Positions 1-64,000 of a stretch of DNA of 64,000 nt are shown here, piece after piece (position 1 is the first letter of the stretch; the number at the start of each line of letters is the position of its first letter). The notes under the pieces were generated by a model. That model ran no database searches. It was not told where the DNA came from and saw only the letters and a list, made by a program, of their open reading frames with translations. A program made the translations under genes and the position numbers. The stretch is from Amphiscolops sp. MND2022 (taxonomy: Eukaryota), in contig OZ076409.1 of NCBI GenBank assembly GCA_964187785.1, positions 74,340,001 through 74,404,000 of the forward strand. The letters run 5' to 3'.

Positions 1-177
1 TAATCTGTCTGGATATGCAGAAAAACCAGCACGTGCTTTTTTATACCAAGTTGCTTACAACGACAATTATTTTATATCAACGCCCCCATATTTATCAACG
101 CCCCCCGTCCGTGGGCATGCCGAGGCATGCCCTTCGACGACGTATGCCAAAGATATTCCCGAGCGCGTTAGCCTAGG
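1..177 (+). mobile_element. Right end of a short unit (partial)
   Basis: Twin tcaacgcc at 77 and 95, palindrome 113-132, ends CTAGG 173-177. Confidence 0.8.
113..132. other. Right-end palindrome GGGCATGCC-GA-GGCATGCCC (representative copy)
   Basis: Perfect 9-bp inverted repeat, present in every complete unit except 58442-59514. Confidence 0.95.
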
Positions 178-1457
178 TGCCGGGATTTCTATTCGATAAA
201 GTAAGTTGCGCGGTTGGGTAGGGCCCCGTGAGCGCGCCCGTGTCTGTGTTTTTTGAACCTGAATTTGCGGGTGCCAAAATAGACGATCTCCTAAACTATC
301 CATACGATTTGGCTCAAATTTGGCATACGGGTTCCTGAGACAGATATAAGAACTAATTCCTACTGGCGTTTTGCCCGGAAAATTTTTTTTGTTGCGCAAA
401 CTTGAAATTTTTGACAAAAAAATGCGATTTTTTTTGAAAAATTTTTTTTGAGAGGCCATATCTTTTTTCAGGGAGCCCGGAGCGGGACGCGTTAAACTGA
501 TTATAAACTCTACGGTTCACGGGCTGTACGGGGAACCTATTTTTGTTGGAATCCGACTTGTAGATTTTGAGATATATCATCAAATTTGGGTGTTTTTTTT
601 CCAATATTTCGAAAAACCTGGTTTATCTCTGCCGTTTTTTGCCCAGATTTTTTTATAGACCCTCTCCTAAAGGCCTCCCCTGGCCAGATTACGTCCCAGC
701 AAAACCATTTGGCCCTAAATACGAAGTTTCAGCGTTCTAGCATTTTCGGGCGAAAAGTTGTGGGACTTAGAAAAAGTTTTTTTAAAACGCAAAATGTGTA
801 AAGTCAACTTCAGGCCTCCCAAAGTCAAGGAACTTCCACACAACTAGGATTGCAAGTGGATGCATGTGGAAAGTGCTTGATTAGACGAGGAAAATGAGCT
901 ATTATAAAACTCTGTAGCTTAACCTGACGTTGACTTATGACAATTTTAGTGTGAGCTTGCTATGTGAGAAAAAATTTCAAAAATTGAAAATCGAAGCTAA
1001 GTCTCATCCAAAACTCATCGGAATACGTTCAATCCATTCCAAAGCGGTTTACTTCCAGCTATAGACTGCAGCAACACTATTCAAGACCATTGTACCCCTT
1101 TATATTAGTTTTGACATTGTATTATTCATCCGAGAGCACAAAGCAGTTGAGTACATTCCATCTCCCTTTCGGGGGAGATGAGAATGTACTCGCTAAAGAA
1201 CAGGTACTACAGCCAATTTTTGTATTTATGCGAAGCCATTCTATGCTATTGCACATAACAACTATGCTATTGACTTAATTTTGCCTACACTTTGCTATGA
1301 CATATGCTAAACGTTTGGTCCTTACAACAACATACACATGACTAACGTCAACACCACATACTGTTACCAACGCCCACCGTCCGTGGGCATGCCGAGGCAT
1401 GCCCTTCGACGACGTATGCCAAATACCTTCCAGCGACGCTCGCGCTCCCCGGCTAGG
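178..1457 (+). mobile_element. Short unit, subtype A (1280 bp)
   Basis: Bounded by CTAGG|TG junctions; near-identical copies start at 12962, 31790 and 39459. Confidence 0.8.
1149..1191. other. Internal ~43-nt imperfect hairpin of short units (representative copy)
   Basis: GAGTACATT-C-CATCTCCC-TTTCG-GGGAGATG-AG-AATGTACTC; found ~270 nt before the right end of the short units. Confidence 0.92.
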
Positions 1458-2739
1458 TGCCGGTGTTTTTCACGACAAAGAAAGTTGCGCGCTTTGGGTA
1501 GGGTCCCGGCGCGCTTTTGGGGTTCATTTTAACAACCTGATCTCCCGTTGCACGTATGTCCGATTTTCCAAACTATCCTACCAATTTTGCTGAAATTTTG
1601 CATGTGGGTCCCTATGGACATTCTAAGAACAAATCCCTACTGGCGTTTTGCCCGGAAAATTTTTTTTCTTGACTTATTGACAATTTTAGGTGCCGAAAAT
1701 GACGTTTTTTCAAAAAAAAATTTTTTAAGAGCCCATATCTCGCTCCCAGGTGCCCGGAGCGGGTCGCATGTGGTCGTTGATATTGCTAGGCACTTCGTAA
1801 GGAGTCTGTAGACAAATTTTGGTTCAGATTGGATGAAAAATGATTGAGTAATAGCCGCAAATTGGACGCATTTTGTCAAATTTTTTCGAAACCCCAGTCT
1901 ATCTCTGCCGTTTTTTGCCCAGATTTTTTTCTAGACCCTCTCCTAAAGGCCTCCCCTGGCCGAATTACCTCCCAGCAAAACCATTTGGCCCTAAATACGA
2001 AGTTTCAGCGTTCTAGCATTCTCGGGCGAAAAGTTGTGGGACTTAGAAAAATTTTTTTGAAAACGCAAAATGTGTAAAGTCAACTTCAGGCCTCCCAAAG
2101 TCAAGGAACTTCCACACAACTAGTATTGCAAGTGAATGCATGTGGAAAGTACTCGGATAGACGAGAAAAATGAGCTATTATAAATCTCTGTAGCTTAACC
2201 TGACGTTGACTTATGACAATTTTAGTGTGAGCTTGCTATGTGAGAAAAAAATTCAAAATTGGAAATCGAAGCTAAGTCTCATCCAAAACTCATCGGAACA
2301 CGTTCAATCCATCCCAGAGCGGTTTAATTCCAGCTATATAATGCAGCAACACTATTCAAGACCATTTGATCCACTTACATTAGTTTTGACACCGTATTAT
2401 TCATCCGAGAGCACAAAACAGTTGAGTACATTCCATCTCCCTTTCGGGGGAGATGAGAATGTACTCGCTAAAGTCCAGGTACTACAGCCCATATTTGTTT
2501 TTATGCGACGCTTTTATGGTTTGTATGCTAGTGCGTACACGTATTAATCTTTTAACATATTTTTTGTCGTCTGCAGTTTGCTTTTGACTTGACATAAACT
2601 GAACGTTTTGTCCTTAAAACATACACATTACTAACGTCAACGCCCCATCCTTGCATCAACGCCCACCGTCCGTGGGCATGCCGAGGCATGCCCTTCGACG
2701 ACGTATACCAAGATATACATAAGCGCGGTAGCCGCTAGG
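1458..2739 (+). mobile_element. Short unit (1282 bp), head seen once
   Basis: CTAGG|TG at both ends; shared central block, internal hairpin and palindrome. Confidence 0.78.
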
Positions 2740-4027
2740 TGGCCGGAAATTTTTTTTTTCATCAAAATCTTTGCCATTGGGGGAGGGGCCCCGGATGGCC
2801 AGTAGTACGGGATAGCTTCCTACCAAATCCAGGCGGAAAAAACGTGATTTTGGAAACTAGCCGTCAGAATTTGCTCAAATTTTGCATACGGCTTCCTATG
2901 ACAATCCTAAGAACTAATCCCTACTGGCATTTTGCCCAAAAAACGCAAAAAGTTGGTCAAAATCTTAGTTTTTTGGTCAAAAAATGGCGTTTTTTCGAAA
3001 AAATTTTTTTTCAGAGACAATTACTCGTAACTGGGTCACCCAGCGCAAAAACGCCTAGCTGATTTATTGTTGGGCACTTCATGAGGAGTGCGTATACAAA
3101 TTTTCGTCCAGATCGGAAAAAAAATGACTAAGTATTAGACGGAATTCGGACGCATTTTTTCGCAAATTTTTGAAAACCTAGTCTATCTTTGCCGTTTTTT
3201 GCCCAGATTTTTTTCCAGGTCCTCTCCTAAAGGCCTCCCCTGGCCGGTTTACTTCCCAGAAAAACCAATTGGCCCTAAATACGGAGTTTCAGCGTTCTAG
3301 CATTCCCGGGCGAAAAGATGTGGGACTTAGAAAAAATTCAAAATTTTTCAAAAAATTTTTTTTTCGTTTTCCGGCCCCCCAATGAAGGGGAACGACCCCC
3401 CAACGAGGATTTTTGGTGAATTCACGTGGAAAGGCCTTGTTTTGTGGAGAAAATTGCCGTTTAGAGCGACTTTTTATCTTAACTTGACGTTGACCTCTGT
3501 CGTTTTGAATTTGATATTAGTATGTGTTGAGCATGTGAAAAGTTGATGATTTCAGTTGTTCTCTCGTGTTCAAGCCATTGAGATACAAGCGGTAGTGATC
3601 AAAATGTGATTTATCGCAATTTGGTGGTGCTTTTGGTGTATTTTGATTCTTTTAAATAAAAAGTTGTTCTTTATATATTTGGTGTATTGATTCAAATTAA
3701 CAAGAAACAGTTGAGTACATTTCATCTCCCCCCTTGTGGGGGAGATGAGGATGTACCCGCTAAATGACACGCACAATGGCCCACTTTTACTTTTATGCGA
3801 CGTTTTCTAGGCTTTTGCGCAAGCCCACTAATATTTAGACTGGTTTCCTTTTCTTTTACTCCAAAATTTTCCGTACTAACCACCTTACGCACCACCAGCT
3901 CAACGTAACATCCGTAACGTCAACGCCACACACTCTCACTAACGCCCACCGTCCGTGGGCATGCCGAGGCATGCCCTTCGACGACGTATGCCAAATAGCG
4001 CCACAGGGCGCAAACTTGTCCGCTAGG
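2740..4027 (+). mobile_element. Short unit, subtype C (1288 bp)
   Basis: Junction-bounded; close copy at 10404. Confidence 0.78.
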
Positions 4028-5296
4028 TGCCGGGATTACTATTCGATAAGGAATTTTGCGCGGTTGGGTAGGGCCCCGTGAGCGCGCCAGGGGATAGTGT
4101 TAGAACAACAAGGATTTGGGCATCAGTTGGGAGCGATTTTCTAAACTATCCGTACGATTTTGCTGAAATTTGGCACGAAGCTTCCTTGGAACATTCTAAG
4201 AACAAATCCCTACTGGCGTTTTGCTGGGAAAAATCAAAAAGTTGGTCAAAAATGCGATTTTCCGACAAAATTTTGGGGTAAAATTTTTTTGAAACGTTAT
4301 ATCTCGCCACAGGGTCACGCTAGCGCCTCGCAACCTATGATCGTGTTTTGTTGGGCGTTGTCTGTAGAACACGTATGCCAAATTTGGTGGCGATCGGACT
4401 TAAACTCAGGGAGATATAGCGATTTTTTAGGTGCATTTTTTGACATTTTTTGCATTTGCCGATTTATCTCTGCCGTTTTTGCCCAAATTTTTTTTGAGAC
4501 ACTCTCCTAAAGACCTCCCCTGGCCGGTTTACCTCCCAGAAAAACCATTTGGCCCTAAATACGAAGTTTCAGCGTTCTAGCATTCCCGGGCAAAAAGTTG
4601 TGGGACTTAGAATAGTTTTTATGGTAACGCAAAATGTGTAAAGTCAACTTCAGGCCTCCCAAAGTCAAAGAACTTCCACACAACTAGGATTGCAAGTGGG
4701 TGCATGTGAAAAGTACTCGGATAGACGAGAAAAATGAGCTATAGAACGACTCTGTAGCTTAACCTGACGTTGACTTATGACAATTTTAGTGTGAGCTTGC
4801 TATTTGGTGTAAAAATTCAAATGATGAAAATCGAAGCTAAGTCTCATCCAAAACTCATTGGAATACGTTCAATGCATCCCAAAGCGGATTAATTCGAGAT
4901 GTTTAGTGCAGCAACACCATTCAAGACCATTTGACCCATTTTTATAAGTTTTGACAACGTATTATTCATACGAGAGCACGAAACAGTTGAGTACATTCCA
5001 TCTCCCTTTCGGGGGAGATGAGAATGTACTCGCTAAAGTCCAGGTACTACAGCCCATATTTGCTTTTATGCGACGCTCTTATGCTAGTGCGCATACTTTT
5101 TAATCGTTTAACTGAATTTTCTTCTGTCTGCACTTTGACTTTGACTTGACATATAGTGAACGTTTTGTCTTACAACTTACAAATGAGTAACGTCAACGCC
5201 CCATCCTTGCATCAACGCCCACCGTCCGTGGGCATGCCGAGGCATGCCCTTCGACGACGTATGCCAAGATATATCCCAAGCGCGGTAGCAGCTAGG
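4028..5296 (+). mobile_element. Short unit, subtype D (1269 bp)
   Basis: Junction-bounded; near-identical copy at 7848. Confidence 0.78.
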
Positions 5297-6584
5297 TGCC
5301 GGGATTTTCTATTCGACAAGTTTGCGCGCCTTGGGGAGGGTCCCTTTGCGCGCTTTAAGATCCAGGTGTTTCCAACTCCTAAACGGGCATGTGATTTCGA
5401 CGATCTCCTAAACTAGCCATACGATTTGGCTGAAATTTGGCACACGTACCCCCCTCGGCACGGTGAAGATGATTTCCTACTGACGTTTTTCCCGCTAAAC
5501 ATTTTTTGTTGACCAAAATAACGGTTTTTGGGGTAAAATTTTCAACTTTTTTTAAATTTCATCTTATATCTCGCCACGGGTACACGCTAGCGCTTCAAAA
5601 CCTTGCTGACGAAAGCTTGCAAACTGTCTCGGGAATGCGGTGTGAAATTTTCAGCTCAATCGGACTTAAACTCGAGGAGATATAGCGTTTTTCCGGAGCG
5701 GGGGGGTTTCATTTTTCTAACGGTCCAGCTTATCTTTGCCATTTTTTCGAAAATGTACTCGTCTAAAGGCCTCCCCTGGCCGGTTTTATTCCCAGCAAAA
5801 CCATTTGGCCCTAAATACGGAGTTTCAGCGTTCCAGCATTTCCGGGCGAAAAGTTGTGGGACTTAGAAATTTTCAAAAATTTTCAAAAATTTTTTTTTCC
5901 GTTATTTGGTCCCCCAAAGTGGGGGAAAAGACCCCCCAACCAGTAAAGCAAGTGAAAGCATGTGCAAAGCCCTTGTTTGGACGAGAAAATTGCCGTTTAG
6001 AACGTCTTTTTATCTTGGCTCAACGTTGACTTATGACGTTTTGAAGGTGATGTTTGGAGGTGTAAAGCAAGTGATTAGTAAACGTTATGAGTATTTATCT
6101 GATCTGAAAGCCATTGAGATGCAATATGGTTTGCTCAAAACGTAATTCATTGCAGTTTGGCAATCAATCAACACCCTTTGTTGTCGTTTGACATACTTTT
6201 TTGTTGTTATAATAAAAAATTTTGTGTATTTATTCATTTTTTTCTCATCAAATAACTTGGAACAGTTGATTACATTCCATCCCCCCCTTCCGGGGGAGAT
6301 GAGAATGTACTCGCAAAAAGCACCGAACTACGGCCCTTACCTTCCCGAGCTACGCAGTATAAGGATTACATATTGGTTCCGACATTTTCATAGAGTTATA
6401 TCTTGGTAATCTGTCTGGATATGCCGAAAAATCAGCACGTGCCTTTTAATACCAAGTTGCTCACAACGACAATTATTTTATATCAACGCCCCCATATTTA
6501 TCAACGCCCCCCGTCCGTGGGCATGCCGAGGCATGCCCTTCGACGACCCGCACCAAAATATGCGTTAGCGCGGTAGCAGCTAGG
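5297..6584 (+). mobile_element. Short unit, subtype B (1288 bp)
   Basis: Junction-bounded; B body marker cacgtacccccctcggcacggtgaag. Confidence 0.78.
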
Positions 6585-7847
6585 TGCCGGGATTTCCATT
6601 CGATAAGGAATTCTGCGCGTGTGGGTAGGGCCCCTGGCGCGCTCCTGTGTTTTCGGTTTTCCTACTCCAAATTCACACATCGGTTATCTCGGATCTCGAA
6701 AACTAGCCACACGATTTGGCTGAAATTTGGCACACAGCTCCGTTGGAACATTGTAAGAACAAATCCCTACTGACGTTTTGCCCGCTAAACATTTTTTGTT
6801 GGTCAAAAATGCGATTTTCCGACAAAATTTTTGACTTTTTTTTCTTTTTCAACTCATATCTCGCCACAGGGTCACGCTAGCGCTTTGCAACCTATGATCC
6901 TTTTTTGTAGGGCGTTGTCTGTAGAACACGTATGCCAAATTTGGTGGCGATCGGACTTAAACTCAGGGAGATATAACGATTTTTTAGGTGCATTTTTTGA
7001 CATTTTTTGCATTTGCTGATTTATCTTTGCCGTTTTTTGCCCAGATTTTTTTTGAGACACTCTCCTAAAGACCTCCCCTGGCCGGTTTACCTCCCAGCAA
7101 AACCATTTGGCCCTAAATACGAAGTTTCAGCGTTCTAGCATTCCCGGGCGAAAAGTTGTGGGACTTAGAATAATTTTTTGGAAACGCAAAATGTGTAAAG
7201 TCAACTTCAGGCCTCCCAAAGTCAAGAAACTTCCACACAACTAGTATTGCAAGTGGATGCATGTGGAAAGTACTGGGATAGACGAGAAAAATGAGCTATA
7301 GAACGACTCTGTAGCTTAACTTGACGTTGACTTATGATGTTTTGAGTGTGTGCTTGCCAAGAGGTCCGAAATTGAAAATTTTTAAAGAAAATTAATATCG
7401 TTAAAAATTCATCGGAATGCCTGCGATATACAGTAGAGCGTGTTCAATTGTAGCTGACTAATGCATCAACGCTGTTCAAGGTCTTTTAACTCAGTTTCAA
7501 ATTTTTTTACACTGTATTATCCATCCGAGAGTTCGAAACAGTTGAGTACATTCCATCTCCCTCCCGAGGGAGATGAGAATGTATTCGCTAAAGTCCAGAT
7601 ACCACGACCCATATTTGTTTCTCTGCGACGCAAACATTTGCTAGTGCACATAAATAGTGATCTTTTGACTGAATTCTGTATTTACACAGACGTGACATAT
7701 GCTGAATGTTCGGTTCTTACAACATACACATGACTAACGTCAACGCCACATACTGTTACCAACGCCCACCGTCCGTGGGCATGCCGAGGCATGCCCTTCG
7801 ACGACGTATGCCAAATACCCTTTACCGACGCGCACTCTCCCGCTAGG
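6585..7847 (+). mobile_element. Short unit, D-related mosaic (1263 bp)
   Basis: Junction-bounded; D-like left body, right half shared with the unit at 47970. Confidence 0.78.
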
Positions 7848-9130
7848 TGCCGGGATTTCTATTCGATAAGGAATTTTGCGCGGTTGGGTAGGGCCCCGTG
7901 AGCGCGCCAGGGGATAGTGTTAGAACAACAAGGATTTGGGCATCAGTTGGGAGCGATTTTCTAAACTATCCGTACGATTTTGCTGAAATTTGGCACGAAG
8001 CTTCCTTGGAACATTCTAAGAACAAATCCCTACTGGCGTTTTGCTGGGAAAAATCAAAAAGTTGGTCAAAAATGCGATTTTCCGACAAAATTTTGGGGTA
8101 AAATTTTTTTGAAACGTTATATCTCGCCACAGGGTCACGCTAGCGCCTCGCAACCTATGATCGTGTTTTGTTGGGCGTTGTCTGTAAAACACGTATGCCA
8201 AATTTGGTGGCGATCGGACTTAAACTCAGGGAGATATAGCGATTTTTTAGGTGCATTTTTTGACATTTTTTGCATTTGCCGATTTATCTCTGCCGTTTTT
8301 GCCCAATTTTTTTTTGAGACACTCTCCTAAAGACCTCCCCTGGCCGGTTTACCTCCCAGAAAAACCATTTGGCCCTAAATACGAAGTTTCAGCGTTCTAG
8401 CATTCCCGGGCAAAAAGTTGTGGGACTTAGAATAGTTTTTATGGTAACGCAAAATGTGTAAAAAAAAATGTGAAAAGTCAACTTCAGGCCTCCCAAAGTC
8501 AAAGAACTTCCACACAACTAGGATTGCAAGTGGGTGCATGTGGAAAGTACTCGGATAGACGAGAAAAATGAGCTATAGAACGACTCTGTAGCTTAACCTG
8601 ACGTTGACTTATGACAATTTTAGTGTGAGCTTGCTATTTGGTGTAAAAATTCAAATGATGAAAATCGAAGCTAAGTCTCATCCAAAACTCATCGGAATAC
8701 GTTCAATGCACCTCAAAGCGGATTAATTCGAGATGTTTAGTGCAGCAACACCATTCAAGACCATTTGACCCATTTTTATAAGTTTTGACAACGTATTATT
8801 CATACGAGAGCACGAAACAGTTGAGTACATTCCATCTCCCTTTCGGGGGAGATGAGAATGTACTCGCTAAAGTCCAGGTACTACAGCCCATATTTGCTTT
8901 TATGCGACGCTCTTATGCTAGTGCGCATACTTTTTAATCGTTTAACTGAATTTTCTTCTGTCTGCACTTTGACTTTGACTTGACATATAGTGAACGTTTT
9001 GTCTTACAACTTACAAATGAGTAACGTCAACGCCCCATCCTTGAATCAACGCCCACCGTCCGTGGGCATGCCGAGGCATGCCCTTCGACGACGTATGCCA
9101 AGATATATCCCAAGCGCGGTAGCCGCTAGG
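7848..9130 (+). mobile_element. Short unit, subtype D (1283 bp)
   Basis: Copy of 4028-5296 with a 14-bp slippage insertion near 8460. Confidence 0.78.
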
Positions 9131-10403
9131 TGCCGGTGTATTTTTACACAATGGGGGATGTTGCGCGTGTGGGGAGGGTCCCTGACGCGCTTCCGTGGTT
9201 TCGGGTCTTCTAACCTATGATAGCGTGACACCTGACTTCGATCTCGTAAACTAGCCGTACGATTTGGCTGAAATTTGGCACACGTACCCCCCTCGGCACG
9301 GTGAAGATGATTTCCTACTGACGTTTTTCCCGCTAAACATTTTTTGTTGACCAAAATAACGGTTTTTGGGGTAAAATTTTGAATTTTTTTTAAATTTCAT
9401 CTCATATCTCGCCACGGGTACACGCTAGCGCTTCCAAACCTTGCTGACGAAAGCTTGCAAACTGTCTCAGGAATGCGGTGTGAAATTTTCGGCTCAATCA
9501 GACCTAAATTCGGGGAGATATAGCGTTTTTCCGGAGCGGGGGGGTTTCATTTTTCTAACGGTCCAGCTTATCTTTGCCATTTTTTCGAAAATGTACTCGC
9601 CTAAAGGCCTCCCCTGGCCGGTTTTATTCCCAGCAAAACCATTTGGCCCTAAATACGGAGTTTCAGCGTTCCAGCATTTCCGGGCGAAAAGTTGTGGGAC
9701 TTAGAAAAGTTCAAAAATTTTCAAAAAAATTTTTTTCCGTTATTTGGGTCCTCAAAGTGGTGGAAAAGACCCCCCAACCAGTAAAGCAAGTGAATGCATG
9801 TGGAAAGCCCTTGTTTAGACGAGAAAAATGCCGTTTAGAACGTCTTTTTATCTTAACTTGACATTGACTTTTGTCGTTTTGAAGGTGACCGTTAGATACG
9901 GAAAATTGATTTTTTGAGTATTTATCCCATCTGAAAGCCATTGAGATACAAAATTTTTTGTTCAAAACGTGTTTCATTGCAGTTTCGCTGTCCATTAACA
10001 CCCTTTGGTGTCTTTTGACGTAATTTTCTTTTCTATAATAACAATTTCTTTGTGTATTTATTCATTTTTTTCTCATCAAATAACTTGAAACAGTTGAGTA
10101 CATTCCATCTCCCTTCCCGGGGGAGATGAGAATGTACTCGCTAAAGGTCAGGAACTACGGTCTATATCTTCCACAACACAAAAGAGATTGCAAATTGTTT
10201 CAGTTTGTCGCAGAAAACTTCTTTTTGCACTCTGTGACTCGACAAAGTGAACGTTTCTTACTTACTTTGAATCTCACCATACCACAACTCATCTCTAACG
10301 TCAACGCCCCCCACACACATCAACGCCCCCCGTCCGTGGGCATGCCGAGGCATGCCCTTCGACGACGTATAGCAAAATATATTCGAACGCGGTAGCCGCT
10401 AGG
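9131..10403 (+). mobile_element. Short unit, subtype B (1273 bp)
   Basis: Junction-bounded; close relative at 15508. Confidence 0.78.
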
Positions 10404-11687
10404 TGGCCGGAAATTTTTTTTTCAGCAAAATCTTTGCCATTGGGGGAGGGGCCCCGGATGGCCAGTAGTACGGGATAGCTTCCTACCAAATCCAGATGGA
10501 AAAAACGTGATTTTGGAAACTAGCCGTCAGAATTTGCTCAAATTTTGCATACGGCTTCCTATAACAATCCTAAGAACTAATCCCTACTGGCATTTTGCCC
10601 AAAAAACGCAAAAAGTTGGTCAAAATCTTAGTTTTTTGGTCAAAAAATGGCGTTTTTTCGAAAATTTTTTTTTCAGAGACAATTACTCGGAACTGGTTCA
10701 CCCAGCGCAAAAACGCCTAGCTGATTTATTGTTGGGCACTTCATGAGGAGTGCGTATACAAATTTTCGTCCAAATCGGATAAAAGTTGATTGAGAAATAA
10801 CTGAAAATTTGAGGCATTTTTTTGGAATTTTTCGAAATCCCAGTCTATCTCTGCCGTTTTTTGCCCAGATTTTTTTCCAGACACTCTCCTAAAGACCTCC
10901 CCTGGCCGGTTTACTTCCCAGAAAAACCATTTGGCCCTAAATACGGAGTTTCAGCGTTCTAGCATTCCCGGGCGAAAAGATGTGGGACTTAGAACAAAAT
11001 TCAAAATTTTTCAAATTTTTTTTTTTGCGTTTCCCGGCCCCCCAATGAAGGGGAACGACCCCCAACTAGGATTTTTGGTCAATCCATGTGAAAAGGCCTT
11101 GTTTAGTGGAGAAAATTGCCGTTTAGAGCGACTTTTTATCTTAACTTGACGTTGACCTCTGTCGTTTTGAATTTGATATTAGAATGTGTTGAGCGTGTGA
11201 AAAGTTGATGATTTCAGTTGTTCTCTCGTGTTCAAGCCATTCAGATACAAGCGGTAGTGATCAAAATGTGATTTATCGCAATTTGGTGGTGCTTTTGGTG
11301 TATTTTGATTCTTTCAAATAAAAAGTTGTTCTTTATATATTTGGTGTATTGATTCAAATGAACAAGAAACAGTTGAGTACATTTCATCTCCCCCCTTGTG
11401 GGGGAGATGAGGATGTACCCGCTAAATGACACGCACAATGGGCCAATTTTACTTTTATGCGACGTTTTCTAGGCTTTTGCGCAAGCCCACTAATATTTAG
11501 ACTGGTTTCTCTCTCTTTCACTTCAAACTTTCCGTACTAACCACCTTACGCACCACCAGCTCAACGTAACATCTGTAACGTCAACGCCACACACTCTCAC
11601 TAACGCCCATCGTCTGTGGGCATGCCGAGGCATGCCCTTCGACGACGTATGCCAAATAGCGCCACAGGGCGCCCAATTTTGTCTAGG
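10404..11687 (+). mobile_element. Short unit, subtype C (1284 bp)
   Basis: Junction-bounded; relative of 2740. Confidence 0.78.
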
Positions 11688-12961
11688 TGCCGGGATTTCT
11701 ATTCGTTCGAGTATGTGGCGCGTGTGGGTAGGGCCCCTAGCGCGCTCTTTTATTTCGGGTACACCTACTCCAAATTCACGATGTGATTTCGACGATCTCG
11801 TAAACTAGCCACACGATTTGGCTGAAATTTGGCACACGTACCCCCCTCGGCACGGTGAAGATGATTTTCTACTGACGTTTTTCCCGCTAAACATTTTTTG
11901 TTGACCAAAATAACGGTTTTTGGGGTAAAATTTTCAACTTTTTTTAAATTTCATCTTATATCTCGCCACGGGTACACGCTAGCGCTTCCAAACCTTGCTG
12001 ACGAAAGTTTGCAAACTGTCTCAGGAATGCTGTGTGAAATTTTCAGCTCAATCGGACTCAAACTCGAGGAGATATAGCGTTTTTCCGGAGCGGGGGGGTT
12101 TCATTTTTCTAACGGTCCAGCTTATCTTTGCCATTTTTTCGAAAATGCACTCGCCTAAAGGCCTCCCCTGGCCGGTTTTACTCCCAAAAAAACCATTTGG
12201 CCCTAAATACGGAGTTTCAGCGTTCTAGCATTCTCGGGCGAAAAGTTGTGGGACTTAGAAAATTTCAAAAAATTTCAAAAAAATTTTTTTTTGTTATTTG
12301 GGCCCCCAAAGTGGGGGAAAGGACCCCCCAACCATTAATTTGAGTGAATGCATGTGCAAAGCCCTTGTATAGAGGAGAAAAATGCCGTTTAGAACGTCTT
12401 TTTATCTTTACTCAACGTTGACTTATGACGTTTTGAAGGTGACCGTTAGATATGGAAAATTGATGTTTTGAGTATTTATCTCATCTGAAAGCCATTGAGA
12501 TACAACATGTTTTGCTCAAAACGGGTTTCATTGCAGTTTCGCTGTCTATTAACACCCTTTGGTGACTTTTGACATATTTTTGCTTTTATATAAAACCAAT
12601 TTTTTGTGCATTTTTTCTTTTTTTTTCATCTAATATCTTGAAACAGTTGAGTACATTCCATCTCCCTTCCCGGGGGAGATGAGAATGTACTCGCTAAAAG
12701 CCAAGAACTACGGCCAATACCTTCCCGAGCTATGCACTACAAATATTGCATATGCATGCAGACCTTTTGATACATTTTTATCTTTGTAGATTGACTGGAA
12801 AAACCGAAAACTCTGTCCTGATTATACAAAGTTTCCTCACAACGACACATGTTTACGTCAACGCCCCATAGTTCTTATCAACGCCCCCCGTCCGTGGGCA
12901 TGCCGAGGCATGCCCTTCGACGACGTGCACCAAAATATATTCGAGCGCGGTAGCAGCTAGG
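11688..12961 (+). mobile_element. Short unit, subtype B (1274 bp)
   Basis: Junction-bounded; head shared with 34181, 35449 and 63332. Confidence 0.78.
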
Positions 12962-14241
12962 TGCCGGGATTTCTATTCGATAAAGTAAGTTGCGCGGTTG
13001 GGTAGGGCCCCGTGAGCGCGCCCGTGTCTGTGTTTTTTGAACCTGAATTTGCGGGTGCCAAAATAGACGATCTCCTAAACTATCCATACGATTTGGCTCA
13101 AATTTGGCATACGGGTTCCTGAGACAGATATAAGAACTAATTCCTACTGGCGTTTTGCCCGGAAAATTTTTTTTGTTGCGCAAACTTGAAATTTTTGACA
13201 AAAAAATGCGATTTTTTTTGAAAAATTTTTTTTTGAGAGGCCATATCTTTTTTCAGGGTGCCCGGAGCGGGACGCGTTAAACTGATTATAAACTCTACGG
13301 TTCATGGGCTGTACGGGAAACCTATTTTTGTTGGAATCCGACTTGTAGATTTTGAGATATATTATCAAATTTGGGTGTTTTTTTTCCAATTTTTCGAAAA
13401 ACCTGGTTTATCTCTGCCGTTTTTTGCCCAGATTTTTTTCTAGACCCTCTCCTAAAGGCCTCCCCTGGCCGGATTACGTCCCAGCAAAACCATTTGGCCC
13501 TAAATACGAAGTTTCAGCGTTCTAGCATTCTCGGGCGAAAAGTTGTGGGACTTAGAAATTTTTTTTTAAAACGCAAAATGTGTAAAGTCAACTTCAGGCC
13601 TCCCAAAGTCAAGGAACTTCCACACAACTAGGATTGCAAGTGGATGCATGTGGAAAGTGCTTGAACAGACGAGGAAAATGAGCTATTATAAAACTCTGTA
13701 GCTTAACCTGACGTTGACTTATGACAATTTTAGTGTGAGCTTGCTATGTGAGAAAAAATTTCAAAAATTGAAAATCGAAGCTAAGTCTCATCCAAAACTC
13801 ATCGGAATACGTTCAATCCATTCCAAAGCGGTTTACTTCCAGCTATAGACTGCAGCAACACTATTCAAGACCATTGTACCCCTTTATATTAGTTTTGACA
13901 TTGTATTATTCATCCGAGAGCACAAAGCAGTTGAGTACATTCCATCTCCCTTTCGGGGGAGATGAGAATGTACTCGCTAAAGAACAGGTACTACAGCCAA
14001 TTTTTGTATTTATGCGAAGCCATTCTATGCTATTGCACATAACAACTATGCTATTGACTTAATTTTGCCTACACTTTGCTATGACATATGCTAAACGTTT
14101 GGTCCTTACAACAACATACACATGACTAACGTCAACACCACATACTGTTACCAACGCCCACCGTCCGTGGGCATGCCGAGGCATGCCCTTCGACGACGTA
14201 TGCCAAATACCTTCCAGCGACGCTCGCGCTCCCCGGCTAGG
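12962..14241 (+). mobile_element. Short unit, subtype A (1280 bp)
   Basis: Near-identical to 178-1457. Confidence 0.8.
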
Positions 14242-15507
14242 TGCCGGGATTTCTATTCGTTCAGGGAAGATGCGCGCTGTTGGGGAGGGTCCCGGGCGCG
14301 CTCAGGGGTTATGGTTTTCCAGCTTTGGAGAACAGGGTATCGCGAGTACGATCTCGGAAACTATCCGTCAGAATTGGCTGAAATTTTGCATGTGGCTCCC
14401 AATGGACATTGTAAGAACAAATCCCTACTGGCGTTTTGCTGGGAAAAATCAAAATGTTGGTCAAAAATGCGATTTTCCGACGAAATTTTTGATTTTTTTT
14501 TCTTTGACAGTCTATATCTCGCCCCAGGGTCACGCTAGCTACCCTAAACCCTGCTAAATATAATTTGCAATCTGTCTCAGGAATGCGGTGTGAAATTTTC
14601 AGGTCAATCGGACTTAAACTCAGCGACTTAGAGCGATTTTTTAGGTGCATTTTTTGACATTTTTTGCATTTGCTGATTTATCTCTGCCGTTTTTTGCCCA
14701 TATTTTTTTCTAGACCTCCTCCTAAAGACCTCCCCTGGCCGGTTTACATCCCAGGAAAACCATTTGGCCCTAAATACGAAGTTTCAGCGTTCTAGCATCT
14801 CCGGGCGAAAAGTTGTGGGACTTAGAAAAATATTTTTGAAAACGCAAAATGTGTAAACTCAACTTCAGGCCTCCCAAAGTCAAGGAACTTCCACACAACT
14901 AGTATTGCAAGTGAATGCATGTGGAAAGTACTCGAATTGACGAGGAAAATGCGCTATATAACGTCTCTGTAGCTTAAACTGACGTTGACTTGTGGTGTGT
15001 TGAATGTGGGCTTCCTGGGGGGTCTGAAAAGCAAAAATTAAAAATGAAAACTAAGTCTTATTGAAAACTCACCGGATTCCGTGCAATCGACCCCAGAGCG
15101 TGCTCAATTGTAAATTCCTAATCTATCAACACCATTCAAGGTCTTTTGACTAATGTTGAAAAAATTGATACCGTATTATTCATCCGAGAGCACGAAACAG
15201 TTGAGTACATTCCATCTCCCTTTCAGGGGAGATGAGAATGTACTCGCTAAAGTCCAGGTACTACAGCCCATATTTGTTTTATGCTGCGCTCTTTATACTA
15301 GTGTGTACACGTATTACTCTTTTAACTGATTTTTTTGTCTGCACTTTGAGTTTGACGTGACATATACTGAAAGTTTTTGTTCTTAGAACATACACATGAC
15401 TTACGTCAACGCCCCATCCTTGCATCAACGCCCACCGTCCGTGGGCATGCCGAGGCATGCCCTTCGACGACGTGCACCAAGATATACCTGGAGCGCGTTA
15501 GCCTAGG
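14242..15507 (+). mobile_element. Short unit, D-related (1266 bp)
   Basis: Junction-bounded; all shared motifs present. Confidence 0.78.
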
Positions 15508-16781
15508 TGCCGGTGTATTTTTACACAATGGGGGATGTTGCGCGTGTGGGGAGGGTCCCTGACGCGCTTCCGTGGTTTCGGGTCTTCTAACCTATGATAG
15601 CGTGACACCTGACTTCGATCTCGTAAACTAGCCGTACGATTTGGCTGAAATTTGGCACACGTACCCCCCTCGGCACGGTGAAGATGATTTCCTACTGACG
15701 TTTTTCCCGCTAAACATTTTTTGTTGACCAAAATAACGGTTTTTGGGGTAAAATTTTCAACTTTTTTTAAATTTCATCTTATATCTCGCCACGGGTACAC
15801 GCTAGCGCTTCCAAACCTTGCTGACGAAACCTTGCAAACTGTCTCAGGAATGCTGTGTGAAATTTTCAGCTCAATCGGACCTAAACTCGGGGAGATATAG
15901 CGTTTTTCCGGAGCGGGGGGGTTTCATTTTTCTAACGGTCCAGCTTATCTTTGCCATTTTTTCAAAAATGCACTCGCCTAAAGGCCTCCCCTGGCCGGTT
16001 TTATTCCCAACAAAACCATTTGGCCCTAAATACGGAGTTTCAGCGTTCCAGCATTCCCGGGCGAAAAGTTGTGGGACTTAGAAAAGTTCAAAAATTTTCA
16101 AAAAAATTTTTTTCCGTTATTTGGGCCCTCAAAGTGGGGGAAAAGACCCCCAACCAGTAAAGCAAGTGAATGCATGTGGAAAGCCCTTGTTTAGACGAGA
16201 AAAATGCCGTTTAGAACGTCTTTTTATCTTAACTTGACATTGACTTTTGTCGTTTTGAAGGTGACCGTTAGATACGGAAAATTGATGTTTTGAGTATTTA
16301 TCCCATCTGAAAGCCATTGAGATACAACATGTTTTGCTCAAAACGTGTTTCATTGCAGTTTCGCTGTCCATTATCACCCTTTGGTGTCTTTTCACGTAAT
16401 TTTCGTTTCTATAATAACAATTTTTTTGTGTATTTATTCATTTTTTTCTCATCAAATAACTTGAAACAGTTGAGTACATTCCATCTCCCTTCCCGGGGGA
16501 GATGAGAATGTACTCGCTAAAGGTCAGGAACAACGGTCTATATCTTCCACAACACAGAAGGGATTGCAAATGGTTTCAGTTTGTCGCAGAAAACTTCTTT
16601 TTGCCCTCTGTGACTCGACAAAATTAACGTTTCTTACTTACTTTGAAACTCAGCATACCACAACTCATCTCTAACGTCAGCGCCCCCCTACTTGCATCAA
16701 CGCCCACCGTCCGTGGGCATGCCGAGGCATGCCCTTCGACGACGTATACCAAGATATACCTGGAGCGCGGTAGCAGCTAGG
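15508..16781 (+). mobile_element. Short unit, subtype B (1274 bp)
   Basis: Relative of 9131 with a different terminal tail. Confidence 0.78.
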
Positions 16782-18098
16782 TGCCCGGATTTCTATTCAT
16801 TAAAGTATGTTGCGCGTGTGGGTAGGGCCCCTGGCGCGCTCTTGTGTCCCTGTTCTCATAACTGCAATTTCCGGCAGCATTCTGAGCGATTTTCTAAACT
16901 ATCCATACGATTCGGCTGAAATTTGGCATGTGAGTTCCTATAACAGTTCTAAGAAACATTTCCTACTGGCGTTTTGCCCGGAAAATTTTTTTTGTTGACT
17001 TATAACGGTTTTTTTGGCCAAAAAATGCAATTTTTTCAAAAAATTTTTTTTTTCGGAGCCCATATCTTTTTTCAGGGTGCCCGGAGCGGGACGCGTTAAA
17101 CTGATTATAAACTCTACGGTTCATGGGCTTTACGGAGAACCTAGGCTCGTTTCGATCGGACAAATAGTCTTGGAGATATAACGGCATTTTTTGGGAATTT
17201 TTTGGAAATTTTTCTAACGGTCCAGCTTATCTTTGCCATTTTTTCGAAAATGTACTTGCCTAAAGGCCTCCCCTGGCCGGTTTTAATCCCAGCAAAACCA
17301 TTTGGCCCTAAATACGGAGTTTCAGCGTTCCAGCATTCCCGGGCGAAAAGTTGTGGGACTTAGAAAAATTTCAAAATTTTTCAAAAAATTTTTTTTCCGT
17401 TTTCCGCCCTCCCCCCCGAGGGGAAAAGACCCCCCAACCAGTAATTTGAGTGAATTCATGTGGAAAGGCCATGTTTAGAGAAGAAAAATGCCGTTTAGAT
17501 CGTCTTTTTATTTTAACCTGTCGTTGACTTATGTTGTTTTGAAGGTGATGTTTGGATGTGTGAAGCATGTGAAAAGGTAATTTATTGTGTCTTTAGCTCT
17601 TCTAAAAGTCATTGAGATACACGGTGTGTGACTCAGAACGTGTTTAATTCTAATTTAGCAATGCATCAACACTTTTTTGTGTCTTTTGACTCTGTTTTAA
17701 AAAATTTTTCCGACTAAAATCAAAAATTATTTATAATTATTGACATTTTTTTCTGATCTCATGACTCGAAACAGTTGAGTACATTCCATCTCCCTTCACG
17801 GGGGAGATGAGAATGTACTCTTTAGAGACCAGGTACTACAGTACTTACCTTCCCCGAGCAACGTCCCATAAAAATTGCGTTTTGATCCAGATATTTTGAC
17901 ATAATTCTATCTTTGTAATTTGACTGGAAATGAAGAAAATGCCGCACGTGCTCTTTTATATCAAGTATCTTAACAACGCCATCTCTTTTACGTCAACGCC
18001 CCATAGTTCACATCAACGCCCACCGTCCGTGGGCATGCCGAGGCATGCCCTTCGACGACGTATACCAAGATATACTCCCCAGCGCGGTAGCCGCTAGG
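16782..18098 (+). mobile_element. Short unit, subtype E (1317 bp)
   Basis: Junction-bounded; close copy at 20678. Confidence 0.78.
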
Positions 18099-19387
18099 TG
18101 CCGGGATTTCTATTCGATAAAGTATGTTGCGCGTGTGGGTAGGGCCCCTGGCGCGCTCTTGGGTATGGTGTTCACCAGCTAGGAAATAGGGGTCGATTTT
18201 TCGGGATCTCCTAAACTAGCCACACGATTTGGCTGAAATTTGGCACACGTACTCCCCTCGGCATGGTGAAGATGATTCCCTACTAGCGTTTTGCTCGCAA
18301 AATTTTTTTTGTTGTCCAAAATAACGGTTTTTGGTGGAAAATTTTGAACTTTTTTTAAATTTCATCTTATATCTCGCCACGGGTTTACGCTAGCGCTTCA
18401 AAACTTTGCTAAAGAAAGCTTGCAAACTGTCTCAGGAATGCGGTGTGAAATTTTCAGCACAATCGGACTTAAACTCAAGGAGATATAGCGTTTTTCCGGA
18501 GCGGGGGGGTTTCATTTTTCTAACGGTCCAGCTTATCTTAGCCATTTTTTCGAAAATGTACTCGCCTAAAGACCTCCCCTGGCCGGTTTTATTCCCAGCA
18601 AAACCATTTGGCCCTAAATACGGAGTTTCAGCGTTCCAGCATTCCCGGGCGAAAAGTTGTGGGACTTAGAAAAATTCAAAAATTTTCAAAAATTTTTTTT
18701 CGGTTTTCCGCCCTCCCCCCCGAGGGAAAAAGACCCCCCAACCAGTAATTTGAGTGAATTCATGTGGAAAGGCCATGTTTAGAGGAGAAAAATCCCGTTT
18801 AAATCGTCTTTTTATCTTTATTCAACGTTGACTTATGACGTTTTGAAGGTGATGTTTGGAAGGTGTGAAGCACGTGAAAAGTAAACGTTATGAGTATTTA
18901 TCTGATCTGAAAGCCATTGAGATGCAATCTGTTTTGCTCAAAACGTAATTCATATCCGTTTGGTAGTCAATCAACACCCTTTGTTGTCATTTGACATCTT
19001 TTTTTTTGTTGATATAAGAAAAAATTTTGTGTATTTATTCATTTTTTTCTCATCAAATAACTTGAAACAGTTGAGTACATTCCATCCCCCCTTCACGGGG
19101 GAGATGAGAATGTACTCGCAAAAAGCCCCAAACTACGGCCCTTACCTTCCTGAGCTACGCAGTATAAAGATTGCATATTGGTTCCGACATTTTGATAGAG
19201 TTATATCTTGGTAATCTGTCTGGATATGCAGAAAAACCAGCACGTGCTTTTTTATACCAAGTTGCTCACAACGACATTTATTTTATATCAACGCCCCCAT
19301 ATTTATCAACGCCCCCCGTCCGTGGGCATGCCGAGGCATGCCCTTCGACGACGTATACCAAGATATGTTCGAGCGCGTTAGCCTAGG
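18099..19387 (+). mobile_element. Short unit, subtype B (1289 bp)
   Basis: Junction-bounded; relatives at 26539 and 33070. Confidence 0.78.
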
Positions 19388-20677
19388 TGCCGGTGTCTTT
19401 TTACACAATGGGGGAAGTTGCGCGGTTGGGGAGGGTCCCTGACGCGCTTCCGTGAGATCAGGTTTTTCAACTAGTGAAATCGACAATGAAAATTGAGATC
19501 TCGTAAACTAGCCATACGATTTGGCTGAAATTTGGCACACGTACCCCCCTCGGCACGGTGAAGATGATTTCCTACTGACGTTTTTCCCGCTAAACATTTT
19601 TTGTTGACCAAAATAACGGTTTTTGGGGTAAAATTTTCAACTTTTTTTAAATTTCATCTTATATCTCGCCACGGGTACACGCTAGCGCTTCCAAACCTTG
19701 CTGACGAAAGTTTGCAAACTGTCTCAGGAATGCTGTGTGAAAATTTCAGCTCAATCGGACTTAAACTCGAGGAGATATAGCGTTTTTCCGGAGCGGGGGG
19801 GTTTCATTTTTCTAACGGTCCAGCTTATCTTTGCCATTTTTTCGAAAATGCACTCGCCTAAAGGCCTCCCCTGGCCGGTTTTATTCCCAGCAAAACCATT
19901 TGGCCCTAAATACGGAGTTTCAGCGTTCCAGCATTCTCGGGCGAAAAGTTGTGGGACTTAGAAAATTTCAAAAATTTTCAAAAATTTTTTTTTCGTTATT
20001 TGGGCCCCCAAAGTGGGGGAAAAGACCCCCCAACCAGTAAATCAAGTGAATGCATGTGGAAAGGCCATGTTTAGAGGAGAAAAATGCCGTTTAGAACGTC
20101 TTTTTATCTTGGCTCAACGTTGACTTATGACGTTTTGAAGGTGATGTTTGGCGGTGTAAAGCAAGTGAATAGTAAACGTTATGAGTATTTATCTGATCTG
20201 AAAGCCATTGAGATGCAATATGATTGCTCAAAACGTAATTCATTGCAGTTTGGCAATCAATCAACACCCTTTGTTGTCGTTTGACATACTTTTTTGTTGT
20301 TAAAATAAAAAATTTTGTGTATTTATTCATTTTTTTCTCATCAAATAACTTGGAACAGTTGAGTACATTCCATCCCCCCCTTCCGGGGGAGATGAGAATG
20401 TACTCGCAAAAAGCACCGAACTACGGCCCTTACCTTCCCGAGCTACGCAGTATAAGGATTACATATTGGTTCCGACATTTTCATAGAGTTATATCTTGGT
20501 AATCTGTCTGGATATGCCGAAAAATCAGCACGTGCCTTTTAATACCAAGTTGCTCACAACGACAATTATTTTATATCAACGCCCCCATATTTATCAACGC
20601 CCCCCGTCCGTGGGCATGCCGAGGCATGCCCTTCGACGACCCGCACCAAAATATGCGTTAGCGCGGTAGCCGCTAGG
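19388..20677 (+). mobile_element. Short unit, subtype B (1290 bp)
   Basis: Near-identical copy at 53213-54502. Confidence 0.78.
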
Positions 20678-21992
20678 TGCCGGGATTTCTATTCGTTCGA
20701 GTATGTGGCGCGTGTGGGTAGGGCCCCGTGGCGCGCTCTTGTGTCCCTGTTCTCATAACTGCAATTTCCGGCAGCATTCTGAGCGATTTTCTAAACTATC
20801 CATACGATTCGGCTGAAATTTGGCATGTGAGTTCCTATGACAGTTCTAAGAAACATTTCCTACTGGCGTTTTGCCCGGAAAATTTTTTTTGTTGACTTAT
20901 AACGGTTTTTTTGGCCAAAAAATGCAATTTTTTCAAAAAATTTTTTTTTCGGAGCCCATATCTTTTTTCAGGGTGCCCGGAGCGGGACGCGTTAAACTGA
21001 TTATAAACTCTACGGTTCATGGGCTTTACGGAGAACCTAGGCTCGTTTCGATCGGACAAATAGTCTTGGAGATATAACGGCATTTTTTGGGAATTTTTTG
21101 GAAATTTTTCTAACGGTCCAGCTTATCTTTGCCATTTTTTCGAAAATGTACTCGCCTAAAGGCCTCCCCTGGCCGGTTTTAATCCCAGCAAAACCATTTG
21201 GCCCTAAATACGGAGTTTCAGCGTTCCAGCATTCCCGGGCGAAAAGTTGTGGGACTTAGAAAAATTTCAAAATTTTTCAAAATTTTTTTTCCGTTTTCCG
21301 CCCTCCCCCCCGAGGGGAAAAGACCCCCCAACCAGTAATTTGAGTGAATTCATGTGGAAAGGCCATGTTTAGAGAAGAAAAATGCCGTTTAGATCGTCTT
21401 TTTATTTTAACCTGTCGTTGACTTATGTTGTTTTGAAGGTGATGTTTGGATGTGTGAAGCATGTGAAAAGGTAATTTATTGTGTCTTTAGCTCTTCTAAA
21501 AGTCATTGAGATACACGGTGTGTGACTCAGAACGTGTTTAATTCTAATTTAGCAATGCATCAACACTTTTTTGTGTCTTTTGACTCTGTTTTAAAAAATT
21601 TTTCCGACTAAAATCAAAAATTATTTATAATTATTCACATTTTTTTTCTGATCTCATGACTCGAAACAGTTGAGTACATTCCATCTCCCTTCACGGGGGA
21701 GATGAGAATGTACTCTTTAGAGACCAGGTACTACAGTACTTACCTTCCCCGAGCAACGCCCCATAAAAATTGCGTTTTGATCCAGATATTTTGACATAAT
21801 TTTATCTTTGTAATTTGACTGGAAATGAAGAAAATGCCGCACGTGCTCTTTTATATCAAGTATCTTAACAACGCCATCTCTTTTACGTCAACGCCCCATA
21901 GTTCACATCAACGCCCACCGTCCGTGGGCATGCCGAGGCATGCCCTTCGACGACGTATACCAAGATATACCCCGAGCGCGGTAGCCGCTAGG
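20678..21992 (+). mobile_element. Short unit, subtype E (1315 bp)
   Basis: Copy of 16782 with a variant head. Confidence 0.78.
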
Positions 21993-23275
21993 TGGCCGTG
22001 TCTTTTCGACGTGCTTTTGCATTGAGGAGTGGGTAGGGCCCCGCGACGACCTAGAAGAATTGGATGCTCACCGAAACGTGCAGAATTCTACGAGATCTCA
22101 TAGTTTGAGCCATACGATTTTTCTGAAATTTGGCATGTGGCCTGGAATTGGTGAGTAGGTAAAACGTGTAGAAGGTAATTTTTCCCAAATTCCACTGTGA
22201 GAGGAGATATGGGCAAATAACGGACCCAAAAATGGGGAAAATGCACATTTTTCAAGTTTGTCAGCCAATATCTCTTTTCCAGGTGCCCGTAGCGTTCCGC
22301 ACGTGGACATCAATATTGCTCAGCGCTGTTGGAGGAGTGCGTGGACAAATTTTGGTTTAAATCGGACTTAAACTTGACGAGAAATTAACGGTTTTTTGGG
22401 CGTTTCCGGGGTAAATTTTTTAACGGTCCAGCTTATCTTTGCCATTTTTTCGAAAATGTACATGCCTAAAGGCCTCCCCCTGGCCGAATATACTCCCAGC
22501 AAACCCATTTGGCCCTAAATACGGAGTTTCAGCGTTCCAGCATTCCGGGGCGGAAAGTTGTGGGACTTGGAAAAATTTCAAAATTTTTTCAAAATTTTTT
22601 TTTCCCGTTTTCCGGGCCCCCAATGAAGGGGAACGACCCCCCAACCAGTATTTTGAGTGAATTCATGTGGAACGCCCATGTTTGGAGGAGAAAAATGCCG
22701 TTTAGCACATCTTTTTTATCTTAACTTGACATTGACTTATTTCGTTTTGAATGTGATGTTAGGATATATGAAGCATGTTAAAAGTTGAAGTTTTGAGTCT
22801 TTATCTCATCGGAAAACCATTGAGATACAAGCAGTTTTGCTAAAAACGATTTTCATTGTAGGTTAGCAGAGTATTAGTACACTTTGATGTCATTTGAGTA
22901 TATTTTTCTTCTATATAATAACTGTTTTTATGTATTTATTCCAATTTATCTCATCTTTTAACATCAAGCAGTTGAGTACATTTCATCTCCCTTTCGGGGG
23001 AGATGAGAATGTACTCGCTAAAAACCTAATGCTATGGCGCCAATGTTTGGATGGGAAGTTTTCTATGCTTTGAAAAAAGTTATTTTTAATTACTTGATTT
23101 TTTAAAACAATAATTAACATGAAGTACATTACTTGCTCCTACTACTACCACCATACATCTCTAACGTCAACGCCCCCTGCTTGCATCAACGCCCCATCGT
23201 CCGTGGGCATGCCGAGGCATGCCCTTCGACGACGTATGCCAAATGCCCAGTGCCACGCAGTCTTTTCCCGCTAGG
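21993..23275 (+). mobile_element. Short unit, subtype F1 (1283 bp)
   Basis: Head tggccgtgtcttttcgacg; copy at 62054. Confidence 0.78.
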
Positions 23276-24543
23276 TGGCCGTGTCTTTTCGACGTGCTTT
23301 TGCATTGAGGAGTGGGTAGGGCCCCGCGACGACCTAGAAGAATTGGATGCTCACCGAAACGTGCAGAATTCTACGAGATCTCATAGTTTGAGCCATACGA
23401 TTTTTCTGAAATTTGGCATGTGGCCTGGAATTGGTGAGTAGGTAAAACGTGTAGGAGGTGATTTTTCCCAAATTCCACTGTGAGACGAGATATGGGCAAA
23501 TAACGGTCCCAAAAATGGCAAAAATGCACTTTTTTCAAGTTTGTCAGCCCATATCTCGTTCCCAGGTGCCCGGAGCGGGACGCGTTAAGCTGATTATAAA
23601 CTCTAGGGTGTTGAGGCTGTACGGGGAAGTCAGGCCCGTTCCGATCGGACTTGTAGTCTTGGAGAAATAACGGTATTTTTGGGGAACCTTTTCTAACGGT
23701 CCAGCTTATCTTTGCCATTTTTTCGAAAATGTACTCGCCTAAAGGCCTTCCCCTGGCCAAATTTACTCCCAGCAAAACCATTTGGCCCTAAATACGGAGT
23801 TTCAGCGTTCCAGCATTCCCGGGCGAAAAGTTGTGGGACTTGGAAAATTTTCAAAAATTTTCAAAAAATTTTTTTTTCGTTTTCCGGGCCCCCAATGAAG
23901 GGGAAACGACCCCCAACCAGTATTTTGAGTGAATTCATGTGGAAAGCCCTTGTTTAGACGAGAAAAATACCGTTTAGAACATCTTTTTATCTTGACTCAA
24001 CGTTGACTTATGACGTTTTGAATGTGATGTAAGGATGTAGGAGGCATGTGATAAGTTGATGTTTTGAGTCTTTATCTCATATGAAAGCGGTTGAGATGCA
24101 AGCTGTCCTGCTCAAAACGTCTTTCGTTGTAATTTTCCAGTGCACCAATACCCTTTGGTGTCATATAAACATACTTTTCGTCGATATATTAACAATTTTA
24201 ATGTATTTATTCCAATTTTTATTATCTTATAACTCAAAACAGTTGAGTACATTTCATCTCCCTTTCGGGGGAGATGAGAATGTACTCGCTAAAGACCTAG
24301 CGCCATGACCAAAAGTTTGAAACCCACGTTTTTTATCTTCTTACAGACTTGTTTTTGTATTTTTTCGGAATTTTTTAAAAATTAATATACTTGAAATACA
24401 TTACTTGACTTTACTACTACAATCCACCTCCAACGTCAACGCCCCCCTGCTTGCATCAACGCCCACCGTCCGTGGGCATGCCGAGGCATGCCCTTCGACG
24501 ACGTATGCCAAATGCCCAGTGCCACGCAGTCATTATCGCTAGG
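23276..24543 (+). mobile_element. Short unit, subtype F2 (1268 bp)
   Basis: Same head as F1, different body; copy at 60786. Confidence 0.78.
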
Positions 24544-26538
24544 TGCGGGGGGGTAACCCCAACTTTTTTCTTGGAGGAATCGGGTAGGGTCCTGATTCCG
24601 AGCTTAGTGCCGCCAGCTATCGTTAAAAACCCATACCTTTTAAACCCGATCTCGGGAACTAACCACGCCCCTTCTTTAATTTTTTGGCCCCCACTCACTT
24701 TTTGAGAGTAGATCGCCCCCCACTGGGTTCCAAGTTGGGCAAAAATGGAGGTCATGGGTAACGGGGACCGTTAAGGGGTAACTCAGGGGGTAAAATTTAT
24801 TTTTTGCGTCATATCTTTTCCCCCCGTGGATTTAGCGCTTCCGGTCAGCAGACAAAACCTCATGTACGTGATAAGGGGCCTCCGTAGGTCCAAACAAAAT
24901 TTTTCTATCATGCACCGTTACGGACTTGCCCCCCCGGCCCAACCGTTATTTTGCCGGAAATTGCCTTTTTTGACAGGGAAGGAGTCGTCTGAGCACGGAG
25001 TCGTTTGGTAATGTTTTGTAGTGCATCTGGAGACGTGTTGGGGGACATGTAGTTTGCCGACCCCAGTTTACCCCTCGGACGGGAAATGACCGTTATGTGA
25101 GTTTTAAAAATGCCCCCCTTCAATTTTCCCCGCAATTTCCGGTGTGAAGGAGTGGGAGTAGGGTGTCGGGTGCCATATATCAAAAGTAGGTTTAGACAAG
25201 GACCAACCGGAAACATGTGGTTTCGGACCCCCTGACCCAACCCGTTAGCCGCTATTAGGGTGATCGCCTCCTTTTTTTGCTGTTAAAACCGGAAAACGGG
25301 CATTGAGGGGTAAATATCTCGTGAACGCGTGGAGCAATCGTGTCCATCACTACTACAAGGTTTCATACCCATGATACGGTGCCTTCAGGGGGGCAAACAG
25401 ATTACCGCTATCTATCACCGTTACCGACTTGGCCCCCCAGCCTAACCGCTATGTGACCGGAAATTGCACTTTTTGAGCCCAAAGGGTCGATCCTAGCCGG
25501 GCAACGTTAGGTAACTTATTGTAGTACTCATTGAGACGAGTTGGGGGATCTAGTTTCAGTCACCCCCCGTTACCCCTTGAGACCGGAAATGACCGTTATG
25601 TGAGTAGAATTGCAATTTTTATACCTTTTGAAGGGCATTTAGGTGCGGAAGGAATGGTAATAGGTGCTTGGACACTATATGATGTAATGGAGGTCGTGAG
25701 GAGAGCATTCGGAAGTAACCGTTACGTTGACCCCAAAGTCCCCCTGGTACCGTTAACAACCGGAAATGGCCAGATTTTGTGTTTGTGGGGTACAAATGTT
25801 TGGTATTTTATAGATAAAAGTACCTGGAAGGTGTTTTAAAGGCCTCCAGAAGCGAACATAGTCATGAAACTTTGTGGGGGGTAACGGTATATAGCACCGG
25901 AAGTCCAAACCGTTAGTTACTGAATAGGTTTTTTGGTTTCAAAATGTCTTTAGGCGTAGTTTTGTGGGTTGAATCGTCATAATATCAACTAATACGGACT
26001 TTTTTCGGAAATAAAATTTTTTCACATTAGTTTCAGGGACCTCCAATGTTTCAGTCAACATAACCGTTACATTTTGATAGCCTTTCAAGTTGGCCTGGTG
26101 TCAACTTGGAAGGGCTATCCTTCTAAAATCGTTAATCAAGAGTGTTTTTGGGTAGGTATATGTTGCATTAGTACCAATTAGAGCTTCATCAACAGTTTGC
26201 CAACGGCAAAAACGATGTCGTGATAATTCCGTTATAAGAATATTAATTAACAAATTGTTTCTAAAGTTGATTTTTTCCATTCGAAATGTGTCCTAATGCG
26301 ACCAAATTGAATAAAATAATAAATGGTATTGACTAAAACTAAATAACAATGAAAAAGAAGATCAACATTTTTATTAGGTCTCATTATGGAAGCTGAAACC
26401 TCACGTTTTAACTTGATTAACGTCAACGCCACATACTTTACATCAACGCCCACCGTCTGTGGGCATGCCGAGGCATGCCCTTCGACGACGTATACCAAAC
26501 AACCTCCATATCTACACCCAATTGCGGTAGCAGCTAGG
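24544..26538 (+). mobile_element. Long unit (1995 bp)
   Basis: Same junctions, head loop and right-end block as short units but a different interior; relative at 51218. Confidence 0.8.
26076..26119. other. Internal ~44-nt imperfect hairpin of long units (representative copy)
   Basis: GATAGCC-TTTC-AAGTTG-GCCTGGTGT-CAACTT-GGAAG-GGCTATC; present in all 8 long units. Confidence 0.9.
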
Positions 26539-27826
26539 TGCCGGGATTTCTATTCGTTCGAGTATGTGGCGCGTGTGGGTAGGGCCCCTGGCGCGCTCTT
26601 GGGTATGGTGTTCACCAGCTAGGAAATAGGGGTCGATTTTTCGGGATCTCCTAAACTAGCCACACGATTTGGCTGAAATTTGGCACACGTACCCCCCTCG
26701 GCACGGTGAAGATGATTTCCTACTGACGTTTTTCCCGCAAAATTTTTTTTGTTGTCCAAAATAACGGTTTTTGGGGTAAAATTTTGAATTTTTTTTAAAA
26801 TTTATCTTATATCTCGCCACCGGTTTACGCTAGCGCTTCAAAACCCTGCTAAAGAAAGCTTGCAAACTGTCTCAGGAATGCGGTGTGAAATTTTCAGCTC
26901 AATCGGACTTAAACTCGGGGAGATATAGCGTTTTTCCGGAGCGGGGGGGTTTCATTTTTCTAACGGTCCAGCTTATCTTTGCCATTTTTTCGAAAATGCA
27001 CTTGCCTAAAGGCCTCCCCTGGCCGGTTTTATTCCCAGCAAAACCATTTGGCCCTAAATACGGAGTTTCAGCGTTCCAGCATTCCCGGGCGAAAAGTTGT
27101 GGGACTTAGAAAAGTTCAAAAATTTTCAAAAAATTTTTTTTCCGTTTTCCGCCCTCCCCCCCTAGGGGAAAAGACCCCCCAACCAGTAATTTGAGTGAAT
27201 TCATGTGGAAAGGCCATGTTAAGAGGAGAAAAATGCCGTTTAGAACGTCTTTTTATCTTGGCTCAACGTTGACTTATGACGTTTTGAAGGTGATGTTTGG
27301 AAGGTGTGAAGCACGTGAAAAGTAAACGTTATGAGTATTTATCTGATCTGAAAGCCATTGAGATGCAACCTGTTTTGCTCAAAACGTAATTCATATCCGT
27401 TTGGTAGTCAATCAACACCCTTTGTTGTCATTTGACATCTTTTTTTGTTGATATAAGAAAAAATTTCGTGTATTTATTCATTTTTTTCTCATCAAATAAC
27501 TTGAAACAGTTGAGTACATTCCATCCCCCCTTCACGGGGGAGATGAGAATGTACTCGCAAAAAGCCCCGAACTACGGCCCTTACCTTCCTGAGCTACGCA
27601 GTATAAAGATTGCATATTGGTTCCGACATTTTGATAGAGTTATATCTTGGTAATCTGTCTGGGTATGCAGAAAAACCAGCACGTGCTTTTTTATAGCAAG
27701 TTGCTCACAACGACATTTATTTTATATCAACGCCCCCATATTTATCAACGCCCCCCGTCCGTGGGCATGCCGAGGCATGCCCTTCGACGACGTATACCAA
27801 GATATGTTCGAGCGCGTTAGCCTAGG
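26539..27826 (+). mobile_element. Short unit, subtype B (1288 bp)
   Basis: Junction-bounded; relative of 18099. Confidence 0.78.
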
Positions 27827-29818
27827 TGCGGGGGGGAAACCCCATCCCTTATCTTGGAGGATTCGGGTAGGGTCCTGAATCCGAGTTCAGTGCCGCCAGC
27901 TCTCAGTAGAAATCTGGGCATTTTTTTGCGATCTCGTGATCTAGCCATAGGATTTTAAAGTTGGAGCGGCCCCCACCAGATTTTCCAAAGTTATTCGCCC
28001 CCCACCGGGTTCCAGCGTGATTGAAATATTTTGACGGGGTACACGGGCGACCGTTAGGGGTCATTTTGGGGGTAAAATTTATATCCGGTCGCATAACTTT
28101 TTTCCTGTTGGTTTAAAACTTTGGGACCCTGCTAAAAGTTTCTTGACCGTGTTGCAGTGGCCCCGGAGGTCCAAACCAAATTTTTCTATCTTGAAGCTAT
28201 CTCCAAGTACCCCCCCGCCCAAACCGTTATTTTTCCGGAAATGCCGGTTTTTGACCCGGAAGGAGTCGTCTGAGCGCGGGATCGTTAGGTGATGTTTTGG
28301 GGACGGCCTCGAGACGAAGCGGGGGATATATAGTTTGCCGACCCCAGTTTTCCCCCCGCACGGGAAATGACCGTTATATGAGCGGGAAAAATGCCCCCCT
28401 CCACGTTTTACCGCTATTTCCGGTGTGAAGGAGTGGGAGTAGCGCGTCGGGTGTTATATAACAAAAGTAGGTTTAGACAAGGACCTATCGGAAACATGTA
28501 GTTTGGGACCCCCTGGACCAACCCGTTAGCGGGAAATGGGGCTTCCGCCTCCTTTTTTTACTGCTAAAACCGTAAAATGTGCATTGAGGGGTAAATATCT
28601 CGTGAACGCGTGGAGCAATCGTGTCCATCACTACTACAAGGTTTCATACCCATGATATGGTGCCTTCAGGGGGGCAAACAGATTTCCGCTATCTATCACC
28701 GTTACCGACTTGGCCCCCCAGCCTAACCGCTATGTGACCGGAAATGTCACTTTTTGAGCCCAAAGGGTCGGTCCCAGCCGGGGAACGTTAGGTAACTTAT
28801 TGTAGTACTCAATGAGACGAGTTGGGAGATATAGTTTCAGTCACCCCCCGTTACCCCTTGGGACCGGAAATGACCGTTATGTGGGTAAAATTGCAATTTT
28901 TATACTTTTTCAAGTGTATTTAGGTGCGGAAGGCGTGGTAATAGGTGCTTGGACACTATATGAGGTAAGGGAGGACGTGAGGCGAGCATTCGGAAATAAC
29001 CGTTATGTTGACCCTAAAGTCCCCCTGGTACCGGAAGTGACCCGTAATGGTCAAATTTCGTGTTTTTAGGGTACAAATGTTTGGTTTTTATGGATTAAAG
29101 TACATGGAAGGTGTTTCAAAGGCCTCCAGAAGTGAACATCGTCATGAAACCTTGTGGGGGGTAACGGTATATAGCACCGGAAGTCCAAACCGTTAGTCAC
29201 AGAATAGATTTTTTGGTTTCAAAATGTCTTTAGGCGTAGTTTTGTGGGTTGAATCGTCATAATATCAACTATTACGGTTATTTTTCGGAAATAAAATTTT
29301 TTCACATTAGTTTCAGGGACCTCCAATGCTTCAGTCAACATAACCGTTACTTTTTGATAGCCTTTCAAGTTGGCCTGGTGTCAACTTGGAAGGGCTATCC
29401 TTCTAAAATCGTTAATCAAGAGTGTTTTTGGGTAGGTATATGTTTCATTAGTACCAATTAGAGCTTCATCAACAGTTTGCCAACGGCAAAAACGATGTCG
29501 TGATAATTCCGTTATAAGAATATTAATTAACAAATTGTTTACAAAGTTGATTTTTTCCATTTAAAATCTGTCCTAATGCCACCAAATTGAATAAAATAAT
29601 AAATGGTATTGACTAAAACTAAATAACATTGAAAAAGAAGATCAACATTTTTATTAGGTCTCATTATGGAAGCTGAAACCTCACGTTTTAACTTGATTAA
29701 CGTCAACGCCACATACTTTACATCAACGCCCACCGTCTGTGGGCATGCCGAGGCATGCCCTTCGACGACGTATACCAAACAACCTCCATATCTACACCCG
29801 ATTGCGGTAGCGGCTAGG
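27827..29818 (+). mobile_element. Long unit (1992 bp)
   Basis: Junction-bounded; tail shared with the unit at 24544. Confidence 0.8.
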
Positions 29819-31789
29819 TGCGGGGGGGTAACCCCAACAAATATATTGGAGGATTCGGGTAGGGTCCTGAATCCGATTTTAACTCTAATAGCTATCGATA
29901 GGAAATCTTGCAAAAATTTCGGGATCTCGTGATCTAACCATAGGATTTTAAAGTTGGAGCGGCCCCCACCAGATTTTCCAAAATTGATCGCCCCCCACCG
30001 GGTTCCATACACCGGAAAATTTTTTTCTGGCCACACGGGCGACCGTTAGGGGGTCATTTTAGGGGTAAAATTCATATTGGGCCACATAACTTTTTTTCTG
30101 TTGATTTAAAACTTTGGAACCCTGCTAAAAGTTTCTTGACCGTGTTGCAGGGGCCCCGAAGGTCAAAACCAAATTTTTCTATCTTGAAGCTATCTCCAAG
30201 TACCCCCCCGCTCAAACCGTTATTTTTCCGGAAACGCAGGTTTTTGACCCGGAAGGAGTCGTCTGAGCGCGGGGTCGTTAGGTGATGTATTGGGGACGGC
30301 CTTGAGACGAAGTGGGGGACAAGTAGTTTGCCAACCTCAATTTACCCCCCGGACGGGAAATGACAGTTATATGAGCGTGAAAAATGCCCCCCTCCACGTT
30401 TTACCGCTATTTCCGGTGTGAAGGAGTGGGAGTAGCGCGTCGGGTGTTATATAACAAAAGTAGGTTTAGACAAGGACCTATCGGAAACATGTAGTTTGGG
30501 ACCCCCTGGACCAACCCGTTAGCGGGAAATGGGGCTTCCGCCTCCTTTTTTTAGTGCTAAAACCGTAAAATGGGCATTGAGGGGTAAATATCTCGTGAAC
30601 GCGTGGAGCAATCGTGTCCATCACTACTACAAGGTTTCATACCCATGATATGGTGCCTTCAGGGGGGCAAACAGATTTCCGCTATCTATCACCGTTACCG
30701 ACTTGGCCCCCCAGCCTAACCGCTATGTGACCGGAAATGTCACTTTTTGAGCCCAAAGGGTCGGTCCCAGCCGGGGAACGTTAGGTAACTTATTGTAGTA
30801 CTCAATGAGACGAGTTGGGGGATATAGTTTCAGTCACCCCCCGTTACCCCTTGGGACCGGAAATGACCGTTATGTGGGTAAAATTGCAATTTTTATACTT
30901 TTTCAAGTGTATTTAGGTGCGGAAGGAGTGGTAATAGGTGCTTGGACACTATATGAGGTAAGGGAGGACGTGAGGCGAGCATTCGGAAATAACCGTTATG
31001 TTGACCCTAAAGTCCCCCTGGTACCGTAAACGACTGGAAATGGTCAAATTTTGTGTCTATTGGGTACAAATGTTTTGTATTTTGTAGATAAAAGTATCTA
31101 TTAGGTGTTTCGACGGTCTACAGTAGTGAACATAGTCATGAAACCTTGTGGGGGGTAACGGTATATAGCACCGGAAGTCAAACCGTTGGAGACAGGATAG
31201 GTTTTTTGGTTTTAAATTGTCTTTCGGCGTAATTTTTTCGACTCTTGTGGAGTATTTTTAAAAATTAAAGTTTTTCCATATAGTTTCAGAGACTCCGAAA
31301 CCTCAACCAACATAACCGTTACCTTATGATAGCCTTTCAAGTTGGCCTGGTGTCAACTTGGAAGCGCTATCCTTCTGAAATCGTTAATCAAGAGTGTTTT
31401 TGGGTAGGTATATATTGCATTAGTACCAATTAGAGCTTCATCAACAGTGTATCAACGACAAAAACTATGCCGTCATGATTCCGTTATTAGAATCATAGTG
31501 AGCAAATTGTTGAAAAAAATGGTTTTTTCCATACAAAATGTGTCCTAAATGCCAGGAAACCTATTTACCTAACAAATGGTATTAATTGGAATGTTTGTAA
31601 CAGATTTATAAAAGTTCAAATTGAATATTACATTTCATTATGGAAGCTGAAACGTCATATTTTAGTTTAATTACCGTCAACGCCACACACTTTACATCAA
31701 CGCACACCGTCTGTGGGCATGCCGAGGCATGCCCTTCGACGACGTATGACAAATCCTTATCAAACGACGCCCGTACATCCCGGGCTAGG
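29819..31789 (+). mobile_element. Long unit (1971 bp)
   Basis: Near-identical copy at 40739-42709. Confidence 0.8.
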
Positions 31790-33069
31790 TGCCGGGATTT
31801 CTATTCGATAAAGTAAGTTGCGCGGTTGGGTAGGGCCCCGTGAGCGCGCCCGTGTCTGTGTTTTTTGAACCTGAATTTGCGGGTGCCAAAATAGACGATC
31901 TCCTAAACTATCCATACGATTTTGCTCAAATTTGGCATACGGGTTCCTGAGACAGATATAAGAACTAATTCCTACTGGCGTTTTGCCCGGAAAATTTTTT
32001 TTGTTGCGCAAACTTGAAATTTTTGACAAAAAAATGCGATTTTTTTTGAAAAATTTTTTTTGAGAGGCCATATCTTTTTTCAGGGAGCCCGGAGCGGGAC
32101 GCGTTAAACTGATTATAAACTCTACGGTTCACGGGCTGTACGGGGAACCTATTTTTGTTGGAATCCGACTTGTAGATTTTGAGATATATTATCAAATTTG
32201 GGTGTTTTTTCTCCAATTTTTCGAAAAACCTGGTTTATCTCTGCCGTTTTTTGCCCAGATTTTTTTCTAGACCCTCTCCTAAAGGCCTCCCCTGGCCGGA
32301 TTACGTCCCAGCAAAACCATTTGGCCCTAAATACGAAGTTTCAGCGTTCTAGCATTCTCGGGCGAAAAGTTGTGGGACTTAGAAAATTTTTTTTTAAAAC
32401 GCAAAATGTGTAAAGTCAACTTCAGGCCTCCCAAAGTCAAGGAACTTCCACACAACTAGGATTGCAAGTGGATGCATGTGGAAAGTGCTTGAATAGACGA
32501 GGAAAATGAGCTATTATAAAACTCTGTAGCTTAACCTGACGTTGACTTATGACAATTTTAGTGTGAGCTTGCTATGTGGGAAAAAATTTCAAAAATTGAA
32601 AATCGAAGCTAAGTCTCATCCAAAACTCATCGGAATACGTTCAATCCATTCCAAAGCGGTTTACTTCCAGCTTTAGACTGCAGCAACACTATTCAAGACC
32701 ATTGTACCCCTTTATATTAGTTTTGACATTGTATTATTCATCCGAGAGCACAAAGCAGTTGAGTACATTCCATCTCCCTTTCGGGGGAGATGAGAATGTA
32801 CTCGCTAAAGAACACGTACTACAGCCAATTTTTGTATTTATGCGAAGCCATTCTATGCTATTGCACATAACAACTATGCTATTGACTTAATTTTGCCTAC
32901 ACTTTGCTATGACATATGCTAAACGTTTGGTCCTTACAACAACATACACATGACTAACGTCAACACCACATACTGTTACCAACGCCCACCGTCCGTGGGC
33001 ATGCCGAGGCATGCCCTTCGACGACGTATGCCAAATACCTTCCAGCGACGCTCGCGCTTCCCGGCTAGG
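31790..33069 (+). mobile_element. Short unit, subtype A (1280 bp)
   Basis: Near-identical to 178-1457. Confidence 0.8.
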
Positions 33070-34180
33070 TGCCGGTATTTCTATTCGATAAAGTATGTGG
33101 CGCGTGTGGGTAGGGTCCCTGGCGCGCTCTTGGGTATGGTGTTCACCAGCTAGGAAATAGGGGTCGATTTTTCGGGATCTCCTAAACTAGCCACACGATT
33201 TGGCTGAAATTTGGCACACGTACTCCCCTCGGCATGGTGAAGATGATTTCCTACTGACGTTTTTCCCGCAAAATTTTTTTTGTTGTCCAAAATAACGGTT
33301 TTTGGGGTAAAATTTTGAATTTTTTTTAAATTTCATCTTATATCTCGCCACGGGTTTACGCTAGCGCTTCAAAACCCTGCTAAAGAAAGCTTGCAAACTG
33401 TCTCAGGAAGGCGGTGTGAAATTTTCAGCTCAATCGGACTTAAACTCAGGGAGATATAGCGTTTTTCCGGAGCGGGGGGGTTTCATTTTTCTAACGGTCC
33501 AGCTTATCTTAGCCATTTTTTTGAAAATTTACTCGCCTAAAGACCTCCCCTGGCCGGTTTTATTCCCAGCAAAACCATTTGGCCCTAAATACGGAGTTTC
33601 AGCGTTCCAGCATTCCCGGGCGAAAAGTTGTGGGACTTAGAAAATTTCAAAAATTTTCAAAAATTTTTTTTTCGGTTTTCCGCCCTCCCCCCCGAGGGGA
33701 AAAGACCCCCCAACCAGTAATTTGAGTGAATTCATGTGGAAAGGCCATGTTTAGAGGAGAAAAATCCCGTTTAAATCGTCTTTTTATCTTTATTCAACGT
33801 TGACTTATGACGTTTTGAAGGTGATGTTTGGAGGTGTAAAGCACGTGAAAAGTAAACGTTATGAGTATTTATCTGATCTGAAAGCCATTGAGATGCAACC
33901 TGTTTTGCTCAAAACGTAATTCATATCAGTTTGGCAATCAATCAACACCCTTTGTTGTCGTTTGACATCTTTTTTTGTTGTTATAATAAAAAATTTTGTG
34001 TATTTATTCATTTTTTTCTCATCAAATAACTTGAAACAGTTGAGTACATTCCATCCCCCCCTTCCGGGGGAGATGAGAATGTACTCGCAAAAAGCACCGA
34101 ACTACGGCCCTTACCTTCCCGAGCTACGCAGTATAAAGATTGCATATTGGTTCCGACATTTTCATAGAGTTAAATCTTGG
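33070..34180 (+). mobile_element. Left part (1111 bp) of an interrupted subtype B unit
   Basis: Stops at aatcttgg, where intact relatives continue taatctgt; the remainder is at 36718-36893. Confidence 0.85.
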
Positions 34181-35448
34181 TGCCGGGATTACTATTCGTT
34201 CGAGTATGTGGCGCGTGTGGGTAGGGCCCCTGGCGCGCTCTTTTATTTCGGGTACACCTACTCCAAATTCACGATGTGATTTCGACGATCTCGTAAACTA
34301 GCCACACGATTTGGCTGAAATTTGGCACACGTACCCCCCTCGGCACGGTGAAGATGATTCCCTACTGATGTTTTGCCCGCTAAACATTTTTTGTTGACCA
34401 AAATAACGGTTTTTGGGGGAAAATTTTGAACTTTTTTTAAATTTCGTCTTATATCTCGCCACGGGTTTACGCTAGCGCTTCAAAACCTTGCTAACGAAAG
34501 TTTGCAAACTGTCTCAGGAATGCGGTGTGAAAATTTCAGCCCAATCGGACTTAAACTCGAGGAGATATAGCGTTTTTCCGGAGTGGGGGGGTTTCATTTT
34601 TCTAACGGTCCAGCTTATCTTTGCCATTTTTTCGAAAATGCACTCGCCTAAAGGCCTCCCCTGGCCGGTTTTATTCCCAGCAAAACCATTTGGCCCTAAA
34701 TACGGAGTTTCAGCGTTCCAGCATTCCCGGGCGAAAAGTTGTGGGACTTAGAAAATTTCAAAATTTTTCAAAAAAATTTTTTCCGTTATTTGGGCCCCCA
34801 AAGTGGGGCAAAAGACCCCCCAACCAGTAAAGCAAGTGAATGCATGTGGAAAGCCCTTGTTTAGACGAGAAAATGGCGTTTAGAACGTTTTTTTATCGTA
34901 ACTTGACATTGACATTTGTCGTTTTGAAGGTGACCGTTAGATACGGAAAATTGATGTTTTGAGTGTTTATCCCATCTGAAAGCCATTGAGATACAACATG
35001 TTTTGCTCAAAACGTGTTTCATTGCAGTTTCGCTGTCCATTAACACCCTTTGGTGTCTTTTGACGTAATTTTTTTTTCTATAATAACAATTTCTTTGTGT
35101 ATTTATTCATTTTTTTCTCATCAAATAACTTGAAACAGTTGAGTACATTCCATCTCCCTTCCCGGGGGAGATGAGAATGTACTCGCTAAAGGTCAGGAAC
35201 TACGGTCTATATCTTCCACAACACAAAAGAGATTGCAAATTGTTTCAGTTTGTCGCAGAAAACTTCTTTTTGCACTCTGTGACTCGACAAAGTGAACGTT
35301 TCTTACTTACTTTGAATCTCACCATACCACAACTCATCTCTAACGTCAACGCCCCCCACACACATCAACGCCCCCCGTCCGTGGGCATGCCGAGGCATGC
35401 CCTTCGACGACGTATAGCAAAATATATTCGAACGCGGTAGCGGCTAGG
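34181..35448 (+). mobile_element. Nested short unit, copy 1 (1268 bp)
   Basis: Starts directly after CTTGG instead of CTAGG. Confidence 0.85.
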
Positions 35449-36717
35449 TGCCGGGATTACTATTCGTTCGAGTATGTGGCGCGTGTGGGTAGGGCCCCTG
35501 GCGCGCTCTTTTATTTCGGGTACACCTACTCCAAATTCACGATGTGATTTCGACGATCTCGTAAACTAGCCACACGATTTGGCTGAAATTTGGCACACGT
35601 ACCCCCCTCGGCACGGTGAAGATGATTCCCTACTGACGTTTTGCCCGCTAAACATTTTTTGTTGACCAAAATAACGGTTTTTGGGGGAAAATTTTGAACT
35701 TTTTTTAAATTTCGTCTTATATCTCGCCACGGGTTTACGCTAGCGCTTCAAAACCTTGCTAACGAAAGTTTGCAAACTGTCTCAGGAATGCGGTGTGAAA
35801 ATTTCAGCCCAATCGGACTTAAACTCGAGGAGATATAGCGTTTTTCCGGAGCGGGGGGGTTTCATTTTTCTAACGGTCCAGCTTATCTTTGCCATTTTTT
35901 CGAAAATGCACTCGCCTAAAGGCCTCCCCTGGCCGGTTTTATTCCCAGCAAAACCATTTGGCCCTAAATACGGAGTTTCAGCGTTCCAGCATTCCCGGGC
36001 GAAAAGTTGTGGGACTTAGAAAATTTCAAAAATTTTCAAAAAAATTTTTTCCGTTATTTGGGCCCCCAAAGTGGGGCAAAAGACCCCCCAACCAGTAAAG
36101 CAAGTGAATGCATGTGGAAAGCCCTTGTTTAGACGAGAAAAATGGCGTTTAGAACGTTTTTTTATCGTAACTTGACATTGACTTTTGTCGTTTTGAAGGT
36201 GACCGTTAGATACGGAAAATTGATGTTTTGAGTGTTTATCCCATCTGAAAGCCATTGAGATACAACATGTTTTGCTCAAAACGTGTTTCGTTGCAGTTTC
36301 GCTGTCCATTAACACCCTTTGGTGTCTTTTGACGTAATTTTTTTTTCTATAATAACAATTTCTTTGTGTATTTATTCATTTTTTTCTCATCAAATAACTT
36401 GAAACAGTTGAGTACATTCCATCTCCCTTCCCGGGGGAGATGAGAATGTACTCGCTAAAGGTCAGGAACTACGGTCTATATCTTCCACAACACAAAAGAG
36501 ATTGCAAATTGTTTCAATTTGTCGCAGAAAACTTCTTTTTGCACTCTGTGACTCGACAAAGTGAACGTTTCTTACTTACTTTGAATCTCACCATACCACA
36601 ACTCATCTCTAACGTCAACGCCCCCCACACACATCAACGCCCCCCGTCCGTGGGCATGCCGAGGCATGCCCTTCGACGACGTATAGCAAAATATATTCGA
36701 ATGCGGTAGCGGCTAGG
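35449..36717 (+). mobile_element. Nested short unit, copy 2 (1269 bp)
   Basis: Near-identical to 34181-35448; ends CTAGG followed by taatctgt of the host unit. Confidence 0.85.
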
Positions 36718-36893
36718 TAATCTGTTTGGGTATGCAGAAAAACCAGCACGTGCTTTTTTATACCAAGTTGCTTACAACGACAATTATTTTATATCAACGC
36801 CCCCATATTTATCAACGCCCCCCGTCCGTGGGCATGCCGAGGCATGCCCTTCGACGACGTATACCAAGATATGCGTTAACGCGTTAGCCTAGG
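36718..36893 (+). mobile_element. Right part (176 bp) of the interrupted unit starting at 33070
   Basis: 1111+176=1287 bp, matching intact relatives (1288-1289 bp). Confidence 0.85.
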
Positions 36894-38165
36894 TGCCGGT
36901 GTTTTTTACACAATGGGGGAAGTTGCGCGGTTGGGGAGGGTCCCTGACGCGCTTCCGTGGTATCGGGTCTTTCAACCGATGAAAACGACATAAAAAATTG
37001 GGATCTCGTAAACTAGCCATACGATTTGGCTGAAATTTGGCACACGTACCCCCCTCGGCACGGTGAAGATGATTCCCTACTGACGTTTTACTCGCTAAAC
37101 ATTTTTTGTTGACCAAAATAACGGTTTTTGGGGTAAAATTTTCAACTTTTTTTAAATTTCATCTTATATCTCGCCACGGGTACACGCTAGCGCTTCCAAA
37201 CCTTGCTGACGAAACTTTGCAAACTGTCTCAGGAATGCTGTGTGAAATTTTCAGCTCAATTGGACTTAAACTCGGGGAGATATAGCGTTTTTCCGGAGCG
37301 GGGGGGTTTCATTTTTCTAACGGTCCAGCTTATCTTTGCCATTTTTTCGAAAATGCACTCGCCTAAAGGCCTCCCCTGGCCGGTTTTATTCCCAGCAAAA
37401 CCATTTGGCCCTAAATACGGAGTTTCAGCGTTCTAGCATTCCCGGGCGAAAAGTTGTGGGACTTAGAAAATTTCAAAAATTTTCAAAAAATTTTTTTTCC
37501 GTTATTTGGGCCCCCAAAGTGGGGGAAAGCACCCCCCAACCAGTAAAGCAAGTGAATGCATGTGGAAAGCCCTTGTTTAGACAAAAAAATGGCGTTTAGA
37601 ATGTCTTTTTATCTTAACTTGACATTGACTTTTGTCGTTTTGAAGGTGACCGTTAGATACAGAAAATTGATATTTTGAGTATTTATCCCATCTGAAAGCC
37701 ATTGAGATACAACATGTTTTGCTCAAAACGTGTTTCGTTGCAGTTCCGCTGTCCATTGACACCCTTTGATGTCTTTTGACGTAATTTTCTTTTCTATAAT
37801 AACAATTTTTTTGTGTATTTATTCATTTTTTTCTCATCAAATAACTTGAAACAGTTGAGTACATTCCATCTCCCTTCCCGGGGGAGATGAGAATGTACTC
37901 GCTAAAGGTCAGGAACTACGGTCTATATCTTCCACAACACAAAAGCAATTGAAAATTGTTTCAGTTTGTCGCAGAAAACTTTTTTTTTTCACTCAGTGAC
38001 TCGGCAAAGTGAACGATTTTGACCCATATTGAATCTTACTTTACCACAACTCATCTCTAACGTCAACGCCCCCCACACACATCAACGCCCCCCGTCCGTG
38101 GGCATGCCGAGGCATGCCCTTCGACGACGTATAGCAAAATATATTCGAACGCGGTAGCCGCTAGG
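36894..38165 (+). mobile_element. Short unit, subtype B (1272 bp)
   Basis: Junction-bounded. Confidence 0.78.
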
Positions 38166-39458
38166 TGCCGGTGTTTTTTTACACAATGGGGGAAGTTGCG
38201 CGGTTGGGGAGGGTCCCTGACGCGCTCCCGGGATTTCGGATTTTTTAACCTTTACGTACCCATCAAAAATTTTGGGATCTCGAAAACTAGCCGTACGATT
38301 TGGCTGAAATTTGGCACACGTACCCCCCTCGGCACGGTGAAGATGATTCCCTACTGACGTTTTGCTCGCTAAACATTTTTTGTTGACCAAAATAACGGTT
38401 TTTGGGGTAAAATTTTCAACTTTTTTTAAATTTTATCTTATATCTCGCCACGGGTTTACGCTAGCGCTTCCAAACCTTGCTGACGAAACCTTGCAAACTG
38501 TCTCAGGAATGCGGTGTGAAATTTGCAGCTCAATCGGACTCAAACTCGGGGAGATATAGCGTTTTTCCGGAGCGGGGGGGTTTCATTTTTCTAACGGTCC
38601 AGCTTATCTTTGCCATTTTTTCGAAAATGCACTCGCCTAAAGGCCTCCCCTGGCCGGTTTTATTCCCAGCAAAACCATTTGGCCCTAAATACGGAGTTTC
38701 AGCGTTCCAGCATTTCCGGGCGAAAAGTTGTGGGACTTAGAAAATTTCAAAAATTTTCAAAAAATTTTTTTTTCGTTATTTGGGCCCCCAAAGTGGGGGA
38801 AAAGACCCCCCAACCAGTAAAGCAAGTGAATGCATGTGCAAAGCCCTTGTTTGGACGAGAAAAATGCCGTTTAGAACGTCTTTTTATCTTGGCTCAACGT
38901 TGACTTATGACGTTTTGAAGGTGATGTTTGGAGGTGTAAAGCAAGTGACTAGTAAACGTTATGAGTATTTATCTGATCTGAAAGCCATTGAGATGCAATA
39001 TGGTTTGCTCAAAACGTAATTCATTGCAGTTTGGCAATCAATCAACACCCTTTGTTGTCGTTTGACATACTTTTTTGTTGTTATAATAAAAAATTTTGTG
39101 TATTTATTCATTTTTTTCTCATCAAATAACTTGGAACAGTTGAGTACATTCCATCTCCCCCTTCCGGGGGAGATGATAATGTACTCGCAAAAAGCACCGA
39201 ACTACGGCCCTTACCTTCCCGAGCTACGCAGTATAAGGATTACATATTGGTTCCGACATTTTCATAGAGTTATATCTTGGTAATCTGTCTGGATATGCCG
39301 AAAAATCAGCACGTGCCTTTTAATACCAAGTTGCTCACAACGACAATTATTTTATATCAACGCCCCCATATTTATCAACGCCCCCCGTCCGTGGGCATGC
39401 CGAGGCATGCCCTTCGACGACCCGCACCAAAATATGCGTTAGCGCGGTAGCTGCTAGG
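38166..39458 (+). mobile_element. Short unit, subtype B (1293 bp)
   Basis: Junction-bounded; right half shared with 5297. Confidence 0.78.
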
Positions 39459-40738
39459 TGCCGGGATTTCTATTCGATAAAGTAAGTTGCGCGGTTGGGT
39501 AGGGCCCCGTGAGCGCGCCCGTGTCTGTGTTTTTTGAACCTGAATTTGCGGGTGCCAAAATAGACGATCTCCTAAACTATCCATACGATTTGGCTCAAAT
39601 TTGGCATACGGGTTCCTGAGACAGATATAAGAACTAATTCCTACTGGCGTTTTGCCCGGAAAATTTTTTTTGTTGCGCAAACTTGAAATTTTTGACAAAA
39701 AAATGCGATTTTTTTTGAAAAATTTTTTTTGAGAGGCCATATCTTTTTTCAGGGTGCCCGGAGCGGGACGCGTTAAACTGATTATAAACTCTACGGTTCA
39801 TGGGCTGTACGGGGAACCTATTTTTGTTGGAATCCGACTTGTAGATTTTGAGATATATTATCAAATTTGGGTGTTTTTTTTCCAATTTTTCGAAAAACCT
39901 GGTTTATCTCTGCCGTTTTTTGCACAGATTTTTTTCTAGACCCTCTCCTAAAGGCCTCCCCTGGCCGGATTACGTCCCAGCAAAACCATTTGGCCCTAAA
40001 TACGAAGTTTCAGCGTTCTAGCATTCTCGGGCGAAAAGTTGTGGGACTTAGAAATTTTTTTTTTAAAACGCAAAATGTGTAAAGTCAACTTCAGGCCTCC
40101 CAAAGTCAAGGAACTTCCACACAACTAGTATTGCAAGTGGATGCATGTGGAAAGTGCTTGAATAGACGAGGAAAATGAGCTATTATAAAACTCTGTAGCT
40201 TAACCTGACGTTGACTTATGACAATTTTAGTGTGAGCTTGCTATGTGAGAAAAAATTTCAAAAATTGAAAATCGAAGCTAAGTCTCATCCAAAACTCATC
40301 GGAATACGTTCAATCCATTCCAAAGCGGTTTACTTCCAGCTATAGACTGCAGCAACACTATTCAAGACCATTGTACCCCTTTATATTAGTTTTGACATTG
40401 TATTATTCATCCGAGAGCACAAAGCAGTTGAGTACATTCCATCTCCCTTTCGGGGGAGATGAGAATGTACTCGCTAAAGAACAGGTACTACAGCCAATTT
40501 TTGTATTTATGCGAAGCCATTCTATGCTATTGCACATAACAACTATGCTATTGACTTAATTTTGCCTACACTTTGCTATGACATATGCTAAACGTTTGGT
40601 CCTTACAACAACATACACATGACTAACGTCAACACCACATACTGTTACCAACGCCCACCGTCCGTGGGCATGCCGAGGCATGCCCTTCGACGACGTATGC
40701 CAAATACCTTCCAGCGACGCTCGCGCTCCCCGGCTAGG
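39459..40738 (+). mobile_element. Short unit, subtype A (1280 bp)
   Basis: Near-identical to 178-1457. Confidence 0.8.
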
Positions 40739-42709
40739 TGCGGGGGGGTAACCCCAACAAAGATATTGGAGGATTCGGGTAGGGTCCTGAATCCGATTTT
40801 AACTCTAATAGCTATCGATAGGAAATCTTGCAAAAATTTCGGGATCTCGTGATCTAACCATAGGATTTTAAAGTTGGAGCGGCCCCCACCAGATTTTCCG
40901 AAAATTAGCGCCCCCCACCGGGTTCCATACCCCGGAAAATTTTTTTCTGGCCACACGGGCGACCGTTAGGGGGTCATTTTAGGGGTAAAATTCATATTGG
41001 GCCACATAACTTTTTTTCTGTTGATTTAAAACTTTGGAACCCTGCTAAAAGTTTCTTGACCGTGTTGCAGGGGCCCCGAAGGTCCAAACCAAATTTTTCT
41101 ATCTTGAAGCTATCTCCAAGTACCCCCCCGCTCAAACCGTTATTTTTCCGGAAACGCAGGTTTTTGACCCGGAAGGAGTCGTCTGAGCGCGGGGTCGTTA
41201 GGTGATGTATTGGGGACAGCCTTGAGACGAAGTGGGGGACAAGTAGTTTGCCAACCTCAATTTACCCCCCGGACGGGAAATGACCGTTATATGAGCGTGA
41301 AAAATGCCCCCCTCCACGTTTTACCGCTATTTCCGGTGTGAAGGAGTGGGAGTAGCGCATCGGGTGTTATATATCAAAAGTAGGTTTAGACAAGGACCTA
41401 TCGGAAACATGTAGTTTGGGACCCCCTGGACCAACCCGTTAGCGGGAAATGGGGCTTCCGCCTCCTTTTTTTAGTGCTAAAACCGTAAAATGGGCATTGA
41501 GGGGTAAATATCTCGTGAACGCGTGGAGCAATCGTGTCCATCACTACTACAAGGTTTCATACCCATGATATGGTGCCTTCAGGGGGGCAAACAGATTTCC
41601 GCTATCTATCACCGTTACCGACTTGGCCCCCCAGCCTAACCGCTATGTGACCGGAAATGTCACTTTTTGAGCCCAAAGGGTCGGTCCCAGCCGGGGAACG
41701 TTAGGTAACTTATTGTAGTACTCAAGGAGACGAGTTGGGGGATATAGTTTCAGTCACCCCCCGTTACCCCTTGGGACCGGAAATGACCGTTATGTGGGTA
41801 AAATTGCAATTTTTATACTTTTTCAAGTGTATTTAGGTGCGGAAGGAGTGGTAATAGGTGCTTGGACACTATGTGAGGTAAGGGAGGACGTGAGGCGAGC
41901 ATTCGGAAATAACCGTTATGTTGACCCTAAAGTCCCCCTGGTACCGTAAACGACCGGAAATGGTCAAATTTTGTGTCTATTGGGTACAAATGTTTTGTAT
42001 TTTGTAGATAAAAGTATCTATTAGGTGTTTCGACGGTCTACAGTAGTGAACATAGTCATGAAACCTTGTGGGGGGTAACGGTATATAGCACCGGAAGTCA
42101 AACCGTTGGAGACAGGATAGGTTTTTTGGTTTTAAAATGTCTTTCGGCGTAATTTTTTCGACTCTTGTGGACTATTTTTAAAAATTAAAGTTTTTCCATA
42201 TAGTTTCAGAGACTCCGAAACCTCAACCAACATAACCGTTACCTTATGATAGCCTTTCAAGTTGGCCTGGTGTCAACTTGGAAGCGCTATCCTTCTGAAA
42301 TCGTTAATCAAGAGTGTTTTTGGGTAGATATATATTGCATTAGTACCAATTAGAGCTTCATCAACAGTGTATCAACGACAAAAACTATGCCGTCATGATT
42401 CCGTTATTAGAATCATAGTGAGCAAATTGTTGAAAAAAATGGTTTTTTCCATACAAAATGTGTCCTAAATGCCAGGAAACCTATTTACCTAACAAATGGT
42501 ATTAATTGGAATGTATGTAACAGATTTATAAAAGTTCAAATTGAATATTACATTTCATTATGGAAGCTGAAACGTCATATTTTAGTTTAATTAACGTCAA
42601 CGCCACACACTTTACATCAACGCACACCGTCTGTGGGCATGCCGAGGCATGCCCTTCGACGACGTATGACAAATCCTTATCAAACGACGCCCGTACATCC
42701 CGGGCTAGG
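40739..42709 (+). mobile_element. Long unit (1971 bp)
   Basis: Near-identical to 29819-31789. Confidence 0.8.
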
Positions 42710-44684
42710 TGCGGGGGGGAAACCCCAACAAAATTTTTGGAGGATTCGGGTAGGGTCCTGAATCCGAGTTCAGTGCTGCCAGCTTTCGTTAAGAAAATTT
42801 GGATAGGATTCGGGATCTCGTGATCTAACCATAGGATTTCAAAGTTGGAGCGGCCCCCACCAGATTTTCCGAAAATTAGCGCCCCCCACCGGGTTCCATA
42901 CCCCGGAAAATTTTTTTCTGGCCACACGGGCGACCGTTAGGGGGTCATTTTAGGGGTAAAATTCATATTGGGCCACATAACTTTTTTCCTGTTGGTTTAA
43001 AACTTTGGGACCCTGCTAAAAGTTTCTTGACCGTGTTGCAGGGGCCCCGGAGGTCCAAACCAAAATTTTCTATCTTGAAGCTATCTCCAAGTACCCCCCC
43101 GCCCAAAACGTTATTTTTCCGGAAACGCAGGTTTTTGACCCGGAAGGAGTCGTCGGAGCGCGGGGTCGTTAGGTGATGTATTGGGGACGGCCTTGAGACG
43201 AAGCGGGGGACATGCAGTTTGCCAACCCCAGTTTACCCCCCGGACGGGAAATGACCGTTATATGAGCGGGAAAAATGCCCCCTTCCACGTTTTACCGCTA
43301 TTTTCGGTGTGAAGGAGTGGAAGTAGCGCGTCGGGTGCCATATATCAAAAGTAGGTTTAGACAAGGACCTATCGGAAACATGTGGTTTGGGACCCCCTGG
43401 ACCAACCCGTTAGCGGGAAATGGGGCTTCCGCCTCCTTTTTTTACTGCTAAAACAGTAAAATGGGCATTGAGGGGTAAATATCTCGTGAACGCGTGGAGC
43501 TACGGTGTCCATCACTACTACAAGGTTTCATACCCATGATATGGTGCCTTCAGGGGGGCAAACAGATTTCCGCTATCTATCACCGTTACTGACTTGGCCC
43601 CCCAGCCTAACCGCTATGTGACCGGAAATGTCACTTTTTGAGCCCAAAGGGTCGGTCCCAGCCAGGGAACGTTAGGTAACTTATTGTAGTACTCATTGAG
43701 ATGAGTTGGGGGACATAGTTTCAGTCACCCCCCGTTACCCCTTAGGACCGGAAATGACCGTTATGTGAGTAAAATTGCCATTTTTGTCCTATTTGAAGGG
43801 CATTTAGATGCGGAAGGAGCGGTAATAGGTGCTTGGACACTATATGATGATAGGGAGGACGTGAGGCGAGCTTTCGGAATTAACCGTTATGTTGACCCCA
43901 AAGTCCCCCTGGTACCGGAAGTGACCCGTTATGGTCAAATTTTGTGTTTAAAGTGTACAAATGTTTGGTGTTTTTTGGATAACAGTACCTATTAGGTGTT
44001 TCGACGGTCTGCAGTCGTGAACATAGTCATGAAACCTTGTGGGGGGTAAAGGTATATAGCACCGGAAGTCCAAACCGTTGGAGACAGGATAAGTTTTTTG
44101 GTTTTAAAATGTCTTTCGGCCTACTTTTGTTGACTATTATGGACTATTTTTGAAAAATAAATTTTTTCCAAATAGTTTCAGAGACTCCGAAAACTCAACC
44201 AACATAACCGTTACCTTATGATAGCCTTTCAAGTTGGCCTGGTGTCAACTTGGAAGGGCTATCCTTCAAAAATCATTAATCAAGTGTAATTTTGAGTATG
44301 TTTGTATTACTTTAGAATCAATTAGAGCTTCAAGAAAAGTTTGCCAACGATAAAAACTATGTCGTGATGATTCCTTTATTAGAATAATAGTTAACAAAAT
44401 ATTGATAAAGTTGATTTTTTACACTTTAAATGTGTTCTAAATGCCAGAAAACCTCTTTACCAAACAAATGGAATTGATTGAATTGTATATAACAGCTAAT
44501 AAAACTTCAAATTGAATATTAGGTTTCATTATGGAAGCTGAAACGTCAAATTATAGTTTAATTAACGTCAACGCCACATACTTTACATCAACGCCCACCG
44601 TCCGTAGGCATGCCGAGGCATGCCTTTCGACGATGTATACCAAATTCCATCCACACAACACCCCCGAGCGCGGTAGCAGCTAGG
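42710..44684 (+). mobile_element. Long unit (1975 bp)
   Basis: Junction-bounded; carries the A:T palindrome variant at 44606-44625. Confidence 0.8.
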
Positions 44685-44715
44685 TGCGGGGGGGTAACCC
44701 CAACTTTTTTCTTGG
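44685..44715 (+). mobile_element. 31-bp stub of a long-unit head ending at CTTGG
   Basis: tgcgggggggtaaccccaacttttttcttgg matches the heads at 24544 and 51218, which continue aggaatcggg. Confidence 0.85.
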
Positions 44716-45994
44716 TGGCCGTGTCTTTTCGACGTGCTTTTGCATTGAGGAGTGGGTAGGGCCCCGCGACGACCTAGAAGAATTGGATGCTCACCGAAAC
44801 GTGCAGAATTCTACGAGATCTCATAGTTTGAGCCATACGATTTTTCTGAAATTTGGCATGTGGCCTGGAATTGGTGAGTAGGTAAAACGTGTAGGAGGTA
44901 ATTTTTCCCAAATTCCATTGTGAGAGGAGATATGGGCAAATAACGGACCCAAAAATGGGGAAAATGCACTTTTTTCAAGTTTGTCAGCCAATATCTCATT
45001 TCCAGGTGCCCGTAGCGTTCCGCACGTGGACATCAATATTGCTCAGCGCTGTTAGAAGAGTGCGTGGACAAATTTTGGTTCAAATCGGACTGAAACTTGG
45101 CGAGAAATTAACGGTTTTTTGGGCGTTTCCGGGGTAAATTTTTTAACGGTCCAGCTTATCTTTGCCATTTTTTCGAAAATGTACTTGCCTAAAGGCCTCC
45201 CCCTGGCCGAATTTCCTCCCAGCAAACCCATTTGGCCCTAAATACGGAGTTTCAGCGTTCCAGCATTTCCGGGCGAAAAGTTGTGGGACTTAGAAAAATT
45301 TCAAAATTTTTCAAAAAATTTTTTTTCCGTTTTCCGCCCCCCCAGAGGGGAAAAGACCCCCCAACCAGTATTTTGAGGGATTGCATGTCGAAAGCCCTTG
45401 TTTTGACGAGAAAAATACCGTTTAGAACATCTTTTTATTTTAACTTGACGTTGACTAATGACGTTTTGAATGTGATGTTTGGACGTGTGAGGCATGTGAA
45501 AAGTTGATGTTTTGAGTCTTTATCTCATGTGAAAGCGATTGAGATGCAAGCTGTACTGCTCAAAACGTCTTTCGTTGTAGTTTTCCAGTGCCGCAATAAC
45601 CTTTGATGTCATTTGAATATACTTTTCTTCGATATATTAACAATTTTATTGTATTTATTCCAATTTTTGTTATCTTATAACTCAAAACAGTTGAGTACAT
45701 TTCATCTCCCTTTCGGGGGAGATGAGAATGTACTCGCTAAAAACCTAGTGCTATTGCGCCGCAATGATTGCAAAAGTTGTTTTTACTGCTGTTCCACAAG
45801 CATTTTTAAACTGACTTTTTTAAAACTATTAATTAACTTAAAGTACATTACTTGAACTTACTACTAATACCACCTATCTCTAACGTCAACGCCCCCCTGC
45901 TTGCATCAACGCCCACCGTCCGTGGGCATGCCGAGGCATGCCCTTCGACGACGTATGCCAAATGCCCAGTGCCACGCAGTCTTTTCCCGCTAGG
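44716..45994 (+). mobile_element. Short unit, F-type mosaic (1279 bp)
   Basis: Starts directly after CTTGG; F1-like left body, F2-like right body. Confidence 0.8.
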
Positions 45995-47969
45995 TGCGGG
46001 GGGGAAACCCCAACAAAATTTTTGGAGGATTCGGGTAGGGTCCTGAATCCGAGTTCAGTGCTGCCAGCTTTCGTTAAGAAAATTTGGATAGGATTCGGGA
46101 TCTCGTGATCTAACCATAGGATTTTAAAGTTGGAGCGGCCCCCACCAGATTTTCCGAAAATTAGCGCCCCCCACCGGGTTCCATACCCCGGAAAATTTTT
46201 TTCTGGCCACACGGGCGACCGTTAGGGGGTCATTTTAGGGGTAAAATTCATATTGGGCCACATAACTTTTTTTCTGTTGATTTAAAACTTTGGGACCCTG
46301 CTAAAAGTTTCTTGACCGTGTTGCAGGGGCCCCGGAGGTCCAAACCAAATTTTTCTATCTTGAAGCTATCTCCAAGTACCCCCCCGCCCAAAACGTTATT
46401 TTTCCGGAAACGCAGGTTTTTGACCCGGAAGGAGTCGTCGGAGCGCGGGGTCGTTAGGTGATGTATTGGGGACGGCCTTGAGACGAAGTGGGGGACATGC
46501 AGTTTGCCAACCCCAGTTTACCCCCCGGACGGGAAATGACCGTTATATGAGCGGGAAAAATGCCCCCCTCCACGTTTTACCGCTATTTCCGGTGTGAAGG
46601 AGTGGGAGTAGCGCGTCGGGTGCCATATATCAAAAGTAGGTTTAAACAAGGACCTATCGGAAACATGTAGTTTGGGACCCCCTGGACCAACCCGTTAGCG
46701 GGAAATGGCGCTTCCGCCTCCTTTTTTTACTGCTAAAACCGTAAAATGGGCATTGAGGGGTAAATATCTCGTGAACGCGTGGAGCTACGGTGTCCTTCAC
46801 TACTACAAGGTTTCATACCCATGATATGGTGCCTTCAGGGGGGCAAACAGATTTCCGCTATCTATCACCGTTACCGACTTGGCCCCCCAGCCTAACCGCT
46901 ATGTGACCGGAAATGTCACTTTTTGAGCCCAAAGGGTCGGTCCCAGCCGGGGAACGTTAGGTAACTTATTGTAGTACTCAATGAGACGAGTTGGGGGATA
47001 TAGTTTCAGTCACCCCCCGTTACCCCTTGGGACCGGAAATGACCGTTATGTGAGTAGAATTGCAATTTTTATACCTTTTGAAGGGCATTTAGGTGCGGAA
47101 GGAATGGTAATAGGTGCTTGGACACTATATGATGTAATGGAGGTCGTGAGGAGAGCATTCGGAAGTAACCGTTACGTTGACCCCAAAGTCCCCCTGGTAC
47201 CGGAAGTGACCCGTAATGGTCAAATTTTGTGTTCAAAGGGTACAAATGTTTGGTATTTTGTAGATAAAAGTATCTATTAGGTGTTTCGACGGTCTGCAGT
47301 CGTGAACATAGTCATGAAACCTTGTGGGGGGTAACGGTATATAGCACCGGAAGTCCAAGCCTTTGGAGACAGGATAAGTTTTTTGGTTTTAAAATGTCTT
47401 TCGGCCTACTTTTGTCGACTATTATGGTCTATTTTTGAAAAATAAAGATTTTCCATATAGTTTCAGAGACTCCGAAACCTCAACCAACAAAACCGTTACC
47501 TTATGATAGCCTTTCAAGTTGGCCTGGTGTCAACTTGGAAGGGCTATCCTTCAAAAATCATTAATCAAGTGTGTTTTTGAGTATGTTTGTATTACTTTAG
47601 AATCAATTAGAGCTTCAAGAAAAGTTTGCCAACGACAAAAACTATGTCGTGATGATTCCGTTATTAGAATAATAGTTAAGAAAATGTTAATATATTTGAT
47701 TTTTTACATTTCAAATGTGTCCTTAATGCCAGAAAACCTCTTTACCAAACAAATGGTATTGATTGAAATGTATATAACAGCTAATAAAAGTTCAAATTGA
47801 ATATTACGTTTCATTTTGGAAGCTGAAACGTCATATTGTAGTTTAATTAACGTCAACGCCACATACTTTACATCAACGCCCACCGTCCGTAGGCATGCCG
47901 AGGCATGCCTTTCGACGACGTATACCAAATTCCACCCACACAACACCCCCGAGCGCGGTAGCAGCTAGG
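45995..47969 (+). mobile_element. Long unit (1975 bp)
   Basis: Relative of 42710 and 49243. Confidence 0.8.
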
Positions 47970-49242
47970 TGCCGGTGTTTTCTTCACTTTTGAGGATGTT
48001 GCGCGTGTGGGTAGGGCCCCTGGCGCGCTCCGTTGTCCCCCTGTTTATATCTTCGTAATTTTGAACAATTTTTTGGGATCTCGAAAACTGGCCACACGAT
48101 TTGGCTGAAATTTTGCATGCGGCTTCCTATAACACTTCTAAGAACTAATCCCTAGTGGCGTTTTGCTGGGAAAATTTTTTTTGTTGACTTATTCACATTT
48201 TTAGGGTCAAAAAAAGGCGTTTTTTTGAAAAAATTTTTTTTCAGAGACAAATACTCGAAACTGGTGCACCCAGCGCAGTAACGCCTAGCTGATTTATTGT
48301 TGGGCATTTCATGAGGAGTCCGTATACAAATTTTGGTCTAAATCGAATTAAAATTGATTGAGAAATAACTGAAAATTTGAGGATTTTTTTTGGAAATTTT
48401 CGAAAACCCAGTCTATCTCTACCGTTTTTTGCCCAGATTTTTTTCTAGACACTCTCCTAAAGGCCTCCCCTGGCCGGTTTACATCCCAGAAAAACCATTT
48501 GGCCCTAAATACGAAGTTTCAGCGTTCTAGCATTCCCGGGCGAAATGTTGTGGGACTTAGAAAAATTTTTTAGAAACGCAAAATGTGTAAAGTCAACTTC
48601 AGGCCTCCCAAAGTCAAGGAACTTCCACACAACTAGGATTGCAAGTGGATGCATGTGGAAAGTACTGGGATAGACGAGAAAAATGAGCTATAGAACGACT
48701 CTGTAGCTTAACTTGACGTTGACTTATGATGTTTTGAATGTGTGCTTGCTAAGGGGTCCGAAATTGAAAATTTTTAAAGAAAAATAATATCGTCAAAAAT
48801 TCATCGGAATGCCTGCAATATACAGTAGAGCGTGTTCAACTGTAGCTGACTAATGCATCAACGCCGTTCAAGGTCTTTTAACTCAGTTTCAAAATTTTTT
48901 ACACTGTATTATCCATCCGAGAGTTCGAAACAGTTGAGTACATTCCATCTCCCTTTCGGGGGAGATGAGAATGTACTCGCTAAAGTCCAGGTACTACAGC
49001 CCGTATTTGTTTCTCTGCGACGCAAATAATTGTTAGTGCACGTAACTACTGATCTTTTGACTGAATTTGGTATTCACATTGACGTGACATAAGCTAAATG
49101 TTTGGTCGATACAACAACATACACATGACAAACGTCAACGCCACATACTGTTACCAACGCCCACCGTCCGTGGGCATGCCGAGGCATGCCCTTCGACGAC
49201 GTATGCCAAATACCCTTTACCGACGCGCACTCTCCCGCTAGG
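47970..49242 (+). mobile_element. Short unit, C-related (1273 bp)
   Basis: Head shared with 54503 and 59515. Confidence 0.78.
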
Positions 49243-51217
49243 TGCGGGGGGGAAACCCCAACAAAATTTTTGGAGGATTCGGGTAGGGTCCTGAATCCGA
49301 GTTCAGTGCTGCCAGCTTTCGTTAAGAAAATTTGGATAGGATTCGGGATCTCGTGATCTAACCATAGGATTTTAAAGTTGGAGCGGCCCCCACCAGATTT
49401 TCCGAAAATTAGCGCCCCCCACCGGGTTCCATACCCCGGAAAATTTTTTTCTGGCCACACGGGCGACCGTTAGGGGGTCATTTTAGGGGTAAAATTCATA
49501 TTGGGCCACATAACTTTTTTTCTGTTGATTTAAAACTTTGGGACCCTGCTAAAAGTTTCTTGACCGTGTTGCAAGGGCTCCGGAGGTCCAAACCAAAATT
49601 TTCTATCTTGAAGCTATCTCCAAGTACCCCCCTGCCCAAAACGTTATTTTTCCGGAAACGCAGGTTTTAGACCCGGAAGGAGTCGTCTGAGCGCGGGGTC
49701 GTTAGGTGATGTTTTGGGGACGGCCTTAAGACGAAGTGGGGGACATGTAGTTTGTCAACCTCAGTTTACCCCCCGGACAGGAAATGACCGTTATATGAGC
49801 GGGAAAATTGCCCCCCTCCACGTTTTACCGCTATTTCCGGTGTGAAGGAGTGGGAGTAGCGCGTCGGGTGTTATATAACAAAAGTAGGTTTAGACAAGAA
49901 CCTATCGGAAACATGTAGTTTGGGACCCTCTGGACCAACCCGTTAGCGGGAAATGGCGCTTCCGCTTCCTTTTTTTACTGCTAAAACCGTAAAATGGGCA
50001 TTGAGGGGTAAATATCTCGTGAACGCGTGGAGCAATCGTGTCCATCACTACTACAAGGTTTCATACCCATGATATGGTGCCTTCAGGGGGGCAAACAGAT
50101 TTCCGCTATCTATCACCGTTACGGACTTGGCCCCCCAGCCTAACCGCTATGTGACCGGAAATGTCACTTTTTGAGCCCAAAGGGTCGGTCCCAGCCGGGG
50201 AACGTTAGGTAACTTATTGTAGTACTCAATGAGACGAGTTGGGGGACATAGTTTCAGTCACCCCCCGTTACCCCTTGGGACCGGAAATGACCGTTATGTG
50301 GGTAAATTTGCTTTTTTAATACTCTTTGAAGTGGATTTATGTGCGGAAGGAGTGGTAATAGGTGCTTGGACACTATATGAGGTAAGGGAGGACGTGAGGC
50401 GAGCATTCGGAAATAACCGTTATGTTGACCCTAAAGTCCCCCTGGTACCGGAAGTGACCCGTAATGGTCAAATTTTGTGTTCAAAGGGTACAAATGTTTG
50501 GTGTTTTATGGATAACAGTGCCTATTAGGTGTTTCGACGGTCTGCAGTCGTGAACATAGTCATGAAACCTTGTGGGGGGTAACGGTATAAAGCACCGGAA
50601 GTCCAAACCTTTGGAGAAAGGATAAGTTTTTTGGTTTTAAAATGTCTTTCGGCCTACTTTTGTCGACTATTACGGTCTATTTTTGAAAAATAATGTTTTT
50701 CCATATAGTTTCAGAGACTCCGAAACCTCAACCAACATAACCGTTACGTTATGATAGCCTTTCAAGTTGGCCTGGTGTCAACTTGGAAGGGCTATCCTTC
50801 AAAAATCATTAATCAATTGTGTTTTTGAGTATGTTTGTATTACTTTAGAATCAATTAGAGCTTCAAGAAAAGTTTGCCAACGACAAAAACTATGTCGTGA
50901 TGATTCCGTTATTAGAATAATGGTTAAGAAAATGTTGATAAATTTGATTTTTTACATTTCAAATGTGTCCTAAATGCCAGAAAACATCTTTACCAAACAA
51001 ATGGTATTGAGTGAATTGTATATAACAGCTAATAAAAGTTCAAATTGAATATTACGTTTCATTTTGGAAGCTGAAACGTCATATTGTAGTTTAATTAACG
51101 TCAACGCCACATACTTTACATCAACGCCCACCGTCCGTAGGCATGCCGAGGCATGCCTTTCGACGACGTATACCAGATTCCACCCACACAACACCCCCGA
51201 GCGCGGTAGCAGCTAGG
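49243..51217 (+). mobile_element. Long unit (1975 bp)
   Basis: Relative of 45995. Confidence 0.8.
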
Positions 51218-53212
51218 TGCGGGGGGGTAACCCCAACTTTTTTCTTGGAGGAATCGGGTAGGGTCCTGATTCCGAGTTCAGTGCCGCCAGCTATCGTTAA
51301 AAACCCATACCTTTTAAACCCGATCTCGGGAACTAACCACGCCCCTTCTTTAATTTTTTGGCCCCCACTCACTTTTTGATAGTAGATCGCCCCCCACTGG
51401 GTTCCAAGTTGGGCAAAAATGGAGGTCATGGGTAACGGGGACCGTTAAGGGGTAACTCAGGGGGTAAAATTTATTTTTTGCGTCATATCTTTTCCCCCCG
51501 TGGATTTAGCGCTTCCGGTCAGCAGACAAAACCTCATGTACGTGATATGGGGCCTCCGTAGGTCCAAACAAAATTTTTCTATCATGCACCGTTACGGACT
51601 TGCCCCCCCGGCCCAACCGTTATTTTACCGGAAATTGCACTTTTTGACCGGGAAGGAGTCGTCTGAGCACGGAGTCGTTTGGTAATGTTTTGTAGTGCAT
51701 CTGGAGACGTGTTGGGGGACATGTAGTTTGCCGGCCCCAGTTTACCCCCCGGACGGGAAATGACCGTTATGTGAGTTTTAAAATTACCCCCCTTCAATTT
51801 TCCCCGTTATTTCCGGTGTGAAGGAGTGGGAGTAGCGCGTCGGGTGCCATATATCAAAAGTAGGTTTAGACAAGGACCAACCGGAAACTTGTGGTTTGGG
51901 ACCCCCTGACCCAACCCGTTAGCCGTTATAAGGGTGATCGCCTCCTTTTTTTACTCTCAAAACCGGAAAACGGGCATTGAGGGGTAAATATCTCGTGAAC
52001 GCGTGGAGCAATCGTGTCCATCACTACTACAAGGTTTCATACCCATGATATGGTGCCTTCAGGGGGGCAAACAGATTACCGCTATCTATCACCGTTACCG
52101 ACTTGGCCCCCCAGCCTAACCGCTATGTGACCGGAAATTGCACTTTTTGAGCCCAAAGGGTCGATCCTAGCCGGGCACCGTTAGGTAACATATTGTAGTA
52201 CTCATTGAGACGAGTTGGGGGATATAGTTTCAGTCACCCCCCGTTACCCCTTGAGACCGGAAATGACCGTTAGGTGAGTAGAATTGCAATTTTATACCTT
52301 TTGAAGGGCATTTAGGTGCGGAAGGAATGGTAATAGGTGCTTGGACACTATATGATGTAATGGAGGTCGTGAAGAGAGCATTCGGAAATAACCGTTATGT
52401 TGACCCCAAAGTCCCCCTGGTACCGTTAACGACCGGAAATGGCCAAATTTTGTGTTCATAGGGTACAAATGTTTAGTATTTTATGGATAAAAGTACCTGG
52501 AAGATGTTTTAAAGGCCTCCAGAAGTGAACATAGTCATGAAACCTTGTGGGGGGTAACGGTATATAGCACCGTAAGTCCAAACCGTTGGTCACAGAATAG
52601 GTTTTTTGGTTTCAAAATGTCTTTAGGCGTAGTTATGTGGGTTGAATCGTCATAATATCAACTATTACAGACTTTTTTCGGAAGTAAAATTCTTTCACAT
52701 TAGTTTCAGGGACCTCCAATGCTTCAGTCAACATAACCGTTACATTTTGATAGCCTTTCAAGTTGGCCTGGTGTCAACTTGGAAGGGCTATCCTTCTAAA
52801 ATCGTTCATCAAGAGTGTTTTTGGGTAGGTATATGTTGCATTAGTACCTATTAGAGCTTCATCAACAGTTTGCCAACGGCAAAAACGATGTCGTGATAAT
52901 TCCGTTATAAGAATATTAGTTAACAAATTGTTTACAAAGTTGATGTTTTTCCATTCGAAATGTGTCCTGATGCCACCAAATTGAATAAAATATAAAATGG
53001 TATTGACTAAAACTAATTAACAATGAAAAAGAAGATCAACATTTTAATAGGTCTCATTATGGAAGCTGAAACCTCACGTTTTAACTTAATTAACGTCAAC
53101 GCCACATACTTTTCATCAACGCCCACCGTCCGTAGGCATGCCGAGGCATGCCTTTCGACGACGTATACCAAATTCCTTTAACACAACACCCCCGAGCGCG
53201 GTAGCAGCTAGG
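51218..53212 (+). mobile_element. Long unit (1995 bp)
   Basis: Relative of 24544 with a swapped terminal tail. Confidence 0.8.
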
Positions 53213-54502
53213 TGCCGGTGTCTTTTTACACAATGGGGGAAGTTGCGCGGTTGGGGAGGGTCCCTGACGCGCTTCCGTGAGATCAGGTTTTTCAACTAGT
53301 GAAATCGACAATGAAAATTGAGATCTCGTAAACTAGCCATACGATTTGGCTGAAATTTGGCACACGTACCCCCCTCGGCACGGTGAAGATGATTTCCTAC
53401 TGACGTTTTTCCCGCTAAACATTTTTTGTTGACCAAAATAACGGTTTTTGGGGTAAAATTTTCAACTTTTTTTAAATTTCATCTTATATCTCGCCACGGG
53501 TACACGCTAGCGCTTCCAAACCTTGCTGACGAAAGTTTGCAAACTGTCTCAGGAATGCTGTGTGAAAATTTCAGCTCAATCGGACTTAAACTCGAGGAGA
53601 TATAGCGTTTTTCCGGAGCGGGGGGGTTTCATTTTTCTAACGGTCCAGCTTATCTTTGCCATTTTTTCGAAAATGCACTCGCCTAAAGGCCTCCCCTGGC
53701 CGGTTTTATTCCCAGCAAAACCATTTGGCCCTAAATACGGAGTTTCAGCGTTCCAGCATTCTCGGGCGAAAAGTTGTGGGACTTAGAAAATTTCAAAAAT
53801 TTTCAAAATTTTTTTTTTCGTTATTTGGGCCCCCAAAGTGGGGGAAAAGACCCCCCAACCAGTAAATCAAGTGAATGCATGTGGAAAGGCCATGTTTAGA
53901 GGAGAAAAATGCCGTTTAGAACGTCTTTTTATCTTGGCTCAACGTTGACTTATGACGTTTTGAAGGTGATGTTTGGCGGTGTAAAGCAAGTGAATAGTAA
54001 ACGTTATGAGTATTTATCTGATCTGAAAGCCATTGAGATGCAATATGATTGCTCAAAACGTAATTCATTGCAGTTTGGCAATCAATCAACACCCTTTGTT
54101 GTCGTTTGACATACTTTTTTGTTGTTAAAATAAAAAATTTTGTGTATTTATTCATTTTTTTCTCATCAAATAACTTGGAACAGTTGAGTACATTCCATCC
54201 CCCCCTTCCGGGGGAGATGAGAATGTACTCGCAAAAAGCACCGAACTACGGCCCTTACCTTCCCGAGCTACGCAGTATAAGGATTACATATTGGTTCCGA
54301 CATTTTCATAGAGTTATATCTTGGTAATCTGTCTGGATATGCCGAAAAATCAGCACGTGCCTTTTAATACCAAGTTGCTCACAACGACAATTATTTTATA
54401 TCAACGCCCCCATATTTATCAACGCCCCCCGTCCGTGGGCATGCCGAGGCATGCCCTTCGACGACCCGCACCAAAATATGCGTTAGCGCGGTAGCCGCTA
54501 GG
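53213..54502 (+). mobile_element. Short unit, subtype B (1290 bp)
   Basis: Near-identical to 19388-20677. Confidence 0.78.
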
Positions 54503-55777
54503 TGCCGGTGTTTTCTTCACTTTTGAGGAAGTTGCGCGTGTGGGTAGGGCCCCTGGCGCGCTCCGTTGTCCCTGTGTTTACATCTTAGAAAATTTGAGTA
54601 AAAAAATGGGATCTCGAAAACTGGCCACACGATTTGGCTGAAATTTTGCATACGGCTCCCTATGACAGTTGTAAGAACTAATCCCTAGTGGCGTTTTGCC
54701 CGGAAAATTTTTTTTGTTGACTTATTCACATTTTTAGGGTCAAAAAATGGCGTTTTTTTGAAAATTTTTTTTTTCAGAGACAATTACTCGAAACTGGTGC
54801 ACCCAGCGCAGTAACGCCTAGCTGATTTATTGTTGGGCATTTCATGAGGAGTCCGTATACAAATTTTCGTCCAAATCGGATAAAAAATGATTGAGAAATA
54901 ACTGAAAATTTGAGGAATTTTTTGGGAAATTTTCGAAAACCCAGTCTATCTCTGCCGTTTTTTGCCCAGATTTTTTTTGAGACACTCTCCTAAAGACCTC
55001 CCCTGGCCGGTTTTCCTCCCAGCAAAACCATTTGGCCCTAAATACGAAGTTTCAGCGTTCTAGCATTCCCGGGCGAAAAGTTGTGGGACTTAGAAGAATT
55101 TTTTGGAAACGCAAAATTTGTAAAGTCAACTTCAGGCCTCCCAAAGTCAAGGAACTTCCACACAACTAGTATTGCAAGTGAATGCATGTGGAAAGTACTC
55201 GGATAGACGAGAAAAATGAGCTATAGAAAGACTCTGTAGCTCAACCTGACGTTGACTTATGATGTTTTGAATGTGTGCTTGCTAAGGGGTCCGAAACTGA
55301 AAATTTTTAAAGAAAATTAATATCGTCAAAAATTCATCGGAATGCCTGCAATATACAGTAGAGCGTGTTCAATTGTAGCTGATTAATGCATCAACGCCGT
55401 TCAAGGTCTTTTAACTCAGTTTCAAAATTTTGTACACTGTATTATTCATCCGAGAGCACAAAACAGTTGAGTACATTCCATCTCCCCTCCGTGGGAGATG
55501 AGAATGTACTCGCTAAAGTCCAGGTGCTACAGCCCATATTTGTTTTTTTGCGGCGCTATTTATGCTAGTGCGCATACTTTTTAATCGTTTAACTGAATTT
55601 TCTTCTGTCTGCACTTTGACTTTGACTTGACATATAGTGAACGTTTTGTCTTACAACTTACAAATGAGTAACGTCAACGCCCCATCCTTGCATCAACGCC
55701 CACCGTCCGTGGGCATGCCGAGGCATGCCCTTCGACGACGTATGCCAAGATATATCCCAAGCGCGGTAGCAGCTAGG
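54503..55777 (+). mobile_element. Short unit, C-related mosaic (1275 bp)
   Basis: Head as 47970, tail as 4028 and 7848. Confidence 0.78.
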
Positions 55778-57166
55778 TGGTTGGGGCGGTCCCCAGAACG
55801 CACAAGGAGGCGCGGGGAGGGTCCTGCGCCGACGTAGAATAATTTCATATAATACTAGTATCCTACATGGGTGTTTTAGAGGCGATTTTGGAATCTAACC
55901 GTAGGATTTGGATAATTTTTTGCATGCGGCCATAACTCGAAATTCTAAGAACTTTTTCCTACTGTCATTTTCCCCGCAAATTGTTTTTTGTTGACTTACG
56001 GCCGAAAAACCGGAAATAACGTCCTTTTTAGACGTTATATCCGAAGTGTCGTCATAACTTTTTTCCAGGGCATGCTAGCGTTCTCGTTCACTTTTACACT
56101 TAGTTGCAGCATCTCAAAATACAACTGGTGGAAAGTTTTGGTTGCATTCGGATCACCCCCCACCGAGATAGAAGGGTTCCCCCCTCCAGTTTTACCCCCC
56201 AAATTTGCAAAATAGCCAATTTTGAGCATGAAGCCGAGGATTTAGCGTACCCGCTCCCTCCTGATGTTTTGTTGTACGTATTGGGGTCAATCTGACGACA
56301 TGTGTGGTTTTCACCCCCAACCCCCCCTTGGACCGGAAATGACACTTTTTTGTGTTTTTTGGCAGAATTTAGCCTTTTTCATTATTAGGCAGTCGTTTTA
56401 GGGACTCCTAGCAGGATATCGAAATTGAAATACAACCTGATCACAACCCAGTGACAATATGTTGGCCACTTGGAGGTATCATCATGACCGGAAGTGCGGT
56501 CAACCCCCCTTTTTGTGACCGCTTTTTGACCTTGTGCACCAAAATGCCAACATCTTGAGGCCTAATGAGGCATTCAAATCTGTACAAAGATAAAATGTTA
56601 GACAACCGAAGTCCCGGAAGATCTTTAGCATATACCGGAAGTTACCCCCCATGACCGGAAGTTACCCAATGTGACCGGAAATGGTCCAAAAATTAATGTA
56701 AAGTTGAATTTTTCACTATTTCAAGACCACTTAATTGAAACTTTTCAATCTCAAAACTAGCCTACTGGCTTGTTTTGCTGAATTTATGGAAATTGATGAG
56801 CTCTATCGCCCCCGATAGCCTTCGAAGTTGACCTTGCGTCAACTTTGGAGGCTATCGATAAAGAAAAATGAACAACAAAGTACATTGTTGCTCTCGTTTT
56901 TTTCCCGTTGTTTTTCCTCAAACATTCTTGAGACATATACATGGCCGTTAGTTGAAATCAATTTTTAGCCCATGTTATAGCTGGAGCAGCGAAGCGTTAC
57001 ACAGACTAGTGTGGTTTTGAAATTACATTATTTAAATTAACAACTGACCGTCTTAGTCAACTCCACACATTCATACCAACGCCCACCGTCTGTGGGCATG
57101 CCGAGGCATGCCCTTCGACGACGTATGACGAATCCACTCCAACGACACCCGCAGTCCTCAGCTAGG
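55778..57166 (+). mobile_element. Divergent unit, third family (1389 bp)
   Basis: Unique interior; keeps the head loop GAGGGT, a long-type hairpin at 56813-56857, the palindrome block and CTAGG. Confidence 0.78.
56634..56686 (+). repeat. Three ~20-bp tandem copies of ACCGGAA(G/A)T motif
   Basis: accggaagttaccccccatg accggaagttacccaatgtg accggaaatggtcc. Confidence 0.75.
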
Positions 57167-58441
57167 TGGCCGGGAACTTTTTTTCCTGCATTTTTCTGTC
57201 CAATTGGGGGAGGGGCCCCAAGTGGCTGTTATCCGGTTTTACTACCTACCCTAAACACGCTCAAAAAATGACGATCTCGAAAACCACCCCTTAGATTTTC
57301 CTGAAACTTTGCATACAGGCTTAGAATCAAATCCTAAGAACTATTTCCTACTGGCGTTTTTCTGAATTTTTTCAAAAAGTTGGTCAAAAATGCAACAAAA
57401 GTTGCCAATGGACATAAAAAACGCAACTTTTCGACTTTGAGGGCTCATAACTTTTCCCAGAGTGCCCGGAGCAATTCGCACAGTAAGAACAATATTGCTC
57501 AGCATTGTTGGAGGAGTGCGTGGACAAATTTGGGGTTGAATTGGATGAAAATTGACTGAGAAATAAACGAAAATTTTGGTGCATTTGTTGCAAATACCAG
57601 TTTATCTCTGCCATTTTCGCCCAAAATTTTTCCCAGAGCCTTTACAGGAGGCAACCCCTGCCCAAATTTCTGCCGAGCAAACCCATTTGGCCCTACATAC
57701 GAGGTTTCAGCGTTCTAGCATTTCCTGGCAAAAAGTTGTGGGACTCAGAAAAATTTCAAAAAAAACGCAAAAATTGTAAAAATTAACTTCTGGCGTCCCA
57801 AAGTCAAAAAACTTTCACACAACTAGTATTGCAAGTGAATGCATGTGGAAAGTACTTGCATAGACGAGAAAAATGAGCTATAGAACGACTCTGTAGCTTA
57901 ATCTGACGTTGACTTATGACATTTTGAGTGTGAGCTTCCTATAGGATTTTAATGTCAAAAATGAGATTTTGTAAGTCATGTCTAATCAAAAACTCATCGG
58001 AATACGTTCAATCATCCCCATAGCTGTTCAATTACAGTGGCTCAGTAGAGCAACGCCATTTAATGTCCTTGGACCCATTTTGAAAATTTTCCTTACCGTC
58101 TTATTCGTCCGATATCACGAAACAGTTGAGTACATTCCATCTCCCCCCTTGTGGGGGAGATGAGAATGTACTCGCCAAAGACCTGATACAGTGGCCCATA
58201 TTGAGTTTTATTTGACTTTTCTCACGATATTGCACACGGATAGCTGTGTTTGGTAAAAGTTTTCCTTTGCACAATGTCTCCAGAAGCTAAACCACTTCTT
58301 TAGCTTACACTTCTACTCAAACATCACCAACGTCAACGCAACATACTCGCATCAACGCCCACCGTCCGTGGGCATGCCGAGGCATGCCCTTCGACGACGT
58401 ATGCCAAATAGCGCCACCTGGCGCCCCCAATTTCCGCTAGG
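57167..58441 (+). mobile_element. Diverged short unit (1275 bp)
   Basis: Short-type layout with many substitutions; hairpin and palindrome intact. Confidence 0.78.
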
Positions 58442-59514
58442 TGGTCAAGGGGGATGCCCATCAGAAAATATTGCGAGGCCGGGGAGGGTCCCGAGAGCCG
58501 AGCACATTCTATCAATTCCTACCTTCAGGATTGCGAAGTATTTTAACCGATCTCGAAATTCACCCGTAGGATTTGTCTGAAACTTTGCATGTGGCTTTAT
58601 CTCAAAAATTTAAGAATTTTTTTCTGCTGACGTTTTTCCAGGAAAATTCATTTTGTAGGGTTTTTTTGGGTTTTTTTGGTTTTTTTTCATCTTTTTTCAT
58701 CTTTGATTAATCAATGACCGAATCAAAGGCCATTTTCACCATGAAGGAAAGCCCGTAGCGGCAAAGTGCACTTTTATGAAAATCATCAACGGTCAACGGT
58801 CTTTCGAACGGTCCGAAAAAATTCCCCCCCGGGGGAAACCAAAGTGCCGAAAAGTGCCAAAATTATTTTTTTGACTGAATCAATTTGATCAAATTGATGA
58901 TTTGAGCAGCCGGAACGGTCCGCACGGTCTCGGACAATAAGGTCAAAAATTGTCAGCATCCAATGGGGGTTCCAAAAATGTAATTCGTTCACCTGTAGGA
59001 GACATCAGAAAAAAGTTGATTTTTTGGGGTATATGTCATTATGAGTGATTGGATGAGAAATAATGGTATCACTTTCAGTTGGATATGATGCAGCACAGGA
59101 AGCAGCTGCAGCAAACTTGAAACTGATTATGGGGCTGGGGTTTACCCTCTGTATCGAGCAAAATATCCCTTGGGCAAAAGGTATGCCAAAAAGTGCCTCA
59201 AAGTGCTAATTAAGTTGTTGCAAATCGGCTAGCAAAATTCCTTTGTCACCGGTGTTCCGTGAGTTGCGCAGCATCTCGCGGGAACAACGGTGCTTGTTTC
59301 GAACGCAAAACCCAACATACCTCTTTGGTGACGTGACGGAGGTCACCATTGGCCTTTTTCGGCAGTGTGATGATATTTTTAATGTTGAATTGTGAACAAC
59401 ATACACAAAAGATTTAGCGTGGGATATTTGTTTGTGTCATACTTCAGTAACAAACTTTCAACCGTTTTGTTTAGGCCTCTACCTAGCAGTGCTCTAAATC
59501 GCTCCATCGCTAGG
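58442..59514 (+). mobile_element. Divergent unit, fourth family, without the palindrome block (1073 bp)
   Basis: Family-type head (ggggagggtccc; gatctcgaaa...gatttgtctgaaactttgca), unique body, ends exactly at GCTAGG. Confidence 0.72.
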
Positions 59515-60785
59515 TGCCGGTGTTTTCTTCACTTTTAAGGATGTTGCGCGTGTGGGTAGGGCCCCTGGCGCGCTCCGTTGTCCCCCTGTTTATATCTTCG
59601 CAAATTTGAGTAAAAAATTGGGATCTCGAAAACTGGCCACACGATTTGGCTGAAATTTTGCATACGGCTCCCTATGACAGTTGTAAGAACTAATCCCTAG
59701 TGGCGTTTTGCCCGGAAAATTTTTTTTGTTGACTTATTCACATTTTTAGGGTCAAAAAAAGGCGTTTTTTTGAAAAATTTTTTTTTCAGAGACAATTACT
59801 CGAAACTGGTGCACCCAGCGCAGTAACGCCTAGCTGATTTATTGTTGGGCATTTCATGAGGAGTCCGTATACAAATTTTCGTCCAAATCGGATGAAAAAT
59901 GATTGAGAAATAACTGAAAATTTGAGGAATTTTTTTGGAAGTTTTCGAAAACCCAGTCTATCTCTGCCGTTTTTTGCCCAGATTTTTTTTGAGACACTCT
60001 CCTAAAGACCTCCCCTGGCCGGTTTTCCTCCCAGCAAAACCATTTGGCCCTAAATACGAAGTTTCAGCGTTCTAGCATTCCCGGGCGAAAAGTTGTGGGA
60101 CTTAGAAAATTTTTTTGAAAACGCAAAATGTGTAAAGTCAACTTCAGGCCTCCCAAAGTCAAAGAACTTCCACACAACTAGGATTGCAAGTGGGTGCATG
60201 TGGAAAGTACTCGGATAGACGAGAAAAATGAGCTATAGAACGACTCTGTAGCTTAACCTGACGTTGACTTATGACAATTTTAGTGTCAGCTTGCTGTGTG
60301 AGAAAAAAATTCAAAAATTGAAAATCGATTTAAGTCTCATCCAAAACTCATCGGAACACGTTCAGTCCATCCCAGAGCGGTTTATTTCCAGCTCTGTAGT
60401 GCAACAACGCCATTCAAGGTCATTTGACTCATTTTTAAAGGATTTGAAATTGTCTTATTCATCCGATAGCACAAAACAGTTGAGTACATTCCATCTCCCC
60501 TCCGTGGGAGATGAGAATGTACTCGCTAAAGTCCAGATACCACAGCCCATGTTTGTTTCTCTGCGACGCAAATATTTGCTAGTACACGTAACTACTGATC
60601 TTTTGACTGAATTTTGTATTTACATTGACGTGACATATGCTGAACGTTCGGTTCTTACAACATACACATGACTAACGTCAACGCCACATACTGTTACCAA
60701 CGCCCACCGTCCGTGGGCATGCCGAGGCATGCCCTTCGACGACGTATGGCAAATACCTTTTAGTGACGCGCACTCTCCCGCTAGG
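59515..60785 (+). mobile_element. Short unit, C-related mosaic (1271 bp)
   Basis: Junction-bounded. Confidence 0.78.
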
Positions 60786-62053
60786 TGGCCGTGTCTTTTC
60801 GACGTGCTTTTGCATTGAGGAGTGGGTAGGGCCCCGCGACGACCTAGAAGAATTGGATGCTCACCGAAACGTGCAGAATTCTACGAGATCTCATAGTTTG
60901 AGCCATACGATTTTTCTGAAATTTGGCATGTGGCCTGGAATTGGTGAGTAGGTAAAACGTGTAGGAGGTGATTTTTCCCAAATTCCACTGTGAGACGAGA
61001 TATGGGCAAATAACGGTCCCAAAAATGGCAAAAATGCACTTTTTTCAACTTTGTCAGCCCATATCTCGTTCCCAGGTGCCCGGAGCGGGACGCGTTAAGC
61101 TGATTATAAACTCTAGGGTGTTGAGGCTGTACGGTGAACTTGGGCCCGTTCCGATCCGACTTGTAGTCTTGGAGAAATAACGGTATTTTTGGGGAACCTT
61201 TTCTAACGGTCCAGCTTATCTTTGCCATTTTTTCGAAAATGTACTCGCCTAAAGGCCTCCCCCTGGCCGAATTTACTCCCAGCAAAAACAATTGGCCCTA
61301 AATACGGAGTTTCAGCGTTCCAGCATTCCCGGGCGAAAAGTTGTGGGACTTGGAAAATTTTCAAAAATTTTCAAAAATTTTTTTTTCGTTTTCCGGGCCC
61401 CCAATGAAGGGGAAACGACCCCCCAACCAGTAATTTGAGTGAATGCATGTCAAAAGCCCTTGTTTTGACGAGAAAAATACCGTTTAGAACATCTTTTTAT
61501 CTTGACTCAACGTTGACTTATGACGTTTTGAATGTGATGTAAGGATGTAGGAGGCATGTGAAAAGTTGATGTTTTGAGTCTTTATCTCATATGAAAGCGG
61601 TTGAGATGCAAGCTGTCCTGCTCAAAACGTCTTTCGTTGTAATTTTCCAGTGCACCAATACCCTTTGGTGTCATATAAACATACTTTTCGTCGATATATT
61701 AACAATTTTAATGTATTTATTCCAATTTTTATTATCTTATAACTCAAAACAGTTGAGTACATTTCATCTCCCTTTCGGGGGAGATGAGAATGTACTCGCT
61801 AAAGGCCTAGCGCCATGACCAAAAGTTTGAAACCCGCGTTTTTTTTCTTCTTACATAATTGTTTTTGTATTTTTTCGGAATTTTTTAAAAATTAATATAC
61901 TTGAAATACATTACTTGACTTTACTACTACAATCCACCTCCAACGTCAACGCCCCCCTGCTTGCATCAACGCCCACCGTCCGTGGGCATGCCGAGGCATG
62001 CCCTTCGACGACGTATGCCAAATGCCCAGTGCCACGCAGTCATTTTCGCTAGG
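60786..62053 (+). mobile_element. Short unit, subtype F2 (1268 bp)
   Basis: Copy of 23276-24543. Confidence 0.78.
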
Positions 62054-63331
62054 TGGCCGTGTCTTTTCGACGTGCTTTTGCATTGAGGAGTGGGTAGGGC
62101 CCCGCGACGACCTAGAAGAATTGGATGCTCACCGAAACGTGCAGAATTCTACGAGATCTCATAGTTTGAGCCATACGATTTTTCTGAAATTTGGCATGTG
62201 GCCTGGAATTGGTGAGTAGGTAAAACGTGTAGAAGGTAATTTTTCCCAAATTCCACTGTGAGAGGAGATATGGGCAAATAACGGACCCAAAAATGGGGAA
62301 AATGCACTTTTTTCAAGTTTGTCAGCCAATATCTCATTTCCAGGTGCCCGTAGCGTTCCGCACGTGGACGTCAATATTGCTCAGCGCTGTTGGAGGAGTG
62401 CGTGGACAAATTTTGGTTCAAATCGGACTTAAACTTGACGAGAAATTAACGGTTTTTTGGGCGTTTCCGGGGTAAATTTTTTAACGGTCCAGCTTATCTT
62501 TGCCATTTTTTCGAAAATGTACATGCCTAAAGGCCTCCCCCTGGCCGAATTTACTCCCAGCAAACCCATTTGGCCCTAAATACGGAGTTTCAGCGTTCCA
62601 GCATTCCGGGGCGGAAAGTTGTGGGACTTGGAAAAATTTCAAAATTTTTTCAAAAATTTTTTTTCCCGTTTTCCGGGCCCCCAATGAAGGGGAACGACCC
62701 CCCAACCAGTATTTTGAGTGAATTCATGTGGAACGCCCATGTTTGGAGGAGAAAAATGCCGTTTAGCACATCTTTTTATCTTAACTTGACATTGACTTAT
62801 GACGTTTTGAATGTGATGTTAGGATATATGAAGCATGTTAAAAGTTGAAGTTTTGAGTTTTTATCTCATCGGAAAACCATTGAGATACAAGAAGTTTTGC
62901 TAAAAACGATTTTCATTGTAAGTTAGCAGAGTATTAGTACACTTTGATGTCATTTGAGTATTTTTTTCTATATAATAACTGTTTTTATGTATTTATTCCA
63001 ATTTATCTCATCTTTTAACATCAAGCAGTTGAGTACATTTCATCTCCCTTTCGGGGGAGATGAGAATGTACTCGCTAAAAACCTAATGCTATGGCGCCAA
63101 TGTTTGGATGGGAAGTTTTCTATGCTTTGAAAAAAGTTATTTTTAATTACTTGATTTTTTAAAACAATAATTAACATGAAGTACATTACTTGCTCCTACT
63201 ACTACCACCATACATCTCTAACGTCAACGCCCCCTGCTTGCATCAACGCCCACCGTCCGTGGGCATGCCGAGGCATGCCCTTCGACGACGTATGCCAAAT
63301 ACCATATGCCACGCAGTCTTTTCCCGCTAGG
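62054..63331 (+). mobile_element. Short unit, subtype F1 (1278 bp)
   Basis: Copy of 21993-23275 with a variant tail. Confidence 0.78.
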
Positions 63332-64000
63332 TGCCGGGATTTCTATTCGTTCGAGTATGTGGCGCGTGTGGGTAGGGCCCCTGGCGCGCTCTTTTATTTC
63401 GGGTACACCTACTCCAAATTCACGATGTGATTTCGACGATCTCGTAAACTAGCCACACGATTTGGCTGAAATTTGGCACACGTACCCCCCTCGGCACGGT
63501 GAAGATGATTCCCTACTGACGTTTTGCTCGCTAAACATTTTTTGTTGACCAAAATAACGGTTTTTGGGGTAAAATTTTCAACTTTTTTTAAATTTCATCT
63601 TATATCTCGCCACGGGTACACGCTAGCGCTTCCACACCTTGCTGACGAAAGTTTGCAAACTGTCTCAGGAATGCTGTGTGAAATTTTCAGCTCAATCGGA
63701 CTTAAACTCGAGGAGATATAGCGTTTTTCCGGAGCGGGGGGGTTTCATTTTTCTAACGGTCCAGCTTATCTTTGCCATTTTTTCAAAAATGCACTCGCCT
63801 AAAGGCCTCCCCTGGCCGGTTTTATTCCCAGCAAAACCATTTGGCCCTAAATACGGAGTTTCAGCGTTCCAGCATTCCTGGGCGAAAAGTTGTGGGACTT
63901 AGAAAATTTCAAAAATTTTCAAAAAAATTTTTTTCCGTTATTTGGGCCCCCAAAGTGGGGGAAAAGACCCCCCAAGCAGTAAAGCAAGTGAATGCATGTG
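63332..64000 (+). mobile_element. Short unit, subtype B (partial, runs off the window)
   Basis: Starts after CTAGG; head as 11688. Confidence 0.75.

Follow-up and report, generated by a model that had tools for sequence, protein, structure and literature searches.

Helitron-like elements fused in single-orientation arrays at CTAG|GTG junctions, with their own junctions as probable target

Described rolling-circle systems and the present family

Integrons rely on a tyrosine recombinase and on one attI entry site, and the IS91 transposase is a small, prokaryotic Y2 enzyme that is not known to have a fused helicase. The 64,000-nt stretch analysed here (the window) is filled with units of a family that resembles these and other described systems in some respects and differs from each of them in others.

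The likeness to HLE1 (Helraiser, 7lcc) lies in the Rep-helicase (RepHel) fusion, a 3' hairpin followed by CTAG (CTRR), the lack of target duplication and the presence of non-autonomous derivatives. HLE1 have, however, a 5' TC and an A|T target, where our elements have GTG and CTNG|DT, and the tail hairpin ends here 40-60 nt short of the element's 3' end. HLE2 (Helentron, Helitron2, FoHeli; PMC11417382, PMC5148889) also combine a large RepHel with extra domains, GIY-YIG having been reported in one HLE2 family, HelenSM92, and their ORF orientation can be reversed, as observed here at one locus (L180), but neither their asymmetric terminal inverted repeats nor their T|T target was found here. The Helitrons of Paramecium form a published third clade, outside HLE1 and HLE2 (PMC13085455). 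They are similar in that their terminal tetramer (CCAA) matches the proposed target (telomeric repeat) and in their absolute orientation bias, and the same paper describes a 'Mosaic' satellite with units of about 44 nt in apparently random order. Their proteins are nevertheless of 3,052-3,592 aa, compared to 2,350 aa here, GIY-YIG is not mentioned in the main text, the elements are flanked by telomeric repeats instead of being fused to each other, and the CCAA end and telomeric target contrast with the CTAG end and mixed genomic targets of our family (PMC13085455).

According to the accessible text on IS91 (10.1101/2025.01.24.634351), the common features are a Y2 HUH enzyme, no target duplication, a fixed orientation, an ori-ter circle junction and a four-nucleotide target similar to the tetramer cleaved at the element end. 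The IS91 targets listed there are CTTG, GTTC, CTCG and GTCC, with T second, and CTTG, CTCG and GTCC are all found among the targets of our elements; IS91 is, however, prokaryotic, no long self-arrays are described in that text, and the protein is here a 2,350-aa RepHel. Replitrons are HUH transposons of eukaryotes too, and short direct repeats occur at their ends, but they have a Y1 Rep, an oligomerisation domain and no helicase, compared to the Y2 RepHel here (PMC10288648). A Replitron identity was rejected on this enzyme architecture, and the apparent 6-bp repeat of our elements is composed of target plus terminus. Large Helitron arrays with interspersed autonomous copies occur in plant centromeres and Meloidogyne centromeric clusters, where the accessible text presents them as concatemers, or as HLE1 between satellite blocks, and not as random heteropolymers fused at an exact target (PMC11934779, PMC13404089). 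Finally, one-at-a-time insertion with a regenerated site and a fixed orientation is shared with integrons and TrwC-oriT (accessible part of PMC3264647), although any junction is apparently usable here and the HUH enzyme is nearer to TrwC. Literature searches, outside Repbase, Dfam and most subscription journals, gave no account of this combination of ends and target or of junction-targeted heteropolymeric Helitron arrays.

Units, ends and order of the array

The window is a slice of a far longer array, in which all units have a single orientation. CTAGGTG is present 45 times on the + strand and 0 times on the - strand, compared to about 1.5 per strand in Markov simulation, which bears out the about 45 same-orientation junctions of the initial annotation. 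The 44 inter-junction intervals (1,073-2,379 bp) fall into size groups of 1.28, 1.98, 1.39 and 1.07 kb. The features are as follows.

1..64000, + strand: head-to-tail array of non-autonomous Helitron-like elements (window, G000:C1:74340001-74404000)
173..179, + strand: first of the 45 junctions CTAG|GTG, one unit's 3' tetramer plus the next unit's 5' end
177..226, + strand: left-terminal (head) motif, with GTG, 40-odd variable bases and a GGGTAGGGCCC-type box
177..1456, + strand: 1.28-kb unit, subtype A; further copies at 12961-14240, 31789-33068 and 39458-40737
1149..1191, + strand: long internal hairpin, z -7.8; motif in 55/137 units
1369..1456, + strand: right-terminal sequence, with conserved block, subtype-specific stretch and terminal CTAG (1453-1456)
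1385-1404, + strand: GC-rich hairpin, 8 bp, inside the right-terminal block
6584..7846, + strand: unit 6, non-autonomous, relative of an autonomous 12,016-bp unit
24543..26537, + strand: 1.98-kb family unit; others begin at 27826, 29818, 40738, 42709, 45994, 49242 and 51217
33069..36892, + strand: 1.28-kb host unit in two pieces, separated by two nested units (34180-35447 and 35448-36716)
44684..44714, + strand: 5' stub of a 1.98-kb unit, 31 bp, ending in CTTG; a whole 1.28-kb unit comes next
55777..57165, + strand: 1.39-kb family unit
58441..59513, + strand: 1.07-kb family unit, with head motif and terminal CTAG, without the common tail block

Each element runs from GTG through a hairpin to CTAG and is fused to the next one at CTAG|GTG, a junction identical in sequence to the predicted circle junction. 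The register CTAGG|TG, initially proposed, is one base off and was ruled out because free 3' ends reading CTAG|AT and CTAG|TT exist. The four families had been considered unrelated in their interiors, and their mutual BLAST coverage is indeed low (median 0-7%), but they share their ends: across three arrays, the head pattern lies at position 1 in 132/137 units and the tail hairpin block is present in 134/137, a different short hairpin being predicted in its place in the 1.07-kb unit at 58441..59513. Nor is every interval a unit, since the 2,379- and 1,445-bp intervals are the two pieces of a single host unit, interrupted by two nested units. Two other early observations hold: terminal inverted repeats are absent, head-tail complementarity (best 7-10/14 matches) being equal to that of shuffled heads, and the cassettes are non-coding, with a longest stop-to-stop frame of 168 aa in the window. 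An Rfam search of the window gave nothing at the gathering threshold, Tandem Repeats Finder detected five short arrays only, and the remainder of the element to which the 31-bp stub belongs was not found in the 104 kb searched.

Unit order was tested on 137 units in three arrays, out of about 4,600 units. Identity among the four subtype A copies (starting at 177, 12961, 31789 and 39458) is 98.9-99.5%, and each is followed by a different unit, as had been noticed at first sight. More generally, the next neighbour is shared in 0/42 of the near-identical within-array pairs (at least 98%), the adjacency of unit types equals shuffled order, and exact identity stops at a median of 5 nt left and 8 nt right of the junction. 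Neither co-duplicated neighbours nor periodicity, including the strict higher-order periodicity that had been named as contrary evidence, was found among the 137 units. In these units of one assembly, the order is consistent with a shuffle.

Mobility, enzyme and class

The mobile entity is the single unit. Solo copies, for which a search had been recommended, were found on C3 and C12 (98.6-99.0% identical to C1 array copies), with clean empty sites whose comparison restores a single target; left and right flanks differ, and insertion thus occurs without target duplication. The target consensus is loose, CTNG|DT, so that the inserted element is preceded by a CTAG-like tetramer (CTNG) and followed by [GAT]T. 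In a hand tally of 22 left flanks, picked mostly via right ends reading GT, CTNG is present in 17/22 and T at position 2 in 22/22, and poorly fitting targets (TTTA, TTTT, GTCC, CCAG) are also seen. The nested insertion in 33069..36892 lies at an internal CTTG|GT, a site that 6 sister units of the window still have in its uninterrupted form. Among the free 3' ends, 47 matches have the sequence CTAG|GT and 5 have CTAG|GV, and CTAG|AT or TT is found in 32/40 CTAG|H matches. Genome-wide, 4,628 tails adjoin another head (tail+CTAG|GTG), compared to 92 free-end matches. The initial view of discrete elements that regenerate their target is supported by the solo copies and empty sites, by the loss of identity exactly at junctions and by the random unit order.

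A longer, ORF-bearing unit, also to be searched for according to the initial annotation, which listed HUH enzymes among its candidates, is located in the same array, 1.1 kb upstream of the window (12,016 bp, C1:74326874-74338889). This autonomous unit shares the ends of the window units and contains an intact 2,350-aa HUH-Y2 Rep–PIF1 protein (PF14214, E 4.5e-8; PF05970, E 1.3e-7), with the Rep motifs FLTLTCN, EFQ…GNLPHIH and YIAKY. Unit 6 is 95% identical to it over the first 786 bp and has the tail in common. The predicted Rep model (mean pLDDT 57.7) has Helraiser 7lcc as best structural match (Z 12.9, rmsd 5.0 over 220 residues), the second-best structure having a Z of 7.5. The window units are best explained as non-autonomous elements mobilised in trans by RepHel(-GIY-YIG) from autonomous units of about 12 kb. 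The comparison with integrons extends to the proposed cassette-wise growth but not to the enzyme, an HUH rolling-circle RepHel instead of an integron-type tyrosine recombinase. A tyrosine recombinase or Crypton, an idea prompted by the apparent 6-bp direct repeat, was dropped because the frames inside the element ends are RepHel; PF00589 (n=7) and PF12012 (n=24) matches in the genome are recombinase-like hits, counted irrespective of association with the termini.

The genome carries about 69 intact-looking RepHel frames, grouped in a few regions; array junctions lie on both sides of the RepHel subtype at C2:57.83 Mb and adjoin only the downstream side of that at C1:74.94 Mb. A C-terminal GIY-YIG domain is present in 17/18 RepHel relatives scanned, the adjacent 2,350-aa copy itself giving no Pfam match for it reaching E<=1. 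An OTU domain is seen in some relatives. Some autonomous copies also have a second, smaller gene, which matched no Pfam family and has a weak pairwise match (E 0.025) to the gene beside one relative, P0168. RepHel-GIY-YIG relatives form 350 clusters at 50% identity with E<=1e-30, and an ESM Atlas search gave generic PF14214 clusters only. Viral contigs contained no related loci and metagenome contigs none for the relative P0099; P0168 has two loci, at which the head matched post hoc, with a spacer relaxed to 15-48 after 22-48 had failed.

With an HUH-Y2 Rep-PIF1 protein inside the ends, a 3' hairpin and no target duplication, the family belongs to the Helitron-like superfamily. The class itself was thus already known, and the initial impression of an undescribed family would hold for the clade, the ends and target, and the self-targeting. 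In Rep and helicase trees with 17 Rep and 13 helicase references, which may miss some of the four HLE2 subgroups, the family stands apart from the sampled HLE1 and HLE2 (SH-aLRT 100). Its Rep and helicase are about 18% identical to those of HLE1; in phmmer against 7lcc, the family RepHel gave nothing at E<=1, compared to E 1.7e-113 for a true HLE1 of the same genome. DUF6570, present in 16/20 HLE2 references, and AP endonuclease are absent by Pfam in the adjacent copy, the 18 scanned relatives and 29 precomputed ones. Judging from these sequences, the family would form a clade outside HLE1 and HLE2, which may overlap with the Paramecium third clade or with the HELIANO unclassified elements.

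Proposed mechanism, alternatives and meaning

We consider it likely, on the basis of one assembly and with the strand-transfer steps deduced, that RepHel-mobilised Helitron-like units target their own array junctions. By analogy with Helraiser and IS91 HUH biochemistry, RepHel would nick tetramer|GTG at the element head, the helicase would peel off one strand, and a second nick at CTAG, past the tail hairpin, would close a circle with a CTAG|GTG junction, which would be joined to a target via the same transesterification. The new step would be that an array junction is read as a circle origin and that fresh circles are joined there. As the junction has the same sequence as a circle origin and is flanked by a complete tail and a complete head, it would be by far the best-bound target. 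Insertion would then be an origin-to-origin strand exchange, by which one junction becomes two, and this would fix the orientation and leave the order random. TrwC integration into oriT is a precedent for such an exchange by an HUH enzyme (accessible part of PMC3264647). A new array could start when, on rare occasions, a unit enters an isolated CTNG|DT in the genome.

Alternatively, the same elements and enzyme could be clustered because insertion favours certain regions, through chromatin or through short hops from the donor, and purifying selection acts elsewhere, the enzyme preferring a hexamer and not recognising the junction as such. The make-up of the arrays, 1.28-kb units predominating in the window and 1.98-kb units at C1:70.6 Mb, suggests local sourcing, in keeping with the few regions that hold the RepHel frames. 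We nevertheless find this explanation unlikely: internal CTNG|DT sites in the window (169, of which 48 are CTAG|DT) exceed the 45 junctions, yet one is clearly used, no unit of the window is inverted, and distant arrays share near-identical units (19 cross-array pairs of at least 97%). It is less probable still that rolling-circle concatemers or terminator read-through products were inserted as blocks and scrambled later, as tandem Helitrons of plant centromeres are explained in the accessible text of PMC11934779, citing earlier work. One dimer at 98-99% is common to two arrays (1/54 pairs), and one small array has four 1.07-kb units in a row, three of them 97-98% alike; concatemers would, however, give identical neighbours, whereas near-identical units stand side by side 1, 2 and 0 times in the three arrays, the same as in shuffles, and adjoining units are often of unrelated families.

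A Helitron-derived satellite, spreading by unequal crossover within the common tail block or by gene conversion, would agree with the megabase scale of the arrays and with the mosaic subtypes, whose breakpoints are internal. Indeed, 102 pairs combine at least 98% identity over the 5' 300 nt with less than 90% at the 3' end, and the opposite holds for 20, compared to 37 alike at both ends, so that recombination or template switching within units has left its mark on the subtypes. However, the variable stretch between tail block and CTAG moves with its own unit, which places the exchange points at the junction, whose 7 bp do not suffice for homologous recombination. With, in addition, the aperiodic order and the clean empty sites of solo copies, this very improbable explanation is, for the sample of 137 units, already refuted in large part. 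An assembly artefact, in which dispersed repeats were chained together, is the least credible of all, as the joins have just 7 bp in common, each unit is distinct, some insertions are nested, arrays with clean edges exist, and the array sits in a 104-Mb contig.

Self-targeting by RepHel at array junctions being the preferred reading, we lean, by a small measure, towards a broader one: that RepHel-GIY-YIG proteins define an undescribed, widespread major eukaryotic rolling-circle clade, which has retained or re-evolved an IS91-like choice of target and lands at its own origin junction, building multi-megabase, randomly ordered, single-orientation polymers. A deep Helitron branch with bacterial IS91-like ends and target would be relevant to the old question of Helitron origin. 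The enzyme would be a natural HUH site-specific integrase acting on a eukaryotic chromosome, and a junction preference with 1-12 kb of cargo and no duplication would be of interest to genome engineers; a direct test is easy to set up, since about 69 intact-looking RepHel frames are available and both the ends and the junction are defined. A transposon could thus become a megabase tandem array without unequal crossover, the order being predicted to be random and not periodic. For the elements themselves, self-insertion would be a way to limit harm, and the array would be both a self-made safe harbour and a natural record of insertion history.

Units and their order in the arrays

CTAGGTG occurs 45 times in the window, in every case on the + strand (about 1.5 expected), and bounds 44 intervals that fall into four size groups with unrelated interiors, in agreement with the initial annotation, which had described about 45 units of at least four families fused in one orientation. 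These units had also been called non-coding, which holds by ORF length (no long ORF in the window, the longest being 168 aa); Rfam gave no match in the window. The window array is a real feature. Among 137 units sampled from three arrays (the window array, extended by 40 kb of flanking sequence, and those at C1:70.6 Mb and C1:3.5 Mb), 134 have in common a tail block, in which an 8-bp hairpin precedes the end by 40-60 nt, and 132 a head motif, GTG plus a GGGTAGGGCCC-type box. The 1.07-kb family does not have this tail block, nor does a further family of ~3.07-kb units (loci L071, L093 and L095; GTG start, CTGG end), fused into the same arrays. A long internal hairpin (window 1149-1191) occurs in 55 of the 137 units, in several families and twice within one 4.76-kb unit. 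A 31-bp head stub ending in CTTG lies at window 44684-44714, and its matching remainder was not found in 104 kb of array.

The mobile entity is the single unit. Near-identical units were said to have different neighbours, and indeed none of the 42 within-array pairs with at least 98% identity agree in their next neighbour, while like-unit adjacency in the 137 units equals that of 1,000 shuffles at three thresholds. In 54 pairs at this identity, cross-array ones included, exact identity ends at a median of 5 nt to the left and 8 nt to the right of the junction, as expected of the discrete elements that had been proposed; one dimer occurs in two arrays. Each unit keeps its own variable stretch between the tail block and the terminal CTAG, so that exchange takes place at the junction rather than within the common tail block. 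The subtypes are nevertheless mosaics, pairs being alike only at the 5' end (102), only at the 3' end (20) or at both ends (37), which counts against a pure cassette picture.

Element ends and target

Tails without a following head were found genome-wide as CTAG/GT[ACT] (47 matches), CTAG/H (40; by hand count, AT 19, TT 13, other 8) and CTAG/GV (5), with search patterns that are not identical and lists in which a few entries are false, nested or due to a mutated junction. The element thus ends at CTAG and the next two bases are target. Solo copies, whose search had been suggested, and first-in-array copies start with GTG without exception; the cut originally placed at CTAGG/TG is shifted to CTAG/GTG. 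Between solo copies from other contigs and copies within arrays, identity is 98.6-99.0%.

On the left, T occupies the second place in all 22 clear flanks, which read CTNG in 17 cases and exactly CTAG in 6; this tally was made by hand, with two flanks re-registered by one base and three unclear ones excluded, on a sample chosen mostly via right ends that read GT. One more flank reads CCAG. Paralogous empty sites carry a single target:

Empty sites in paralogous copies
Window's nested insertion: CTTG/GT
L078: CTAG/GT
L108: CTAG/GA
L084: TTTA/GT repeat, which by eye fits L096 too

In its target logic the element resembles the IS91 family. Three independent insertions (L073, L087, L108) lie at the identical position in a single satellite family; the monomer of this family has a target-like hexamer. 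At L039 (G000:C1:72444504) the orientation switches, which is rare: an element end is inserted into the head of an element that points the other way. A ~985-bp tandem repeat immediately upstream of a free tail at L072 (G000:C1:82966901-82984900) may be a satellite carried within an element.

The RepHel enzyme and its classification

Broken RepHel-like frames were recognized by eye from motifs, on the same strand, upstream of 7 of 11 extended free tails. When one of them was used to search the genome, 150 scored matches resulted, of which about 69 (hand count) lie in open frames above 2,100 aa. A longer unit with an ORF, of the kind whose search had been suggested, exists in the window's own array: a 12,016-bp unit (C1:74326874-74338889), with CTAG/GTG at both sides and a tail, is 95% identical over its first 786 bp to window unit 6 (6584..7846, +) and encodes one of the matched frames, 2,350 aa long, with Rep motifs and a PIF1 helicase. 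For the Rep region, the predicted structure is closest to Helraiser (Z 12.9). A GIY-YIG domain, detected in 17 of 18 scanned relatives, is alignable in the 2,350-aa protein, below threshold. Two further RepHel subtypes were checked and both adjoin array junctions. Intact frames also cluster near contig ends (G000:C2:102.0-103.9 Mb; C3:2.4-3.9 Mb). In some autonomous subtypes, RepHel is followed downstream by another gene, which contains Cys residues (L085:4122-4875; L084, L091, L104) and has no Pfam match; a weakly similar gene adjoins the protein P0168 in L179. Elsewhere, G000:C3:2081195-2086792 (L030-L032, L111-L113) holds a Crypton-like open frame of 1,055 aa with three tandem DUF3504/tyrosine-recombinase matches at 993-bp spacing.

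By its enzyme, 3' hairpin and absent duplication, the element is Helitron-like. It falls outside both HLE1 and HLE2, as defined in PMC11417382 (which also treats DUF6570 and one HLE2 family with GIY-YIG), in trees whose references are HLE1 and HLE2 rows only. These were an HLE1 found in the genome itself, which matches 7lcc at E 1.7e-113, plus homologues, and HLE2-type proteins, mostly with DUF6570; after rows without recognizable motifs were dropped, 21 new, 17 HLE2 and 19 HLE1 rows remained for Rep, and 21, 13 and 6 for the helicase. For both Rep and helicase, under LG+G4 and a mixture model, a branch of SH-aLRT 100 sets the new group apart from the remaining rows, in unrooted trees to which a long-branch warning applies. 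On average the group shares about 18% identity with HLE1 or HLE2, versus 23-26% between these two. The E.Q to PH.H spacing of the HUH motif is 6-9 residues in 118 of 119 matched proteins of the clade (57 of 176 were unmatched), 4 in 16/16 HLE2 and 4-5 in 100/101 HLE1.

A profile search for the clade gave 350 clusters at E<=1e-30. At E<=0.001 it gave 1,915, a set that probably takes in other Helitrons as well. One distant metagenome relative has a head motif match close to the end of its contig, with the ORF on the other strand, by a pattern loosened after a first miss and found in 4 of 1,000 simulations. PMC11417382 also mentions unclassified elements in 19 genomes, and the new clade could be among the elements of its supplements. 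A Paramecium clade (PMC13085455), compared with the new group by its description, may be related to it. Literature searches, whose scope did not extend to Repbase and Dfam, returned no description of such ends or arrays; comparison was made with 10.1101/2025.01.24.634351, PMC10288648, PMC13404089, PMC11934779, PMC8788227, PMC5148889 and PMC5876387. Ordinary HLE1 and HLE2-type Helitrons are also present in the genome, where three lineages coexist.

Array extent and proposed insertion at the junction

One head subtype lies on the + strand of C1:70.8 to 75.9 Mb in 94 among the first 100 of 187 matches, and 36 RepHel matches (hand count) at 70.5-76.5 Mb are + strand throughout; the array region is therefore megabases long, its extent being read from match positions. 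At L017-L018 (G000:C1:70687500-70697600), an array end adjoins single-copy-looking sequence with a frame, which we take to resemble UTP23, followed by a 200-N gap and a second array.

Genome-wide, 4,628 tails run into a CTAG/GTG junction and 92 matches are free ends, so that a head directly follows about 98% of the 3' ends. By extrapolation from 320 kb of retrieved sequence, some junctions included, the genome has roughly 1.1 million CTAG/DT and 5 million CTNG/DT sites, and one of the 169 internal CTNG/DT sites of the window is clearly used. Since such sites abound even inside the window, hexamer preference cannot explain this concentration at junctions. Insertion of the elements at their own junction, as first proposed, is well supported by the genomic pattern and would be the array-building step. 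In the simplest account, the junction, tail plus head, would be equivalent to a circle origin, and RepHel would exchange strands between two such origins, in the manner of TrwC, an HUH relaxase, at oriT (PMC3264647).

Follow-up and report, generated by a model that had tools for sequence, protein, structure and literature searches.

The hairpins that lie just inside the left ends of the repeat units in this DNA are real. We consider it fairly probable that a divergent Helitron-like rolling-circle lineage uses them as a conserved subterminal signal of its 5' ends, and that they likely fold on the single-stranded + strand, where the RepHel transposase would read the structure and nick ~42 nt upstream at CTNG|GT (the bar marks the element boundary). 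The window is the whole 64,000-nucleotide stretch that was analysed, from contig OZ076409.1 of Amphiscolops sp. MND2022. End hairpins are in themselves ordinary for HUH elements; the conserved loop, the 5' position, the self-junction target and the scale of the arrays are what is unusual here. How Helitron transposases recognise the end at which copying starts is poorly defined; here dozens of natural variants, and distant relatives as well, suggest a specific hairpin near the 5' end, with its loop and nick site, and testing it takes a short oligonucleotide and an intact transposase gene.

Hairpins and units of the array

The features of the window used in the analysis are the following, all on the + strand:

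1..64000, +: mixed head-to-tail array with 47 junctions; units mostly ~1.27 or 2.0 kb
24474..24493, +: right-end palindrome of the preceding unit, ~50 nt before the unit end
24539..24545, +: unit junction CTAG|GTG, which is the element boundary, an insertion target and the putative nick site
24543..26537, +: non-autonomous element bearing the hairpin, 1995 nt, without a long ORF
24549..24560, +: small proximal hairpin (element nt 7-18), found in many families but not all
24574..24601, +: main hairpin with flanking GA/GA dinucleotides (24574-24575 and 24600-24601), predicted to form a tandem G.A pair closing its base
24576..24599, +: main 5' subterminal hairpin, 9-bp stem including one G:T pair; 6-nt loop at 24585-24590
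34180..36716, +: two near-identical units (1261/1268 nt) that entered another unit together, at a CTTG|GT site in its interior
44711..44790, +: insertion at CTTG in another unit's 5' end, just before the host unit's hairpin

The hairpin motif, GGG-(T/G)AGGGN-CC(C/T), was searched as GGGKAGGGNCCY. It has 46 matches in the window, 46/46 on the + strand, and shuffles of the window give a mean of 0.12 matches (maximum 2). The motif lies downstream of 46 of the 47 CT(A/T)G|GTG unit junctions (45 CTAG|GTG, 2 CTTG|GTG); the single junction lacking it, at 44680, is broken up by the other insertion at 44711, and the remainder of that host was not located within the window. Six hairpins quoted in the initial annotation are all present at the coordinates it gave, and its fixed loop distance of 39-43 nt after CTAGG agrees with the 46 window copies, whose first loop base is element nt 41 (2 copies), 43 (30), 44 (6) or 45 (8). 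The conserved (T/G)AGGG loop that it had described at unit left ends also holds in a held-out sample of 20 other stretches, where the motif is present at 60/64 junctions picked via the upstream right end alone. In an earlier set of fetched stretches the motif is found at 211/223 candidate junctions; among the 12 misses are loop variants, a family that carries another hairpin, and sites that match a junction by chance.

The stem itself is variable. Just 3 bp are contiguous in 19/46 window copies, with pairing resuming past a bulge, and folding z-scores for single sequences are modest (mean -1.4 across 21 families). The hairpin at 24576..24599 has a dG of -6.6 on + and -4.5 on -, with z -2.67, and the type at 22029 (z +0.78) does not fold better than its shuffles. 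In G-rich types the loop register is ambiguous, and the 6-nt loop is open in the free fold of 8/21 families. For the proximal hairpin, raw energies, taken without shuffle comparison, show element nt 1-28 folding at -1.5 kcal/mol or better in 27/44 family representatives. One family of 2.2-kb units starting GTGGA (L033, L047, L069-L070, L036, L194) has no conserved loop and carries a long, different hairpin at an equal distance from the junction. It has 5 copies in the earlier fetched set and 2 more in the held-out sample; since the family persists, the loop is not strictly required.

The window lies in an array of ~6 Mb, at about 70.5-76.5 Mb of chromosome C1 of this genome (G000; L190-L209): 11/12 samples from 70.5-75.9 Mb have junctions, all on +, and 0/8 samples outside have them. 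Genome-wide there are at least 4197 junction-plus-hairpin matches, with smaller arrays on several chromosomes. Neighbouring units are usually unlike, with a median identity of 43% to the neighbour versus 97% to the best match elsewhere. Among 75 units from the window and its flanks, identical neighbours are not enriched (1 vs 2.8 expected) and repeated neighbour pairs, at 93% identity, are modestly enriched (8 vs 3.5, p=0.011), and thus some block duplication contributes to the array. No ORF longer than 168 aa is present anywhere in the 64-kb window. All 72 of the 72 non-autonomous units of the window region have a blastn match to autonomous-length units, some of which include a nested short unit.

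Further structures occur within the units. The right-end palindrome is common in non-autonomous units and is missing from several right-end types. Two short direct repeats (TCAACGCCC-like) lie just 5' of it, at 24435-24470 and in all palindrome-type right ends. Many 1.27-kb units have a long internal hairpin ~300 nt before the right end (22968-23018, 24233-24288, 27509-27558 and others).

Selection on the stem and the strand that folds

Covariation was assessed on 236 5' ends, reduced to 104 distinct hairpin regions and 44 family representatives. The two innermost G:C pairs give no evidence, because the search pattern fixes them. Among the 104 hairpins, stem pair 3 is G:C in 72, G:T in 31, A:C in 0 and something else in 1, and stem pair 4 is Watson-Crick in 62, G:T in 20 and unpaired in 22. 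When the conserved core is removed, the outer arms of the 44 representatives pair better with their own partner than with permuted ones (-7.76 versus -5.89 kcal/mol), and 0/20,000 permutations are as good; the same test with 19 representatives again gives 0/20,000. A downstream control window is null, at 5815/20,000 with 44 representatives and 996/20,000 with 19.

A pattern of this kind could in principle come from shared ancestry of GC-rich ends, with no selection on structure. The modest z-scores would suit such an origin, and arm permutations overstate significance because the families are related. A second test, meant to limit shared ancestry, therefore uses 26 non-overlapping pairs of sister relatives in which both arms differ: own arms pair better in 19, swapped arms in 4, and 3 are ties (p=0.0026). 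Together with the null control window and the retention of the hairpin in relatives at 25-29% protein identity, this result makes ancestry alone extremely unlikely, and selection on the stem structure, which the initial annotation had read from its covarying stems, is supported.

Along a spanning tree of the sequences, double changes give 22 Watson-Crick pairs, 6 G:T pairs and 18 broken pairs; single changes, placed with a rough pairwise alignment, are mostly breaking (102 broken and 10 A:C versus 27 kept). The initial annotation had proposed RNAalifold as a check. In the alignment, 96.7% of cells pair, a value (not the R-scape statistic) that exceeds all 500 shuffles and all slid controls. 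On the plain alignment RNAalifold recovers just a 4-bp inner stem with the 6-nt loop and nothing further, because the bulge length varies.

The + strand is favoured as the one that folds, which rests on the asymmetry of wobbles and of GA dinucleotides. Single wobbles between Watson-Crick pairs are G:T in 16 cases and A:C in 0 among the 44 representatives, bearing out the earlier suggestion that G:T pairs favour +; G:T is tolerated and A:C is not, hence the choice of strand. The stem base is GA/GA in 26/44 representatives and TC/TC in 4/44. Folding is more stable on + in 16/21 families and on - in 4/21, and energy-based covariation is nearly as strong on - as on +.

Which molecule folds is a separate matter. 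Selection could act on an RNA, for example a transcript starting near the element 5' end. G:U pairs and tandem G.A pairs are likewise characteristic of RNA, and + is the coding sense of the autonomous elements. The spacing to the DNA cut site is fixed, however, the hairpin is retained in non-coding units, and no Rfam match at E<=0.1 appears in the 8.1 kb of the window that was searched (21900-30000), so that we regard an RNA structure as quite improbable. From the enzyme class, we infer that the folding form is DNA.

The loop invites other readings. The initial annotation heard in its TAGG start an echo of the junction CTAGG. The data do not support a functional echo: in 33/104 distinct hairpins the loop opens with G instead of T, and that base does not track the terminal tetranucleotide of the element (CTAG ends have a G-loop in 35 and a T-loop in 63 cases, CTGG ends in 8 and 4). 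A related idea is that the loop acts as a guide, base-pairing with the junction tetranucleotide. Guide sequences of IS200/IS605 pair in this manner, and in the present elements the AG of the loop could pair with the CT found in every CTNG, and TAG with CTA. We consider a guide very unlikely, in that the base opening the loop agrees neither with the third position of the element's own end nor with that of the upstream site, and complementarity between the loop region and the right end is not above background. A G-quadruplex was considered as well; four G-runs are present in only 9/44 representatives, and a quadruplex is thus not general.

Element ends, insertion target and direction of copying

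Element boundaries are GTG...CT(A/G)G. The 3' end is CTAG in 173, CTGG in 15 and CTTG in 4 of 192 units, the units being defined by CT[ATG]G junctions. What fixes the boundary is that right ends lying in other DNA are followed by AT, TT or GT: outside arrays, the next bases are AT in 31, TT in 11 and others in 3 (45 right ends), and in a second set GT in 22 and GA in 1 (23 right ends). T is found at +2 in 64/68 of these flanks, and C at +1 in 0/45. On the left side, CT(A/G)G flanks 4197 5'-end matches. Left flanks ending in C, G or T and then G begin with CT in 100/100 cases among the matches listed, 100 of 392 (90 CTGG, 9 CTTG, 1 CTCG); T is second in 27 of 32 other left flanks, and the left flank of some full-length solo copies does not fit (2 clear cases). 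Boundaries thus read CTNG|G, and insertion goes into CTNG|DT without target duplication. At the joint insertion 34180-36716, for example, uninterrupted copies of the target site exist, and no duplication is seen. Terminal inverted repeats were sought in 127 end combinations, where the longest match is 4-7 nt, not above shuffled pairing.

Copies are also found outside arrays. A solo 1.24-kb unit (L011:7615 to L011:8850) has CTTG|GT on either side and sits between long ORFs that look retroelement-like by eye. Many dispersed right ends (L089-L128) have no 5' end within 7 kb, and some of these are pieces of 47, 63 or 108 nt at 99-100% identity, joined precisely at CTAG|DT. Among 20 dispersed 5' ends, 4 continue to a recognisable right end; most of the 20 are from families that the comparison library lacks.

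The hairpin would most likely be an origin mark that positions the nick on single-stranded DNA. After RepHel has nicked at the 5' end, the helicase would peel off the + strand; the second nick, made behind the terminal CT(A/G)G, would close a circle, and the circle would join a new CTNG|DT site, all by analogy with Helraiser and IS91. As insertion at CTNG|DT occurs without duplication, the elements' own junctions serve as targets. Each end-to-end junction recreates the preferred site; different families would for this reason go on entering each other's ends, always in one orientation, which would yield oriented, mixed arrays, with local duplication adding to their growth.

The available text on Helraiser and IS91 bears on this scheme from both sides. 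In Helraiser the plus strand is transposed, nicks fall at the left end and also at the junction of the two ends (PMC5876387), and the left end is needed (PMC4778049); the known Helraiser hairpin is a 3' terminator (PMC4778049), which counts against reading the present one as a 5' signal. In IS91, the target CTTG resembles the terIS end CTCG, and the origin end has subterminal palindromes; T is fixed at position 2 of the target, with CTCG, CTGG, CTGT and CTGA as minor targets (PMC13181058).

Polarity could also be reversed: copying would then begin on the - strand at the CTAG end, and the hairpin would serve as a stop signal, as does the canonical Helitron 3' hairpin. Right-end-only fragments are common and are not predicted by a 5'-first model; the short dispersed copies with a precise right end and no hairpin end speak for reversal, and IS91 transposes its bottom strand (PMC13181058, as far as its available text goes). 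Hairpins on the - strand, on the other hand, would have A:C mismatches in a third of cases and TC/TC at the base, the + fold is the more stable one in most families, and one copy (L212) has an intact 5' end with homology that stops after 195 nt. Reversed polarity is unlikely on this evidence, and an origin at the hairpin end is the reading that we retain.

Autonomous partners, relatives and known systems

A Pfam search of the genome places Helitron Rep matches inside the arrays. The autonomous units, 12-17 kb long, have the same GTG start and hairpin as the short units and an ORF in the same sense 1-3.5 kb downstream, and they sit in the arrays in the same orientation as the non-autonomous units. 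An open frame of 2350-2603 aa is present in 15/16 units longer than 9 kb; the PIF1-bearing proteins measure 2330-2590 aa, and L049 holds an intact RepHel frame of 2328 aa. The autonomous element nearest the window ends ~1.1 kb upstream of it, with its ORF 3.6 kb upstream. The array proteins combine an HUH-Y2 Rep, a PIF1 helicase and a C-terminal GIY-YIG domain, which supports the proposed link between the hairpin and an HUH transposase. Pfam scores are over the cut-off in 5/5 array proteins (Helitron_like_N 31-41 bits, PIF1 28-43 bits), the HUH and YxxxY columns are present in the protein alignment, and the GIY-YIG match is found at the C-terminus in 23/28 clade proteins scanned. DUF6570 is found in 0/28 clade proteins and in 4/4 HLE2 controls of the same genome. 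Pfam scans of the array proteins list no IS91 transposase family, and a search for the Replitron family PF21859 gives 0 matches in this genome and likewise 0 in control genomes.

In a tree of Rep and helicase sequences from 24 proteins, HLE1 (2) and HLE2 (4) stand opposite 18 GIY-type proteins with 100% ultrafast bootstrap; the tree is unrooted, its references are few and all from this genome, and its rows were hand-chosen among those with clear anchors. Intact-looking HLE1 and HLE2 Helitron ORFs are also present in the genome (L021-L028, L057-L062) and served as these references. Core identity of the GIY-type proteins is 19% to HLE1 and 19% to HLE2, and HLE1 and HLE2 share 24%. By this small tree, the transposase would fall outside both HLE1 and HLE2. 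A profile of the Rep domain finds 1486 clusters (at 50% identity) at E<=0.001 and 366 at E<=1e-30, and barely detects Helraiser (E 1.2).

A metagenome scan for relatives returns 35 loci, 13 of them with upstream DNA. In 4/13 upstream regions (three families: L154, L159 and L132/L134), CT(A/G/T)G|GT is followed by a stem with an NAGGGN loop on +, with 0 on - and 0.19 expected. The strict motif is matched at nt 55 in L154 and at nt 51 in L159, and L132/L134 were matched with a pattern loosened once they had been inspected. As two copies whose sequences part exactly at CTGG|GT and CTAG|GT, L132 and L134 fix the boundary independently. The distant relatives start GTA, and their proteins share 25-29% identity with those of the arrays. 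The other 9/13 upstream regions give no match, some perhaps being too short. In viral contigs no transposase relative was found; 26 matches to the hairpin pattern there, nearly all single and with stems of 3-6 bp, were taken as chance.

The elements belong to the Helitron superfamily, with an HUH-Y2 Rep fused to PIF1 and no target duplication, and their end logic is of the IS91 type; apart from a 3' CTRR, they differ from HLE1 and HLE2 in termini, target and domains. Definitions of HLE1 and HLE2 follow the available portions of PMC11417382, PMC3627910, PMC5148889 and PMC13286980. With HLE1, as described for Helraiser (PMC4778049, PMC5876387, in their available text), the elements share the HUH-Y2 Rep-PIF1 protein, a CTRR-like 3' end, the lack of duplication, non-autonomous derivatives and an end-to-end junction substrate. 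HLE1 has a 5' TC end, whereas array units start GTG; its hairpin lies 10-15 nt before the 3' end, whereas here the common right-end type has its palindrome ~45-70 nt from the end, and the conserved hairpin is 5'; it inserts between A and T rather than at CTNG|DT; and the C-terminal GIY-YIG is a feature of the array lineage.

HLE2 (Helitron2, Helentron, proto-Helentron and Fusarium FoHeli; PMC3627910, PMC11417382, PMC5148889, from their available text) also shares some features. Helitron2 has a 5' hairpin with compensatory changes, proto-Helentrons combine a 5' stem-loop with a 3' CTAG as the array elements do, and one HLE2 family has captured a GIY-YIG. HLE2 elements, however, have asymmetric terminal inverted repeats of 8-17 bp, carry DUF6570 and an AP endonuclease, and insert between T and T; none of these is seen in the array lineage, whose hairpin begins ~30 nt inside the end and has a conserved loop.

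Other systems share single traits. The third clade described from Paramecium (PMC13085455) is also outside HLE1/HLE2, with oriented, site-specific insertion into sequence matching its own last four bases; it has a CCAA end, a telomeric-repeat target and a 3' stem-loop, and the available text mentions no GIY-YIG. The array elements have neither that end nor that target. IS91 shares a target tetranucleotide like the terminal one, subterminal palindromes at the origin end and the lack of duplication, but is bacterial, with a small Y2 transposase of a different family and no helicase, and megabase mixed arrays are not reported in the available text of PMC13181058. Replitrons, as covered by the available text of PMC10288648, lack a helicase, which the array partner has. 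Helitron concatemers are described at plant centromeres (Xiong 2016, as cited by others), and head-to-tail copies as seen here occur in Helitron arrays of Xenopus (PMC12001565) and Hydractinia (PMC11934779). As far as the available parts of these sources go, the described arrays are one-family repeats (2-7 copies in Xenopus) or satellite-like derivatives, whereas here neighbours differ and intact autonomous elements are embedded.

The array elements are probably a little-described Helitron branch that inserts into its own ends. A literature search, with Repbase/Dfam, subscription papers and supplementary figures outside its scope, yielded no description of the lineage or of such arrays. HELIANO reports unclassified clusters, which may include the present lineage. 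A broader proposal seems to us evenly poised between belief and doubt: that this is an unnamed third Helitron lineage (Rep-PIF1-GIY-YIG) with an IS91-like origin, in which a CTNG|GT nick site and an NAGGGN-loop hairpin are kept down to ~25% transposase identity, and in which self-targeted junctions have built dozens of families into megabase, single-orientation mixed arrays, a self-made safe harbour and possibly a centromere-scale chromosome domain. Such a lineage would escape detectors that seek TC...CTRR or terminal inverted repeats. It would link the end logic of Helitrons with that of IS91, and a eukaryotic rolling-circle element with a CTNG|DT target and self-junction arrays would offer a route from transposon to satellite-scale array.

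Some autonomous units carry additional ORFs. An accessory ORF of 270-360 aa with four conserved cysteines lies downstream of RepHel (L046:2443-3498, L048, L038, L041). Its product has no sequence match in Pfam or PDB. In a confident structure model (pLDDT 85), RPA-type OB folds rank first, with CST and telomere proteins lower; the match to RPA-type OB domains has E 2e-5 and a TM of only ~0.2. By the model the protein may be RPA-like at the class level, which fits single-stranded intermediates. We take the G-rich loop to resemble a telomeric repeat, and it might accordingly be bound by an OB-fold protein, either this accessory one or a host telomere-type one, or be a double-strand protein site, and not be read by Rep at all. 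Look-alikes of the accessory protein in the atlas include POT1 and CTC1 clusters (score 0.92, with recognition below the reliable level). The ranking of RPA ahead of CST and telomere proteins speaks against such a binder, as do the frequency of RPA and Ssb-like genes as Helitron cargo (PMC11417382, available text) and the window's autonomous neighbour, where no extra ORF of this sort was seen; a double-strand site is made less likely by the variable bulges and the wobble pairs. We judge binding of this kind quite unlikely and keep to recognition by RepHel.

A second accessory ORF of ~200 aa (L046:694-1359, L048:3359-4015, L044:2371-3012) has no Pfam match. It contains what we take, by eye, to be a GDSL-like motif. 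Some members have an N-terminal OTU-like segment, seen as a Pfam match in P0030 and as a motif by eye in L053.

Follow-up and report, generated by a model that had tools for sequence, protein, structure and literature searches.

A unit split by two Helitron-like copies at a look-alike site: probable rolling-circle insertion in a mixed tandem array

The sequence analysed here is a 64,000-nucleotide window (C1:74,340,001-74,404,000 of a 1.07-Gb eukaryote genome) that is made up entirely of units 1.07-2.0 kb long, arranged head to tail on a single strand and without long open reading frames. From position 1 to 64000 it is a piece of a one-way mixed array in which Helitron-like units are joined at CTAG^GTG (the caret marks the cut or joint), and one of these units is split. 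The 5' part of this host unit, from its GTG start to an internal CTTG, occupies positions 33069..34179, and its 3' part, which runs from GTAATC to CTAG and is 176 bp long, lies at 36717..36892 (these and all other features given here are on the forward strand). The 2,537-bp insert comprises two tandem copies of another, non-autonomous Helitron-like family: a copy of 1,268 bp at 34180..35447 that begins with GTG and ends with CTAG, and one of 1,269 bp at 35448..36716. Between these copies there are 7 substitutions and 1 indel, and both are ~85% identical to the host. The left half of the interrupted target, CTTG, is at 34176..34179, with the cut after 34179, and the first two bases of the host 3' part form the right half. 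A conserved loop motif within a 5' subterminal stem-loop lies at 33108..33118 in the host and at 34219..34229 and 35487..35497 in the inserted copies. Subterminal palindromes near the 3' ends lie at 35383..35402 in the first inserted copy, at 36652..36671 in the second (ending 45 bp before its terminal CTAG end) and at 36830..36849 in the host; by analogy with passages on Helraiser (PMC4778049), the palindrome is likely to be a terminator hairpin.

The original prediction described this arrangement as a nested insertion into an internal CTTGG pseudo-site with no gain or loss of sequence, and its junction sequences at 34180/34181 and 36717/36718 are present at those coordinates in the assembly. 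Its host halves, 33070-34180 (1,111 bp) and 36718-36893 (176 bp), do sum to 1,287 bp, and removal of the insert restores the host to that length with no gain, no loss and no target-site duplication. The alignment that it called for was run, and the joined halves are 96.6% identical to the intact unit at 18099-19387 and 96.1% identical to that at 26539-27826, in both of which the right half is likewise 176 bp long. Considered separately, the 5' part (its boundary set by the target analysis below) is 96.7% identical to the matching part of 18099-19387, and the 3' part is 96.0% identical to intact relatives. Among the pseudo-site-bearing units of 1,280-1,295 bp compared, the closest intact relative of the host is 97.4% identical. 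The uninterrupted site CTTGGTAATC, reported for intact relatives, is present in six intact units within the window; with boundaries adjusted as explained below, the two comparison units span 18098..19386 (site at 19207) and 26538..27825 (site at 27646). The nested structure at 33069-36892 is a real feature, as read from the assembly.

The inserted copies diverge from their own relatives by ~0.5% and the host from its relatives by ~2.6-3%, which indicates that the insert is younger than the host. The second copy is 98.7-99.5% identical to 12 other distinct loci compared. The 7 substitutions that separate the two inserted copies are not fewer than those that separate each of them from a copy on C2 (6-7), and no private alleles are common to both; the pair could have arrived as one dimer or sequentially.

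The array is highly repetitive, the junctions are known from the assembly alone, and five of the six bases of CT.GGT match. These observations would suit an origin that involves no transposase, whether microhomology-mediated recombination or template switching between array units, or an error of assembly. However, exactly two places in the 1.07-Gb genome show each junction pattern, the window locus and C8:25.69 Mb, so the structure is no product of chance, and the host on C8 differs from the window host at 44 positions and carries at the same internal site an element of a different family (1,322 bp). Because both the host copy and the inserted family differ, the two events are independent, and this independence argues against misassembly. 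The same base was used twice, on separate contigs, by different families, solo insertions in unrelated DNA obey the same motif with both ends intact, and an accident of recombination would need reciprocity at both ends to restore the host exactly. We consider an origin of this kind very improbable. In the C8 host another insertion follows 13 bp beyond the first, at CTGG^GT.

Elements that missed a junction make it possible to read the target to the base. To this end, 3' ends lacking a following GTG were gathered genome-wide (78, 26, 22 and 3 matches, with most of the first two sets fetched), and the target tally is made up of 39 sites of ~100, those for which the 5' end was placeable by homology; two pairs among the 39 have a common host site. 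Rows L139 and L056 were removed as false or mutated junctions and L131 as an orientation error, and five segmental paralogues were removed before the flank tally. On the left of the cut, the counts are C32 at -4, T38 at -3, A10/C10/G5/T14 at -2 and G34 at -1, and on the right they are G24/A10/T5 at +1 and T35 at +2. The right flanks taken alone (n=94) give G53/A26/T15 at +1 and T in 81 at +2, while position +3 is biased by the search pattern. The target consensus is CTNG^DT, which fits 28 of the 39 sites (11 depart from it) against a chance expectation of ~0.3% per site, or more loosely YTNR^DT, which fits 32. CTWGG, originally proposed as the target, describes 11/39 sites in the logo built from these off-target insertions, since the base at -2 is not limited to W and G is not required at +1. 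An interim target, CTDGG^T, was rejected because solo insertions have A or T at +1.

The same variable bases settle where the exchange takes place, which had originally been put after the W, within GG(T). At fifteen sites the base at +1 is A or T and the element still starts with GTG, and at five the base at -1 is not G and the element still ends with CTAG or CTGG; together these fix the cut at CTTG^GT. The element is thus GTG…CTAG, and every unit boundary shifts leftwards by one base. For L132 (CTAG^GT) and L109 (CTAG^GA), paralogous host repeats in which the site is still empty agree exactly with the filled sites, which confirms clean insertion. The mobility of the units, of which the split host was originally taken as direct evidence, is supported by the repeat event on C8, by solo insertions with matching empty sites and by near-identical units that have different neighbours. 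Joining is not always clean: a duplication of 35 bp accompanies one nested insertion, and one of the window's junctions resembles a deletion.

Candidates for the enzyme are found in units of 12–14 kb that reside in the same arrays, have ends in common with the short units and encode RepHel transposases. One of these (element B; 12,016 bp with a 2,350-aa frame) ends 1,111 bp upstream of the window and contains HUH, two-tyrosine and Walker A motifs. It matches the window unit at 6584-7846 at 95% over the first 786 bp and at 92% over the last 87 bp, and because it shares both ends with this unit it is an autonomous partner. Another (element A; 13,675 bp and 2,377 aa) has matches to Helitron_like_N, PIF1 and GIY-YIG, and the first two of these exceed the Pfam cut-offs in both elements. 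Element A and the inserted family both start with GTG and end with CTAG, and they have in common the 5' motif and a stretch of 306 bp (77% identity); the shared 3' palindrome is absent from element A. The proteins of elements A and B are 30% identical to each other, and no family was found for the 389-aa and 222-aa frames of element A. The short units are non-autonomous Helitron-like elements.

A site-specific recombinase of the tyrosine, serine or Crypton-like kind, integrating circular units by strand exchange within a CTWGG(T) core, would also produce insertions with no sequence gain or loss at a core that resembles the junction. Established recombinase chemistry needs an identical overlap region. 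In these elements, by contrast, target and element differ at many sites beside the cut on both sides (CTTG^AT, TTTA^GT) such that no identical overlap exists, the long units with the same ends encode RepHel, and none of the 10 open reading frames scanned matched a tyrosine or serine recombinase family in Pfam. This explanation is extremely improbable.

Among 76 family representatives, the 3' terminus is CTAG in 72 and CTGG in three, the remaining one being the split host half, and the 5' terminus begins with GTG rather than TC. A conserved 20-bp palindrome ends ~45 bp upstream of the 3' end, with only a weak hairpin in element A. The loop motif near +40 is conserved in 62/76 families, and the stems around it covary: stems of at least 5 bp were found in 32 of 40 distinct motif-bearing 5' ends, their sequences vary by family, and swapping arms between families lowers the proportion to 18%. 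Inverted matches of at least 8 bp between the termini were found in just 1/76 family representatives. A resident junction thus presents CTAG^GT flanked by two structured ends.

A further domain of the transposase might bear on such structures. A search of 1.84 billion representatives returned 334 homologues at E<=1e-30, and a GIY-YIG domain follows the helicase in 99/101 homologues with a complete C-terminus (11 of these 101 proteins were used to make the GIY-YIG profile). In two clusters of the ESM Atlas, 88% and 98% of the members carry both PIF1 and GIY-YIG. According to a structure model of the domain (pLDDT 91.8), the fold is SLX1-like and far closer to HIGLE/Slx1 than to I-TevI, with best matches to At-HIGLE (Z 12.4, rmsd 2.6, 111 aligned) and Slx1 (Z 11.3 and 10.6) and a Z of 4.5 for I-TevI; all 11 Foldseek matches at E<=0.001 are Slx1 or HIGLE. 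The I-TevI cleavage motif is CNNNG, and a likeness of the target to this motif was considered and rejected, since the base at +1 varies and the domain has an SLX1-like fold. The Tyr, Arg, His and Glu that we take to be the catalytic residues of the domain are kept in element A and in 29/35 aligned domains and are replaced in element B. Element B nonetheless sits at a perfect junction, which indicates that nuclease activity in cis is not needed. It is plausible, if speculative, that the SLX1-like domain helps to recognise or nick structured junctions.

The short motif is not the whole of the specificity. Ends that read CTAG^GTG number 4,673, other matches are at most 129 (some of them double-listed or mutated), and thus ~4,670 of ~4,800 3' ends (~97%) adjoin another element. 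Each unit offers ~4.7 internal CTNG^DT sites (1.6 sense and 3.1 antisense; n=229 units), and yet only five nested insertions were found among 101 right flanks compared with the unit library, a comparison that covered all but 25 matches from the sets of 22 and 3 and two on C1258. These five are the window locus, two on C8, one at +65 (that with the 35-bp duplication) and one antisense near +23. By this arithmetic, which counts standing copies only, junctions are used, site for site, ~4,000-fold more than the motifs inside units of the same arrays; this bias may be inflated by array turnover and by selection against dispersed copies, and decayed solo insertions are missed by exact patterns. The nested insertions fall within 200 bp of a junction at 4/4 distinct sites, against expected fractions of 0.34 for CTNG^DT and 0.61 for CTDGGT, and this clustering is only suggestive. 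A junction at 59514 was examined as a second nested insertion and rejected, as a 1,073-bp family that lacks the shared palindrome has its regular 3' end there.

The composition of the arrays bears on how they grow. The 233 units delimited in the stretches analysed fall into 76 families at 93% identity, and the genome contains 4,940 exact copies of the shared 3' palindrome. Among 11 pairs with at least 99.5% identity, the left neighbour's family is in common in none, the right in one and both in none; at >=99% identity, both are in common in 1/37 pairs. Two copies of the inserted family with zero substitutions between them have different neighbours on both sides. In 4/37 of the pairs at >=99% a neighbour is also >=98% identical, which indicates that some multi-unit copying occurs. 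Copying in blocks is real but minor, and the array is assembled one unit at a time. The abutting ends, the five nested insertions and the shuffled neighbours together suggest that it likely grows by insertion at resident junctions.

One might instead suppose that these Helitrons have a short CTNG^DT preference only, and that the arrays result from rolling-circle concatemers, read-through into neighbours, local hopping and the disappearance of dispersed copies rather than from junction recognition. Adjacent pairs of the same family are more frequent than chance would give (27/208 vs ~5%), some unit pairs recur together at distant loci, and passages in PMC4778049 report read-through of the Helraiser terminator, all of which this alternative would explain. 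Against it, only 3 of the 27 adjacent same-family pairs are at >=99% identity, 76 families are interleaved, and the ~4,000-fold junction excess per site is found within arrays, where selection and chromatin are the same. We judge a short preference by itself to be unlikely, though it merits some weight.

Taken together, we think it highly probable that the split unit arose when two non-coding GTG…CTAG copies entered at CTTG^GT, likely by Helitron-type rolling-circle transposition, as a rare off-target event in a family that likely inserts mainly at junctions. On this view the locus is probably a miss, the element having landed in a look-alike site that lies 176 bp within a unit. By analogy with Helraiser, RepHel would nick at CTAG^GT and peel off one strand, and the circle would close at the next CTAG. 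This circle could then be joined into a target cut at CTNG^DT. If the target must resemble the circle junction, then a resident end-to-end junction, with its 3' hairpin and 5' stem-loop, should be the best target. Moreover, where the target mimics the circle junction, each insertion would make or keep a target, and mixed arrays would grow. Helraiser is described, in passages of PMC4778049 and PMC5876387, as forming circles and precisely cleaving its own end-to-end junction.

It is useful to compare these elements with known groups. The tests of Helitron superfamily membership that were run found a RepHel partner, ends in common and no target duplication, and the sequences would accordingly be placed in the superfamily. 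Passages in PMC11417382 and PMC3627910 characterize HLE1 by a 5' TC, a 3' CTRR, a hairpin 10-15 bp from the 3' end and insertion at A^T, and HLE2 by short asymmetric terminal inverted repeats, T^T insertion and DUF6570 or APE (Helentron). From the first set the 3' CTRR is present here and the 5' TC and A^T are not; from the second the inverted repeats and T^T are both absent. As in HLE1 (Helraiser and wheat Xuan-Feng, as portrayed in parts of PMC4778049, PMC5876387, PMC13286980 and PMC11417382), there is a RepHel with HUH, two tyrosines and a PIF1 helicase, a 3' CTAG with an upstream palindrome, no target duplication, and non-autonomous derivatives with the same ends. Unlike HLE1, the units here start with GTG, target CTNG^DT, place the palindrome ~45 bp rather than 10-15 bp from the end, and have a 5' stem-loop, a C-terminal GIY-YIG and ~97% of ends adjoining another element. 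Similarity to Helraiser was found in the helicase only (E 2.4e-6). As in HLE2, hairpins lie near both ends and an extra nuclease is fused to RepHel (APE in Helentrons and GIY-YIG in HelenSM92, according to sections of PMC11417382 and PMC3627910), whereas terminal inverted repeats (1/76 families) and a T^T target are lacking here and no APE domain was detected in elements A and B. At E<=1, elements A and B gave 0 matches to DUF6570 or APE, the presence of the DUF6570 model in the library being unconfirmed. In HelenSM92 (Sphagnum, HLE2), the GIY-YIG is presented in a section of PMC11417382 as a capture in one family, unlike the clade-wide domain seen here (99/101).

Arrays and directed insertion have been described elsewhere among HUH elements. 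The IS91 target is CTTG/GTTC, and we know of no megabase mixed arrays in that family. According to portions of PMC10288648, IS91 elements share with those studied here an HUH transposase and oriented insertion beside a tetranucleotide without duplication, but are prokaryotic and have no fused helicase or GIY-YIG. Tandem Helitron arrays in plants and bats, which sections of PMC5876387, PMC11934779 and PMC13404089 ascribe to rolling-circle concatemers, likewise have head-to-tail junctions and form large one-way arrays, but here adjacent units are mostly of different families and identical copies do not keep the same neighbours. For Xenopus, part of PMC12001565 describes small Helitron-derived arrays with two to seven repeats. 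The telomere-targeted Helitrons of Paramecium also form a divergent clade with oriented, sequence-directed integration, although their target is the host telomere repeat and not their own junction, as stated in sections of PMC13085455, in whose main text the word GIY is absent. The passages seen of PMC13286980, PMC10288648, PMC13269885 and bioRxiv 10.64898/2026.09.17.752431 do not describe the present system. More generally, this end and target code and junction homing were not found in the literature searched, which covers subscription journals thinly and leaves outside the HELIANO supplements, where the clade may be listed among 'unclassified' HLEs. A report on Helitron tandem arrays is said to mention GIY-YIG-bearing families.

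It is possible, and we offer it tentatively as somewhat less than an even prospect, that these elements represent an undescribed and widespread Helitron clade, with RepHel fused to an SLX1-like GIY-YIG, that homes to the structured junctions of any family, so that a single self-renewing landing pad serves dozens of families, which together give rise to mosaic arrays of several megabases that are possibly centromeric. The findings touch on how Helitrons choose targets and how transposons give rise to megabase tandem arrays, in that the few misplaced insertions give the cut site to the nearest base and show that the array is built by the insertion of single units rather than by duplication of blocks. 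A eukaryotic rolling-circle transposase capable of footprint-free kilobase insertion at a definable site would also be of interest as a gene-insertion tool. Junction targeting should be directly testable given the many intact transposase frames in the array. Of 150 listed matches to Rep, 35 map to C1:70.5-76.5 Mb, every one of them on the strand of the array, and 28 of these 35 are in open frames of at least 2,200 aa (a tally made by hand).

Helitron-like elements form a multi-megabase one-way array at about 70.5-76.5 Mb of the 104-Mb contig OZ076409.1 (G000:C1), which is possibly centromeric in nature. Within it lies the autonomous element B (G000:C1:74326874-74338889; stretches L020/L019), which encodes a 2,350-aa RepHel whose GIY-YIG domain is degenerate and which has both of its ends in common with non-autonomous units. 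Frames of 2,345-2,350 aa resembling this RepHel are found repeatedly along the array. Element A carries internal tandem repeats of ~76 bp and ~38 bp and two additional open frames downstream of RepHel, both on the minus strand, of 389 aa (L038:5223-6389) and 222 aa (L038:7362-8027). Neither frame has a Pfam match, and both are retained in three copies of the element.

A 3-kb family with a CTGG end is followed by the same 1.3-1.4-kb families repeatedly and at distant loci (L052, L064, L097 and L101), and this recurrent pairing suggests read-through and co-mobilisation. An additional 3-kb element is also present at the left junction of the L064 insertion, which is one of three insertions (with L084 and L109), representing at least two element families, that all lie at one and the same site within an unrelated tandem repeat of the host.

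Some junctions are imprecise or nested. In the window, a 31-bp stub of a 2-kb family (44684-44714) ends in CTTG, where intact copies read on into GAGG; a full unit comes next, and the remainder of the host is missing. This arrangement looks like either an insertion that was accompanied by a deletion or a start of transposition at a site resembling the usual one. At L122 (G000:C1, about 72.44 Mb), an element sits in antisense orientation at TTTA^GT, roughly 23 bp in from the 5' end of the unit that it entered. TTTA^GT is likewise the right junction of a nested insertion at L125 (about 76.234-76.236 Mb of the same contig), where 35 bp of host sequence are duplicated.

Divergent families of 1,389, 1,275 and 1,073 bp occupy window positions 55777-59513. 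The last of these is without the shared 3' palindrome and retains the GTG and CTAG ends.

The DNA flanking small arrays and solos contains one frame for a hAT transposase, another with an RGS domain, and putative retroelement-like frames (L034:7379-9277, minus strand; L041:5830-7437, plus strand; and L035).
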